From the NCBI GenBank assembly GCA_964291215.2, contig OZ219791.1, positions 1,504,001 through 1,568,000 of the forward strand: a stretch of DNA of 64,000 bases, in the 5' to 3' direction. The notes under the pieces were generated by a model. It saw only the letters and a program-made list of their open reading frames with translations, was not told the DNA's origin and ran no database searches. Source of the DNA: Alphaproteobacteria bacterium. Its GTDB lineage: Bacteria; Pseudomonadota; Alphaproteobacteria; MPNO01; UBA830. The position numbers and the translations under genes were made by a program. Each line of letters starts with the position of its first letter. Positions within the stretch are counted from its first letter, which is position 1. Positions 1 to 64,000 of this stretch are shown here, piece by piece.

Positions 1-760
1 CATCGACCGGGAGGCGACGGCCTCCGCTCTCGGCTTCGACCGTCCCACTGCGAACTCGCTCGATTCGGTATCGGACCGCGACTTCGTCCTCGAGTTCCTT
101 GCAGCAGCGACGATATGCGCGGGGCACCTTTCGCGCCTTGGCGAAGAACTCGTGATCTGGTCATCCGCCCAGTTCGGTTTCGCGCGCCTTTCGGATGCCT
201 TTTCAACCGGAAGTTCCATGATGCCGCAGAAACGGAATCCCGACGCGGCCGAGCTGATCCGCGGCAAGTCCGGACGCATCCTTGGCGCCTTCGTGACCGT
301 GTTCACTGTCATGAAGGGGCTGCCGCTCGCCTATTCCAAGGATATGCAGGAAGACAAGGAGCCCGTCTTCGATGCCACGGAGACGCTGACCGTCTGCCTT
401 CAGGTTGCCGCCGCGATGGTTGCTGATCTCAGTTTCGACCGCGACCGGCTCAGCGCGGCTGCCGGGGCGGACAACACGGTAGCAACCGACCTGGCGGACT
501 GGCTGGTCCGCGAAGGCGGGGTGCCGTTTCGCGACTCACACGCCATTGCCGGCCGCGCAGTGGCGCTGGCCGAAGCGAGGGGATGCAGCCTCGGAGACCT
601 GCCGCTCGAGGATTTGCAGACAGTCGATGACCGGATAACTGAGGGTGTCTCCGACGTGCTGACCGTGGACAGGTCGGTCACGAGCCGGACGAGCCATGGC
701 GGCACGGCGCCCGACAACGTGCGCGCACAGGTCGCGGCAGCGCGGGAGCGGTTCCTGTGA
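1..760 (+). CDS. argH: argininosuccinate lyase (5' partial)
   Basis: Frame open from window start ([28 protein letters not shown]); fumarase-family signature [11 protein letters not shown]; [16 protein letters not shown]. Confidence 0.97.
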
Positions 761-903
761 CGCGGCCGCCGAGGGTCCTGCTGATCCTGCTTGCAGCGGC
801 GCTCCTCGCAGCGCAGGCCGCCTGCGGCAAGAGGCCGTCCGAGTTGAAGCACCCGGACGAAAGAGAGGCAACCTATCCGCGAACCTACCCGGCGCCGCGG
901 TGA
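757..903 (+). CDS. small lipoprotein, LptM/YifL-like (48 aa, absent from ORF track)
   Basis: GTG overlaps argH stop (GTGA); [30 protein letters not shown]...YPRTYPAPR has a hydrophobic signal and lipobox Cys followed by GK; usual position between argH and lysA. Confidence 0.75.
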
Positions 904-916
904 CCGCACCATCGGC

Positions 917-2191
917 ATGAGCGGGTTCACATACCGCGGCGGCGTTCTCTGTGCTGACGGACTGGCGATTCCGGACATCGCCGAGGATGTCGGAACACCG
1001 TTCTACTGCTATTCAGCGAACCTGATGAGCGAGGCCTATATCGAGTTCGCGGCGGCGCTCGACGGCCTGCCCGCGGAGATCTGCTACGCCGTCAAGGCCA
1101 ACGACAATCAGGCCGTGATCTCGCTCTTCGCAGGGCTTGGCGCTGGCGCTGACGTGGTCTCGGAAGGCGAACTGCGCCGCGCGCTTGCCGCCGGCATCCC
1201 GGCCGCACGGATCGTGTTTTCGGGAGTGGGCAAGACATCGGCCGAAATCACCGCAGCGCTCAAGGCGGGATGCGGCCAGTTCAATGTCGAATCCGAGGCC
1301 GAACTCGATACCTTGGCGGAACTCGCGGCATCCGGAGACCGGCTGGCCAGCGTCGCAATCCGCGTCAATCCCGACGTCGACGCCGACACCCATCACAAGA
1401 TCTCGACCGGCCGTGCAGGCGACAAGTTTGGCATCGAGTCGGAACGGGTCCCGGAAATCTACCGCCGCGCTCGCGATCTGCCGGGCATCGAGCCCGTCGG
1501 CCTTGCCGTGCATATCGGATCGCAACTCACGAAACTTGACCCGTTCCGCGTTGCCTTCAGGCAACTCGCGCTGATGGTTTTGAGGCTCCGCCATGACGGT
1601 TTCGCCGTCGAGCGCCTTGATCTCGGCGGCGGCTTGGGCGTCGTCTACCGCAACGAGGCGTGCCCGCCCCTGACCGACTACGCGGCGCTGGCCCGCGAGA
1701 TCTTCGCGCCGCTCGACGTATCGCTGACCTTCGAGCCGGGGCGACGCCTGACCGCCGAGGCCGGCATCCTCGTCAGCCGCGTCATCCGGACCAAGGAGAG
1801 CGGAGGCCGCCGTTTTGCGATTGTCGACGCGGCAATGAACGATCTCATCCGGCCGACGCTCTACGACGCCTGGCACGACATCCATCCCGTGCAGGAACCC
1901 GATCCGCGCGCCGAAACCACATCTCTCGATATCGTCGGCCCGGTCTGCGAGACCGGAGACGTGATGGCCACCGGCCGCACGCTACCGCCCCTGCAAGCGG
2001 GGGACCTCATAGCCATCCGGTCGGCAGGCGCCTACGGCGCGGTCATGTCGTCCGCCTACAACTGCCGGCTTCCGGCACCCGAAGTGATGGTCGACGGTGA
2101 CAGGCTTGCTGTGATCCGACCGCGAATCTGCTATACTGACCTGATATCGGCGGATCGGGTTCCCGACTGGGTTATCAGACACCGGGCCTGA
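917..2191 (+). CDS. lysA: diaminopimelate decarboxylase
   Basis: YAVKAN PLP lysine, HIGSQ, EPGR and GPVCETGD motifs. Confidence 0.97.
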   Translation: MSGFTYRGGVLCADGLAIPDIAEDVGTPFYCYSANLMSEAYIEFAAALDGLPAEICYAVKANDNQAVISLFAGLGAGADVVSEGELRRALAAGIPAARIVFSGVGKTSAEITAALKAGCGQFNVESEAELDTLAELAASGDRLASVAIRVNPDVDADTHHKISTGRAGDKFGIESERVPEIYRRARDLPGIEPVGLAVHIGSQLTKLDPFRVAFRQLALMVLRLRHDGFAVERLDLGGGLGVVYRNEACPPLTDYAALAREIFAPLDVSLTFEPGRRLTAEAGILVSRVIRTKESGGRRFAIVDAAMNDLIRPTLYDAWHDIHPVQEPDPRAETTSLDIVGPVCETGDVMATGRTLPPLQAGDLIAIRSAGAYGAVMSSAYNCRLPAPEVMVDGDRLAVIRPRICYTDLISADRVPDWVIRHRA

Positions 2192-2215
2192 CCGGCGATT
2201 TCGGGGAGTGGCGCG

Positions 2216-4735
2216 ATGAACACTCCAGTAGAAAGCAACAGCAAGGCCCCCGCTCGCCCGCGCTCAGCGCGGGTTGGCAGCCGCCTGCTTCTGGCCCGCT
2301 TCGTCCTGGCCTGGGAGAAGATCTGGCAAGCCGTATGGCCGCCCGGCGCGGTCGCCGCTGCCTTCGTTGCCGTTGCGCTTCTCGACGGCTTCTCGTACGT
2401 TCCTGGCTGGTTGCACCTGCTCGCATTGCTGGCGTTTGCAAGTGCCGCCGCATATGCGGCGGTGCGCAGTGTGCGCGGATTCACATGGCCGAGCCGGCAT
2501 CACGCGATGCGCCGCGTGGAGCGTGTCAGCAATCTCGAGAACCGGCCGCTGGAGGCGCTTGAGGACCGGCTGCCGGAGCAGCAACACAGCCCGGAGGCCG
2601 AGATCCTCTGGAATGCCCACCGCGAACAGATGGCACGGCAACTCGGCCAACTTCGCGTCGGCATACCGGCGCCAGGACTGGCAACGCGCGATCCGTGGGC
2701 CGTGCGCGTCGCGCTTGGAGTGATGGTGTTTGTTGGTCTCGCCGTCGCCGGACCGGATGCCGGGCCAAGGCTGGAACGTGCGCTGGCGCCATCGATCAGC
2801 CTCGACGACCGCTCGCTCGAAGCTAAGCTTGAACTCTGGATAACGCCCCCCGCGCATACCCGCCTCGCTCCGGTCTTCCCGTTGCGGGCGGCGGAGGCGA
2901 ATGGCGGCAAGGCTTCCGGGGTCAACGCTACCGCTGCGCCGGATACCAGTCTGCCGTCACCGCCCGAGATCGCCGTCCCCACCGGCAGCGTGCTGACGGC
3001 CACGGTCACTGGCGGGCGCGGCGACGCCGTACTCGATCTGGGCGGAACCAGAGTCCCGTTCGCCACCTCGGGACCGGACAACCGGAAGGTGACGAGAACC
3101 CTCACCAAAGACGGCTTCCTCTCGGTTCTGCTCGACGGCAAGCCTCTCGGCTCATGGACGATCCGCAGCATTCCCGATACGCCGCCCCGCATCGCATTTG
3201 CCGAACCCTCGAAACCCTTCGAGCGCGGAACCCTGCGCATCTCCTACAAGGGCGAGGATGATTACGGCATCACGGAGATCCGTGGCGAAATGCGACGCAC
3301 CTATGAACGGGGCACAGTGATCGGAAAGGAAGTCTCGCACCTGGAGCTCGCCGCACCGCCTGCCGATGCCCGGGAATTCTCGGAGGTCAGCTTTCACGAC
3401 TTTGCTCCGCATCCGTGGGCCGGACTGCCAGTCGTCATCCGTCTCTTCGCCACCGACGCAGCAGGGCAGCGGGGAAATTCGGACGAAGTGATGCTGATGC
3501 TGCCGGAGCGCGAGTTTCGAAAGCCGGTTGCGAAGGAAATCATCGCCGAGCGGCGACGACTGACGACGACGCCCGAAAGGCGCCCGGAAATTATCTCCAA
3601 TATCGGCAGGATCGCGTCGCAACCGAATGCCTACGAGAACGACGGCGTCGTCTTCATGGGCCTTTCCTTTGCGCGTTCGCGTCTGACCCACGAAGAAGGG
3701 GACACCGCCATTCCACCGGTGCGCGACCTTCTCTGGGACACGGCGCTCAGGGTTGAGGACGGCAAACTCTCACATACCGAGCAGGAACTCCTGCAGGCGC
3801 AGGAAGCATTGCGCGAAGCCCTGGCGCGCAACGCTCCCGACGCCGAACTTGAACGCCTGATGCGCGATCTCCGGCGTGCGCTCAACGACTATCTGCGCGA
3901 ACTCAGCCGTCGTCTTGCAGAGATGCCGCCCAACCAGGACGCCATGCTCCTCGATCCCGGGCGAATGATACAGACCCGCGACCTGCAGGAAATGCTGCGC
4001 CGCATCGAGCAGATGATGCGGTCCGGGGCGCGCGACGCGGCCGCGCAGATGCTGGCTCAGCTCCGACAGATGCTTGAGAACCTGCGGAACGCGCGCCTGG
4101 TACCGCTGAACCCCGACGGCGCGGCCGGCAACCGGGCCTTCCGCCAGCTGCAGGAGATGATCCGCAGGCAGGGCCGCCTGATGGACCGCACGTTCCAGCA
4201 ATCCCAGCAGTCCGGTTCCGGACTCCGCGACCGGATCCGGGACGGGCTCAACGAACAGCAGGCGTTGCAGGAAATGCTGCGCCGATTCCGGCAGCTGCTG
4301 GGAGGCAACATGCCGCCGGATGGCCCGGCATCCGGAGCGCTCGACCAGGCCGGACAGGCGATGGGAGAGGCAGCCCGCGCGCTTGGACAGGGGCAGCCGG
4401 GACAGGCTGTCGGCCCGCAGGGACAGGCGATGGAGGCCCTGCGTCGCGCCGGGCAGGGGATGATGCAACAGATGATGAACAGGACCGGGCAGAACGGCAT
4501 GGGCATGCCACAGGGTTTCGGGCTGTTCAATCCCCTCGACATGATGCGCGACCCGCTCGGGCGCGAATGGGAAGAGGGAGAGGGCTCGACCGACATCAGG
4601 CGCGTCAACATTCCGAGCCAGGGGACGATGAAGAGGACTCGCGAGATCATCGAGGAATTGCGCAAGCGCGCCGGACAGCGTCACCGCCCGTCGGATGAGC
4701 TCGACTACATCAACCGGCTGCTTGAGCGTTTCTGA
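2216..4735 (+). CDS. TIGR02302/DUF4175 family membrane-anchored coiled-coil protein
   Basis: N-terminal TM helices, Q/G/M-rich coiled-coil C-terminus with RDPLGR and ELDYINRLL; typical position after lysA in Alphaproteobacteria. Confidence 0.85.
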   Translation: MNTPVESNSKAPARPRSARVGSRLLLARFVLAWEKIWQAVWPPGAVAAAFVAVALLDGFSYVPGWLHLLALLAFASAAAYAAVRSVRGFTWPSRHHAMRRVERVSNLENRPLEALEDRLPEQQHSPEAEILWNAHREQMARQLGQLRVGIPAPGLATRDPWAVRVALGVMVFVGLAVAGPDAGPRLERALAPSISLDDRSLEAKLELWITPPAHTRLAPVFPLRAAEANGGKASGVNATAAPDTSLPSPPEIAVPTGSVLTATVTGGRGDAVLDLGGTRVPFATSGPDNRKVTRTLTKDGFLSVLLDGKPLGSWTIRSIPDTPPRIAFAEPSKPFERGTLRISYKGEDDYGITEIRGEMRRTYERGTVIGKEVSHLELAAPPADAREFSEVSFHDFAPHPWAGLPVVIRLFATDAAGQRGNSDEVMLMLPEREFRKPVAKEIIAERRRLTTTPERRPEIISNIGRIASQPNAYENDGVVFMGLSFARSRLTHEEGDTAIPPVRDLLWDTALRVEDGKLSHTEQELLQAQEALREALARNAPDAELERLMRDLRRALNDYLRELSRRLAEMPPNQDAMLLDPGRMIQTRDLQEMLRRIEQMMRSGARDAAAQMLAQLRQMLENLRNARLVPLNPDGAAGNRAFRQLQEMIRRQGRLMDRTFQQSQQSGSGLRDRIRDGLNEQQALQEMLRRFRQLLGGNMPPDGPASGALDQAGQAMGEAARALGQGQPGQAVGPQGQAMEALRRAGQGMMQQMMNRTGQNGMGMPQGFGLFNPLDMMRDPLGREWEEGEGSTDIRRVNIPSQGTMKRTREIIEELRKRAGQRHRPSDELDYINRLLERF

Positions 4736-4798
4736 CGCAGACGCTCCAGGCTGGGACCGAATTCGACTTCGGAGGATCAGCGCCGTCCGCGGCCGCTT

Positions 4799-5335
4799 TC
4801 AGAGCGATCGCACAGCGCCGATGTAAGGAAGGCTTCGGTAGCGGTGCGCGAGGTCGATGCCGTAACCGACCACGAAGACGTTCCCGACATCGAAGCCGAC
4901 GAAATCGGCGTCGACCCTGACCTCGCGCCGTTCACGCTTGTCGAGAAGAACACAGCTGTGCACGGCGGACGCGCCCTTGGCGGCGATCAGGTCTACAGCA
5001 AAGGCCAGAGTTCGGCCGGTGTCGAGAATATCGTCGACGACAAGCACAGTCTGGCCGCGCACCTCTTCCGACAGATCGCGGGTGAGTTGCACTTTGCGTG
5101 AACTCTCTGTCTCCGTGCCGTAGCTGGACAGGCTGATGAAATCGACCCGCGGCTGCATGCCGGATCGGTCGAGCGCCCGCAGGAGGTCCGCGGCAAAGAC
5201 GAAGCTGCCCTTGAGGACGACGACGATCAGGACATCCTCCGGCAGGCGGCCGGAAATCTCGGTGGCAAGTTCGTCGACCCGCTGAAATATGGTGTCGGCG
5301 TCGAAAACGACCTCGACGCCGGATTGGTTTGTCAT
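4799..5335 (-). CDS. hpt: hypoxanthine phosphoribosyltransferase
   Basis: VLKGSFVFAADL, VLVVDDILDTGRTL (PRPP loop), FVVGYGID. Confidence 0.95.
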   Translation of the reverse strand: MTNQSGVEVVFDADTIFQRVDELATEISGRLPEDVLIVVVLKGSFVFAADLLRALDRSGMQPRVDFISLSSYGTETESSRKVQLTRDLSEEVRGQTVLVVDDILDTGRTLAFAVDLIAAKGASAVHSCVLLDKRERREVRVDADFVGFDVGNVFVVGYGIDLAHRYRSLPYIGAVRSL

Positions 5336-5459
5336 GCCTGTACTCCCGCAGCCCGCCGCGCGAACCTCGCTGTACGCCGGTCGGGATGGAATCCGGCCGG
5401 TTGAATTGCGGGCCGGCGTCCCACCCCGCCCAAGTGCCGGAAGCGGATGCCGGCGGCAG

Positions 5460-5987
5460 CTATTCGGCAGCGGCCATCACGTTGCCGTCGGCGTCGAGGC
5501 TGAGCCCGGTCTCCTCGGCGCGCCGGAGAACGGATTCGGCCCAGTCCACGCGGCCGGCATCGGTGCCGCCGAGAATCGCCATCAGATAGCCATGGTCGTT
5601 GCCGATGTTGCGGAAACCGCGCATGACGCCAACCGGCACGGAAACCACGTCGAACTGGTCGAGCGTGACCTCGTTTTCGCCCTCGTTGCCCCAGAAGACC
5701 GCCCATCTGCCCGACATGGGAATGAACACCTCGACCGTCGAATGGGCGTGCAGAGCCGCGCCCTTTCCCGGCTCGGCGCCGACATAGGTAATGTTGAATC
5801 CCTCCACCGCCGAGATCGCGGGCTTGAGGTCGGGATCCTCGGTCACACCCTGGCCGATCACGTTGTAGATGTCGCGAATATGTTCGGGAATCCGGGTGTC
5901 GACGAACGCCTGCTTCGACGGTTTCAGCCCGTCGAACCGGGCGACCCTCTCCTCCATCTCCTGCATACTGACACTGACTTTCGCCAT
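5460..5987 (-). CDS. cupin domain protein
   Basis: GKGAALHAHSTVEVF and DVVSVPVGVMRGFRN cupin motifs; ATG at 5987 preceded by purine-rich RBS. Confidence 0.8.
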   Translation of the reverse strand: MAKVSVSMQEMEERVARFDGLKPSKQAFVDTRIPEHIRDIYNVIGQGVTEDPDLKPAISAVEGFNITYVGAEPGKGAALHAHSTVEVFIPMSGRWAVFWGNEGENEVTLDQFDVVSVPVGVMRGFRNIGNDHGYLMAILGGTDAGRVDWAESVLRRAEETGLSLDADGNVMAAAE

Positions 5988-6010
5988 CGTCTCTCTCCCT
6001 TTTCCGGCCG

Positions 6011-7309
6011 TCATCCCGCTCCAAGTCCGATATTGCGCCCGCCATAGCGGCGCAGGCGGAGATCGGCCTGTTCCTTGTGGCCCCAGAATTTCTCGATCGC
6101 ACAAAGCCGCGAACAGTAGTCGCCGACGACGACACTGGCCTTCTCGGTGCATTCCTGCCACGTGCATGTCTTGAGGAACTTCCCGACCCAGAGGCCGCCC
6201 GTGTAGCGCGCCGCGCCCTTGGTCGGCAGCGTGTGGTTGGTGCCGATGACCTTGTCGCCGTAAGAGACGTTGGTTTCGGGCCCGAGGAACAGCGCGCCGT
6301 AGTTGGTCATGCGCTCAAGGAAATAGCGCGGATTCTCTGTCAGCACTTCGACATGCTCGGCGGCGATTCGGTCCCCTTCCGCCACGGCCTCGTCGAGATC
6401 GTCGACGAGGATGATCTCACCGTAATCGCGCCACGCGACGCCGGCCACGTCGGCCGTTGGCAGTTGCGCGAGCTGGCGCTCGATCTCGGCCGGCAGGGCC
6501 TCGGCGAGGGCCGCGGAAGTGGTGACGAGGATCGCCGGCGAGGTCGGGCCGTGTTCGGCCTGTCCGAGGAGATCGGTCGCGATCACCTCGATGTCCGAAC
6601 TGTCGTCTGCGATCACGAGTATTTCCGTAGGACCGGCAAAGAGGTCGATGCCAACACGCCCGTAGAGCTGGCGCTTGGCCTCGGCGACATAGGCGTTCCC
6701 CGGCCCGACCAGCATGTCGACGGGCTCGACGGAATCGGTTCCAAGCGCCATCGCGCCGACGGCCTGTACGCCGCCGAGGAGGTATATCTCGTCGGCCCCG
6801 CCCAGATGCATCGCGGCGATGGTCTCGGCATGGGGCTTGCCGTCGGTCGGCGGCGTGCAGGTGATGATCCGCGGCACACCAGCCACCTGAGCAGTCACCA
6901 CGCTCATGTGCGCCGACGCTACCATGGGATAGCGCCCGCCGGGCACGTAGCAGCCGACCGAACCTACCGGGATGTTGCGGTGTCCTAGCCGCACGCCGGG
7001 CAGCGTCTCGACCTCGACGTCGACCAAGGCGTCGCGCTGGACCTGCGCGAAGTTCCGGACCTGGGCCTGGGCGAACTCGATATCGGCGATGGTGTCTGCC
7101 GGAACCGACGCCACGAGATCCAAAATCTGCTGGTCGGAGAGTCGAAAGCTCTCGGGTGCCCAGCGGTCGAACCGCTCGGAATATTCCCGCACCGCCTCGT
7201 CGCCGCGTGCCTCGATATCGGCGAGGATATCCTCGACCGTTCGCCGCACCCGCGCATCGGCTTCCTTCGATTCGTCCTCGCCGATGCGGGTTTTCAGATG
7301 TGTTGCCAT
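6011..7309 (-). CDS. histidinol dehydrogenase paralogue (HisD/HpsN-like NAD-dependent dehydrogenase)
   Basis: [44 protein letters not shown]; non-his context and YGDKVIG variant suggest the catabolic paralogue rather than biosynthetic HisD. Confidence 0.85.
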
Positions 7310-7349
7310 GCCTTCCGGTCTCCGGACCTCTATCAATTGATCAACCGCG

Positions 7350-8315
7350 CTACTTGATGGCGATCGGATTGATCGGCGATCCGACACCACCGGTGATCGG
7401 CAGCGGCGGCGCGCAGAAGAAGAACTCCCACACCTCGTCACCGGCGCAGTCGTCAGCCAGTTCGCCCATGACGAAGATCTCGCCCATGGTGATGCCGATC
7501 ATCGGAATCACCACCCAGTGCCAAGGCTGCTGGGCATCGTCGGTCTCGTTGGGCCGTACCTCGCACCCCCAGGTATCGCAACAGATGGCGGCAACTTCCT
7601 TGCCGTGAAGCCATTCGGCAGTATCAAACGAGAGCCCGGGCGCATCCCCGCCGGCATAGCCGCCCCAGCCGTTCTTCAGCCGTTCTTCCATCATGCCGGT
7701 GCGCACCAGCAGGAAATCGCCCCGCTTCACCTCTACCCCCTGGGCTTCGGCGCAGGCGTCGAGATCGTCCCGCGAAATTGCATCGCCTTCCTGTAGCGCC
7801 TCGACACCGACATGGCGCGCCATGTCGAGCAGCACGCCGCGGCCCACCATCCGGTCCTTGACTTTCTCGATGCCGTTTTTCTGAGCCCCGCCGGAATCGA
7901 CCAGCGCGGCGTCGTAGCCGTTCCACATCTTGTCGTCATAGAAGATGTGTCCGAGAGCGTCCCACTGCGTACCGCACTGGAGCGGCAGCGAAACCATGTC
8001 GTCGGCATAGCGGATTCCGCCAGCATCTTGGTTGCCGGCAACCGCGTCGGTGCCGGTAGCAAGCATGGTGTGGATCGGGTTGAACCGGCTGCCCCAGAGT
8101 CCAACCTGAGGCCCGTTGCTGTCGAAATTGAGCCCGAGCGAGAAGACCTTGCCCTTCCTGATCAGTCCGGCGGCCGTTATGACATCCGCCGGCTCGATAT
8201 AGTTCAGGGTTCCGGCTTCGTCGTCGGAGCCCCATTTGCCCCAGTTCTTGCATTTTTCCGCAGTCTCGCGGAGAAGTTTCATGTCTAACGTACCGTCGGT
8301 GTGCCTGTGGACCAT
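7350..8315 (-). CDS. cyclase family (kynurenine formamidase-like) metal hydrolase
   Basis: [51 protein letters not shown]. Confidence 0.88.
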
Positions 8316-8427
8316 CGCGCTGCTCCCTGTTCACATTGGCGTTTTCCGCTGCCGCTATATAGGTTGGTAAACACTCGGCATGTCAAGCTGCCGCGGCGGG
8401 CAGGAGACCGAGATAAGGGAGAAACCG

Positions 8428-9213
8428 ATGAACGAGAAGGCGGCGGCAGAGCGACAACTCTCCACCCCGGAAATGCGGCTCGACGGCAAGGTGGCGCTGG
8501 TGACCGGCGCCGGCCGCGGTCTGGGGCGGGCCTGCGCACTGGCGCTTGCGGGTGCCGGCGCCGAGGTTGTGGCGGTCAGCCGCACGGGCGACGAGCTCAA
8601 GGCGCTCGCCGACGAGATCGGCAACGACGGCGGGATCGCCCACGCTCTGGTCTGCGATATTACAAGCCGCAACCAAATCGAGGAAAAGATCGGCGGCCTT
8701 GAACGGGTCGATGTGCTCGTCAACAATGCCGGCACGAACGCGCCGGAGCCCTTCGTCGACGTGTCGGAGGAAAACTACGACCGCGTCATGGAGCTTAACG
8801 TTAAGTCACTCTTTGTCGTGTCTCAGATCGTTGCGCGCGGAATGATCCGCCGCGGCGAAGGCGGCTCGATCATTCACATGTCGTCGCAGATGGGCCATGT
8901 TGGCGCTCCGACGCGGACAGTCTACTGCACCTCTAAGCACGCGGTCGAAGGCCTTACCAAGGCCATGGGGGTTGAACTTGCGCCGCACGGGATCCGGGTC
9001 AACGCCATCGGCCCGACCTTCATCCTGACGCCAATGACGCGACCGTTCTTCGAGAACGGAGATTTCCGGGAAGATACGCTGGCGCGCATCCCGCTAGGCC
9101 GTCTCGGTGAACTCGAAGACATAATGGGGGCCATAGTGTTCCTTGCTTCGCCAGCCTCGGCGCTGATAACCGGTGCGTCGCTCACGATCGACGGCGGATG
9201 GACGGCATGGTGA
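8428..9213 (+). CDS. SDR family NAD(P)-dependent oxidoreductase (HpsO-like)
   Basis: TGAGRGLG, NNAG, SSQMGHVG, YCTSK catalytic motif, DGGWTA. Confidence 0.9.
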   Translation: MNEKAAAERQLSTPEMRLDGKVALVTGAGRGLGRACALALAGAGAEVVAVSRTGDELKALADEIGNDGGIAHALVCDITSRNQIEEKIGGLERVDVLVNNAGTNAPEPFVDVSEENYDRVMELNVKSLFVVSQIVARGMIRRGEGGSIIHMSSQMGHVGAPTRTVYCTSKHAVEGLTKAMGVELAPHGIRVNAIGPTFILTPMTRPFFENGDFREDTLARIPLGRLGELEDIMGAIVFLASPASALITGASLTIDGGWTAW

Positions 9214-9310
9214 CCGCTTGTCGGCGGCTGACAGAAACGCTTGAGATGCACGAACGTCGGCCTTGGCCCGGTCATGCGCCGCGATGCTGCGCACCGAGCG
9301 CCGACAAGAC

Positions 9311-9839
9311 GGGTGCAGTTCTCGTATGGCGCATCCAAATCATTGATTTAACACGGTTGTGCGGTTGCGAGGTAGCGGCGAAAACGGGTTTTCGTGACAA
9401 TCGCCCGTTTCGGGACAGGATTTTGTCACGACCCCCGCGGCATCGACAGGGTGATCCGGGCGCTGCGCCACCTTCGCGATACCGCGGCGCCAACGGGCCG
9501 ACATCGACAGGGAACTGTCCTTCTTCCGCAAGCATCGCCACCGCATGCGCTACCACGCGCTGAAGCAACCGGCTCGGGAATTGTCGAGGCGGCAAACAAG
9601 ACCCTCGTCACACAGCGCACGAAACGCTCCTGCATGCGCTGGCGCATCGTCGGCGGACAATCACCTTCCGCGCCCTGCTCGAATCCGGCCGCTTCGAGAG
9701 CACGTGGACGGCCATGATCGGTGCAGACGACGCACCAGCCAACGACAACATCAGCCCAAATCACACCCCGGCACTGGCCGCATGAGATGAACAAATGGTG
9801 GTACTGAGCCTGCAACTGTGCCATACGAGAGTCTCACCC
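9311..9839 (+). mobile_element. non-autonomous ISKra4-type derivative (MITE-like, 529 bp), copy 1
   Basis: TIRs GGGTGCAGTTCTCGTATGGC / GGGTGAGACTCTCGTATGGC (rc); perfect 8-bp TSD GACAAGAC (9303-9310, 9840-9847); retains transposase C-terminal GSGIVEAANKTLVTQR.KRS.MRW. Confidence 0.85.
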
Positions 9840-9851
9840 GACAAGACTTCG

Positions 9852-9976
9852 GTAAGCGTTCGGTCACGAGGTGGTCGTTGGTGATTGTCATCGGTTGAGG
9901 ATGCGTATTATCGGCAGATTGTCAGAAGGCTCGGAACCGACCAGAATCAGCCATTACTGTGTGACCGAACGCTTAC
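9852..9976. mobile_element. 125-bp MITE with IS66-like GTAA ends
   Basis: Perfect 16-bp TIR GTAAGCGTTCGGTCAC (9852-9867) / GTGACCGAACGCTTAC (9961-9976); only TTCG of a possible TSD is shared. Confidence 0.7.
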
Positions 9977-10136
9977 CTGATTCGGAGACACGAAATCCGA
10001 ATGCATTGGGGCTCGCGTCATTACAGATCGCCTCCTTGATCGTAATTTTCCGTGCCAAGAAGGCCTCATCGAGCCTTGGCGGCACGATGGCTGCGCAACG
10101 CAGACTGAGAAATCTCGCCAGTTGTCGCTGGATTAG
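9977..10136. mobile_element. 160-bp MITE-like repeat, copy A
   Basis: Imperfect TIR CTGATTCGGAGAC / GTCGCTGGATTAG; colinear with interrupted copy B (10350-10356 + 10695-10769 + 15205-15282). Confidence 0.65.
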
Positions 10137-10149
10137 CAGCGTGGGATCA

Positions 10150-10260
10150 CCGTGCGCAACCCGCGCCAGGCGATCACCGCGCTGGCGCAGGCCGGCGCGG
10201 CCGACAAGACCGTCTTCGTGTTCTCGGCCGACAACGCCCACAATGTCCTGCAACCCGGCG
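10150..10260 (+). pseudogene. fragment of S8 (subtilisin-like) serine peptidase
   Basis: QAITALAQAGAADKTVFVFSADNAHN resembles the V.AAGN oxyanion region; matching downstream part at 15290-15900. Confidence 0.45.
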
Positions 10261-10356
10261 GACTTCATAGACAATCCCGGTCTTTGCACTGGGGGCGGAT
10301 TGCCAGCCCGCGTCAATGTCCGATCGGTCAAGATCACGACGATCCCATGCTAATTC

Positions 10357-10688
10357 GTGCCTGCCCAAAAATGCACGACCGCGCGATTCTATTGGCGAAA
10401 TCGTGATATAGAGGGGACGAAGAATCCCGCTTTGGGACGGGAATTGACCGATCAGACCGGGAATCCGCCGGATTTTCGGAAAACTTCGCGAGAATTGCCA
10501 CGCGAAACGTTATCCGCCCGCAGCCGGAATTGGGCTAGGTTGCGCTGGATTCTCGGTTGGAAGGGCCCTGTGCCGCTGCGAATCGGCAGGAATCCCCCTG
10601 GAAACGGAGCACCCGGAGGCTCCGGGAGTGGATCAAACCCGAAATTTCGCCGGAGGGTCAGCCAAAACGGTCATTTCCGCGCAGGCAC
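10357..10688. mobile_element. 332-bp non-coding IS derivative (MITE), family unassigned
   Basis: TIR GTGCCTGCCCAAAAATG / GTGCCTGCGCGGAAATG (rc); 6-bp TSD TAATTC (10351-10356, 10689-10694). Confidence 0.75.
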
Positions 10689-11002
10689 TAATTCGGAGAC
10701 GCGAAATCCGAAAGCGTTGGGGCTCGCGTCATCGCAGCTCGCCTCCTTGATCGCAATTTTTGTGCCGAGGTATCTACTCACCCCTAGTTGGGTTCTGATT
10801 GGTCGTAGTGCTCGTTGATGATGTCTGCGTCTTTTCCGTCGAGGGCGATCTGGGTGGCGACGAGTGGATTGTAGCCGAGTGCGGCCATGGAGGTGAGGTA
10901 GCTTGGCACCATGCTTTTGCGTGGAGCGGAAGCATCCGGACACCTTGAGCTTTGCCATCCTGATCTTCTGTTCTCCGGCATTGTTGGTGAAGCTGACGTC
11001 GG

Positions 11003-12529
11003 GTGTGCCAGGCAAACTGGTGGAATGTGGCCGGGTGCAAGTCCCGAGAGAGGCTAATTTCTCCGTGAACCATGCGTCGTGAGGCGAAGCGTTGGGGAGC
11101 GGCAGGCCAGGCTATTGAGCCACGAGATGCTTTGAAACCGGAGTGCCGAGGTCGTGGCCGAAGGCAACGAGCCGCGTTGGTGAGGGGGGCTCCGCGGGGT
11201 CCGAGAACCATGGCCGAAGCAGGGACCTGGGGGGTCTTGCCCCTCTGTCGTGGAGGGGCCGCAGAGGAAATTCCGTAAGCCGATGATGAACGAGAAGTCA
11301 GATTCGGCCATAGTACCGCTGAAGGCGGCGAACAAGGGCTCTCCGGAGCCTGCGGAGTTGCTGGAGGGAAGGGCAATGCGGTTGGCCCGCGCCGCGCGCA
11401 GAAGCGGGGGTCACAGGCGGCTGAACGCAGGTAGCGAAGAGGAACCCGGAAGAGCGTCTTTACTCCACCACGTGACGGTCGACGTTCTGCACGATGCGTT
11501 CCATTCCTTGAGGAAGGACGCGGCGGCGGGGCGTTGTGTGGCAAGCGTACGCGGAGGGTGTGGAACTGCTGCACGCCCGTGTGCACAGGGGTGCGTACCG
11601 GGCGCCTCCAGGGTTTACATACCCAAGGAGGATGGAGGGCAACGACCGCTTGCCTCGGACAAGATTCTTCAGCGGGCGGTGTGATTCTGGTGCCGCGAGA
11701 CGGAGTTCCTCGGGTTTAGTTACGGCTTCCGGCCGGGGCGCATCATGCGCCGTCACGGTGGAACGGCGGAAGGTCAACTGGATCGTTGACGCCCCTTCGA
11801 CAACCGCGACCATCTGGTCGCGATGCTCGGGAAACGGATCGGGGGGTCTGATCATCAAGTGACGCCGGCGTCATGGAAGGGACCGACCGGCAAGGGAACA
11901 CCGCAAGGGGCGGCGCCTTGCGAACCTGCACTACGTACGACTGGTTCCAGAACCACTGGCGCAAGCGGATGGCTGGAGGCGACACGATCACTGTCCGCTA
12001 TGCGGACGACTTCGTGTGCGGCTTTCAGCATCTGGGCGACGCGCGGCGCTGAGACCTTGGGGAGAGACTGGCCCACTTGAACTGCACCCGGAAAATCATC
12101 GAGTTCGGTCGGTTTGCCAGAGCGAACCGCCGGAAGCGTGGGCAAGACGTTCGACTTCCTCGGCATGACGCACTTCTGCGAACAGACGAGGAAAGGCAGG
12201 TTCAGGGTCGGTCGCAAACGGGCACCCTGCGGCGGATCAAGGAGGCCTTGCGCAGGCGGTGGCACGATAACCGGCACGAAACGGCCAAGTGGTGAGTTAT
12301 CAACGGCTGCTACTACGCCGTTCCAGGAAGCAGCCTGCAGAAGTTCATACACCAATGCAAACAGCTGCGTGCCCTTCGGCGACGCTCCCAAAAGGACTTC
12401 ACCGGGGACATAGACACCCTCACCGCTGCCCACTGAGCCCGTGGCCAAACCAGCGCCTTGTCGTCAGGGGAGGAGCGAACAGCGCACGTCCGGTTCTGTG
12501 CGGGGGGTAACCCGGTTCCCTACCGCGAT
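11003..12529 (+). mobile_element. group II intron, copy 1 (1527 bp), degenerate RT/maturase ORF, no endonuclease domain seen
   Basis: 5' GTGTG, 3' ...GCACGTCCGGTTCTGTGCGGGGGG...CCCTACCGCGAT; RT fragments LLHHVTVD, VYIPKEDG.QRPL, FSYGFRPGR, GTPQG, RYADDF, TFDFLG spread over frames. Confidence 0.93.
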
Positions 12530-13963
12530 GTGTGCCAGGCAAACTGGTGGAATGTGGCCGGGTGCAAGTCCCGAGAGAGGCTAATTTCTCCGTGAACCAT
12601 GCGTCGTGAGGCGAAGCGTTGGGGAGCGACAGGCTAGGCTATTGAGCCACGAGATGCTTTGAAACCGGAGTGCCGAGGTCGTGGCCGAAGGCAACGAGCC
12701 GCGTTGGTGAGGGGGGCTCCGCGGGGTCCGAGAACCATGGCCGAAGCAGGGACCTGGGAGGTCTTGCCCCTCTGTCGTGGAGGGGCCGCAGAGGAAATTC
12801 CGTAAGCCGATGATGAACGAGAAGTCAGATTCGGCCATAGTACCGCTGAAGGCGGCGAACAAGGGCTCTGCGGAGTTGCTGGAGGGAAGGGCAATGCGGT
12901 TGGCCCGCGCCGCGCGCAGAAGCGGGGGTCACAGGCGGCAGGTAGCGAAGAGGAACCCGGAAGAGCGTCTTTACTCCACCACGTGATGTTCTGCGTTCCA
13001 TTCCTTGAGGAAGGATGCGGCGGCGGGGCGTTGTGTGGCAAACGTACGGGGTGGAACTGCCTGCACGCCCGTGTGCACAGGGGCGGGCGCCTCCAGGGTC
13101 TACATTCCCAAGGAGGGGCAACTTGCCTCGGACAAGATTCTTCAGCGGGCGGTGTGATTCTGGTGCCGCGAAACGGAGTTCCTCGGTTCCGGCCGGGGCG
13201 CATCATGCGCCGTCACGGTGGAACGGCGGAAGGTCAACTGGATCGTTGACGCCCCTTCGACAACCGCGACCATCTGGTTGCGATGCTCGGGAAACGGATC
13301 GGGGGGTCTGATCATCAAGTGACGCCGGCGTCATGGAAGGGACCGACTGGCAAGGGAACACCGCAAGGGGCGGCGCCTTGCGAACCTGCACTACGTGCGA
13401 CTGGTTCCAGAACCACTGGCGCAAGCGGGACACGATCATTATGCGGACGACTTCGTGTGCGGCTTTCAGCATCTGGGCGACGCTGGGACCTTGGGGAGAG
13501 ACTGGCCCACTTGAACTGCACCCGGAAAATCATCGAGTTCGGTCGGTTTGCCAGAGCGAACCGCCGGAAGCGTGGACAAGACGTTCGACTTCCTCGGCAT
13601 GACGCACTTCTGCGAACAGACGAGGAAAGGCAGGTTCAGGGTCGGTCGCAAACGGGCACCCTGCGGCGGATCAAGGAGGCCTTGCGCAAGCGGTGGCACG
13701 ATAACCGGCACGAAACGGCCAAGTGGTGAGTTATCAACGGCTGCTACTACGCCGTTCCAGGAAGCAGCCTGCAGAAGTTCATACACCAATGCAAACAGCT
13801 GCGTGCCCTTCGGCGACGCTCCCAAAAGGACTTCACCGGGGACACAGACACCCTCACCGCTGCCCACTGAGCCCGTGGCCAAACCAGCGCCTTGTCGTCA
13901 GGGGAGGAGCGAACAGCGCACGTCCGGTTCTGTGCGGGGGGTAACCCGGTTCCCTACCGCGAT
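12530..13963 (+). mobile_element. group II intron, copy 2 (1434 bp), further eroded
   Basis: Begins at the base immediately after copy 1; same ends; 93 bp shorter net (12 small deletions, one 1-bp gain). Confidence 0.93.
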
Positions 13964-15289
13964 GGTTGTCTATGAAGCGCAGGTTTTCGTGTTTCACGAG
14001 ACGTTCGTGCAGGTTGTGCGCGTCGGACTTGCGTCCACGTTTTCCTTTCGGCGGCGGCGGGATGTCGGGCAGTTCCTTGGCGCCCTGATGGTGCGGTAGC
14101 GCTTGTGCACGGCCCGGCGTCGTTCAGGGTCTTGGATGCGCTCTTGTTGACCTTGTGGCAGGGAGCAGGCTCTTCATCAGTCGCGCGGTAGCCTCGACGA
14201 CGAAGGTCAGTTCGCGCAGCAGGTGGCTGCCGCTGGTGGCTACACTGCCATGTACGAGGCCCAGGACGCCCTTGTAGCACGGGCCGATCTCTTGCTTGCG
14301 GTGCGGGAACTTGCACGTCCCGACGACATGAAGCCACTTGCTGTTGATCCGAAATCGTCGACATCGGGCGTTGCAGGAGGTGCGCCACGGCAGCCTCCTC
14401 CCATGACGCATCGTGAAAGCATAGCCGAGGCTTCGGAGAGCTTGATGCCGGAGATCGCCTGCACGAGCGCGACAGCACGGCGCAGGGACAGCATCTGGGC
14501 GACCAGCAGGTTGATGACGAGGGCCTAGATGCCGATGCCGTACTGCACGGGATGTTGTCGGGGAACCGGCCCTTGCACTTCGGGCATTCCTTGATCTCGA
14601 CGCGGCGCTCGACGACCTCGAACACGATGTCGTGCGGCGCTCCCGATCGACGGGGCCGTCGATGTCGGCGCCGCAGGCGTCGCAGGCCGCGACCGTCTCC
14701 TCGACGATGGCAGGTTGTCGCCCATCTGCTGGTTCGGCTTTGGGCCCTTGCTCCCGGCACGCTCTCGTCCGTCTGTGACGGCGGCAGACCGGAGTTCCGG
14801 CTCGTGCGTGGTCTTCTCCAGAAGGACGACGATGATGATGTCGAGCAGGATGACGAGGACGCGGATGACGGCCTCTTTCGGCACCTTGCCGGCAGCGCCG
14901 CGGTCTTGGCCGCTTCGAACTCCTCGCGCGCCGCCCGTCGCCATCACCCGGCCTTGCGCTTCATCAGCGCGCCGCTTCCGAGATGCGTTTTCACATACAG
15001 ATCATGCGGGGGCCGGAGCCCCGGAAGCAGCTGGCACAGCCCGCTCGTCGCCTTCGATCCAAAGTAGCCCACTGGCGGTCCCCGTCGTTCTCGATGACCA
15101 CCACTAAACGAATCGGCCTGCAGTGTCAAATCTCCACGAAAACCCGTTCGTTACTCTACCCCGACATCAAGCCGGAACCAGGGGGTGAGCAGTTACGTGC
15201 CGAGAAGGCCCCATCGAGCCTTGGCGACACGATTGCAGCGCGACGCAAACTGAGAAAATCTCACTAGTCGTCGCCGGATTAGAAGCGTG

Positions 15290-15900
15290 GGATCGCCGTG
15301 GGTCAAGATTTTCCCCGGCATGCCGGTGCACTTCCCCGAGCTGCGCGGCCACGTGATCGGCGCCATCGCCGTAGAGCCTGACGACAACAGCGACGGCGAC
15401 TATGAGATCGCCGACTTCTCCAACCGTTGCGGTATCGCGGCCCGGTGGTGCATCGTGCCGCCCGGGGATGCCGGTCATGGCGGCCTATTTCGGCCCTCCC
15501 TGCGGCTCCAACCCCAATTGCCGCACTGTTTCCGGCAGCGCCCCCGGTACATGAGGCGTTGCCGCCTATGTCAGGAATACCTCCGCTGCCGCGCCGTTCG
15601 TGACCGGTGGGCTCATCGTGATGAAGCATGTCTTCCGCGGCCAGATGACCAATACGGAACTGGTCTCCCGGCTGATGGCGACGGCCAACAAGCAGGGCAT
15701 CTACGCCGACAGCAGAATCTACGGCGAGGGACTGATGGACTTGGGCGCTGCGACGGCGCCGTTCTGGTTCTCCCTGGGCGGCTTCGCCGCCGAAGGGGCC
15801 GGCCCCGGCCTCGCTGCACGCCTTCATGGCGCCGCAACGGACCGGCCGGGCGACCGGCTCCTGCATCCTGCGATGCACCGAACGAGCCATCCTGCCCGGC
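15290..15900 (+). pseudogene. S8 family serine peptidase pseudogene
   Basis: PELRGHVI, IADFSNRCGIAARWCI.PPG, catalytic-Ser region TSAAAPFVTGG, ELVSRLMATA, YGEGLMDLGAATAP in different frames. Confidence 0.8.
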
Positions 15901-15938
15901 TGCCGACCTCGGAATGAATGGACGCAAGCAGCTCCGCC

Positions 15939-17063
15939 TCAATAACGCTCGACGATATGTAGCCCGCGGAGCCGGTCGATGACATAGATCAGCCCGCGAT
16001 CGTCGATCGTAACGTCATTGCTGCACAGGCGATCGCAGCCCGGCTGCGGATCGGGTTCGAAATGCCCGACCTCGATCGGCGCATGGGGATCGGCAATGTC
16101 GACTAGCCTCAAGCCTTTCGCGAACCAGGCAAAGGGGATGACCGTGTCGGTCACAATCTCGCAAGGTTGATGACAACCGGTGTAGGGAGGCTGCGGGCTG
16201 CCATCCGGGTCGAGACCAGCAACCTGGAAGCTGGAAACCGGAATCGGGTTGGTCTCGTCGGTGATGTCGACAACCCAAGCGAATGACGGCGCGTGAGGGC
16301 GCAGCTTGGCGACATCTTCGTCGGCAACAACAAGGACGCGATGCCCCCGGATCTCGAACGGAATCGGCAGCGCGGTATGGGTCGGATGCGGGAATGTCGG
16401 ACCGGAGTTGAGGCCCGAAATCATGCGCGGATTGGCAAGATCCTCGATGTCGAGGATGAAGAATCCGTGATGCCAGTAGCTCACATAGAGCCGATCCCCC
16501 ATCCGCAACGGATGATGGCATCGCGGCTCGGGACCGTCATCCCACACATATTCCTCACCGCCGGCTTCCCACTGTCCGAGAATCCACCATCTGCAGACTT
16601 CCTCGGGTTTCTCGGGATTGTCGAGATCGAGCACCAGCATGATCGGGCCCCGGTACCCCTCGACAGTCGAAGAGAAATACATGTACCGGCCATCGAAATC
16701 AAAGCGGTGGACGCCACGGCCGACGGTGTCCCAGGTCGCGACAAGCTCCGGTTTCTCCCTGTCCGACACGTCATAGATTCCGACACCCGTGGCAAAGTCG
16801 TCGGGTTTGCCGGGGCCGATGAGTTCATGGTTCCGCACCATGACATCGCCGCGAGCATGAACCTTGTGGGAATGGGTTCCGGGCGGCATCCCGACATGGG
16901 ACAGTAGCCGGGGGCTTTTCGGATCCGAGACGTCGACGATGCTGGTGCCGAACGGATTGGCCATGTGCCCGATATAGGCGGTGGTTCCGTCGACCCGAAT
17001 CTGACCCCCGCCCGCGCAGTCGAAATAGCCGACCTCGCGCAAACCTTCGCTGCTTGCCATCAC
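15939..17063 (-). CDS. LVIVD-repeat beta-propeller protein
   Basis: Repeated G(T/L).IVDVSDP..P motifs; His-rich HSHK, HHP, HPTHT segments. Confidence 0.8.
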   Translation of the reverse strand: MMASSEGLREVGYFDCAGGGQIRVDGTTAYIGHMANPFGTSIVDVSDPKSPRLLSHVGMPPGTHSHKVHARGDVMVRNHELIGPGKPDDFATGVGIYDVSDREKPELVATWDTVGRGVHRFDFDGRYMYFSSTVEGYRGPIMLVLDLDNPEKPEEVCRWWILGQWEAGGEEYVWDDGPEPRCHHPLRMGDRLYVSYWHHGFFILDIEDLANPRMISGLNSGPTFPHPTHTALPIPFEIRGHRVLVVADEDVAKLRPHAPSFAWVVDITDETNPIPVSSFQVAGLDPDGSPQPPYTGCHQPCEIVTDTVIPFAWFAKGLRLVDIADPHAPIEVGHFEPDPQPGCDRLCSNDVTIDDRGLIYVIDRLRGLHIVERY

Positions 17064-17252
17064 GAACCCTCCCGACCACGCTGGGCGGCATCCAGCCGAA
17101 AACCGCCGAATGTCGTTGCCCGAAGGGTAGCGTAGTCACTGCGGGATTGCGACAGACCGCACCCACCCGTGCGCGAATACCCGGACCGGCTATCGCTGGC
17201 CTGACCATCCTGCGATGATGCGTTCCAGTACCTTGCCGCGGAGGATCGGACA

Positions 17253-18095
17253 TTGCCCGAAACGCAACCCTTTCCGGAAATCCCTTTCGCGGAAGCGACC
17301 GGAGATATCAGGCTGATCTACGACGCGATCTCGGAATCGCTGGGTGTCGGACTCGTCAATCTAGTCTATCGGCATCTCGCCACGAAGCAGGGTTGTCTCG
17401 AATGGACCTGGTCGCTTCTCGGCCCGAGCCTGCAGGACGGTACTCTCGCCCGGTGCGGCGAGCGCCTCGTCGCCTTGGTCGGAGAAAATGCCGGTGCCGC
17501 GCACGCCGGTCCGGCAATTTCGCTGGCGAACTTCGGACTCGACGACAGAGACGCCGCAAGCGTCCTGTGCACCATCGACGCCTACAACCGCGCCAATCCG
17601 GTAAACGCCGTCGCATTCCAGTTGCTTCACATGGCCGTCAAGGGCGATGTCGCTGCTCCCCGATACGTAGCGCCACCCCGGGGGCGGGCGAACCTCGATG
17701 CGCTGCTTCCGATGGCGGCGTTCGACGGGCTCCCGGCCGCAACGCATGACCTTCTGCACCGGCTCGCTGCGCAGACGGTGGGAACGGATGCGCCAATGAT
17801 TCCGTCGCTGTTTCGCCATTTCACGGACTGGCCGAACCTCCTGAAGGCATTTTCGGAGATTCTCCGGGCCCTCGGCGACAGTGCGGAACGAGAGGCGCTG
17901 GTCGCACGAGTGATGGCAGCAGCAAAGGAACAGGCCGGCGCGGTCCTCCACGACCTGCCGGATCCCGGCGATGGCGCGGTACGCCTTGCACCGCCGCTGC
18001 GGACGGCGGTTGCGGAGACCGCGACGAACTTCGTTCCGGCCATCTGCAACATGATCGTGATCGGAGCGATGCTCCGGCCAAATCTGGAGCGGTGA
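17253..18095 (+). CDS. hypothetical protein, possibly AhpD-like/DehI-like fold
   Basis: EATGDIRLIYDAI...VNLVYRHLA and second-half PSLFRHFTDWP internal duplication. Confidence 0.55.
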   Translation: MPETQPFPEIPFAEATGDIRLIYDAISESLGVGLVNLVYRHLATKQGCLEWTWSLLGPSLQDGTLARCGERLVALVGENAGAAHAGPAISLANFGLDDRDAASVLCTIDAYNRANPVNAVAFQLLHMAVKGDVAAPRYVAPPRGRANLDALLPMAAFDGLPAATHDLLHRLAAQTVGTDAPMIPSLFRHFTDWPNLLKAFSEILRALGDSAEREALVARVMAAAKEQAGAVLHDLPDPGDGAVRLAPPLRTAVAETATNFVPAICNMIVIGAMLRPNLER

Positions 18096-18221
18096 GAATA
18101 TGAAGCCCGACGGACCGTTCCAAGGCGAAGCCCGCTCGAACGCGCCGGGCGATCACGGTGCCGGTGCTGGAAGCGCAGGTAGATGTCAGCCATTCAGGAA
18201 GAAAGCAACGGTGGAATCCTG

Positions 18222-19137
18222 TCACGCCGCTTCGATATCGGTGAGGGCGAAGTCGTTGCCCTTGAACAGCAACGGTTCGCCTGTTGTGTACGCAAGCGCG
18301 TAGGCGAAACAGTCTCCGAAATTCAGTGCCGCAGGATGATTGCCCTTGCCGAAGCGCCGTCAGGTGCGCCGGGCCGCCTCGATATGTGCGACTGCAAGGG
18401 TGCAGTTCTCGTATGGCGCATCCAAGTCATTGATTTAACACGGTTGTGCGGTCGAGAGGCAGCGGCGAAAACGGGTTTTCGTGACAATCGCCCGTTTCAG
18501 GACAGGATTTTGTCACGACCCCCGCGGCATCGACAGGGTGATCCGGGCGCTGCGCCACCTTCGCGACACTGCGGCGCCAACGGGCCGACATCGACAGGGA
18601 ACTGTCCTTACTTCCGCAAGCATCGCCACCGCTACCACGCGCTGAAGCAACCGGCTCGGGAATTGTCGAGGCGGCAAACAAGACCCTCGTCACACAGCGC
18701 ATGAAACGCTCCGGCATGCGCTGGCGTATCGTCGGCGGACAATCACCTTCCGCGCCCTGCTCGAAGCCGGCCGCTTCGAGAGCGCGTGGACGGCCATGAT
18801 CGGTGCAGACGGCGCACCAGCCAACGACAACATCAGCCCAAATCACACCCCGGCACTGGCCGCATGAGATGAACAAATGGTACTGAGCCTGCAACTGTGC
18901 CATACGAAACTCTCACCCGACCGTAACCGGCATCGACTCGATCTCAGCCGCTGCCAGAAGCGCGTCGAGCTCGTGCCCAGCCGCCGCCCCGCCTCGGCTT
19001 TCCACGACGATGAACGCTTCCAAGACACTGGCAATCGACATGCGACAGGGTGTTGTCGCCATGATGGCTCCGGCATAGCGTTTCGCGTCCGCCTCGCTGA
19101 ACAGAATCGCCAGCACTGCCGAGGTGTCGACGATCGC
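18222..19137 (-). pseudogene. vapC: VapC (PIN) toxin pseudogene interrupted by MITE
   Basis: IVDTSAVLAILFSE...MPVTV | MITE | [32 protein letters not shown]...LLFKGNDF; start position reads GCG; in-frame TGA at 18360-18362. Confidence 0.9.
18398..18918 (+). mobile_element. ISKra4-type MITE-like element, copy 2 (521 bp)
   Basis: Near-identical to 9311-9839; flanks GACTGCAA / GACCGTAA are a TSD with 2 transitions; splits vapC. Confidence 0.88.
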
Positions 19138-19387
19138 TTCGGCAATCCCCGCTCATCGTAGAGCAGATCACCATGCTCCGCCGCAGCCGGGCCCCGGCAA
19201 CCTGGCGCACCGCCGTCCAATGGTGAGCAGCTCTTCCGTACGCACATCGGTATCACGTCGGCGCTTTTCGCGCTCAAGGCGCTCGCGAAGCGCAACGGTG
19301 ATCGGCGCCGGTCATGGTCTCGTCCGTCAACTGCGCCAGATCACGGGCCAGCATGCAGGTTTCATCATCCTTGATGTTGAGGCCCAT
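19133..19387 (-). pseudogene. vapB: VapB antitoxin pseudogene (Rv0623-like)
   Basis: MGLNIKDDET..LAR.LA.LT.ETMTG, frameshift, ITVALRERLERE...HGDLLYDERGLPK; GGAGG RBS; directly upstream of vapC. Confidence 0.85.
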
Positions 19388-19913
19388 CTTCTCAGCCTCC
19401 AAGGTACATGCCAGATGACGAAATCTACCATAGGCAGCGCCCTCGCCGCACGCAAGTCCAGTGGGCGGAGAGCAGCGGCGTTGCTCCGCCCGCCCTTCGG
19501 CGGAGCCCGGCGTGCGCGCCGATTCCTCCAGTTTTCTGACCATCACGGTCGATCGCAGCTTTCAGGCTTCGTTGAACACGCCCGAATTCGGCGTTAACGT
19601 CCTCTTCTCCTGAAGGCCCCGCTCCGCTGGTTGCTCCGGCTCCCAATGGCGCGGGAGTTTCCGATTGCGGTGACGGGCGCCGGGACCTCTCGTCGCGCAA
19701 CGGACGGTGCGCATCTTCCGTTGGCGCACCAGTGTTCCGGAGACCCCGGAACGGCGCGGCATCCGGCTGTCGAAGCGAAGGGATCCTTGCGAATTCAGTT
19801 TTGGGAAGCAGACGGCAGGTATCGGCAGACGCAGGGTCCGAAAGCGCGGCAGTGCGCAGCCTGCAGGCCCGAGAGCCCGCTAATCAAGGCGCGGTGAGGC
19901 GGAGACTGACACA

Positions 19914-21014
19914 ATGACGGGACGTGTGGACTGTGTCGTGATCGGAGCCGGCATTGTCGGGCTCGCGCTTGCGCGAGCCGTCGCGATGGCCGGACGCGAG
20001 GTCATCATCGTCGAACAAGCCGACACGATCGGATCGGAAACGAGCTCGCGGCACAGCGAGGTCATCCATGCCGGCATCTACTACCCCCCCGGCAGCCGCA
20101 AGGCCGAGTTCTGCGTGGCCGGCAAGCATGCGCTATACGAGTTCTGCGAAAGCCATGGTGTTCCCTACAAGCGCTGCGGGAAGATCATCGTGGCCACGAG
20201 CGAAGACCAGCAAGCAGACCTTGAGCGCCTCCACAACAACGCGACAGAATGCGGGGTGCGCGACCTCGAATGGATGACTCCCGAAGATGTCGCCAGGATG
20301 GAGCCCGAGGTCCATTGCGTGCGCGCCCTGTGGTCGCCGTCGACCGGGATCGTCGACAGCCACGCCCTGATGCTGGCCCTGCAGGGCGACGCCGAGGAGG
20401 CCGGCGCAATGCTTGCCCTGCTCACCCCGGCCACCGGCGGACAGGTCATGAATGACGGGATCCGTCTCGACTGCGGCGGCGATGCCGCCATGTCGGTGGT
20501 CGCGGACATCGTGATCAACAGTGCCGGCTTGCATGCCCAGAAGGTGGCGCAATCGATATCTGGGGTGCCGGCCGAAACCATACCGCCGATCCACTATTGC
20601 AAGGGCAACTACTACACGCTGTCGAGTTCCCCGCCGTTTTTGCGGCCGATCTATCCGGTGCCCGAGCGGGCCGGGCTCGGGGTCCATGTCACCGTGGATC
20701 TCGCAGGCCAGGTGCGGTTCGGCCCCGATACGGAATGGATCGACGAAATTGATTACGATGTCGACCCGGTGCGGGCGGACAGCTTCTATGAGGCGGTGCG
20801 AAAATACTATCCCGCGCTCGCCGACGGAGCCATAGCGCCGGGTTACGCGGGTATCCGGCCGAAACTGCAGGCGCCCGGCGAGGGCGCCCGCGATTTCGTC
20901 ATCCAGGGCCCCGACGATCACGGCGTATCGGGACTGATAAACCTATACGGCATCGAATCTCCGGGCATGACCGCGGCGCTGGCGATTGCCGACCATGTTG
21001 CCGGCACCTTCTGA
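19914..21014 (+). CDS. L-2-hydroxyglutarate oxidase/dehydrogenase family FAD-dependent oxidoreductase
   Basis: [46 protein letters not shown]. Confidence 0.88.
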
Positions 21015-21109
21015 CTGGCAGGCCGCTTCGTCCCGTCGGACGGTTTTTTCCGAATGGCCGAAAAAATTCTCTCCTCCACTTGAATTCCCCGTGGTCCGCA
21101 TTAAATAGC

Positions 21110-21203
21110 GGGGTGTCCGGAGCCTGAACGGGCCGGACAGACCCAAGGGTTGGCCATAGTGGCAACCCGATGACATGTTGCTCAAATGGAGGATATGGAA
21201 ATG
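21110..21203 (+). promoter_or_regulatory. ROSE-type RNA thermometer in the ibpA 5' UTR
   Basis: Two upstream hairpins (TGTCCGG/CCGGACA; GGGTTG/CAACCC); final hairpin CATGTT-G-CTC pairs with GAGGATATG, placing the U(U/C)GCU motif and bulged G opposite the SD; CTTGAA (RpoH -35-like) at 21079. Confidence 0.75.
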
Positions 21204-21662
21204 AGACACCTCGATTTCTCGCCCCTTTACCGCACTGCGGTCGGCTTCGACCATCTGACGTCGCTGCTTGACGCGGCCCAGAAGAGCCCCGCATCCGATG
21301 GCTATCCGCCCTACAACATCGAAAAGCTGGGCGGCGACACCTACCAAGTGACCATCGCGGTCGCCGGCTTCGGTGCCGAAGACCTGGACCTTGAGGTCCG
21401 GGACAACCAGCTCGTGGTCAGGGGCAAGGGCGCCAAGAACGACGGCGAGACGCAGACCTACCTGCACCGCGGGATCGCCCGTCGCACCTTCCAGCTCCGT
21501 TTCCAGCTCGCTGACCATGTCGAGGTCAAGAGCGCCGATCTGAAGGACGGCCTCCTCGTCATCGACCTTGAGCGCGAGATTCCGGAAGCGCTGAAGCCGC
21601 GCAAGATTGCAATCGGCAGTTCTTCGAAGGTGATCGACGGGCCCGTGGCGAACGTCGCCTGA
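21201..21662 (+). CDS. ibpA: small heat shock protein Hsp20/IbpA
   Basis: DFSPLYRTAVGFD, YPPYNIEK, YLHRGIA.R.F, GLL.IDL.REIPEA.KPRKI. Confidence 0.95.
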   Translation: MRHLDFSPLYRTAVGFDHLTSLLDAAQKSPASDGYPPYNIEKLGGDTYQVTIAVAGFGAEDLDLEVRDNQLVVRGKGAKNDGETQTYLHRGIARRTFQLRFQLADHVEVKSADLKDGLLVIDLEREIPEALKPRKIAIGSSSKVIDGPVANVA

Positions 21663-21666
21663 CACC

Positions 21667-21714
21667 GAAACCGCCCGGGCGACCGGATCGGGGACATCCG
21701 GCCGCCCGGGTTTC
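21667..21714. terminator. GC-rich hairpin after ibpA
   Basis: CCCGGGCG-CCGGAT ... ATCCGG-CGCCCGGG followed by TTTC. Confidence 0.4.
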
Positions 21715-21872
21715 GTGCGCCTGCGCGAGTTCGGCCGGGCACCCCGGCCAACCGGCGGGGTGTCGACGCGAATCACCGGGTGCCTCACCTCTCATTCATT
21801 ACGCGCCGAGCGGATGCCCCGAACAGTCACGCCGGTGTGACTGAACAAGAGGAACGAAAGGTTTGGATCGGC

Positions 21873-22826
21873 ATGACCACGATGCTTGACATCCGGAGTC
21901 TCACGAAGAGGTACGGCCCGTTCACCGTGGTCGATGACATCAGCTTTTCGGTCGAAAGCGGCGAGGTGCTCGGCTTCCTCGGTCCCAACGGTGCTGGCAA
22001 GTCGACGACTATGAAAATGATCACGGGTTTTCTCCCGCCGACCTCGGGCACGGCCGTCGTGTGCGGAAGCGACGTGATCCAGGATCCGCTGACTGTCAAG
22101 ACACGCATCGGCTATCTTCCCGAGGGTGCGCCGCTCTACGAGGACATGACCACCGCCGCGTTGCTGTCCTTCGTTGCCGAAACGCGCGGAATTCGGGGGT
22201 CGGCTCGCCGGCAGGCGGTCGACGGCGCAGTCGACAAGCTCGCACTCGACGAGGTCTACAATCAGCGCGTCGGAACCCTGTCCAAGGGGTTCAAGCGGCG
22301 TGTTGGCCTAGCGCAGGCGATCATGCATGATCCCGACATCCTGATCCTCGACGAACCCACGGACGGGCTCGACCCCAACCAGAAACATCAGGTCCGCGAA
22401 CTCATTCGCCAGATGTCCGAGGAAAAGGCGGTGGTCATCTCGACCCACCTTCTCGAGGAGGTCGATGCCGTATGCACCCGGGCGATCGTGATTTCACGCG
22501 GCCGCAAGGTCGCCGACGCGACGCCGGCCGATCTCGAACGGCAGTCGGCCTACTGGAATGCTGTATCGGTCCGTCTGCCGCACGAACGGATCGCGGCGCT
22601 TCAGGGCGCTCTTGACGGGCTCGAAGGCGTTGATCGAGTCGAGATCGATGACAAGCGCTCGGCGAGCGCCCATGTCATCGTCATTCCGAGCCAGGGCGTG
22701 GCCGTCGTCGACGCCGTCAATCAGCGCCTGAAGGAAAGAGAGGTCGCCGTCGACCAACTCTATGTCGAACGCGGACGGCTCGACGATGTGTTCCGCCAGA
22801 TCACCATCGGGGAGAACGTGCAATGA
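21873..22826 (+). CDS. ABC-2 transporter ATP-binding protein (GldA-like)
   Basis: GPNGAGKST, LSKGFKRRVG, LILDEPT. Confidence 0.92.
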   Translation: MTTMLDIRSLTKRYGPFTVVDDISFSVESGEVLGFLGPNGAGKSTTMKMITGFLPPTSGTAVVCGSDVIQDPLTVKTRIGYLPEGAPLYEDMTTAALLSFVAETRGIRGSARRQAVDGAVDKLALDEVYNQRVGTLSKGFKRRVGLAQAIMHDPDILILDEPTDGLDPNQKHQVRELIRQMSEEKAVVISTHLLEEVDAVCTRAIVISRGRKVADATPADLERQSAYWNAVSVRLPHERIAALQGALDGLEGVDRVEIDDKRSASAHVIVIPSQGVAVVDAVNQRLKEREVAVDQLYVERGRLDDVFRQITIGENVQ

Positions 22827-23557
22827 CCGCGGTGATTGCGATCTCGAAGCGCGAACTTGCGAGCTACTTTTCCACACCGCTGGCCTACGTGTTCATCGTC
22901 ATCTTTCTCGCGCTCGCGGGAGCAATGACGTTCTATTTCGGGGGGTTCTACGAACGCGGACAGGCGGATCTCCAGACATTCTTCGCCTTCCATCCCTGGC
23001 TCTACCTGTTTCTGGTGCCGGCCATCGGCATGCGGCTTTGGGCCGAGGAACGCAAGACCGGAACAATCGAGCTTCTGATGACGCTGCCGCTCTCAACCAC
23101 GCAGGCAGTGCTCGGCAAGTTCTTGGCCGCCTGGATCTTTGCCGGTATCGCGCTCGCGCTCACCTTCCCCATCTGGATCACCGTCAACTACCTTGGTGCG
23201 CCTGACAACGGCGTGATCTTCGCCGGATATGTCGGCAGTTTCCTGATGGCCGGTGCGTTTCTTTCAATCGGAAGCTTCGTTTCGGCACTCACCCGCAATC
23301 AGGTCATCGCCTTCGTCATTGCCGCGGCGACGTGCTTCCTGTTCATGATGAGCGGACTTGAACCGGTCCAGTCCGCGGTGCGCGGCTGGGCTTCGAGTCT
23401 CGTGATCGATCTGGTCGCGTCCCTTAGTTTCCTCACCCATTTCGACGCCATAACCCAGGGCGTCTTCGATCTCCGGGACTTTATCTACATGGCGGCGACG
23501 ATCGGCGTTTTCCTGTTCGCGAACATTGTCATCGTCGACCTCAAGAAGGGTTCATAG
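22823..23557 (+). CDS. ABC-2 permease (GldF-like)
   Basis: RELASYFSTPLAY, MRLWAEERKTGTIELL; multiple TM segments. Confidence 0.9.
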   Translation: MTAVIAISKRELASYFSTPLAYVFIVIFLALAGAMTFYFGGFYERGQADLQTFFAFHPWLYLFLVPAIGMRLWAEERKTGTIELLMTLPLSTTQAVLGKFLAAWIFAGIALALTFPIWITVNYLGAPDNGVIFAGYVGSFLMAGAFLSIGSFVSALTRNQVIAFVIAAATCFLFMMSGLEPVQSAVRGWASSLVIDLVASLSFLTHFDAITQGVFDLRDFIYMAATIGVFLFANIVIVDLKKGS

Positions 23558-23565
23558 GTTGCAAC

Positions 23566-25497
23566 ATGGCCGATATACGCAAGGAGTTGCCAGCCACTGA
23601 CAGCCGCGCGCTCGCCTTCGGCGCGCTCGCGCTGGCGGTGGTGCTCTTCCTGTCGATCATCATCTTCTCGGAATCCATGGTCAAGGGCGTCAGGCTGGAT
23701 CTGACCGAGAAATCCCTGTTCACGTTGTCCGACGGCACCAAGAAAACCCTGTCGACACTCGATGAAGAGATCACGCTGCGTTTCTTCTCGACGCGCAAGC
23801 TCGTCGAGACGACCCCGGGCCTCACCGCCTACGGCGCCCGTGTGCAGGAACTGCTCGAACGCTATGCCTCGCTTGCCGGCGGCAAACTTCGGCTCGAGCT
23901 CGTCGATCCCGAGCCCTTCTCCCCAGAAGAAGACAGGGCTGTAGGCTTCGGCCTCACCGGGATTCCCATCACCGAAGCCGGAGATCTGGGATATTTCGGC
24001 ATCGCGGCAACCAACTCGACCGACGACACCGATGTGCTGCGTTTCCTCACGCCGCAGCGCGAACAATTTCTCGAATATGACCTGACGCGGATGATCCACA
24101 ATCTCGGAAATCCGAAGAAGAAGGTCATCGCGCTGGTTTCCGGCATTCCCGTGGATTCCGATCCGCTCAAGCAATACAAGCCATGGGCACTGATCGACAA
24201 TCTCAAGCAGTTCTTCGAAGTGCGTGCCCAGGGGCTGACCCCGAAGCTAACCGATGATGTCGACCTCGTGATGATCGTTCATCCGTTCGGCCTGAGCGAG
24301 GAGTCGCGCTACCAGATCGACCAGTTCGTGCTCCGCGGCGGCAATGCGGTGGTATTCGTGGACCCCCACGCCGAGGAAGGCGCCCGCAGCAACGCGGCAC
24401 TGCGTCTGCCGCCGGGCGTCGGTTCCGACCTTCCAGAACTCCTGAAGGCCTGGGGCGTGAAATACGACAAGGACAAGGTCTTGGGAGACCTGATCGCGGG
24501 CAGCCAGGTGCAGGCCGGAACGGATTCCTTCGGGCGCCCGGTCATCACCCGTTACGTTGCCTGGACCAGCTACGGGCCCGAAAACATCAACACGGGCGAC
24601 GTGATTGCGTCGGAACTGCAAAAGATCAACTTCGCGACACCGGGTTTTCTCGAAAAGGCCGAGGGCGCAACCACGCAGATCGAGCCGCTGATCTGGTCCT
24701 CGAAGTCCGCGGGACCGTTTGATGCCGAGAGCGTGCGACGCGATCCCAAGCCAGCCGACATCCTCCGGGAGTTCAAGCCCAAGGACAAGAGCTACATCAT
24801 CGCGGCACGGATTTCCGGCAAGGTCAAGAGCGCGTTCCCCGACGGTCCGCCCAAATCCGACGATGCGGACAAGAAAGACACCGCCGATGAGAAGGACGGC
24901 CCGGCCCCGAAACCGCATCTCGCCGAATCGGTCGACGACATCAACATCGTCGTCATGGCCGACACCGATATCCTTGCCGACAGATTCTGGCTGCGAATTC
25001 AGGATCTCTTCGGCCAGCAGGTGATCGTGCCGATCGCGCACAACGCCGATCTCGTCGTCAACGCGGCCGACAACATGGCCGGCACCAGCGCGCTGATCAG
25101 CCTGCGCGGACGCGGGCTTTCGAGCAGGCCGTTCGATGTCGTGGAGTTCATTCAGCGCGAAGCCGAGGACAAGTACAGGACCCAGGAGCAGGCGCTGGTA
25201 ACGGAGCTTGAGGATGTCGAGAAGAAGCTCAGCGAGCTCCAGACGACCAAGAAGGCCGCAGGCGCCGCCGTGATGTCGGAGGAACAGGACGAGGAGGTCA
25301 GGAAATTCCGCGCGCGCGTGCTTGAAATCAGGAAGGAATTGCGCGACGTGCAGCTCAATCTGCGCCGGGACATCGATCAGCTGGGTTCCGATCTCAAGTT
25401 GCTCAACATCGCCGCCGTACCGGCAGCGATCGCGATATTCGCCGTGGGCATATCCATGGTGCGGCGGAATCGTACCCGTGCCCGCAACGGGACCTGA
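23566..25497 (+). CDS. GldG-family ABC auxiliary component
   Basis: RLDLTEKSLFTLSDGT, EYDLTR, IDQFVLRGG; C-terminal coiled coil and TM. Confidence 0.88.
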   Translation: MADIRKELPATDSRALAFGALALAVVLFLSIIIFSESMVKGVRLDLTEKSLFTLSDGTKKTLSTLDEEITLRFFSTRKLVETTPGLTAYGARVQELLERYASLAGGKLRLELVDPEPFSPEEDRAVGFGLTGIPITEAGDLGYFGIAATNSTDDTDVLRFLTPQREQFLEYDLTRMIHNLGNPKKKVIALVSGIPVDSDPLKQYKPWALIDNLKQFFEVRAQGLTPKLTDDVDLVMIVHPFGLSEESRYQIDQFVLRGGNAVVFVDPHAEEGARSNAALRLPPGVGSDLPELLKAWGVKYDKDKVLGDLIAGSQVQAGTDSFGRPVITRYVAWTSYGPENINTGDVIASELQKINFATPGFLEKAEGATTQIEPLIWSSKSAGPFDAESVRRDPKPADILREFKPKDKSYIIAARISGKVKSAFPDGPPKSDDADKKDTADEKDGPAPKPHLAESVDDINIVVMADTDILADRFWLRIQDLFGQQVIVPIAHNADLVVNAADNMAGTSALISLRGRGLSSRPFDVVEFIQREAEDKYRTQEQALVTELEDVEKKLSELQTTKKAAGAAVMSEEQDEEVRKFRARVLEIRKELRDVQLNLRRDIDQLGSDLKLLNIAAVPAAIAIFAVGISMVRRNRTRARNGT

Positions 25498-25508
25498 AGG
25501 AGGAGGAA

Positions 25509-26570
25509 ATGAAACCGAGAACCTTCGCCGCACTGGCGGGCGTGACGGCGATCGCCGTCATCGCGGCTGGCATCGGAATATCGACGAAGACCGAGACCAC
25601 CGCGCTCACTCCGGGAACCGAGCCTGCGTTCCCGGCACTCGCCGAGGCCGTAAACGATGCCAGCGGCATCGAAGTGAAGACGGCAAGCAACAAGTTCTCA
25701 CTGAGCCGCAAGGGGAAAATCTGGGGGCTGGACCAGAAGGACGGCTACCCGGCGGCTTTCGACAAGGTCAAGTCCGCGATCGTGGGCGTCGCGAACTTCA
25801 AGCTCATCGAACGCAAGACCGCCGACCCCGAGCGTTACGCCCGCCTCGACCTTGGATCGCCGGAGGACAAGGACGCAAAGTCGAAAAGGCTGGTTTTCCG
25901 GAACGAAAAGGGCGAGGTTCTCGCCGATGTCCTCCTCGGCAAGATCAATGCCAATCTCTTCGGCGCCGGCGGATCGGGGACCTACATCCGACGGGGCGAT
26001 GACAAGGAAACCTGGCTTGTGCGGGGGCAGGTTACGATCGGTGACGGGCCGATCAACTGGGTTGTCCGGGAGATCGTCGACTACGGCCAGGAACACATCC
26101 GCCACATATCGATACGCGATCCGGACGGGTCCGAGTTCGTCATCGCCAAGGGAGATAAGAGCGACAAGAACTTCAAGCTCCTAGACATTCCCGAAGGCCG
26201 CAAGATGAAGAAGGACGACGAGGCGAATCCGCTTGGCGGGGTCATGTGGAAGATGCAGTTCGACGACGTCAAGAAGGCGGCCAGCCAGGAATGGCCGGAA
26301 AACCCGTGGATCGCCGAATACACGGCGTGGGACGGTTTCAAGGTTCGCATCGAAGTGTACAAGATCGGGGAGGATCACTGGGGACGGTTCAAGGCCTCGC
26401 TTGACGACGAAGCGGAACCCGAAACACGGAAGAAGGCCGGCAAGATCGTCGACGAGATCAATTCCCGAGTTAGCGGATGGAGCTACATGCTCACTGCCGG
26501 CGATTCGGAAAAGCTGACGTCGAAAATGGAGGAATACATGGCCGACCCGGAGGCCAAGAAGGACTCCTGA
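25509..26570 (+). CDS. DUF4340 domain protein
   Basis: N-terminal anchor, GYPA, KTADPERYARLDL, TYIRR; usual fourth gene of this module. Confidence 0.8.
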   Translation: MKPRTFAALAGVTAIAVIAAGIGISTKTETTALTPGTEPAFPALAEAVNDASGIEVKTASNKFSLSRKGKIWGLDQKDGYPAAFDKVKSAIVGVANFKLIERKTADPERYARLDLGSPEDKDAKSKRLVFRNEKGEVLADVLLGKINANLFGAGGSGTYIRRGDDKETWLVRGQVTIGDGPINWVVREIVDYGQEHIRHISIRDPDGSEFVIAKGDKSDKNFKLLDIPEGRKMKKDDEANPLGGVMWKMQFDDVKKAASQEWPENPWIAEYTAWDGFKVRIEVYKIGEDHWGRFKASLDDEAEPETRKKAGKIVDEINSRVSGWSYMLTAGDSEKLTSKMEEYMADPEAKKDS

Positions 26571-26706
26571 GCCACCGCGCGGCAAGGACATGACCTCTCT
26601 GTCGTCGGAGGCGGCGCGCTGTTCTCCTGCGCCATGATGTTCTTCAGGAGACTCCCGCCGGCCGGCCGGGGATGTCCAGCAGGGACCGGAGAGAATCGAC
26701 GGGCAT

Positions 26707-27597
26707 TCAGATGTCCGGAACCTGAATTCCGTTCTGCCGGCACGCGGCGACCACGGTGTTCCTGAGCAGGCATGCGATTGTCATCGGACCGACGCCGCCC
26801 GGCACCGGGGTAATCGCTCCGGCGACCTCCATGGCGAGGCCGAAATCCACATCGCCGACAAGTCGCGTCTTCCCCTCCTCATCCGCCGCCACACGATTGA
26901 TGCCGACATCGATCACCGTGGCGCCGGGCTTGATCCAGTCCCCACCGATCATGCGCGCACGGCCAACCGCGGCAACCAGGATATCGGCCCTTCTGCAGAC
27001 GGAGGGAAGATCCCGGGTCCGGGAATGCGCGACCGTTACCGTGCAGTTCGCTGCGAGGAGGAGCTGGGCCATCGGCTTGCCGACGATATTGGAGCGCCCG
27101 ACGATGACCGCTCCCCGTCCGGTCAGGTCGCCCAGCCTGTCCTCAAGCAGCATCATGCATCCGAGCGGCGTACAGGGCACAAGGCCCTCACGCCCGGTCG
27201 CGAGGCGTCCGACATTGCGCAGGTGAAACCCGTCAACATCCTTTTCCGGGTCGATACAGTCGATGATGGCGCTGGCGCCGATATGGGCGGGAAGCGGAAG
27301 CTGGACCAGTATTCCATGCACTGACGGATCGGCATTCAGTTCTTCCACGACCTCAAGAAGCACCTGTTCGGAAGTCTCCGCAGGCAGCGTTCTCCCGAGG
27401 CTTTTCATGCCGGCCTCGACGGTCTGCCGGTTCTTGTTGCGCACATAGACCTGGCTGGCCGGATCGTCACCCACCAGCACGGCGGCAAGGCCCGGAACCA
27501 CCGCGTGCTCGTCGCGCAACCGCGCGGCCGCAGCGGCAACGCGCATCCTCAGCGCGGCCGCCAGCGCCTTTCCGTCAATGATCTTCTCCGGTTCCAT
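26707..27597 (-). CDS. folD: methylenetetrahydrofolate dehydrogenase/cyclohydrolase
   Basis: [37 protein letters not shown]. Confidence 0.97.
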
Positions 27598-27603
27598 CTG
27601 GTC

Positions 27604-27936
27604 TCAACTCCACAATCCTGTCTGCCGCCGCCGCGAGAGCCTCCGGGTCTCCACAGACATGAGAACGACCTTGCAGCGGGCTGTGGCGCCACGGGGAATG
27701 GAAAAAGCGGACTTCGGAAGTCCGAACTCCTTTGCCAGCAGCCTGATCAGGGCGGTATTGGCTGTCCCCGATTCGGGCGGCGGGGCGACGCGAACCAGCA
27801 ATACGGATCGCCCGTCTGCATCAGCCGCGATTCCCGACACGCAATCAGCGGACGCGCGCCGTGTAACGCGAACATCGAGCCGGATGCCGTCTCCTGCCCG
27901 CGTCACGGCAGCAGATGGAGCATCGCGGGGATTCAA
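27604..27936 (-). CDS. DUF167 (YggU) protein, possibly frameshifted near C-terminus
   Basis: VRVT, VRVAPPPESGTANTALIRLLAKEFGLPKS, GATARCK; located between yggT and folD. Confidence 0.75.
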   Translation of the reverse strand: MNPRDAPSAAVTRAGDGIRLDVRVTRRASADCVSGIAADADGRSVLLVRVAPPPESGTANTALIRLLAKEFGLPKSAFSIPRGATARCKVVLMSVETRRLSRRRQTGLWS

Positions 27937-28214
27937 CCATATGCGGTTTCGAAAATCAGATCCCGAACGAAATACAGGATCAGGATCAGGACGACAGGCG
28001 AAATGTCCAGCCCGCCCAGATTGGGCAGAAAACGCCGGATTGGCCGCAGTGCGGGCTCGGTCACGCGGTAGAAAAAATCCACAATGACATAAACTAGGCG
28101 ATTGTTCGTGTTGATAACGTTGAACGAAATGAGCCAACTTGCGACGACGGCTATCAGAAGGATCCAGATATAGAGCGAAATCAGGTTGTCGATCAGGTTG
28201 AGTATTGCGTGCAT
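27933..28214 (-). CDS. yggT: YggT family membrane protein
   Basis: SWLISFNVINTNN, TEPALRPIRRFLPNLGGLDISPVV. Confidence 0.92.
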   Translation of the reverse strand: MHAILNLIDNLISLYIWILLIAVVASWLISFNVINTNNRLVYVIVDFFYRVTEPALRPIRRFLPNLGGLDISPVVLILILYFVRDLIFETAYG

Positions 28215-28292
28215 TGCCGCGTCCACGGTTCGCTGCGGGTTCACCGCCTGAAAGCAATCTAGCGACCGAGCGCCTCATGCACAAGCAGACCG

Positions 28293-30062
28293 TCAGGTGT
28301 TTCCCACGCTGCATTCAATTTTGCTGTCTTCTGCTGTCCGGAGGTTTCACGGCGTGCCGGGTTTTCCGGCTTCGGGGCCGTCCGCGGTCGTCGCCGGCGG
28401 CGTTATCGGCGCGTGGGCGGCTTGTGGGCGGCGTCCGGGAATCGGCCGGACACCATTGGCGCTCAGGGCTGCGACGGCTTCCCGGCGGTCGAGCCGCCGC
28501 CGCCGTGTTTCGGCGAGGCTCTCGCGTCGGTTGGCGAAGATCACCGCGAGCGCGATGTTGTCGAGTCTGGCGCGGTTTGCCGGTCAGGCAGGCGTTTTCG
28601 CCGAAGACGCAGTCTCGGTGGTTCATGTTTTCCGCGGCCCGGTGCCTGCGGCCGCAGCAGTTCCTCTGGCGACGCGTGTTGCGCATCGAGCTGATGTACC
28701 GGTGCAGCCGTTGCCGCTCGCTGCGCCGCTGGCGCTCCTTCCCGGCGGCTCGCGGTAGCATGCGGGCGATCTGCCGGAGTAGTTGATCAGGTCCTCGAGC
28801 GGCACGTATCGAGCGCTGCTCGAGGCGGGCCTTGCCTCCTTGAAGCGGCCACTGGCTCCCGGTCGATGCCGTCGAAGGTTTCGGGCGCCCTTGACCGGGA
28901 AGACATGGTCTGCGCCGCAGCGCCGGGTGATCAGCGCCGCCGGCGTCGTGCGGGTGATCACCTTGCCGCGAACATCGGTGCGCTCGAGGAGGTGGCCGCC
29001 AGCTCGCCGTCGTCGAAGTTCAACAGCGCGAAGGGTGCGCCGGAGGCGTGAGAGCCACGGTCTCGTGGTGGCTGTTGCGGTTGGCGTCGCGGATGCGCTT
29101 GCCGTTGGCGGCAAGCGCCCGGGCGAGCCCGCGGCCGAGCACGTCCTCGAGCGCCTCAGGATCGATCGACTGCCCGGTGGAGGGTCGCCTTGGAGGGCGG
29201 CTCGCGCAGCCCCGTCCTCGGGTTCCGCCGATGGCCTCGAGCTCGTCCCCGGACAGCGGCCGCGCAAACTGCGCAGCTGCCTTTCATGTTCGCAAGCTCG
29301 GCGAGAACGTGAGCACACCGTGTGCTTTCTGCGCGGCGGAAGTCCTCGATCGCCGCCAGCTCGTCGTGCAGCGAACGCATCACTTCGGAACCCCGGGGAG
29401 GAGGCAGGCGGCGCCCGGCAGCGCCTGCGGGCGCGACAGCAGCCGTCGCGCCGCACAACGAAAATCTCCTTGCCATGGGGGTCGGTGCAGCGCCCGCGGG
29501 CGAATCCCCTGGCACGCCAGCCCGCCGCCTTGTGCCCGCAAAACGCTCCGGATCGCAGAACGTCTCCGCCACCTGGTGGCCGCAGGCCCAGTCGTCGGCC
29601 AGCCGCCGCGTCGTAAGAAAGAAGGAGGCAAGGTTCGGAAACGTTCCCGGCGCCGCACGCACCAGCAGTCGCGTGTTGTCAGATCAAGCCACTGCTGCTC
29701 CGGCTTCCAGCCACCGGTCGCGGCACTTGAAGGCACCGTCACGCCGCCAGACCACTGCCCCCTGAAGGACGCAATATGGCACCGCCCCGCCAGACGGCGA
29801 AACCCGAGATAGTCGTCCATCAACGCATCCCGCAGCGGACGCTCCTCAGACTTCGCGAACCTCGGACAGACCCTTCCGGAGCTGCGACGTGAATCAGACA
29901 GGACGCGATGTGCATGTGAACCGACATCCCCGCACCATGACAACTCCAGTGCAGGAAAGCCAGCGAAAACTGCAAAAAAACCTCTCGCACCAACTCGCGC
30001 CCCCGCAAAACCCAAGTACTGCCTTGAAAAATAAAACAGAATTTAGCGTAAGATCATCCTGA
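28293..30062 (-). mobile_element. ISAs1-family element with N-terminal DUF4338 (DruA-like) domain, degraded
   Basis: Imperfect TIR TCAGG..TC..ACGCT..ATTC at both ends; direct repeat CAGACCG (28286-28292, 30063-30069); fragments YLGFRRLAGR, FPNLASFFL, AETFCDPERFAGT, DFRRA, PPSKATLHR, DVRGKVIT, GADHVFPVKG, ENMNHRDCVFGENAC. Confidence 0.82.
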
Positions 30063-30298
30063 CAGACCGGGCAGCGCTTGGGCAGGCAGGCTTCCGCGGG
30101 AACTGCAGCCTCGGCTGCATTCCGAGAATGCCCCGGACTTGCGCGCCCATCATGTCTTCGACCGTCGCTTGAAGCGTGGTGCGCCGCCACGGTGTCTTCG
30201 TCCCGTAGCGCCTTGCGACAGACAGGAAGAGAAGCAGCGTCGCTGCAATCCAGAGCGGCTGCTCTGGCGAGAAGCTGCAACCAGCGAGGGTGTTCCGC

Positions 30299-30751
30299 AT
30301 GCTTGAGACCAGACCTCTGTTCCGGATCTCGGCGCAGGTGGCCGTGCCGCATATCGTGGCTGGCGGTCCCTATGGCGAACGCCGGTTCATAGCCGTCACC
30401 GGCGGCAGTTTTTTCGGTGAGCGGATCTCCGGCCGGGTGCTTTCGGGAGGCGCGGACTGCCAATTGATCCGCCCTGACGGTGCTGCCGAGATCGACGTGA
30501 GGGTGACGCTCGAAGCAGATGACGGCGCAGTCATCCTGATGAAGGGCCTCGGGATCAGGAACGCCTCCGCCGATGTCATGCAACGCATCGCAAACGGTGA
30601 GAGGGTGGACGGGACCGAATACTATTTTCGGGAAGCCATGCTGTTCGAAGCGCCGGACGGTCCGCATGCCTGGCTGAACCGGCTGATTGCCATCGGCATG
30701 GGTGAACGTCTGCCCGACGAGGTTCTTGTCGATGTCTTCGAGATTCTCTAG
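30299..30751 (+). CDS. DUF3237 domain protein
   Basis: GERRFIAVTGGSF.G, VLSGGAD, LEADDGAVI, YYFR, WLNR. Confidence 0.85.
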   Translation: MLETRPLFRISAQVAVPHIVAGGPYGERRFIAVTGGSFFGERISGRVLSGGADCQLIRPDGAAEIDVRVTLEADDGAVILMKGLGIRNASADVMQRIANGERVDGTEYYFREAMLFEAPDGPHAWLNRLIAIGMGERLPDEVLVDVFEIL

Positions 30752-31332
30752 CCCGGCCGGCGCTCCATGCGCTTGCGATGCCTGGCACCGAGTTCTTGCC
30801 AGGGGGACGGATCCCACCAGCGGACAGCGAGTCCCGACGGCGACGGTAGTACATGGATTTCGGTCTCGTCCAAGCGCTGGTCCTGAATTCCGTAATCGAC
30901 GCGATCGACGCCGAACACCGCGCGGAAAAAGACCTGCGCCGGCCGTTTTGCCGTGAAGGCGAGAATGGCGGGACGAAAGAACTCGACCTTGGCACGAAGC
31001 GCCACCGCGTCGTCACCTCTTCCGCTAAGGTCCGAATCCGCACCCCATTCGGTCTTGTTGATGTCGGTCAGGCCGAGTCCGTGCCGCGGCAGTTCGCGGA
31101 ATTCGGTCGGAGACAGCCGCTGCGGGGTCAATCCGGCTTCGGCAAGGATCGGCCAGAACTTGTTTCCGGGACCGGCATAAGGGAGGCCGAGCCGCGCCGA
31201 GACGGCGCCGGCCGCGCTGCCGCAGAGCACGGTCACCACATCGGGTTCGATTGTGTCGGGAAGAACCGCCGCACCGATCTTTGGCGCCCGGCGCAAAGAC
31301 CGGGCGGAGCGACCTGACGGAATCCCGGACAT
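30748..31332 (-). CDS. mug: mismatch-specific uracil-DNA glycosylase
   Basis: LPD, YAGPGNKFW, GLGLTD, VLPSPSG. Confidence 0.85.
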   Translation of the reverse strand: MSGIPSGRSARSLRRAPKIGAAVLPDTIEPDVVTVLCGSAAGAVSARLGLPYAGPGNKFWPILAEAGLTPQRLSPTEFRELPRHGLGLTDINKTEWGADSDLSGRGDDAVALRAKVEFFRPAILAFTAKRPAQVFFRAVFGVDRVDYGIQDQRLDETEIHVLPSPSGLAVRWWDPSPWQELGARHRKRMERRPG

Positions 31333-31465
31333 CACCGCACCGCCCCCACTGACGCGGTTAGGGAAAGGCGGCGTCGGGACAGGCTCGCGCTCGACTCGGC
31401 ACGGGACAGTAGTCGTGGCCGGAAGGTCCCCGTTTCCGAACGAAAATCGATAAGCGGCGGCAGAT

Positions 31466-33805
31466 CTACTCGACCAACTCCTCGACCTGGCCGTCGCCGC
31501 CGTCAGGATCGGCATCCGGATCCTTGTTCTTGCCGCGGCGCTTCGGTGGCGCCGATTGCAGGATGAAACTTAGGCTGTCATCGGCCTCCTTGACGTCGAC
31601 CTGGACCACGCCGCCCTTGGAGAGCTTCCCGAACAGGATCTCGTCGGCCAGTGGCTTCTTGATCTCATCCTGGATCAGACGAGACAACGGCCTCGCGCCA
31701 TAGGCCTCGTCATACCCCTTTCGCGCAAGCCAGCCGCGGGCAGAATCCGACAGCTCGAACGTCACGCCGCGATCTTCGAGCTGGACTTCCAGCTGCATGA
31801 TGAACTTGTCGACGACCTGCAGCACGACATCCTTTTCGAGGCTGGAGAACGCAATGGTCGCGTCGAGGCGGTTGCGGAACTCCGGCGTGAACATCCGCTT
31901 GATCGCCTCCTCGTCCTCGCCGACACGCGTCGTGCGCTCGAAGCCGATTGCCGGTTTCGCAAGCTCCATGGCACCGGCGTTGGTCGTCATGATGAGGATG
32001 ACGTTGCGGAAATCCACGCTCTTGCCGTTATGGTCCGTCAGGCGCCCGTGGTCCATGATCTGGAGCAGGATGTTGAAGACATCGGGATGCGCCTTCTCTA
32101 TCTCGTCGAGCAGCAGCACTGCATGGGGATGCTGGTCGATGGCGTCGGTCAGCATGCCCCCCTGGTCGAACCCGACATAACCGGGCGGCGCCCCGATCAG
32201 CCGGGATACGGAATGGCGCTCCATGTATTCCGACATGTCGAAGCGGACCAGCTCTATGGCCATCACGTTGGCCAGCTGCCGGGCAACCTCGGTCTTGCCG
32301 ACGCCGGTCGGGCCGGAGAACAGATAGCAGCCGATCGGCTTTTCGCCCTCGCGCAGGCCGGCGCGCGACAGCTTGATCGCCGCAGAAAGCGCCTCGATTG
32401 CCTTGTCCTGCCCGAACACCACCGTCTTGAGATCGCGGTCGAGATTACGGAGCGACTCCTTGTCGGACCGCGATACGCTCTTTGGCGGAATGCGGGCGAT
32501 CTTGGCGACCACCGCCTCCACGTCCTTGACCGTGATCAGCTTGCGCCGCTTGTTCTCCGGGACCAGCATCTGGGCCGCGCCGACCTCGTCTATGACGTCT
32601 ATGGCCTTGTCCGGAAGCTTGCGGTCGGTGATGTATCTTGAGGCCAGCTCGACGGCAGCGCGAACCGCGGCGGCGGTGTAGCGCACACGGTGGTGTTCCT
32701 CGTAGCACGGCCTGAGGCCGCGCAGGATCTTCACGGCATCCTCGACCGACGGCTCGTTGACGTCGATCTTCTGGAAGCGCCGGACGAGGGCACGGTCCTT
32801 CTCGAAATAGGACCGGTATTCCTTGTAGGTGGTCGAACCGATGCAGCGGAGCGTGCCGCTCTGCAGCGCCGGCTTGAGAAGGTTCGAAGCGTCCATGGAT
32901 CCGCCACTAGTGGCGCCGGCGCCGATGACGGTGTGAATCTCGTCGATGAAGAGGATCGCGCTGTCGTGGTTCTCAAGCTCGTTCACCACCGCCTTGAGCC
33001 GTTCCTCGAAGTCGCCGCGATAGCGCGTACCGGCGAGGAGCGCCCCCATGTCGAGAGCGAATATCGTGGCCCCGGAAAGCACTTCCGGCACCTCTTCGTT
33101 GAAGATGCGGCGCGCCAGCCCCTCGGCTATCGCCGTCTTGCCTACGCCCGAATCGCCGACATAGAGCGGGTTGTTCTTGGTTCGTCGGCACAGCACCTGG
33201 ATCGTGCGCTCGATCTCGAGTTCGCGGCCGATGAGGGGATCGATGCGGCCCTCGGCCGCCTTCTTGTTGAGGTCGACGCAGTATGTCTCGAGAGCCTCGC
33301 CCGGCGAGTTATTTCCGCGTTCGTCGCCCTCTTCCGCGGCACCGCGCACCCGTCGGCCTTCGGATTGGCCCGCCACCTTGGCAATGCCGTGGCTGATGTA
33401 GTTGACGGCGTCGAAGCGCGACATCTCCTGTTCCTGCAGGAAATAGACCGCATGGCTTTCGCGTTCCGAAAACAGCGCAACCAGCACATTGGCCGCCGTC
33501 ACTTCCTGCCGGCCCGACGACTGCACATGTATCGCGGCGCGCTGGACGACCCGCTGGAAGCTTGCCGTGGGCTTGGCGTCGGTGGCGCCGTCGACCGCTA
33601 GATTGCTGAGCTCTTTGTCGATGTAGTTCTCGAGTTCGCTCTCGAGCTTGGCGAGATCGACGCCACAGGCCTTGAACACGGCGATGGCGTCGGGATCCTC
33701 GATCAGGGCCTTGAGCAGATGTTCAAGCGTTGCGTATTCGTGACTGCGCCCGGCCGCATCCGCGAGCGCGCGCCGCAAACTTTTTTCGAGGTTCTGTGAA
33801 AGCAT
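31466..33805 (-). CDS. clpA: ATP-dependent Clp protease ATP-binding subunit ClpA
   Basis: HEYATLEHLL, two Walker A motifs (GDSGVGKT, GPTGVGKT), RFDMSEYME; adjacent to clpS. Confidence 0.97.
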   Translation of the reverse strand: MLSQNLEKSLRRALADAAGRSHEYATLEHLLKALIEDPDAIAVFKACGVDLAKLESELENYIDKELSNLAVDGATDAKPTASFQRVVQRAAIHVQSSGRQEVTAANVLVALFSERESHAVYFLQEQEMSRFDAVNYISHGIAKVAGQSEGRRVRGAAEEGDERGNNSPGEALETYCVDLNKKAAEGRIDPLIGRELEIERTIQVLCRRTKNNPLYVGDSGVGKTAIAEGLARRIFNEEVPEVLSGATIFALDMGALLAGTRYRGDFEERLKAVVNELENHDSAILFIDEIHTVIGAGATSGGSMDASNLLKPALQSGTLRCIGSTTYKEYRSYFEKDRALVRRFQKIDVNEPSVEDAVKILRGLRPCYEEHHRVRYTAAAVRAAVELASRYITDRKLPDKAIDVIDEVGAAQMLVPENKRRKLITVKDVEAVVAKIARIPPKSVSRSDKESLRNLDRDLKTVVFGQDKAIEALSAAIKLSRAGLREGEKPIGCYLFSGPTGVGKTEVARQLANVMAIELVRFDMSEYMERHSVSRLIGAPPGYVGFDQGGMLTDAIDQHPHAVLLLDEIEKAHPDVFNILLQIMDHGRLTDHNGKSVDFRNVILIMTTNAGAMELAKPAIGFERTTRVGEDEEAIKRMFTPEFRNRLDATIAFSSLEKDVVLQVVDKFIMQLEVQLEDRGVTFELSDSARGWLARKGYDEAYGARPLSRLIQDEIKKPLADEILFGKLSKGGVVQVDVKEADDSLSFILQSAPPKRRGKNKDPDADPDGGDGQVEELVE

Positions 33806-33809
33806 GCTG

Positions 33810-34202
33810 TCAGGCCTTTTCCAGGGTGCATTGAAGCGGATGCTGGTTCTTCCGGGCAAGGTCCATCACACCCTGAACCTTGGTTTCGGCAACCTCGTAG
33901 GTGTAGACGCCGCACACGCCGACCCCCTTCTGGTGGATGTGGAGCATGATGCGGGTTGCATCCTCGTCGGACTTATTGAATAGCTTGCGAAGCACATGCA
34001 CGACGAACTCCATCGGCGTGTAGTCATCGTTAAGCATGATGACCTTGTACATGGATGGCTTCTTGGTCCTGGTCCGTTCCTCGACGACGATGCCCGTGTC
34101 ATTGTCGCCGCTGCGCCGGGGACGCCGGTCGTCGTCATCTCCCGAACCGGCGGGTGCGCCTTTCATTCGCACGGCTGCCGGGAATCCTGTCCTGTCTCTC
34201 AT
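33810..34202 (-). CDS. clpS: Clp protease adaptor ClpS (start uncertain)
   Basis: [34 protein letters not shown]. Confidence 0.95.
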
Positions 34203-34328
34203 TCGGCTCACGCCCATCCTCACGATCATGATCAATAATATGGGCTCGACAAACACCGATCAAACGGATTTCGCGATGCCGGCGACGGCCCGGCGGGCCC
34301 CGTCCGCGCCGGGAGGCTGGACAAGAAC

Positions 34329-35213
34329 TCAACGCGTCCCGCCGCGCGCTTCGCGCAGCGTTGCATAGTAGCCTGCAACGAAGATGATGACCGCGCCCGC
34401 CCATGTCCAGGCATCCACGATCTCGGCAAACAGCAGGAATCCGAACAGCGCCCCGAGCGGCAGCCGAAGGAAATCGAACGGCATGACGGCGCTGGTATCG
34501 GTCGCAGCGAATGCGCGCGCCTGACAGACATGCGCGGCCCAGCCCGAAACCGCCATGACCAACAGCGGCAGCACATCCTCCGGCCTCGGGTCGACCCACG
34601 CGAAGGCCGCGGGCACCGCGGTCAGCGGAACCATGAGGACATTCATCCAGAACACGGTGACGACGGCGGAATCGGTGCGCGTCAGGATCTTCACGCAGGA
34701 CCATGCCCCCGCATAGAGCACCGAGGACAGCACGGCGAGCAGGACCGGTACCTCGAGCACAACGAAACCGGGGCGAATAATCATCAGCGCGCCGCCGAAA
34801 CCGACCAGCGTCGCCGTCCAGCGATGGAGGCCGACGCGTTCGCGGAGCACCACGACCGCCGCGATCGTGGTGAACAGCGGGATCAGGAAGGTCAGGGCGA
34901 TGGCATCGGCCACCGGGATCTCGGCGAGCGCGTAATAGAGCGTCACCATGGCGAAGAGCGCGAACAGCGTCCGCACCACGTGGAGCGGTAGTCGCGTCGG
35001 GCGCAGCGCGCGGATGCCGGATCCGGCCACCAGCGGGACCACCATGAACAGCCCGACGAGCGAGCGCACGAACACGATCTCGAAGGCATCGAACCGCCCG
35101 CCGAGATGGCGGACGCTGGTCATCATCACGGCGAAGCTGACGGCCGCGGCTATCGCCCACAACGCGCCGCTGACGAATTCCCCGCGGCCGCTGTCGCCGC
35201 CGGTGACGATCAT
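34329..35213 (-). CDS. DMT/EamA family transporter
   Basis: About 10 TM helices, LRERVG.HRW, IIRPGF. Confidence 0.88.
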
Positions 35214-36430
35214 GCCCTGCGGGCGTTCATCAGACGGAGGCGCAAAGCGTTGAGGCGAATGAAGCCCTCGGCATCCTGCTGATCGTAGACGGAATCGGCC
35301 TCGAATGTGACATGCTGTTCTGAATAGAGGCTCACCGGCGACCTCCGTCCGACGACGCTGACGGATCCCTTGAACAGCTTCAACCGCACGGTGCCGGTGA
35401 CGAATTTCTGGCTTTCGTCGATCGCCGCCTGGATCATCTCGCGTTCGGGCGAGAACCAGAACCCGTTGTATACGAGCTCCGCGTAGCGCGGCATCAGCTC
35501 GTCCTTGAGATGGGCGGCGCCCCGGTCGAGGGTGATCGATTCGATGCCGCGGTGGGCGGCAATCAGGACGGTGCCGCCGGGCGTCTCGTAGATGCCGCGC
35601 GACTTCATCCCGACATAGCGGTTCTCGACGATGTCGACGCGGCCGATGCCGTTGGCGCCGCCGAGCTCGTTGAGCCTGGTCAGGACCGCGGCCGGGCCCA
35701 GTGTCTCGCCGTCGACGGCCACCGGATCGCCGGCCTCGAAGTCGATTTCCACGTAGGCCGGCTCGTCCGGCGCCCTTTCGGGAGCGACCGAGCGCGTATA
35801 CATCTCCTCATCCGGTTCGATCCAGGGATCCTCGAGTGCACGGCCCTCGTAGGAGATGTGGAGCAAGTTTGCATCCGTCGAATAGGGCGGCTCGTCGACC
35901 CTGTCGCGCGAGATCGGTATCTGGTGTTCACGCGCATAGTCGAGAAGCCGCGTTCGCGAACCGAGGTCCCACTCGCGCCACGGCGCGATCACCTTGATGT
36001 CGGGCTCGAGCGCGTAATAGCCGAGTTCGAACCTGACCTGATCGTTGCCCTTGCCAGTCGCCCCATGGGACACGGCGTCGGCACCGGTCTCGCGGGCGAT
36101 CTCGATCTGGCGCTTGGCGATAAGCGGCCGCGCTATCGAGGTCCCGAGGAGGTACACGCCTTCGTAGAGTGCATTGGCGCGAAACATCGGAAAGACGAAA
36201 TCGCGGACGAATTCCTCGCGCAGATCGTCGATATAGATCTCCTTCACCCCTGCGTTCTCGGCCTTCCGCCGGGCGGGCTCAAGCTCTTCGCCCTGGCCGA
36301 GATCGGCAGTGAACGTGACGACCTCGCAGCGATAGGTGTCCTTCAGCCATTGCAGGATCACTGACGTGTCGAGGCCGCCCGAATAGGCGAGCACGATCTT
36401 GTTGACCTCTCCGGGCACAGGTCCGGCCAT
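35210..36430 (-). CDS. argG: argininosuccinate synthase
   Basis: [42 protein letters not shown]. Confidence 0.97.
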
Positions 36431-36462
36431 GGAACACCTCCAGATCAATGATGATGCGGCCG

Positions 36463-37602
36463 TCAGGTCTGGCGGCGCATGCGCTCGCTTGCCGTCCGCA
36501 ACTGTCCGCAGGCGGCAAGGATGTCGCGGCCGCGCGGTGTGCGCACCGGCGACGAATAGCCGGCGCGGTTGACGATCTCGGCAAAGGCGGTGATGGCGTC
36601 GTCACCCGAGCACTCGAACGGGGCTCCCGGCCACGGGTTGAAGGGGATGAGATTGATCTTGGCGGGGATGCCGCGAATCAGGCGCGTCAGTTCGCGAGCG
36701 TCGGCAGGCGAATCATTGACCCCCCGGAGCATCACGTATTCGAAGGTGATGCGCCGCGAATTGCGGGCCGCGGGATAGGCGCGGCAGGCGTCGAGGAGCT
36801 CGGCGATCGGGTATTTGCGGTTGAGCGGGACGATCCGGTCCCGCAATTCATCAGTGACGGCATGGAGGGAGATCGCGAGCTGCACGCCAAGTTCGGCGCC
36901 GACGCGCGGAATTTCGGGCACCACACCCGCAGTCGAGAGGGTGATACGCCGGCGCGAGACGTTGATGCCCTCCTCGTCCATGATGATGCGCAACGCTTGT
37001 GCGACATTGTCGTAGTTGTAGAGCGGCTCCCCCATCCCCATCATCACGATGTGGGTCAGCTGGCGCGACTCGCGCGAGGACGGCCATTCGCCGTAGGAAT
37101 CGCGGGCCACCATGAACTGCCCGACGATCTCCGCCGGGGTGAGGTTGCGCACGAGGTGCTGCGTGCCGGTATGGCAGAACCTGCATGCCAGCGTGCAGCC
37201 GACTTGCGAGGACAGGCACACGGCACCGCGATCCTCTTCGGGAATGTGGACGGCCTCGGCCAGATTCCGGTCGGAAAACGAGACCAGCCATTTCCGGGTG
37301 CGGTCGGCAGCGGTCTGTTCGCTTGCCACCTGCGGCCGCGAGATGACGAACCGCTCGTTGAGCGCGCGGCGCAGATCCCTGGCGAGCGTGCTCATCCCGG
37401 AGAACTCGCGCGTGCCGTGATGATAGATCCAGTGCCAGACCTGTTTTGCACGGAACGGCGACAGCCCCAGCGCCGCGAACGCAGCCGTCATTTCGGCGCG
37501 CGAAAGCCCGACCAGATCGGTCCTTTCCGCCCCCTCGGGCAGCGGCTCGGCAACGCTATCGACGATTGTGACCATAACGGACAATATAGGCGGCAAAGCC
37601 AT
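36463..37602 (-). CDS. rlmN: dual-specificity RNA methyltransferase RlmN
   Basis: [18 protein letters not shown] radical SAM motif, [18 protein letters not shown]. Confidence 0.96.
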
Positions 37603-37641
37603 GCCGGTCGACCGGTACGGTGCCGCTTCCGGGAAGCATCG

Positions 37642-38511
37642 ATGACCGTCACGCCCGCCCTGCGGGGCATCCTCTGGATGCTGGCCAGCGTTAGCTGCTT
37701 TTCCGCGATGATCATCGCGGTCAGGTTTCTCGCTGACACCTTGCCGCCGTTCCAGCAGGTCTTCCTGCGCAGCCTCATCAGCCTCCTGATCGTGCTCCCG
37801 ACCATGACGGGCGGCCTTCGCGGCATCACCGCGAGCTTCCGGTCTGACCGGGTCGGCGCAACATATCTGGCGCGGGCGCTGTGCACCTTCGTCGGGGTGT
37901 CAGCATGGTTCTTCGCACTTGTCGAGATGCCGCTTGCGGAAGCCGTGGCGCTGCATTTCACCCTGCCGATTTTCGCGCTGATCTTCGCCGCATTGATCCT
38001 GCGCGAACGGGTTACCCGGGCGCGGTGGCTGGCGGTCGCGCTCGGTTTCGCCGGCGTGCTGATCATCCTGCGCCCCGGGATCGCCGCCTTCGACGCGATG
38101 GCGCTCGCGGTGTTCCTGTCCGCCGCCGGCTATGCCGGCGGCGACATCGGAACCAAGATGCTGGCCCGCACCGAACAGACGCGGCTGATCGTGTTCAACC
38201 TCAATCTCTACCTGGCGGTGTTCGCCGCCATCCCTGCCGCAATGGTATGGCAGACGCCGGTGCTGGCGGACTGGCCCATGATCCTGTTCATGGGCGGTAC
38301 CGCCTACGCCGCGCACATGTGCCTGGCGCAGGCGTTCCGGGCGGCGGATGCGAGCGCGGTCATCCCGATCGAATTCGTCCGGCTGCCCATCACCTCGGTG
38401 TCAGCGTGGTACTTTTTCGCCGAGGTGCCCGACATCTGGACGCTGATCGGCGCCGTGGTGATCTTTGTCGGCACCTGGCACGTGACGGTCCGCGAACACC
38501 GTCGGGCCTGA
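37642..38511 (+). CDS. DMT/EamA family transporter
   Basis: Hydrophobic C-terminal part of ORF 36448..38511 starting MTVTPALRG; LRERV, ILRPG. Confidence 0.88.
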
Positions 38512-38526
38512 CCGCATCCGGTCCGG

Positions 38527-39738
38527 TCACGCCCCGGGAGCTACACGCTGCCTGAGGGTGCGAATCCACCAGACGGCACCGGCGACCACCGCTATCTGGG
38601 GGATGATCGCGATCATCACCGCGTCCCAGCCCAGCTCGATCTGGAGATATCCGGCGAAAAAAGACGAAACCGCAGCCAGCACGTAGGCGATCGTGTCGTT
38701 GGCGCCCTGCACCTTTCCCTTCTCGGCGGCGGTATGGCAGGTGACGAGAAGCTCGGTTGAACCGACCAGCATGAGGTTCCAGCCGGCTCCGATCAGGACA
38801 TTGGTAAGAAAGAACGCGGTCACACTGATGCCGGAGAGTCCGGCAGCCACGCCGGCGGCAAACAGCAGGAAGCCCATCAGGATGACTTTGAGCGTTCCGA
38901 ACCGCGTGACCAGCCAGCCTGAAAAGAAGGACGGCGCAAACATCGCGAAGATGTGCCACTGGATGACGAAGGTGATGTCGCCGAAGGTGTGGCTGCAGGC
39001 GTGCATCGAAAGCGGCGTGGCGGCCATCATCAGGATCATGCCGGCCCACGCCACGGCAGTGCCGGCCGCGGCAACGACAAAGGCCGGCTGGCGCATGATC
39101 TCCGTGAGCGGCCTCGCCGCCGCGACCGGAGCGGTCCGTCCGGCGGCAGGCGAGGATCCCTCGGGCATGCGAATGAACTGGACCGTCAGAGCGAGAAGAA
39201 GCGGCACCACGGCAAGCACGACGTATGTTCCGGCAAACTCGACCGGCGCCAGCAGATCCTTGGTATGGTTGGCGATGGCACCGCCGACAAAGGCAGCAAC
39301 CACGCCGCCACCGATAACCAACGCGATCGCCTTCGGCCGGAAGCTCTCGTTCGACGCCTCCGCGGCCGCGAATCGCAGATATTGGGTGAAGGAATTGAAG
39401 GCGCCAAAGCAGGACGTTCCGGCAATGAAGATCCAGAGATCGGTCGCCAGGATGCCGAGCGTGCACAGGCAGCACCCGGCAAGGCCGAACAGCGATCCGC
39501 CGGCCATTCCGGCACGTCTGCCGAACCGCTTCATCAGCATCGAGGCCGGCAGCGCCATCACGGCGGTTGCCATCCACATGAAGGCGTGGGGCAGCGTCGC
39601 GAGCGACTTGTCCTCGGCGATCATCGCGCCAGCGAGCGCCGAGACCGTGATCACCACCGTAACCGAGGTCTGTGCATACCCCTGACAGACTGCCAAGAGC
39701 GATACGTTGCGCCTCATGTGCGGTATCTGCATGCACAT
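38527..39738 (-). CDS. MFS transporter
   Basis: About 12 TM helices, MKRFGRRAG, YLRFAAAE, IQWHIFAMFAPSFFSG. Confidence 0.9.
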   Translation of the reverse strand: MCMQIPHMRRNVSLLAVCQGYAQTSVTVVITVSALAGAMIAEDKSLATLPHAFMWMATAVMALPASMLMKRFGRRAGMAGGSLFGLAGCCLCTLGILATDLWIFIAGTSCFGAFNSFTQYLRFAAAEASNESFRPKAIALVIGGGVVAAFVGGAIANHTKDLLAPVEFAGTYVVLAVVPLLLALTVQFIRMPEGSSPAAGRTAPVAAARPLTEIMRQPAFVVAAAGTAVAWAGMILMMAATPLSMHACSHTFGDITFVIQWHIFAMFAPSFFSGWLVTRFGTLKVILMGFLLFAAGVAAGLSGISVTAFFLTNVLIGAGWNLMLVGSTELLVTCHTAAEKGKVQGANDTIAYVLAAVSSFFAGYLQIELGWDAVMIAIIPQIAVVAGAVWWIRTLRQRVAPGA

Positions 39739-39810
39739 CCACCAGGTTCAGGGCAGGCGAAGGGTCACCGGCCGCAGCTCCGCGCGCGTGGAACCGGCAG
39801 GCCGACCGCG

Positions 39811-40314
39811 CTACTTTACCTTGCAGGCCCTGCTGATTGCCCTGTGAGCCGCCGAAAAGCCCCGTAGCGAGTAGGTATCCCGCGTCTTCGTTCCGCGCGA
39901 CGAGACGCCGGTCACGATCATCTGTTTTCCGGCCCGCATCGCGGCGACGAGCGCGTCGTCGTCCTTGCGGCTGCTGGCCCACGACGCGTCTTTCTCGGTG
40001 AAGAGTTCGAACTTCCTGCCGCCGATGACCACCCTTACCGGGCTGCCCTTTTTGTGGACATAGCCGGCTGTGAACATGACCTGATTGATGCTCTTGTCGC
40101 CCGGCCGATGACTCACCACGCCATGTATGCGGCCACGCTTGGTGTATTTTCCCTCGTGCTTTTTGGGCTCGCTGTAGGTCCAGCAGACGCGGGACTTGCC
40201 GCTGCCCTCGGCATGGGCAATCCAGTCGGTGAAGGTGCCCAACTCCGTGCCCTGTGCCGGCAGCGACAACGCCGCCAGCGCCATCAGCATTCCTGTCGTG
40301 ATCGTCGTTTTCAT
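39811..40314 (-). CDS. invasion-associated locus B (IalB) family periplasmic protein
   Basis: Signal peptide, GTFTDW, C.....P, SSRGTKTRDTYSLRGFSAA...C. Confidence 0.85.
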   Translation of the reverse strand: MKTTITTGMLMALAALSLPAQGTELGTFTDWIAHAEGSGKSRVCWTYSEPKKHEGKYTKRGRIHGVVSHRPGDKSINQVMFTAGYVHKKGSPVRVVIGGRKFELFTEKDASWASSRKDDDALVAAMRAGKQMIVTGVSSRGTKTRDTYSLRGFSAAHRAISRACKVK

Positions 40315-40985
40315 CCTGCGCTCGTCTGTCTGCACCCCTTTGTCGGCTGACTGGCCTCCCCGGCAATCCCGGTTGCGAAAGGACCGCTCCTGCCGCTCCA
40401 TGCGTCGCGCCAGATATGCCGGCACCCCGTCATGCTACCACAGACACTGGCACCGCTTGAAGGGTACGCGGCCCATCCACGGCCGCGTATCGCGGGCGCC
40501 ACGGCCAAAGCAGGCCTGCTGTTCGGCGGATGCGCGCGTCATCCGATTCGCCGCCATGCACTGGGCGCAGCCGTCCACGGCGCCTGCTGCGATCACATTC
40601 GACAGGTGATCGTCCGCGGGGCGCCGAAAGCCCCGATGTCCGGGTCGTTGCGCAGCACCCCGAATTTGCCGGCACATCTTGCCCAGGCGGTCTTCGTCAT
40701 CATGGCTCAGTCTGCGTTGAAGCCAAGCCCGAGGAATCCAGACACAGCGCTCCGGAACAGCGGGGGTCTGAACCGAAACGCCACCCCACAGCTTGAGCGC
40801 TGCGGGCTCGGGCCCAAAAAAACGGCTCTCGACGGGTTGCCGAAATCCGCCAACTTGGCTAGTTTGCGAAACAGGGAAGAACCTGTCCTCCTCGCTGCTC
40901 TGACCGACAAGGGCACTGGCGCTTCGCGAATGGAAGCGCGGTGTACAGACTGTCGGGCAGCAGAGTTCACCTATACGGATCGCGC

Positions 40986-43468
<2,483 letters not shown>

Positions 43469-43492
43469 GAGCCGCACCCGGCGGATCTGGAC

Positions 43493-44410
43493 ATGACCGA
43501 CCGCTCGATCAGCGGAACCGTCGGCGTCGCGGCCGGACTTCAGGACGGCGCGTCGGTCGCGGACTTCGTCGCGCTCCTCAAGCCGCGGGTAATGTCGCTG
43601 GTCGTGTTCACCGGCCTCGCCGGAGTGGTCGTCGCGCCGGGTGGCGCACATCCGATCGTCGCAGCGATAGCCGTCCTGTGCATTGCCGTCGCCACCGGTG
43701 CGTCCGGTGCCATCAACATGTGGTACGAGCGCGATATCGACGCCCTGATGGACCGTACGCGGAACCGGCCGCTGCCGGCCGGGCGCATGCGCCCGGATAC
43801 CGCGCTGGCGTTCGGCGTCATTCTTGCCGGCGGCTCGGTGATGGTCATGGCGCTCGGCGTGAACTGGCAGGCGGCGGCGCTGCTGGCGCTCGCCATCGGT
43901 TTCTACGTGTTCGTCTATACTGTCTGGCTCAAACGCCGCACACCGCAGAACATCGTCATCGGCGGCGCGGCCGGCGCCTTCCCGCCGATAATCGGCTGGG
44001 CTGCGGTCACCGGCAGCATCGACCCTGGCGGCATCGCGCTGTTCGTGCTGATCTTCATGTGGACACCGCCGCATTTCTGGGCGCTTGCGCTCTACAAGCA
44101 CGGCGACTACGAGAATGCCGGCGTGCCCATGCTGCCGGTCGTCGTCGGCGTCCGGGAGACCCGCCGGCAGACATTGCTCTATACAGCACTCCTGTTCCCG
44201 GTGTCGCTGGGACCATGGTTCGTCGGCGCAGCCAGCGGTGCCTGGGCGCTGTTCGCCGCCACCGCAGGGCTGGTCTTTCTCGCTCTGGCGGTCGATGTCG
44301 TGCGTAGCGCCAGCGAACGATCGGCACGGCGGATGTTTGCGTTCTCGGTCCTTTACCTGTTCCTGCTCTTCGGCGGCCTCATGATCGACAGCGTGGCGGG
44401 GGGCTGGTAG
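43493..44410 (+). CDS. ctaB: protoheme IX farnesyltransferase
   Basis: LKPRVMSLV, DIDALMDRTRNRP, WTPPHFWAL. Confidence 0.96.
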   Translation: MTDRSISGTVGVAAGLQDGASVADFVALLKPRVMSLVVFTGLAGVVVAPGGAHPIVAAIAVLCIAVATGASGAINMWYERDIDALMDRTRNRPLPAGRMRPDTALAFGVILAGGSVMVMALGVNWQAAALLALAIGFYVFVYTVWLKRRTPQNIVIGGAAGAFPPIIGWAAVTGSIDPGGIALFVLIFMWTPPHFWALALYKHGDYENAGVPMLPVVVGVRETRRQTLLYTALLFPVSLGPWFVGAASGAWALFAATAGLVFLALAVDVVRSASERSARRMFAFSVLYLFLLFGGLMIDSVAGGW

Positions 44411-44413
44411 GCG

Positions 44414-44545
44414 ATGCGCCGACTCTCCGAAATGCACCGTCGGCGCCGCAGCCGCAACATCGCGATTGCCGCCGCGATCTTCGCGCTCGCCTTCCTCTTC
44501 TACGTCATGTCCATCGTCCGCATGTCCGGCGGCGCGGTAGGCTGA
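44414..44545 (+). CDS. CoxF-like small membrane protein (43 aa, absent from ORF track)
   Basis: MRRLSEMHRRRRSRNIAIAAAIFALAFLFYVMSIVRMSGGAVG fills the ctaB-ctaG gap; basic N-terminus plus one TM. Confidence 0.8.
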   Translation: MRRLSEMHRRRRSRNIAIAAAIFALAFLFYVMSIVRMSGGAVG

Positions 44546-44546
44546 C

Positions 44547-45140
44547 ATGGCTGTCCCGCTCGCTGCCCGCAACCGTCGCATCGCCGTCACGGCATTCTGC
44601 TTTGCCGCGCTGATGGTCGGTGCCGCGTTCGCCGCCGTACCGCTTTACAAGATCTTCTGCCAGGTGACGGGCTATGGCGGGACGCCGCAGATCGCCGAAA
44701 CCGCGCCCGCGACAGTGCTGGAAAGGCGCATGACGGTGCGCTTCAATGCCGATACCGACCCCGCTCTGCTCTGGGAGTTCGCGCCCGTACAACGCAAGAT
44801 CAGAATCCGCGTCGGTGAGCAGGCATTGGCCTTCTATCGTGCCCGCAACCTGTCGGACCGCGCTGTCACCGGAACGGCCACCTTCAACGTTACACCGCTG
44901 AAGGCTGGCCAGTATTTCAGCAAGATCGACTGCTTCTGTTTCACCGAGCAGACGCTTGCGCCCGGGGCGTCCGCCGACATGCCGGTCACCTTCTTTGTCG
45001 ATCCCGCGATAGCCGACGATCCCAATCTCGACGACGTGACCACCATCACGCTGTCGTACACCTTCTTCGAAACCGAGCGCGAACCCGACGACAACCGCAC
45101 GGCGGGCGCCGCCGGGGCCCCGGCGGCGCACGACAGCTAG
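44547..45140 (+). CDS. ctaG: cytochrome c oxidase assembly protein CtaG/Cox11
   Basis: VPLYKIFCQVTGYGGT, KIDCFCFTEQ, ITLSYTFF. Confidence 0.96.
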   Translation: MAVPLAARNRRIAVTAFCFAALMVGAAFAAVPLYKIFCQVTGYGGTPQIAETAPATVLERRMTVRFNADTDPALLWEFAPVQRKIRIRVGEQALAFYRARNLSDRAVTGTATFNVTPLKAGQYFSKIDCFCFTEQTLAPGASADMPVTFFVDPAIADDPNLDDVTTITLSYTFFETEREPDDNRTAGAAGAPAAHDS

Positions 45141-45158
45141 ACAACGGAGCAAGAGCAC

Positions 45159-45989
45159 ATGAGTTCGCAAGGGGATACAGGCGCAGGCGCCGCACAGTAC
45201 GACTACCACGGCCACAAGCATCCCTACCATCTGGTGGATCCGAGTCCGTGGCCTGCGATCGGCGCGGTTTCCGCGTTCGTCCTGACCGTCGGCACGGTGC
45301 TGTACATGCACGAGGACATCGCGTGGGTGATGATCCTCGGATTCGTCGGCATCCTCGCAACGATGGCGGGCTGGTTCTGGGACGTAATCCAGGAAGCCGA
45401 GTTCAAGGGCTTCCACAATCCTGTCGTGCAGGTCGGGATGCGCTACGGGATGGCGCTGTTCATCGCCTCCGAGGTCATGTTTTTCGTCGCCTGGTTCTGG
45501 GCGTATTTCAACGCGGCGCTGTTCCCGACGCTGCAGATCGAAGGCGTGTGGCCGCCGCCGGGCGTTCAGACCTTCGATCCCTGGGACCTGCCGTTCCTGA
45601 ACACCCTGATCCTGCTCATGTCGGGGGTGACCGTCACATGGGCGCACCACGCGCTACGCGAGGGCAACCGCAAGCATCTGATACAGGGTCTCGGGCTGAC
45701 GATCTTTCTCGGCATCTGCTTTTCCTGTGTCCAAGCCTACGAGTACGGCCACGCGGCATTCGGGTTCAGCGAAGGAATCTACCCTTCAACCTTCTTCATG
45801 GCGACAGGGTTCCACGGTTTCCACGTGCTGGTGGGGACGATTTTCCTGATCGTCTGCTTTTTCCGTGCCCGTGCCGGACATTTCAAGCCGGATCATCACT
45901 TCGGGTTCGAGGCCGCAGCCTGGTACTGGCACTTCGTCGATGTTGTGTGGCTGTTCCTGTTCTGCTGCATCTACTGGTGGGGCCAGTAG
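45159..45989 (+). CDS. coxC: cytochrome c oxidase subunit III
   Basis: HPYHLVDPSPWP, SEVMFF, TGFHGFHV, AAWYWHFVDVVW. Confidence 0.97.
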   Translation: MSSQGDTGAGAAQYDYHGHKHPYHLVDPSPWPAIGAVSAFVLTVGTVLYMHEDIAWVMILGFVGILATMAGWFWDVIQEAEFKGFHNPVVQVGMRYGMALFIASEVMFFVAWFWAYFNAALFPTLQIEGVWPPPGVQTFDPWDLPFLNTLILLMSGVTVTWAHHALREGNRKHLIQGLGLTIFLGICFSCVQAYEYGHAAFGFSEGIYPSTFFMATGFHGFHVLVGTIFLIVCFFRARAGHFKPDHHFGFEAAAWYWHFVDVVWLFLFCCIYWWGQ

Positions 45990-45996
45990 GGCCTCG

Positions 45997-46512
45997 TCAA
46001 TCGCGGCCGACGGCCGCGGTTTCCGCCGACGCGGGCTCCCACAGCCCGGCAGTGTCAAGATCGACGGACATGGTGACAGCGTCGACCGGCGATCCGCTCG
46101 GACGGGAGTAGTAGTCAGGGCGCCGGCCAACCGGCCGAAAGCCCCGGCGATCATAGAGCCTGCGGGCAGCACCGTTGTCCTCTGCAACTTCGAGGAAAAG
46201 CGAACTCGCACCGGACCGGTAGGCGCTGGTCATGACGCCTTCAAGAAGAAGCGAACCGATGCCGGAGCCGCGCACTTCAGGCGCAACGGCGAGGGTAAGA
46301 AGCTCACATTCATCGGTCGCGATGCGGAAGAGCGTAAAACCGGACAGCGTCCACCGGAGATCCGACTTCGCAGCGATTCCACTTGCTCCCGGCAGCGCCA
46401 GAATCCTGCGCAACATGATTCCGTTCCAGGCGTCGTCAAAGGACAAGGCATGGATGCGGGCCATCTCACCGACATCGCCGTCCCGAACCAGCGCAAGCGT
46501 GTGGCCGGTCAC
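45997..46512 (-). CDS. rimI: RimI-like GNAT acetyltransferase
   Basis: ECELLTLAV, RGSGIG, LFLEVAEDN, VGRRPDYY; GTG overlaps tsaB stop. Confidence 0.88.
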   Translation of the reverse strand: MTGHTLALVRDGDVGEMARIHALSFDDAWNGIMLRRILALPGASGIAAKSDLRWTLSGFTLFRIATDECELLTLAVAPEVRGSGIGSLLLEGVMTSAYRSGASSLFLEVAEDNGAARRLYDRRGFRPVGRRPDYYSRPSGSPVDAVTMSVDLDTAGLWEPASAETAAVGRD

Positions 46513-47204
46513 TGCTGTCCTCCTGACCGCTTCGGCTCCGTCGTATGAGGCGCCTGCAGATAGAGAGGTACGAGGCTGCCGCCTCCCTGCGTTAGTTGTC
46601 CGCGTCGCGCGAAACCGGCCAACCGCCCCACATCCGCCGCACACGGAAGCTGGCCGTCGGCCACACGTCGGATGTCGCCGGATTCCATATGCCAGCCAGC
46701 AGCAAAGCGTGCCACCCCATTGCCGGCAAGGAAATAGTTCTCGTGTTCGAGCCTTTTGCCTATTGCGTCACCCTCCAGGATAGCCGGGGCGGACAACGGC
46801 ATGCGATCAGCATCGTAATCCTGAACGAAATAGGCGGTGCGCCGCGTATCGAGAATGCACATGACCGGGCTCCGGCTCGAAGCCGACGCCAACGCGCCGT
46901 AGGCCACCGCCTCAAGGGCGGAAACGCCAACCGCCACTGCACGCGAGGCGAGCGCGAAACCCTGAGCCGCAGCAATGCCCGTGCGAATACCCGTAAAGGA
47001 GCCGGGGCCGACTGTCACGCCGATGGTATCAAGGTCCCCGATCCGTTTACCGGCGGTTTCCATCACTCGCATTACCATCGGCACAAGCGCTTCCGCATGA
47101 GCGCGCGTCATCGATCTTTCCTCGGCGGCAAGAACATTGTCGCCGCCCAAGAGGGCGACTGAACAAATGTCGGCGCTGGTATCGAAAGCCAGTGTCAGCG
47201 TCAT
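46509..47204 (-). CDS. tsaB: t6A biosynthesis protein TsaB
   Basis: LAFDTS, HAEAL, GPGSFTGIRTG, DTRR, PLYL. Confidence 0.93.
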   Translation of the reverse strand: MTLTLAFDTSADICSVALLGGDNVLAAEERSMTRAHAEALVPMVMRVMETAGKRIGDLDTIGVTVGPGSFTGIRTGIAAAQGFALASRAVAVGVSALEAVAYGALASASSRSPVMCILDTRRTAYFVQDYDADRMPLSAPAILEGDAIGKRLEHENYFLAGNGVARFAAGWHMESGDIRRVADGQLPCAADVGRLAGFARRGQLTQGGGSLVPLYLQAPHTTEPKRSGGQQ

Positions 47205-47386
47205 GGAACGTGGATCCTCCAAGCGACTGTTCCAGATTGGCACGCCCGGGCCGCAGAAGCCCCCGCGCGGCAATTCCCTGGAAGACAGCGGGGAGAGCTC
47301 TGTTAGACGGTATAGGGAGAGCCTTCAGGCTCCGAAAAGCCGTTTTTCAGGCCTGCCCCAATACCGATTTTCGTCAAAGTGAAACA

Positions 47387-47533
47387 CTAAACGCAACTTC
47401 ACTGACCGGGAAGAAGGTTTTGTCCCATGCATGACCGGTGTTTTGGCCCGAAGCAGGTTGTCACGCTTATATAAGCTGTAAGCATCGCGATCCGGGTCCA
47501 TTCCGAGCAGTTCGAACGCCCTTCCCCCCCTGC
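47387..47533 (-). mobile_element. 3' end remnant of IS1634-like element (a)
   Basis: C-terminal RAFELLGMDP; terminus CTAAACGCAACTTC; truncated at an IS256 end. Confidence 0.55.
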
Positions 47534-47602
47534 GGTACTGTAACTTGATGTCTGGAAATTTGTCTGAGGTTTGCGCTTTGAGGCGTTTCACTGGGGGGCT
47601 AG
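47534..47602 (+). repeat. IS256-family left end (69 bp, ends at CTAG), copy 1
   Basis: GGTACTGTAACTTGATGTCTGGAAATTTGTC...CACTGGGGGGCTAG; also at 47792, 49095 (inverted) and 50106 (inverted). Confidence 0.85.
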
Positions 47603-47791
47603 CCTGAAGTTCCAGAGCCGATCAGACGTAAGTGCCTGATAGAAATGACATTCTATACATTTCAGCGGTCTGGGTACACTATGGCTTCATGCCCAGGAGC
47701 TTGAAAGCCCTTCTCTGGAGCGGCGTGGGCCGTGTGGTGACCGGGAAGGGTTCGGCGCCCGCAAGGCGGGGCGCCACGGTGTTGCGCGGGT
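47599..47791 (-). mobile_element. 3' end remnant of IS1634-like element (b)
   Basis: C-terminal TTRPTPLQRRAFKLLGMKP*; terminus ...GGAACTTCAGG-CTAG sits on the IS256 hairpin CTAG. Confidence 0.65.
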
Positions 47792-47860
47792 GGTACTGTA
47801 ACTTGATGTCTGGAAATTTGTCTGAGGTTTGCGCTTTGAGGCGTTTCACTGGGGGGCTAG
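47792..47860 (+). repeat. IS256-family left end, copy 2
   Basis: Identical to 47534-47602. Confidence 0.85.
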
Positions 47861-49094
47861 TAGTCCACCGGCATTGTATTGATGGTTTTTGGTGGGTAGT
47901 ATTTTCGTGTCGGCGTTCGTTGGAATCCGGACAGTGCCGATATCTACACGGGCAGATGCCGAACAGGCAGCCGCAGCCCCATGCGCAGGTCCGGACAACG
48001 GGCATGCCCGCAGGTCTTCGGCGCAATGACAGGAGCGGCGCATATGGCCAACTCTCGGGGCAGGAAGCTCTACCGCGTGACCCTTTCGGCGCAGGAGCGC
48101 CGGGATCTGCAGGCGATTGTCGACGGCACCGGGGCTGTCTGGCGTCGGCGCCGGGCACAGGTCCTGATGCTGAGGGGGCGCTTGTCGATGCCGACATAGG
48201 GCTGGGCACGGCGACGGTCGAGCGCTTGCGCAAGCGCTGCGTCCTGGAGGGGCTGGACGCCGCTCTCAGCCGCAAGGAGCAGGTGAACCGCCGGCCAAAA
48301 CGGCTGGACGGGGCGATGGAGGCGAAGCTGATCGCCCTGTTCGTCCCCGCCCGAGGGCTGTGGACGCTGAAGCTGCTCGCCGGCCGTCTGGTGGAGATGG
48401 AGATTGTCGAGCGCATTTCGGAAGAAACGGTCAGGAAGACGCTAAAAAAAGAGATCAAGCCGTGGCTGAAGCAGTACTGGTGCATTCCACCGCATCGGAG
48501 CGCACAGTTCGTGGCGGCGGACATGCTTGACATTTATCAGCGGAACTTTGCCGGGGACGAGGTGCTGGAGACCAGCCGGCAGCAGACGAAGGAAACCCCC
48601 CGTCCTCCGGTCAGCCGGAGGTGGTCGACTATGAATATGAGCGCAACGGCACGGCCAACCTCTTCATGGCCTTTGCGCCCAACGAGAACTGGCGCACGGT
48701 GAAAGTCACCGACCGCCGCGGGACTGGGCACACTTCATCCGGGAGCTTGCCGACGACCATTTCCCCGACAGGAAGATCGTGCTGGACAATCTGAACACGC
48801 ACAGTCGCTGTATGAAGCCTTCGAGCCCGAGGAGGCGGGTGCGAAAGCGGTTCGAGTTTCGCTATACGCCGAAGCACGGAAGCTGGCTCAACATGGCCGA
48901 AATCGAGATCGGTGCGCTGTCGCGGCAGTGTCTTCGGCGACGCATTCCCGACCGCGACACCATGCTGCGGGAGACCGTGGCGTGGGTCGAGCGCCGCAAT
49001 GCGGCCGATGTCACTGTCGACTGGCGTTTCACGACGAAGGATGCCCGGACGAAACTGAAGTCACTATATCCGTCAATACAATAATGCCAGACTA
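47861..49094 (+). mobile_element. IS630-family element, degraded
   Basis: Flanked by CTAG on both sides; TIR TAGTC...ATTGTATTGAYGG; fragments WTLKLLA, ETVRKTLKK (A7 slippery run), YWCIPP, DYEYERNGT, LDNLNTH, YTPKHGSWLNMAEIE. Confidence 0.92.
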
Positions 49095-49163
49095 CTAGCC
49101 CCCCAGTGAAACACCTCAAAGCGCAAACCTCAGACAAATTTCCAGACATCAAGTTACAGTACC
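49095..49163 (-). repeat. IS256-family left end, copy 3 (inverted)
   Basis: Reverse complement of copy 2 with one substitution. Confidence 0.85.
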
Positions 49164-49965
49164 TCCATTTCTCGGCAGGCCGAAGATGTAATGCGCGAGT
49201 TCGGGAGCTTGTCCTCTTCTCAGGTCAGCCGAGCCACCAGGTTGCTCGATGAAGAACTCGCCGCGCAACCGGCCCCTGATGAAATACCTGATCCTGGATG
49301 CGCGCTATGAAAAAGCCCGCCATGACGGCGTTGTGCGCGATGTCGCAGTGCTCTCGGCCATCGGAATAGGGGCTGCAGGCACGTTCTGGGGCTCTCTGTG
49401 GCGCTCTCCGAGGCCGAGGTCCATTGGAGAGCCTTCCTGGAAAGCTTGCTAGCCCTGCATGGTACGACCTTCATCGTCTCGGATGACCATGCTGGGTTGA
49501 AAGCGGCACGGTGCTGGGCGCGGCGACGTGGCAGCGCTGCCAGTTCCACTTGGCGCAAAACGCCGTGCACCGAACAACGACATCAGGAAACGTATTGGAA
49601 AACAGCTCGGAGCCACGCCTCCTCACTCCAAACCGCCGAGGCTGAACTGGGCGCCCTCGTGGCCAGCGACAAGCATCCAGGCTTCCTGGCTGGAAAACAA
49701 TGCGGGGCTCGCTGTCTTCACCTTGCCCGATGCTCACCACAAGCGTATGCGAACCTCGAACGGCATCGAGCGGCCGATCCAGCAAGAGCTCAAGCGGCGC
49801 ACCTCCAAAGTCAGGGTCTTTCCGAACCTCGCCTCGTTGGAGCGCCTCTCAACCGCGGTCCTCATCGACGAAAAATGGGAAACCGAAACCAAGGCATACA
49901 TCAAATGGGAACAGCTCGATGACTGAGAGCTTCTCGACAATTTCCAGACATCAGGTTGCGTAATC
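49164..49965 (+). mobile_element. IS256-family transposase central/C-terminal remnant with right end
   Basis: YLILDARYEK, SEAEVHW, VSDDHAGL, WQRCQFH, MRTSNGIER, ELKRRT, VRVFPN; IRR GACAATTTCCAGACATCAGGTTGCGTAATC matches the IRL. Confidence 0.9.
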
Positions 49966-50173
49966 CCCAGATCCGTTGCTCCGTTTGCGATCAGACGTTC
50001 CAAAACGGCCTCAATCGTCGTAGTGTGTCGCAGGTCCATTCGCTTCCTCCATGAATGTTTACAGCTCCATGGGATAGTACGATGGCGCTGCGTTTCACTG
50101 GGGGGCTAGCCCCCAGTGAAACGCCTCAAAGCGCAAACCTCAGACAAATTTCCAGACATCAAGTTACAGTACC
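49966..50173 (-). mobile_element. IS256 left end plus transposase N-terminus, inverted relative to the C-terminal part
   Basis: IRL ends at 50173; intact palindrome GCGTTTCACTGGGGGGCTAGCCCCCAGTGAAACGC (50090-50124); MDLRHTTTIEAVLERLIANG with GGAGG RBS. Confidence 0.82.
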
Positions 50174-50654
50174 GTCGCGGGCGGACCGTGCGGCGAACGG
50201 CACGCTCAGTACGCCAAGTCAATCGTCCATTCAGCGTCTTCCCTGGCCGAAACACATGATGAACGCGTACGCTTCCGATGCGGAGGTTCCCGAGGGGTAA
50301 ATTTTGCCGACCTTTGCAGGGGCCGGCAGGCATCGCCAAATCGCCTCCGCCGGCACTCGCATTCGGAGAACGCCAATTACCTAACCCGCTATAGCTCACC
50401 ACCGAGGTGGTGAACTTTGAATCTGTCTGCCAACAATCCGCTGCATAAGAAAAACAGCGTGCCAATAGCAAGAAGCGCATCTTTGGGCGCGCGGCCACAC
50501 ACTGCAATCATGCCTGTGGAAACACCACTCAACCGTCTGCAGCGGATGGCCATGCACGAACTGGTCTACCCACTTGAAAATTTTGGCAGCAGATGCTGCT
50601 ATAATCTGACCCTGCGAACGAGGACAGACTAAAAAAACAGAGCAAGCAAAGAAC

Positions 50655-51977
50655 ATGTCCGATCCCCGGTCCTGTGAAACCTGCCGTACGGCCGCCCCGG
50701 TGGTCAAATTCGGGGATCGTCGTCTTTTCCGTGAGGAATTCAGACCGGAACGCTTCTGGCAGGAGTTCGCAAGGCGGACGGTGGCAGGATTCGAAATGCC
50801 GGCGCGGTGTTCTCCAGCAGGCGACATGACGCAGTGCAAAAAGCCAGGCGACAGCTTACCCGAGCGCCGCCACGCCTTGGCAACGGCGCCGGACACTGGC
50901 GACAAGCGGGGCATCCGTCGTTCTGTCGGGATCTTCTTCACGAAAACCCGGGCAGGGCGGCTTGTGGCGCTCCTGGTTGTTGCCGTCGGCGCAACTGTCG
51001 CTTCCCCACCGTCTTTAACCGCTGCCGATTCGGCTTCGGTGTTGATCTATCACCGGTTCGGTGAAGAGAGGTACCGTTCGACCAACATCAGGCTGGAACA
51101 GTTCGAGGCCCACGTCAGGGAGCTGTCCAATCCCCGGTACAATGTCCTGCCGCTCCCCCATATCGTCGACAGCCTGCAGAACGGTAAGGCGCTGCCCGAC
51201 CGGAGCTTGGCCATTACGATCGACGACGCCTTTCTCTCGGTCTACACCGAAGCTTGGCCGCGTCTGCGCGCCGCCGGGCTGCCGTTCACGCTATTCGTGG
51301 CAACGCAGGCCGTGGACATCAACCGGCCAAACTACATGAGCTGGGACCAGATCCGGACACTGCATCGGGCAGGCGTCACGATCGGGAGCCAGACCCACAC
51401 TCACCTCGACATGCCGGTGGCCAGCGCCGAGAAAAACAGGCAGGAACTCGAAGCCTCGAACCGGAGCTTCCTTGAGAATCTGGGCGTAGTGCCCAATATC
51501 ATCGCCTACCCGTTCGGACAATATAGCCTCGCGGTACGGAAAGTCGTAATTAACACCGGATTCCGGGCCGGATTCGGACAGCATTCGGGAATAGTCCATT
51601 CGGGCTCAGACGTGTTCTACCTGCCGCGTTTCGCGATGAATGAGATCTTCGGCGATATCGAGCGTCTGAGGATAGTAGCCAACGCCCTGCCGTTGAGGGT
51701 TCGCGATTTCGTGCCCGAGGATCCGCTGATTTCCCCTGCCGCCAATCCACCCGTCGTCGGTTTCACGGTCGCCAATGAGCTGACCAGGCAGTTGGGACGG
51801 CTGCGCTGCTACGGCAATTCCGGAGGAGAGCTGACGCTGGAGTTGCTGGGGCCGAGAGTCGAAATTAGATTTGCAGCTGCGTTGCCCGAAGGGCGCTCAC
51901 GAATCAACTGCACGATGCCGGCGCCAAACGGAAGATGGCACTGGTTCGGCAAGCAGTTCTACCTGCCGAAGCCCTGA
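50655..51977 (+). CDS. periplasmic polysaccharide deacetylase (true start probably downstream of 50655)
   Basis: LIYHRFGE, AITIDDAF, GSQTHTH, AYPFG NodB-type motifs. Confidence 0.85.
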   Translation: MSDPRSCETCRTAAPVVKFGDRRLFREEFRPERFWQEFARRTVAGFEMPARCSPAGDMTQCKKPGDSLPERRHALATAPDTGDKRGIRRSVGIFFTKTRAGRLVALLVVAVGATVASPPSLTAADSASVLIYHRFGEERYRSTNIRLEQFEAHVRELSNPRYNVLPLPHIVDSLQNGKALPDRSLAITIDDAFLSVYTEAWPRLRAAGLPFTLFVATQAVDINRPNYMSWDQIRTLHRAGVTIGSQTHTHLDMPVASAEKNRQELEASNRSFLENLGVVPNIIAYPFGQYSLAVRKVVINTGFRAGFGQHSGIVHSGSDVFYLPRFAMNEIFGDIERLRIVANALPLRVRDFVPEDPLISPAANPPVVGFTVANELTRQLGRLRCYGNSGGELTLELLGPRVEIRFAAALPEGRSRINCTMPAPNGRWHWFGKQFYLPKP

Positions 51978-51981
51978 ATCC

Positions 51982-53016
51982 TCACGTCTGATCGTCCCCG
52001 TCGACGAAACGGGCATGATCGAACATGCTGAGGTCGTTTGTGCGCATGATCTGGCGAATTGCCTCGATATAGGCCTCACCTCGTTCCGAATAGCGCGAAA
52101 GCGCGCCGACGAGAGCTTTACCATCCATTCTGCCAGCCTGGCGCATCCGCGCCCGCGCGTCGCGGAAGGCCTTGTATGCCTCATGGCAGTTGAGATTGTG
52201 GGCATAGCTGAACACGCTGTTCAGCAGGTTGTTGTACGACCTGACCCTGAATATCGAGTTGTTTCCGCGCTTCTTGGGTACCATGTCGTGCACGCGCGGT
52301 TTGTAGGTGCGCTGACCGAACAGCGCGTTGCCGGCCCGGGCGAACCTGGAAGTGCCCCAGCCACTTTCCTCGGCCGCCTGGGCAATGGCAAGAGACGGCA
52401 GGATGATGTCCACGGACTTGAGCAGTTCCACGTAATCCACCCGTTCAAGGCCGTACCACTCGGCGACCGACACAAGCCAGAGCCGTTCGTCTTCAGACAA
52501 TGCGCCGCCAGCAGCTTCGCGGTCGCGCAGACTGATCAGCTGTTCGCGAACGGCAGCGATGGTTTCGTTGACATGCAGGATGAGCGGCAGGACCAGGCTG
52601 ATGAACGCCGCCTTGCGCTTGGCAGGAACGGATATTTCGCTGAAGCCTGACGGCAGGCTCGCGAGGAAAATGCGACGCACCTGGCCGGTGGCTCGTATCT
52701 CTTCGAGCTGGTTTTCGGTCCGTTCGAAAAGCGACGGAGCACTGTCGCGGGAGCCCGTCATGTGCGCTACCAGACGCCACTTGTCTCCCGGGTCCGGAGC
52801 CGCAGTTTCGGCGGGCTTGTCCGTTACCGCCCCGCTGCCTGCGACAGCCGGAGCGGAAGCCCCGAGGGCGAACGCAACCGTGGCACCCGCAAGCGGCGCT
52901 TTCTGCAAAACAGTCAGTGCTTTCAGCCACAATGGCTGAAGAGAGGAAATACCGAATCCCATCATGTGTCCGGACGCCTTGCACGGCGTCTCATTTGTTG
53001 AGCGCCAAGTCTGCAT
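51982..53016 (-). CDS. glucosaminidase domain (Bax-like) protein, start uncertain
   Basis: KRKAAFI, AQAAEESGWGTSRFARAGNALFG, YSERGEAYI. Confidence 0.88.
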   Translation of the reverse strand: MQTWRSTNETPCKASGHMMGFGISSLQPLWLKALTVLQKAPLAGATVAFALGASAPAVAGSGAVTDKPAETAAPDPGDKWRLVAHMTGSRDSAPSLFERTENQLEEIRATGQVRRIFLASLPSGFSEISVPAKRKAAFISLVLPLILHVNETIAAVREQLISLRDREAAGGALSEDERLWLVSVAEWYGLERVDYVELLKSVDIILPSLAIAQAAEESGWGTSRFARAGNALFGQRTYKPRVHDMVPKKRGNNSIFRVRSYNNLLNSVFSYAHNLNCHEAYKAFRDARARMRQAGRMDGKALVGALSRYSERGEAYIEAIRQIMRTNDLSMFDHARFVDGDDQT

Positions 53017-53354
53017 CCGGCGCCTGCCCTGACACTGCTTCGATCACCACCGGAACGGCAGTGCAGGAGACACCTCCATGCACCTCGCGCCGCTGCCAGG
53101 CTGCGCCGAAACAGTCCGCTTTGGACCTCTTGGCTACCAGCATAGCGAACCTGAAGCCTGAATCAAGCCGCCGGCAAAGGTGATTGCAGGGTTGATGTTC
53201 CGGTCGATGTCCAAGACCAGGTAATCATCCGCTGCCTTCGGAAAGCCTGCCCCGGCTCCGGAATCGGCATTTGTCGACAGCGGCGGAATCCGGCGGCATG
53301 ACGAAGGCCAGAGGCACAGCCCTCGACAGCCGTGCATGCTGATTGCTGCGGATA

Positions 53355-54104
53355 TCAGCCGCCAGACCGCGCTTCGGCGATGATTTTCCTGAGGCTGGCC
53401 CCATCTACAGCTCCCGGCACCAAGGTTTCTCCGATGACGAATGCAGGCGTGCCGCGGACGCCGATAGCGCGCGCCAGATTCGCCGTCTCCTCCAGATAGG
53501 AGGCGATCGCCGGATCTTCCATGTCCCGGCGGAGGCGCGCAACATCCAGGCCGATATCCTTGGCAACGCCCATGATTGCCGTTTCGGTCAGTCTTCCGCG
53601 CAGGCTCATGACGCCAACATGGAAACGCAGGTACCTGTCCTGTTGTTTCGCAGCCATTGCCGCCCGGGCGGCAAATCCCGATACAGGCCCGAGGATCGGA
53701 TACTCCTTCCAGACGATTCGCACCTGCCTGTCCGTCTTCAGCAAATCCATAACCACCTTGAGCGAACGCTTGCAGTAGCCGCACTGGTAGTCGAAGAACT
53801 CGACGACCGTGATATCCCCGCGCGGATTCCCTGAGACCGGAGATGACGGGTGGCGGTGCAGCGCCTCGCCATGCTTGATGATCGCGGATTTTGTCCGCTG
53901 TTTGAGTGCGGCTTCATTTTTTGCCTGCAACGCAGCCAGAGCCTCCTGGATGATTTCTGGATTCCGGAGCAAGTAATCCCTGACAATCTGCTCAATGGCG
54001 CTTCTTTCGGGCGTCGTGCCGGCCCCTGTCTGCGCAGATCCGCCCGCAATCGGAATCACGGCGGCGAAGGTTGCTGCCAAGGCTACCAAGTAGATGGTGC
54101 GCAT
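53355..54104 (-). CDS. DsbA/Com1-like thioredoxin-fold protein
   Basis: Signal peptide, YLLRNPE, EFFDYQCGYCK, GTPAF. Confidence 0.92.
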   Translation of the reverse strand: MRTIYLVALAATFAAVIPIAGGSAQTGAGTTPERSAIEQIVRDYLLRNPEIIQEALAALQAKNEAALKQRTKSAIIKHGEALHRHPSSPVSGNPRGDITVVEFFDYQCGYCKRSLKVVMDLLKTDRQVRIVWKEYPILGPVSGFAARAAMAAKQQDRYLRFHVGVMSLRGRLTETAIMGVAKDIGLDVARLRRDMEDPAIASYLEETANLARAIGVRGTPAFVIGETLVPGAVDGASLRKIIAEARSGG

Positions 54105-54353
54105 GGGCTCGAATTCCTTCCTCATTCAGATGAGATTCTGGCGAAATTACGCCTGAAAGCGGGAGTGAAACGGCCTGTCGAACAAGACATAGAACACACC
54201 AAATAAAGATCAAGGGGTTGTCAGTGTCTCTGCGAGCAAGCAGCAATCATTTCCACAGCCTTGCAAACCCTCCGATGACTGCCGGATACCGTCGCCCGTC
54301 CGCAAGGTGCAGCCTGGCATGGCGAAACCAACGCGGCGGGTACCGGAACCGAT

Positions 54354-54884
54354 TCAGGTCAACGCATCGATCTGCTCTTCCGTCAGATTGCCGGGGACAA
54401 TCATGATCGGGATGGGAAACTGTCCGGACATCTTCCCGCCGATTGAGGAAACCAGCGGACCCGGGCCTTTCCTGTCGGTGCCCGCGCCGAGAACCAGGAT
54501 CGAAATGCGAGGCTCTTCGCTGATCAGTTCCTCGATGACCTCCGCCGGTTTGCCTTCGCGCACATAGAGGACCGGCGTGCGCCCTGACCACTCCTGAACC
54601 CGCAGAGCGTATTGCTGCAGGAAGCCCTCGGCTTCCTCGCGCGCCTCTTCGCGCATCCTTTCCTCGACCGACATCCAGTGCTGGAACTCGGCCGGTTCCA
54701 TGCAGTAGAGCAGCGCGAGTGTTCCGCCTGCGCGCGCACAGCGCCGCACCGAAAAATAGATCGCCTTGTGACACTCCTCCGTCGAATCGACCACGCAGAG
54801 GTAAATTCGATCGTCGGGCCGGATCACTTCCTTGCCGATTTCCTTCGGCGTCTTGTCCGGCGGCACCGGACTTTCACTGCTCAT
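54354..54884 (-). CDS. universal stress protein
   Basis: LCVVDSTEEC, REGKP, LVLGA, GPGPLVS, PIMIVPG. Confidence 0.88.
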   Translation of the reverse strand: MSSESPVPPDKTPKEIGKEVIRPDDRIYLCVVDSTEECHKAIYFSVRRCARAGGTLALLYCMEPAEFQHWMSVEERMREEAREEAEGFLQQYALRVQEWSGRTPVLYVREGKPAEVIEELISEEPRISILVLGAGTDRKGPGPLVSSIGGKMSGQFPIPIMIVPGNLTEEQIDALT

Positions 54885-54886
54885 AA

Positions 54887-55648
54887 TCAAGTTCTCCTGA
54901 ACGCCACGCCAGCAGCCCATCCGGCCACTAGCGCAATAATGATGGCCGCCAAGCCGTAGAGCGCTGCCTGTTCATGCGCGAACAAAAACAACTCGGCCTC
55001 GATCCCGACCTTGGATACCGTGAACGGAGCCTCTTCGCGACGGATCATCCGCCCCTCGTGGAACAGGAAGATCGTTGCGACATATCCACCGGTCGGCACG
55101 TTGGTCGGAAACGAAATCGTCGTCCGAAACAGGCGCCCTCCCTTGATTTCTATGCCGGAAACGGCCTCCCCGTAGAGTCCCTGCTTGCGCTTGTTGCGGA
55201 ACAGCGCGGACCGGAACTCGGCGACCTCGCCCGGTCCCCGCGCAGAAGATGTCGTGATGTCGAGCGTCTCGGTGCCGATCCGGAACTCCCGCAGGAGCCT
55301 GGGCGGCGCGATCTCGTCCAGATTTCGTGACGCGGCGACGCGGTAGTAGGCCGGCGTTCCGTCGAACGTCACAGAAGCTCCATTGACCCAGATTCCCGCC
55401 ACGCGTTGCTTGCGGCGCACGACCTCGCTGCGGACCGGGCCGCGTACCGTGACCACGATATCGCCATAACCGTCAGTGGTGCCGAAGAGCAGGAGTTCGG
55501 CGCCGGTGAAATTGGTGGTGATCGCGATCTTCCGGCTGGAAAGGTCGGCGACCACCACCTGCGCATGTCCCGGAACGGCCGCGGCCCATGACAATGCGAG
55601 CGGTGCCAGCATGGCGATCAGCGCTCCGAGTGATAGCCGCCGGCTCAA
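54887..55648 (-). CDS. TIGR02186 family membrane protein
   Basis: IAITTNFTGAELLLFG, VRRKQRVAGIWVN, P.NVPTG.Y; paired with TauE. Confidence 0.85.
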   Translation of the reverse strand: MSRRLSLGALIAMLAPLALSWAAAVPGHAQVVVADLSSRKIAITTNFTGAELLLFGTTDGYGDIVVTVRGPVRSEVVRRKQRVAGIWVNGASVTFDGTPAYYRVAASRNLDEIAPPRLLREFRIGTETLDITTSSARGPGEVAEFRSALFRNKRKQGLYGEAVSGIEIKGGRLFRTTISFPTNVPTGGYVATIFLFHEGRMIRREEAPFTVSKVGIEAELFLFAHEQAALYGLAAIIIALVAGWAAGVAFRRT

Positions 55649-56571
55649 TGAACCACCCCCGAGCCCAGCGAAAACACGTCATCGGGTGTCGCGATCAGGT
55701 CCCACGCCACCCGCACGCAGACGGCAAGCACGATCAGGCCGAGGGCGGCGCGCATCTCCTCGCCGCGCAGCCGGCCGCCAAGGCGGGCACCAAGCTGGGC
55801 GCCGATAACGCTGCCGATGATCAACAGCAGCGCGAGAACGATGTCCACGGTCTGGTTGTTGACGGCTTGGAGAAAGGTCACGTTGGCGGTCACGAACACG
55901 ATCTGGAAGAGCGACGTTCCGACCACCACGGCCGTCGGCATGCCGAGCAGATAGATCATCGCCGGCACCATGACGAAGCCTCCGCCAACGCCCATGATCG
56001 CAGCGAGAATGCCGACGAACACGCCGACGCCGAACGGCAGGAGGGCGCTGATGTAGAGCTTGGAGCGCCTGAACCGCATCTTGAACGGAAGCCCGTGCGC
56101 CCAAGTGTGATAGTGCAGCTTCCGGCGCGGTGCCGACGGGTTGCGGCTGCGGAACCATGCCCGCACGCTCTCGACGACCATCAGCGAACCGATGATGCCG
56201 AGAAAGATGACATATGCGATCTCGATCACGAAATCGATCTGGCCGATGCCGCGGAGGAACGTGAATAACCAGACGCCAAACGTGGATCCGACAAGACCAC
56301 CGACAAGCAGCACCAGACCCATGCGGATGTCAACGTTGCCACGGCGCCAGTGGGCAAGCGCACCCGACACGGAGGCGGCCACCACCTGGTTGGCCTCGGT
56401 GCCAACGGCCACCGCTGGCGGTACGCCGATGAAGATGAGCAGCGGCGTCATGAGAAAGCCGCCGCCGACGCCGAACATGCCCGACAGAAGGCCGACTGCG
56501 CCGCCAAGCCCCAGCAGCATCAGCGCATCAAGCGAGATCTCGGCAATCGGCAGGTATATTTGCATGGCCAA
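55645..56571 (-). CDS. sulfite exporter TauE/SafE family protein
   Basis: MQIYLPIAE, SGMFGVGGGF, MGVGGGFVMVPAMIY. Confidence 0.9.
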   Translation of the reverse strand: MAMQIYLPIAEISLDALMLLGLGGAVGLLSGMFGVGGGFLMTPLLIFIGVPPAVAVGTEANQVVAASVSGALAHWRRGNVDIRMGLVLLVGGLVGSTFGVWLFTFLRGIGQIDFVIEIAYVIFLGIIGSLMVVESVRAWFRSRNPSAPRRKLHYHTWAHGLPFKMRFRRSKLYISALLPFGVGVFVGILAAIMGVGGGFVMVPAMIYLLGMPTAVVVGTSLFQIVFVTANVTFLQAVNNQTVDIVLALLLIIGSVIGAQLGARLGGRLRGEEMRAALGLIVLAVCVRVAWDLIATPDDVFSLGSGVVH

Positions 56572-56656
56572 GTCCGATGCTGCCCCAAGCCGCAGCTTCT
56601 ATGCTTCCGTCATTATGGTCGAAGCAGCATCAACATCATCGCCTCCGGCAACCGAG

Positions 56657-57661
56657 TCAGGCCGGGATCAGGCCGACAATCTCGTAGACCCTACCCCTGA
56701 CGGGATCGGCAATCGCGGCCGCGCGGCCTGCCCCTTGCGCAAGAATAGCATCAATATGCCGCGGATCGTCCATGAGGCGCCGCATCTGATCCGAGATCGG
56801 CACGAGTTTTTCGACCAAGAGGTCCGATAGCGCGGGCTTGAACTCCGCAAAGCCGCGTCCGCCGAATTCGGCAAGCACGTCAGCCACCGTCATGCGGGCG
56901 AGCGCCGCATAGATGCCCACGAGATTCGCAGCCTCGTTGCGGCCAGCGAGACCGGCGGGTTCCGAAGGCAGGGGCTCGGGGTCCGTCGTCGCGCGGCGGA
57001 CCTTTCTCGCGATCTCGTCCGCGGAATCGGTGAAGTTGATCCGGGACTGTTCGGACGGGTCGGATTTCGACATTTTGCTGCTGCCGTCGCGAAGGCTCAT
57101 GATCCTCGTGGCCTCGCCGAAAATCAGCGGCTCGACGATGGGGAAGAACTCGACCCCGAAATCGTGATTGAACTTCTGCGCGATGTCGCGCGTGAGCTCG
57201 AGGTGCTGTTTTTGGTCCTCGCCGACCGGCACATGGGTTGCCAGATAGGTCAGGATGTCGGCGGCCATCAGATTCGGATAGGTGAACAGTCCGGTCGATG
57301 CGTTCTCGCGATGCTTGCCGGCCTTTTCCTTGAACTGCGTCATCCGGTTGAGCCATCCCATCCGCGCGACGCAGCTGAAGATCCAGGCGACCTGGGTATG
57401 GGCCGCAACCCGGCTTTGGTTGAAGATAATGCTCGTTTCCGGTTCTATGCCGGCCGCGATGAAAGCTGCCGTAACTTCGCGCGTGTTGTTGGCGAGTTCA
57501 GCCGGATCCTGCCACTGCGTCAGCGCATGCAGGTCGACGACGCAATAGATGCACTCGTAGTCCGACTGCAGGTCGACGAAATTGCGTATCGCACCGAGGT
57601 AGTTGCCAAGATGAAGGCTTCCCGTAGGCTGCACGCCGGAGAACACCCGATTGCTGATCAT
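56657..57661 (-). CDS. trpS: tryptophan--tRNA ligase
   Basis: [25 protein letters not shown]. Confidence 0.97.
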
Positions 57662-57757
57662 TGTTGTTCCTGGGACCTGAACGGGAGAGTCTGGCGGGTT
57701 ATCGCCGCTGTCGGCCGGGCCGTCAAGCGTTCCCGCACTATTCCGCGCCTGTCTCCG

Positions 57758-58831
57758 CTACATCAGCGCCGCATAGGCGCTGGCGGCCACGCGGTCGAGA
57801 ACCGCTTCGACCCAGTCCCGGGAGATGCCTCGCACGATGAAGACCAGCGAGGTCGCCGGCACGGCATTCTCGGGCCACCGGTCGAGCCTCTGCCAGGGGT
57901 GCACGACATGCTGGACACCATGCACCACCACCGGCCGTGACGGGTCGTCAGCCACCGCGACCAGACCCTTGACCCGCAGAAGATCCTCTCCCTTCTGGTC
58001 GGCAAGCATCTGCAGGAACATGCCCAGAACCCCACGGCTAATCGGTTGGTCGCGCGAGATAATGAAGGTCGAGATCCCGTCGCCGTGATTTCCGTGGATG
58101 GCATTCCAGGCGAGGAGATTGCCGGCAGCGGACTCGCCGCCCCTGACAGGAGTGGACGCGATTGCCAGTCCGCGCGACACCGGGCCGGAATCGGCCGAGA
58201 GAACGAGTCCGGCGTCGATGTCGCCGCGAACGCTGATTGCCTGTCGCGCGAGGGGATTGATGTGCCGGAGCCGCATGCGCAAGGCCTCACGGCCCGCCGC
58301 CTTCACGGCCATGTCCGTCTTGGTGATGGCCAACGTATCGGCCAGCGCAACCTGCTTGGCCGCTTCCGGCTGCCGGTCGAGCGTCTGCATCGCAGTCACG
58401 GAATCGACGACGGTAACGACCCCCGCCAGACGATAATGGTCGAAGACTGACGGTTCCTGCATCAGGGTGTGAACGATCGGGGCGGGATCGGCGAGGCCGG
58501 TGGTCTCGAGCACCACCCTTGCAAACGGACGGATCCGGCCCTGTTCCCTGCGGATCCGCAGGTCGTTCAACGTTTCCACGAGATCGCCGCGAATCGTGCA
58601 GCAGATGCAGCCGCAGGAAAGGTCGATAATGGTCTCTCCGCTGGTCTCGACGAGGAGATGATCGAGCCCGACTTCACCAAATTCGTTGAGGATGACGGCC
58701 GTATCGGCGAAGGCCGCGTCACGAACGAGACGCGACAGGATGGTCGTCTTGCCGCTGCCGAGGAAGCCCGTGAGCACCGTGACCGGAACCGGTTTCCGTA
58801 CTGCGGGCACAATGGACATCATTTTCGGCAT
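57758..58831 (-). CDS. CobW/COG0523 metallochaperone GTPase
   Basis: TGFLGSGKTT, NEFGE, GCICC, ETTGLADP, LLRVKG. Confidence 0.93.
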   Translation of the reverse strand: MPKMMSIVPAVRKPVPVTVLTGFLGSGKTTILSRLVRDAAFADTAVILNEFGEVGLDHLLVETSGETIIDLSCGCICCTIRGDLVETLNDLRIRREQGRIRPFARVVLETTGLADPAPIVHTLMQEPSVFDHYRLAGVVTVVDSVTAMQTLDRQPEAAKQVALADTLAITKTDMAVKAAGREALRMRLRHINPLARQAISVRGDIDAGLVLSADSGPVSRGLAIASTPVRGGESAAGNLLAWNAIHGNHGDGISTFIISRDQPISRGVLGMFLQMLADQKGEDLLRVKGLVAVADDPSRPVVVHGVQHVVHPWQRLDRWPENAVPATSLVFIVRGISRDWVEAVLDRVAASAYAALM

Positions 58832-59195
58832 GATCCGAATGGCTTCCCTTCAGTCCGGCCGGCGCGTCGGGGCGATGCCAGTCCGGCGCAACGCGGGGAA
58901 CGGGACACGCAGGACCACGCCTCAGGCTCCCAGAATCTTCCATCCCGAAGCGACATGCAACATGCCCCTCCGGCTTCCGTTACATCGGAACACTGCGGCC
59001 CCGCCACCCGCCGGGGCGCCGGCAGCGCCGTCGGAAAGCCGCTGACGCCCGCCGGAGGGAAGGACCGGCGGTCGGAAACCGGTTCCCCGACCGCTTTTCG
59101 AGAGCAGGATTGCCGGGCAAACTGTGCCGTATCAGGCCGCATCGGGCTGTCGGCCCTTGCCGTCCGGCGAACCGCCAGCAATCGGAACACCAGCC

Positions 59196-60110
59196 ATGAG
59201 AGCTTACCTCTACAGGATTCTTGAAGGCGGACATGAGCCGACACCGGCCATCAGGGCTACGGAAATACTGCTGATAACGCTGATTTCCCTGAACGTGGTC
59301 GCGGCAATCATGGAGACCATCGCTCCCGTCCACGCCAGACTGGCCACATTCTTTGCCTGGTTCGAAGCCGGTTCGATCGCCATCTTCTCGATCGAATATC
59401 TGGCTCGCGTCTGGGTGTGCGTGGAAGACCCGGATCTGAAGGGCCGCCGTCCCGCCCGCGCCCGCCTCCGCTACATGGCATCGCCCCTTGCGCTGATCGA
59501 TCTGATCGCGATCGCCCCGGCCTTCCTGAGCCTGTTCATCGCAGTCGATCTCCGATGGTTGCGGCTGTTCCGCCTGCTCCGGCTGTTCAAGCTCACACGC
59601 TACTGGTCGGCCCTGAATCTGCTTTACCGCGTTGTCCGGAGCGAGGCCGAGATCATCGGCGCCGCTGTCTTTCTCCTCTGCCTCGTCCTGGTTCTGGCGT
59701 CAGGGGGCATGTATGTCGTGGAGCGCCACGCGCAGCCGGAAGCCTTCGGCAGCATTCCGGCTGCCATGTGGTGGACGGTCGCCACACTGACCACCGTCGG
59801 TTACGGCGACGTCGTTCCGATCACGGTCTGGGGCAAGGTGCTCGGCGCGTTCATCTCACTGGTCGGCATCGGAATAGCTGCTTTCCCGGCGGGCATTCTG
59901 GCGGCCGGGTTCATCGAAGAGATCCGTCGCGGACGCGAGGACCGGAACCAAACAGGCGCGGATCACGCCGTGGCGAACGGTACCGGGACACCGCACCGGA
60001 CAGACGACGGGGCACATCCCGCCGTCCCGCCCGCCCGCGCCGCGGACGCCGGGCACGACGGCGGGATCCCGCGTTGCCCCCATTGCGGCAACCTGCTGCC
60101 GGAACGTTAG
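59196..60110 (+). CDS. voltage-gated potassium channel family ion transporter
   Basis: S4-like LRWLRLFRLLRLFKL, pore TTVGYGD, C-terminal CPHCG. Confidence 0.9.
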   Translation: MRAYLYRILEGGHEPTPAIRATEILLITLISLNVVAAIMETIAPVHARLATFFAWFEAGSIAIFSIEYLARVWVCVEDPDLKGRRPARARLRYMASPLALIDLIAIAPAFLSLFIAVDLRWLRLFRLLRLFKLTRYWSALNLLYRVVRSEAEIIGAAVFLLCLVLVLASGGMYVVERHAQPEAFGSIPAAMWWTVATLTTVGYGDVVPITVWGKVLGAFISLVGIGIAAFPAGILAAGFIEEIRRGREDRNQTGADHAVANGTGTPHRTDDGAHPAVPPARAADAGHDGGIPRCPHCGNLLPER

Positions 60111-60209
60111 AATTCGAGTGCCGGACGGCGCGACGTGACGAAAGCGGCGGGGCGGCAAAACAGGGCGGACAACGTCTCGACCCGGACAATCGGAACGCAG
60201 GAACCGGGT

Positions 60210-61811
60210 TCAGCCGCCCAGTGCACGGCCATTCAGCATGCGTCCGGGCATTGCTCCTGTATGCTCTCCTTGATCGAGAACGCCGCGGCCGTTCACGAAC
60301 ACATGATTGACGCCGACCGCTGGACAGTGCGGCTCCTGGTAGGTCGCAACCTCTCTGATAGCTTCCGGATCGAACACGGCCACATCGGCAGCTGCACCCG
60401 GACGCAGCACGCCGCGGTCAGCCAGACCGAGCACGGCCGCCGAGGCTCCGGTCATCTTGTGTATCGCGGTCTCGATCGGCACGAGCCCTTCCTCGCGCAC
60501 ATACCGTCCGAGTATCCGCGGAAACGTGCCGTAGAACCGCGGGTGCGGTTTGCCCTGTCCCGTAATGCCGTAGGGTGCAACCGAATTGCCATCGGACCCC
60601 ACCATCACCCTGGGCGAGCGGATCAGTGTCCTGACATCGTCCTCGGAAATCGACGTCACCAGAACCCGTGTCTGGCCGCGATCGGCGACGATATAGTCGA
60701 GAGCGGCATCCAGCGGATCCACGCCGCGCGCGGCGGCAATCCCGGCCACCGTCATCCCGGCGAACTGCGGCTGATCGGGGGAGATCGAGATGCGGACGGC
60801 ATCCCATGATGGTATCCGCCCAAAATTGTTGAGCCCGGCGCGGGCGGTCTCTTCCCTCAACCGGGCGCGCATGTCGGGGTTGCTCAGGCGCGCCAACATG
60901 GTGTCGATGCCGCCCTCCTGGAGCCAGCTCGGGAATAGATTGCGCAAAGGATTGCTGGCGGCCGTATAGGGGTACTGGTCGCAATCGATGGCGGCGCCCT
61001 CGCACCGCGCCCGCTCCAGCCGGTCGAGCAGCCGCTCGGCGCCGCCCCAGTTGTCCATGCCCGACAGCTTGATGTGCACGATCTGGACATGCACCCCGGT
61101 CTGGTGCGCGAACTCTATCGCTTCCTCGACGGCGTCGAAGAGCGAATCCGACTCGTCGCGGAGATGCGTGAAATACCGCGCGCCGTGCGCCCTGAGGACA
61201 CGCCCGAGCGCCACCATCTCCTCAGTCGCGGCATAGGATCCGGGCGCCGTGAAGAGCCCCGACGACAACCCGGCAGCTCCGGCGTCGAGCGCTTCCTCAA
61301 GGAGGCCGATCATCTGCGAAAGCTCGGCGGGTTCCGGCGGGCGATCCTCCATGCCCATGGTCATCAGCCTGAGCGTATTGTGCCCGACCAGCATCACCAG
61401 GTTCACCGATGTTGAGGGGTAGTCCTCCACATATCCGGCGAAGCTCGTTTCCGTGAACTCCAGCCATGGCGCGCTCGGGCTCAGATACTGCGACAGCATC
61501 TCAACCCTGTCAGGCAACGCCGGCGCACAGGAATAGCCGCAATGGCCGATGACTTCGGTAGTGACCCCCTGGCGGATCTTGCTTTCGGCAAGGGGCATCA
61601 GTGGCAGCGTCCAGTCGGAATGCGTCTTGATGTCGATGAACCCGGGCGCGACGACCTGGTTCCCGGCGTCGACCACCCGCGCTCCGCCAGCCGTTATCTC
61701 GCCGTCGACGGCGGCGATCCGGCCGTCCCGGATGGCGACATCGGCTCGGATGCCGAGGCTGCCGGTGCCGTCGATCACCGTTCCGCCGCGAATGACGATA
61801 TCGCCGGTCAT
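60210..61811 (-). CDS. N-acyl-D-amino-acid deacylase family amidohydrolase
   Basis: APGFIDIKTHSD, QGVTTEV.GHCG, THLRDE, DQYPY, HPRFYGTFPR. Confidence 0.9.
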   Translation of the reverse strand: MTGDIVIRGGTVIDGTGSLGIRADVAIRDGRIAAVDGEITAGGARVVDAGNQVVAPGFIDIKTHSDWTLPLMPLAESKIRQGVTTEVIGHCGYSCAPALPDRVEMLSQYLSPSAPWLEFTETSFAGYVEDYPSTSVNLVMLVGHNTLRLMTMGMEDRPPEPAELSQMIGLLEEALDAGAAGLSSGLFTAPGSYAATEEMVALGRVLRAHGARYFTHLRDESDSLFDAVEEAIEFAHQTGVHVQIVHIKLSGMDNWGGAERLLDRLERARCEGAAIDCDQYPYTAASNPLRNLFPSWLQEGGIDTMLARLSNPDMRARLREETARAGLNNFGRIPSWDAVRISISPDQPQFAGMTVAGIAAARGVDPLDAALDYIVADRGQTRVLVTSISEDDVRTLIRSPRVMVGSDGNSVAPYGITGQGKPHPRFYGTFPRILGRYVREEGLVPIETAIHKMTGASAAVLGLADRGVLRPGAAADVAVFDPEAIREVATYQEPHCPAVGVNHVFVNGRGVLDQGEHTGAMPGRMLNGRALGG

Positions 61812-61846
61812 TGTCTCCTCACGTCCCGTTCGCATCCCGCCGCCCG

Positions 61847-62920
61847 TCAGCCCCGAAGGGCGCGGCCGGCATTTCCGCGCACCATCGGCACGACTTCCTC
61901 GGTGAAGCGCCGGATCGTCGCCGCCGCCTGCTCGTGCCTGATTCCGGCGAAGCGCGGCAACACCGAGATTTCGGTAAATCCGAGCTTGAGATAGCGGCTC
62001 ACCCGCTCGGCCGCCTGCTCGGGCGTGCAGATGAGGGTACGGCGCCGGAACACGTCGCGCCAGTCGTCGCCCTCGCACATGGCCATGATCACCGAAACGT
62101 CGGCCTCGTAGTCGCGATCCCACTGCCTGCCCTCGAGAACCTTCAGGAACGCGCCGGCGTGTTCCTGGAGCGCGGCCCTTGTCTCGTTCATCGCCTGCTC
62201 CTCGGTATCGGCGAGATGGGTCATCAGCGCGACCATCGCCTTGCGATCAGCCGTCCTCCGACCCGATCTTTCCCAAGTTTCGCAATAGAGCGCGAACCGC
62301 GTCTCCAGGTCCTCGAAACTCATGGGATACTGGTTCATCATCAGGTGGTAGCCGCGCTCGGCCGCGGTGACGAAACTCTCCGGCGAGCGTGATGCGGCAT
62401 TCCATACCGGCAGCGAACCGTTGACCGTGACCGGCCAAGGCTCGATCCGGCCGAACGAGAAATACCTGCCGTCATGGGCGAACGGCTCGCCCTTCCAGAA
62501 CTGGGTGCAGATCTCGATGCCCTCGGCAATGCGGGCCGTGGCCTCTGCCGCCTCGACCCCGAAAGCCGCAAATTCGTGCGGGACAAAACCGCGCCCGATG
62601 CCCATGTCGCAGCGTCCGCCGGAGAGCTGGTCCGCAAGCGCAAACTCCTCGGCGACCGTGAGCGGATTCCTCAGCTGCATCAGCGACACCGCGGCGCCGA
62701 CGCGGATGTTCCCGGTCTCGCGCGCCCACGCAGTCAACATCTGTGCCGGGTTGGGCACGGCACCGCCGTAATAGTGGAAATGGTGTTCGGTCGTCAGCGC
62801 CCGCGTCCAGCCAAGACGGTCGGCAAGGCGCACGGAATCGATGAGTTCCTCGTAATATCCGGTCAGCGTCACGCCGTAACCGGCGCGCCAGGTGGGAAAG
62901 CAGAAGAGCGACAAGTCCAT
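61847..62920 (-). CDS. LLM-class (luciferase-like) flavin-dependent oxidoreductase
   Basis: TEHHF, PNP, NPL.VAEE.A..DQLSGGR..MGIGRG. Confidence 0.9.
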   Translation of the reverse strand: MDLSLFCFPTWRAGYGVTLTGYYEELIDSVRLADRLGWTRALTTEHHFHYYGGAVPNPAQMLTAWARETGNIRVGAAVSLMQLRNPLTVAEEFALADQLSGGRCDMGIGRGFVPHEFAAFGVEAAEATARIAEGIEICTQFWKGEPFAHDGRYFSFGRIEPWPVTVNGSLPVWNAASRSPESFVTAAERGYHLMMNQYPMSFEDLETRFALYCETWERSGRRTADRKAMVALMTHLADTEEQAMNETRAALQEHAGAFLKVLEGRQWDRDYEADVSVIMAMCEGDDWRDVFRRRTLICTPEQAAERVSRYLKLGFTEISVLPRFAGIRHEQAAATIRRFTEEVVPMVRGNAGRALRG

Positions 62921-62963
62921 GCGTCTTTCCCTGCCGGTCTGTCGTCGGCCCGGCCGCCGCCGG

Positions 62964-64000
62964 TCACGCCGCCGGCGGCACCCGGCGGCCAGCCAGCTTC
63001 TCGCCGGTTTCGAAGTACCGCCCAGTCACCGCGAGGACGGCCTCCTCGACATTCTCGTCCGTCCACGCCGTCAACGAATAGCCATGCCACGGCGTAGCAA
63101 GGTCGAGCTCGGGCAGCCCGAGGGCCTCCCAGCGCTTCCGCGCCGCCAGCATGAAATCCTCGCGCGGCAGGGAGACCGGCGGATAGGGGTGTTCGCGCAC
63201 CGCATTAATCAGCATGGCCGACGCGCCCTGGCCGTCGGGATAGGCGTACTGGCCGGCATGGTTGGAGGGGGTGATCGAGGGGTCGAGCCGGGGGACCTTG
63301 CCGCGGATGATCTCAACGTCGCGATGGGGCTGGAGGCTGTAGCTCAACGCCCAGAGCACGGAATCGAGGGATTCGGGATCTATGTCGGAGTCGACGGCGA
63401 CAAAGATCTTGCCAAGAGAGGCGTCGTAGGCGGCCGCCGCGCGCAGCGCCTGCCAGGGCTGGCCAAGTTCCGGCCGGTCGAGCTGGATAACGAACATCAT
63501 GTTGCAGCTCGCGAGTTCGTGGCACGCGACCCTGGTCACCGAGGGGATGTTGCATGCATCCCTGAGGTGGCGCAGATAGATGGCGTCAAAGGCAGCCTTT
63601 CGCATCACCGTGCTCTCGCTCGGCGGAAATTCGCTGATGATGCCCTGATACAAGGGCGAGGCGCGGTGGGTGATCGCGGTCACCTCGAAGAACTTCTCCA
63701 TCTTGCGCGGCCCGAGATACCCGCTGGCCTCGCCGAACGGCGCTTCGGGCTCGAGCATATCGGTGCGGATTACGCCCTCCATGACGATCTCGGCCTCGGC
63801 CGGCACCATGCAGTCGAACGTCTCGGCGCGAACGACCGCAACGGGCGCACCGTTGAGTGCACCGGCCAGCCCGTATTCCTCAACGCCATAGGGCGCCTTG
63901 CTCGCCGCGGCCATGATCAGCGCCGGCGGGCCGCCGACGAACACCGCCGCATCGAGCGGACGACCCATGGCTCGCGCCTTCTCCCAGTGGATGGCGAGAT
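62964..64000 (-). CDS. UbiD family prFMN-dependent (de)carboxylase (5' partial)
   Basis: VPAEAEIVMEG, EAPFGE, PPSE, VAVDSDIDP, V.WA; frame open to window end. Confidence 0.88.
   Translation of the reverse strand, partial: LAIHWEKARAMGRPLDAAVFVGGPPALIMAAASKAPYGVEEYGLAGALNGAPVAVVRAETFDCMVPAEAEIVMEGVIRTDMLEPEAPFGEASGYLGPRKMEKFFEVTAITHRASPLYQGIISEFPPSESTVMRKAAFDAIYLRHLRDACNIPSVTRVACHELASCNMMFVIQLDRPELGQPWQALRAAAAYDASLGKIFVAVDSDIDPESLDSVLWALSYSLQPHRDVEIIRGKVPRLDPSITPSNHAGQYAYPDGQGASAMLINAVREHPYPPVSLPREDFMLAARKRWEALGLPELDLATPWHGYSLTAWTDENVEEAVLAVTGRYFETGEKLAGRRVPPAA

Follow-up and report, generated by a model that had tools for sequence, protein, structure and literature searches.

Within the window, a 64,000-nucleotide stretch of the genome studied here (G000), remnants of several mobile-element families are broken by short gaps, counted against the longest form of each family rebuilt from its genome copies; nearly all are of 5–7 nt or sums of such lengths. 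Two adjacent copies of a group II intron, identified by Rfam and RVT_1 matches, lie on the forward strand. Copy 1 (11003–12529; 1,527 bp, against a family long form of about 1,880 bp) has 50 gaps and lacks the 5′ strand of catalytic domain V, and copy 2 (12530–13963; 1,434 bp) has 59; the Rfam model RF00029 matches a near-intact intron copy and neither of these two. A global alignment of the pair contains gaps of 9, 7, 14, 6, 7, 6, 6, 13, 12, 7 and 7 nt, all in copy 2, plus one 1-nt insertion. These 94 bp of gaps agree with the sizes listed in the first-pass annotation, which split the 14 as 7 + 7. Because the copies fall into different SNP clusters, copy 2 is probably not a simple tandem duplicate. 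The introns sit inside a reverse-strand IS66 element and separate its end (10770–11002; gaps of 11, 7, 7 and 6 nt) from its body (13964–15200; 37 gaps, about 165 copies genome-wide, PF03050 on a less-deleted copy). The empty-site joint 11002–13964, that is, IS66 without the intron, is present among contigs from the sequencing runs.

The other elements show the same wear. An ISAs1-like element on the reverse strand (28293–30060; DruA-like, with pieces of DDE_Tnp_1_assoc and DDE_Tnp_1) has 53 gaps relative to a long form reconstructed from five copies, and its junctions are matched by read contigs; as with IS66, its Pfam identity comes from less-deleted genome copies. On the forward strand, an IS630 remnant (47860–49100; 54 copies, 15 gaps) and an IS256 transposase remnant (49180–49965; about 80 copies, 13 gaps of 4–7 nt) have direct Pfam support. 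IS256-type terminal repeats with an adjoining piece lie to the left of IS630 (47530–47860, forward), and an IS256-type terminal segment (49965–50173, forward; 60 copies) has gaps of 1, 9 and 11 nt. Two further repeats were assigned no strand. A MITE-like repeat of about 180 bp (9977–10154; 102 copies) has gaps of 10 and 4 nt. The 529-bp repeat at 9311–9839 (22 near-full copies) had been read as an ISKra4 remnant, a label that finds no Pfam support and leaves the family unconfirmed; this copy is undeleted relative to its own family, which is lightly affected (2.2 deletions per copy), and a second copy at 18398–18918 has one 6-nt and one 3-nt gap. Flanking host genes, previously described as intact, are only partly so: in-frame 6-nt deletions occur in some of them, and several genes in the window are dead by stop codons or 1-nt indels.

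Repeats make up 33% of the genome. Self-comparison of the genome by BLAST in tiles gave 193, 1,092, 2,229, 1,412 and 332 distinct gap contexts of 4, 5, 6, 7 and 8 nt, respectively, a spectrum that peaks sharply at 5–7 nt and is not dominated by 1–2-nt events, as the size restriction proposed from the window would have it. In the available portion of PMC6054270, indel lengths in bacterial pseudogenes fit a power law, apart from a bump at multiples of three. The deletions described here share with that general bias an excess over insertions and some microhomology, but lengths of 5 and 7 nt stand out as much as 6, lengths of 1–4 nt are scarce and the same sites recur. The microhomology noted earlier holds up as a modest enrichment, with at least 3 nt at 23% of sites against 7% expected; it is absent from 37%, and 60% of 2,547 sites among the repeat gap contexts have 0–1 nt. 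We therefore rejected microhomology-mediated end joining or slippage as the main route, since most junctions fall outside microhomology. A strict motif, a hairpin or a fixed-offset restriction site was likewise rejected for G000, where preferences are only weak.

The deletions are real and lineage-specific. Contigs derived from the reads of three runs (X1–X3) match the deleted forms; all three runs belong to one study, X1 may be the source of the assembly, and X3 represents another strain, with 11 mismatches over 822 flank bases. Another run (X8) matched short, divergent pieces only, and the runs with a small share of matches offer no evidence on habitat. An assembly or polishing artefact in repeats was the main alternative offered by the first-pass annotation, and the support from reads does consist of assembled contigs from a single study; yet contigs of the 1.3% divergent strain carry the deleted junctions, an independent genome (G002) has the pattern too, with a size peak and a motif of its own, in-frame deletions are preferentially kept in genes and young repeats are clean. 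We regard an artefact as practically excluded.

As first proposed, deletions accumulate mainly in repeats. Density in the five heavily hit families is 11–25 per kb, against 0.093 per kb in dead single-copy genes, so that deletions in old multi-copy elements are about 100 times denser. Single-copy DNA is affected too: relative to the sister genome G001, it has an excess of 5–7-nt deletions both in non-coding sequence (63 versus 11) and in coding sequence (52 versus 4), where 38 of the 52 belong to the in-frame 6-nt class. One reading is that mutator hot spots act genome-wide and selection does the rest, in one version through RNA-primer gaps sealed without fill-in, and this lineage-specific excess speaks for it, as do, for the primer version, the purine–pyrimidine start and the length of the deleted pieces. 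We give it very little credence, and as a full account it is refuted by dead single-copy genes, which carry more than 100-fold fewer deletions; against the primer version, there is no replication-strand bias in repeats (4 of 100 sites at p < 0.05) or, with weak power, among single-copy events (12 versus 15 by strand), and the search found a single DnaG gene and no Prim-Pol gene. Such a mutator is probably the source of seed deletions. A microhomology route may supply some of them, given that 33 of 85 single-copy events have at least 3 nt of microhomology.

New 5–7-nt deletions are similarly rare in repeats and single-copy DNA. Per 1–2-nt indel, rare deletions in repeats number 0.48 (12:25), and the single-copy values are 0.19–0.30 (15:81 in dead genes, 63:212 in non-coding DNA), all with small rare-event counts. 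These similar ratios, together with the sites devoid of microhomology, argue against the earlier picture of many new microhomology-joined lesions in repeats. The repeat excess instead consists of a limited set of fixed sites common to most copies. The 8–10-nt class, relatively commoner in single-copy DNA (29:63) than in repeats (548:4,733), suggests that the copying step filters by size.

The frequencies of variants among copies carry the central evidence. Across the five families, 5–7-nt deletion sites divide into 156 common and 12 rare, 1–2-nt indels into 2 and 25, and SNPs into 238 and 582, which gives 13, 0.08 and 0.41 common events per rare event, respectively. At 105 of the 156 common sites more than half of the copies are deleted, and 138 have one exact junction. 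The long form is ancestral, as judged from open frames and Rfam. Mapped on a SNP tree of 49 intron copies, deletions require 5.05 changes and SNPs 1.55, in a parsimony count that favours SNPs because the tree was built from them; within 20 nt, four-gamete conflicts affect 34 of 101 deletion–SNP pairs and 12 of 140 SNP pairs. Identical, deletion-biased length changes thus occur in separate paralog lineages. Paralogs also exchange sequence, as shown by chimeric G002 copies and by SNP–SNP conflicts (14 of 19 in IS66, 138 of 275 in IS630, 33 of 57 in IS256 and 17 of 261 in the intron). Because SNPs in the IS families are themselves strongly mosaic, an excess specific to deletions stands out chiefly in the intron and in G002. 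In the 529-bp element the relation is reversed (deletion–SNP conflicts 1 of 5, SNP pairs 10 of 14).

Descent with ordinary exchange, in which non-autonomous elements that already carried deletions multiplied in trans and later exchanged sequence without bias, could draw on the low-divergence cluster formed by the short intron copies, on the position of the intron inside IS66, which could have carried it along, and on the SNP mosaics. We give it little credence and regard it as largely refuted by the variant counts, because it cannot explain the ratio of common to rare deletions set against those of SNPs and 1–2-nt indels, the skew to high frequency or identical sites in subfamilies at least 16% apart. 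A single domain V deletion is common to 33 of the 49 intron copies, drawn from several SNP clusters; on what is understood of group II intron biology, these copies would be immobile by retrohoming in that state.

Deletions also rise with copy number. At 1–3% divergence, 5–7-nt gaps per kb increase through 0.89, 1.67, 3.35, 3.51 and 4.90 from 2 to 20+ copies, a dose effect that selection on low-copy repeats, if present, would inflate; 1–2-nt gaps stay flat at 0.4–0.9 per kb. A 12-copy IS66 family diverged by less than 0.7% has no 5–7-nt gap. Beside shared deletions, the divergence ratio at 1–4 nt is approximately 0.17, 0.46, 0.53 and 0.73, and the same ratio in the control is 0.31, 0.69, 0.79 and 0.91; most of the dip is an alignment artefact, and a residual dip within 4 nt remains that may reflect weak flank co-conversion. 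Undeleted copies are about 1.3–1.5 times more variable inside the deletable pieces.

Among five genomes of the genus (G000–G004), the pattern seen in the window extends to one relative, G002, which is about 81% identical and has the same 5–7-nt peak. The trait is present in these two of the five genomes as sampled, and the unaffected status of G001 (repeats hardly sampled, 1.4 kb aligned) and G003 (13.7 kb without gaps) is provisional; G004 is also unaffected. One IS66 subfamily in G002 has 36 sites, of which 15 coincide exactly with sites in a subfamily 16% away. At the shared sites, identity extends further into the flanks (median 21 versus 10 nt), and at one shared junction an adjacent base change occurs in deleted copies of both subfamilies and in neither intact reference. 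A transcript- or RT-templated origin was rejected, as both orientations occur inside single G002 copies.

Other features of G002 point to cutting. Sites start with AT in 62% of 93 cases (9% of controls), the hexamer ATYGCG has been lost from 6 of 7 and 4 of 7 places where it occurs, and one site is common to subfamilies with barely matching flanks; this site and the recurrence of ATYGCG fit independent cutting at preferred sequences. Pairing of copies might accordingly trigger fresh cuts of 5–7 nt with no deleted donor, the reading nearest to the RIP-like idea of the first-pass annotation. The scarcity of co-conversion, the copy-number dose and the greater variability within deletable pieces suit it as well. 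We nevertheless consider this main rival unlikely: the motif is weak in G000 (19% AT starts versus 10% of controls), yet sites there are either almost fixed or not used at all; common events far outnumber rare ones, and most of the common sites have a single junction; and the young 12-copy family is untouched.

We favour, with moderate confidence, a deletion-biased, size- and sequence-selective conversion from copy to copy as the process that spreads the deletions. Short deletions would arise everywhere at a low rate with a 6-nt peak, host genes included, a pattern that is itself observed. Family copies would then exchange sequence through ordinary recombination, as the SNP mosaics and an intact RecA suggest. 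Mismatches and 1–4-nt loops in the paired strands would go to the intact MutS and MutL, whereas a 5–7-nt loop would be excised and sealed on the shorter partner by a putative nuclease, so that the deletion would carry along no more than a few neighbouring bases and would seldom be restored. The cut may favour pieces starting A–T on either strand, strongly in G002 and weakly in G000. Old families have lost about 8–23% of their length, and most copies have lost their frames or the intron catalytic domain; young or low-copy families without a seed deletion stay intact.

The proposed lower size limit has precedent. In the accessible text of PMC2504288, Escherichia coli mismatch repair by MutHLS is efficient up to loops of about 4 nt, and yeast has a loop-directed loop removal. 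Our case resembles such large-loop repair in that loops past the range of mismatch repair would be removable regardless of a nick, with a matching lower edge of 5 nt; it differs in an upper edge of about 7 nt and a sequence preference, whereas large-loop repair is described there for loops reaching hundreds of nucleotides. Nonallelic conversion in Drosophila and primates is biased about 3.4-fold towards deletion in the part of Assis and Kondrashov (2012; PMC3280953) available to us, and there, too, length differences between paralogs resolve to the shorter form and repeats shrink together. Here the setting is bacterial, the unit is 5–7 nt, sequence is preferred, and the drive appears near one-way and mostly leaves neighbouring SNPs behind.

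Repeat-induced point mutation (RIP) in filamentous fungi introduces C-to-T transitions across paired copies, set by a cytosine methyltransferase homologue. The effect seen here resembles it, as the first reading proposed: the damage singles out repeated DNA, is irreversible and disables transposons. As a process, biased conversion between copies looks the closer match. The lesions are deletions at shared sites, not C-to-T changes. On small counts, repeats show no clear rise in new events, and the young duplicated family was spared. Gene conversion reportedly maintains non-functional IS copies in Wolbachia, to go by the title of a 2009 paper by Cordaux. Both cases involve dead IS copies exchanging sequence within a bacterium; a size-locked deletion drive is not described in the available portion of PMC3205602.

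Among the genes screened, no putative spreading enzyme was found. Ku and ATP-dependent ligase, suggested earlier as an end-joining route, Piwi (Argonaute), EndoV, TopIB and Prim-Pol were each found in none of the five genomes (0 of 5). Loss of mismatch repair, also suggested earlier, is contradicted by MutS and MutL with intact, open frames in all five; together with PolA, DnaG, XseA, RecA, UvrC and RNase HI they have matched domains and open frames throughout, which led us to reject loss of a standard repair gene as the cause. Mismatch-directed cutting by NucS was rejected as well, as the gene was not found in G000 and gave partial matches only in G002, where shared sites have fewer internal differences.

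To our knowledge, no bacterial process selectively destroys repeated DNA by virtue of its repetition, and a literature search found no such case. Selective destruction of repeats by the route favoured here, a candidate self-spreading brake on mobile DNA, is the most likely reading of the sequences. The spread may have been selected as a defence or may simply follow from repair. More tentatively, and on balance doubtfully, an undescribed dedicated anti-mobile-element system may both seed 5–7-nt deletions with its nuclease and drive them by loop clipping, a prokaryotic counterpart of RIP that would exploit copy number and would have been gained or retained separately in two lineages. If conversion does drive the deletions one way, it would explain how a genome that is one-third mobile caps transposon bursts without purging them, and would account, in measurable terms, for the way IS expansions end in degenerating genomes. 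It would also point to an activity that excises loops within a fixed size range, which could be of use in precise short-deletion editing. Under such a drive, indels shared among repeat copies are unsafe as phylogenetic markers.

Because the trait is present in some close relatives (G000 and G002) and not seen in others (G001, G003 and G004), the hunt for the responsible gene is tractable. A Pfam scan covered 79 of 126 foreign-looking genes. Three candidates were rejected on distribution: a MORC-like ATPase adjoining a C5 methylase, which does not track the trait (closest homologues in unaffected G004); the first gene of a DEDD exonuclease pair, with a 72% homologue carrying a stop in G003 and none close in G002; and a DndB-like gene, also present in G004. 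Other matches in the scan were HerA, OLD-type ATPases, SWIM-SNF2 and type I restriction genes.

Repeated 20-mers cover ~33% of the bases of the genome that contains the window (G000; 6.15 Mb, 64% GC, two contigs), where the window spans C2:1504001-1568000. When 573 sampled single-copy genes were compared with their matches in the sister genome, G001, 125 proved broken on the G000 side, although some of these may be spurious frames; the genome is therefore degenerating. The first-pass annotation described the mobile elements of the window as shredded, which holds for all of the heavily repeated ones: relative to the long form of each family, the two group II intron copies carry 50 and 59 gaps, IS66 41, the ISAs1-like element (28293-30060) 53, IS630 15 and IS256 13. 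It does not hold for the 529-bp repeat (9311..9839), which has 0 gaps. The long form is the ancestral state, as the longest intron copy retains a 386-codon RT frame and an Rfam domain V-VI match, and long IS66 copies keep full frames in G002, a relative in the same genus that is ~81% identical to G000. Alignment of intron copies 1 and 2 places every gap in copy 2 (9, 7, 14, 6, 7, 6, 6, 13, 12, 7 and 7 nt), and the total of 94 bp agrees with that of the deletions first listed. Genome-wide, 45 of the 49 full-length intron copies are in leading-strand orientation (strand from GC skew), and in several places two or three copies lie head to tail in an array, as expected for fork-dependent homing of the intron into its own junction. 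In the ISAs1-like element, the transposase pieces are preceded by a DruA-like (Druantia) domain (L232:1380-2096).

Distinct gap contexts of 1-8 nt across G000 number 1345, 474, 295, 193, 1092, 2229, 1412 and 332, respectively, and this peak at 6 nt, flanked by high counts at 5 and 7 nt and a low one at 4 nt, bears out the size restriction proposed from the window. Merging gives about 2547 distinct 5-7-nt sites, and a second bump at 11-14 nt fits adjacent pairs. Bacterial indel sizes usually follow a power law (PMC6054270). A polishing artefact, originally the main alternative, is unlikely: contigs assembled from three sequencing runs, all from one study, agree with the deleted forms at all or nearly all positions, one run represents a distinct strain (11 of 822 flank bases differ), and a peak at 5-6 nt recurs in G002 (at 14 loci, 160 distinct gaps measure 5 nt, 216 measure 6 nt and 33 measure 7 nt, versus 11 of 4 nt). 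The deletion pattern in G000 is real. Elsewhere in the genus the spectrum is ordinary in G004 (54 gaps of 1 nt and 4 of 5-7 nt in 47 kb of aligned repeats), and no gaps occur in 13.7 kb of aligned repeats of G003. In G030, an IS-rich genome of another family, nearly all IS66 matches listed have open frames, and IS load alone is therefore not the cause of shredding.

In single-copy DNA compared between G000 and G001 (808 kb of alignment from 1.29 Mb of sequence), 5-7-nt gaps number 63 on the G000 side versus 11 on the G001 side in non-coding sequence, and 52 versus 4 in coding sequence, where 38 of the 52 are in-frame 6-mers. The lineage therefore makes such deletions everywhere, at a low rate, as a pure mutator would. 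That explanation is nevertheless unlikely to account for the repeats: 123 genes dead from other lesions (162 kb) contain 114 stops and 81 short indels (1-2 nt) but only 15 deletions of 5-7 nt, versus per-copy densities of 11-25 deletions of 5-7 nt per kb in five heavily hit mobile families and 4 per kb in the 529-bp repeat. This contrast, about hundredfold against dead single-copy genes, passes the check suggested for targeting of repeats. Gap density increases fivefold with copy number when divergence is matched; no such gaps were found in a 12-copy family <0.7% diverged or in two 2-copy IS256 pairs. The flanking host genes, first read as intact, include several broken relative to G001 by stops or by 1- or 10-nt indels (about 21665, 25532, 40432, 55539 and 58350); none shows 5-7-nt shredding, and the broken genes are controls within the window. 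Single-copy 5-7-nt deletions are frequently paired within 20-70 bp of each other. In non-coding DNA, G000 also exceeds G001 in 8-10-nt deletions (29 versus 8).

Among 362 copies of the five families within 6% of consensus, we classed variants as rare (1-2 copies) or common (at least 3 copies). Of the 5-7-nt deletions, 12 are rare and 156 common; the 1-2-nt indels divide into 25 rare and 2 common, and the SNPs into 582 rare and 238 common. On these small counts, new events are thus no more frequent in repeats than elsewhere, but they reach the common class far oftener. The deletions occupy fixed sites in mosaic combinations across copies, and frequency is above 50% at 105 of the 156 common sites, with a single junction at 138 of them. 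In the intron, deletions conflict with the SNP tree (5.05 changes versus 1.55 for SNPs), as they do in four-gamete comparisons within 20 nt (34 of 101 versus 12 of 140). SNPs are mosaic as well in the IS families; this demonstrates that copies exchange sequence, though it dulls the deletion-versus-SNP contrast, and in the 529-bp repeat that contrast runs the opposite way. Descent with unbiased exchange would draw on the mosaic SNPs of the IS families; given the excess of common deletions, we consider it unlikely. An intron without an intact catalytic domain V is not expected to retrohome. A deletion in this domain is common to 33 of 49 copies, which therefore did not retrohome in that state, although some could have ridden inside IS66.

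The reading we favour, and hold to be probable, combines low-rate seeding with one-way copying: 5-7-nt deletions would arise at a low rate, and paired copies would lose the 5-7-nt loop, so that the deletion passes one way. The lower edge of the size range coincides with the limit, roughly 4 nt, of efficient mismatch repair in E. coli, and yeast is known to carry out loop-directed removal (PMC2504288). The frames of MutS, MutL and RecA are open in G000, the first two speaking against the loss of mismatch repair that had been put forward for checking.

At 37% of sites there is no microhomology (expected 53%), and at 23% it spans at least 3 nt (expected 7%); neither replication strand nor element strand affects the deletions. 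Most of the homogenisation of flanks next to shared deletions is due to alignment artefact; a residual of ~20-45% persists within 4 nt. In G002, 15 of the 36 sites of one IS66 subfamily recur identically in a subfamily 16% away (~1.6% per site expected by position). Identical flanks are longer at the shared sites, and at one of these both subfamilies carry a linked base change. Another is common to both despite nearly unrelated flanks. Deletions in G002 start with AT on one strand at 62% of 93 sites versus 9% of controls, with ATG rare and the preceding base usually a pyrimidine; in G000 the figures are 19% and 10%. Such a sequence preference, combined with the restricted size of 5-7 nt, suggests an enzyme. 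The alternative to seeding and copying, in which pairing triggers new cuts at preferred sites, is rather unlikely and is hardest to set aside in G002.

The process favoured for G000 would work like deletion-biased nonallelic conversion (PMC3280953). The looser analogy drawn at first, with repeat-induced point mutation of filamentous fungi, stands for the effect but not for the lesion and the induction that define the fungal process. Within the literature searched, the size lock, sequence preference, strength of bias and bacterial host are new.

We found no NucS, Argonaute, Ku, ATP-dependent ligase, TopIB, Prim-Pol or EndoV in G000; Ku and Argonaute had been proposed for screening. Each of the five genomes of the genus has the eight core families of repair or replication that were checked. 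No candidate emerged among the window proteins scanned, most window host genes being unannotated. Three candidates from the 79 of 126 foreign-looking genes scanned were rejected because their distribution does not track the trait. Partial NucS_C-like matches occur in G002 alone (G002:C1:2513338 and 1374625; L013 and L014). Foreign-looking genes at L129, L122, L132, L136 and L123 encode a HerA helicase, OLD/AAA_21-type ATPases (one adjoining DUF4276) and a SWIM-SNF2 pair, all putative candidates. A MORC-like ATPase, whose best homologues are in G004, adjoins a C5 cytosine methylase (L115:6835-10040; G000:C2:3205394-3208602). An adjacent, low-GC pair of DEDD exonuclease genes lies at L118 (G000:C2:2021550-2023306), the first having a G003 homologue with an internal stop. 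A CBASS-like defence cluster (L117; G000:C1:2258614-2264633) comprises an AbiEii toxin-antitoxin pair, an IrrE-like peptidase, a SMODS nucleotidyltransferase and a patatin.
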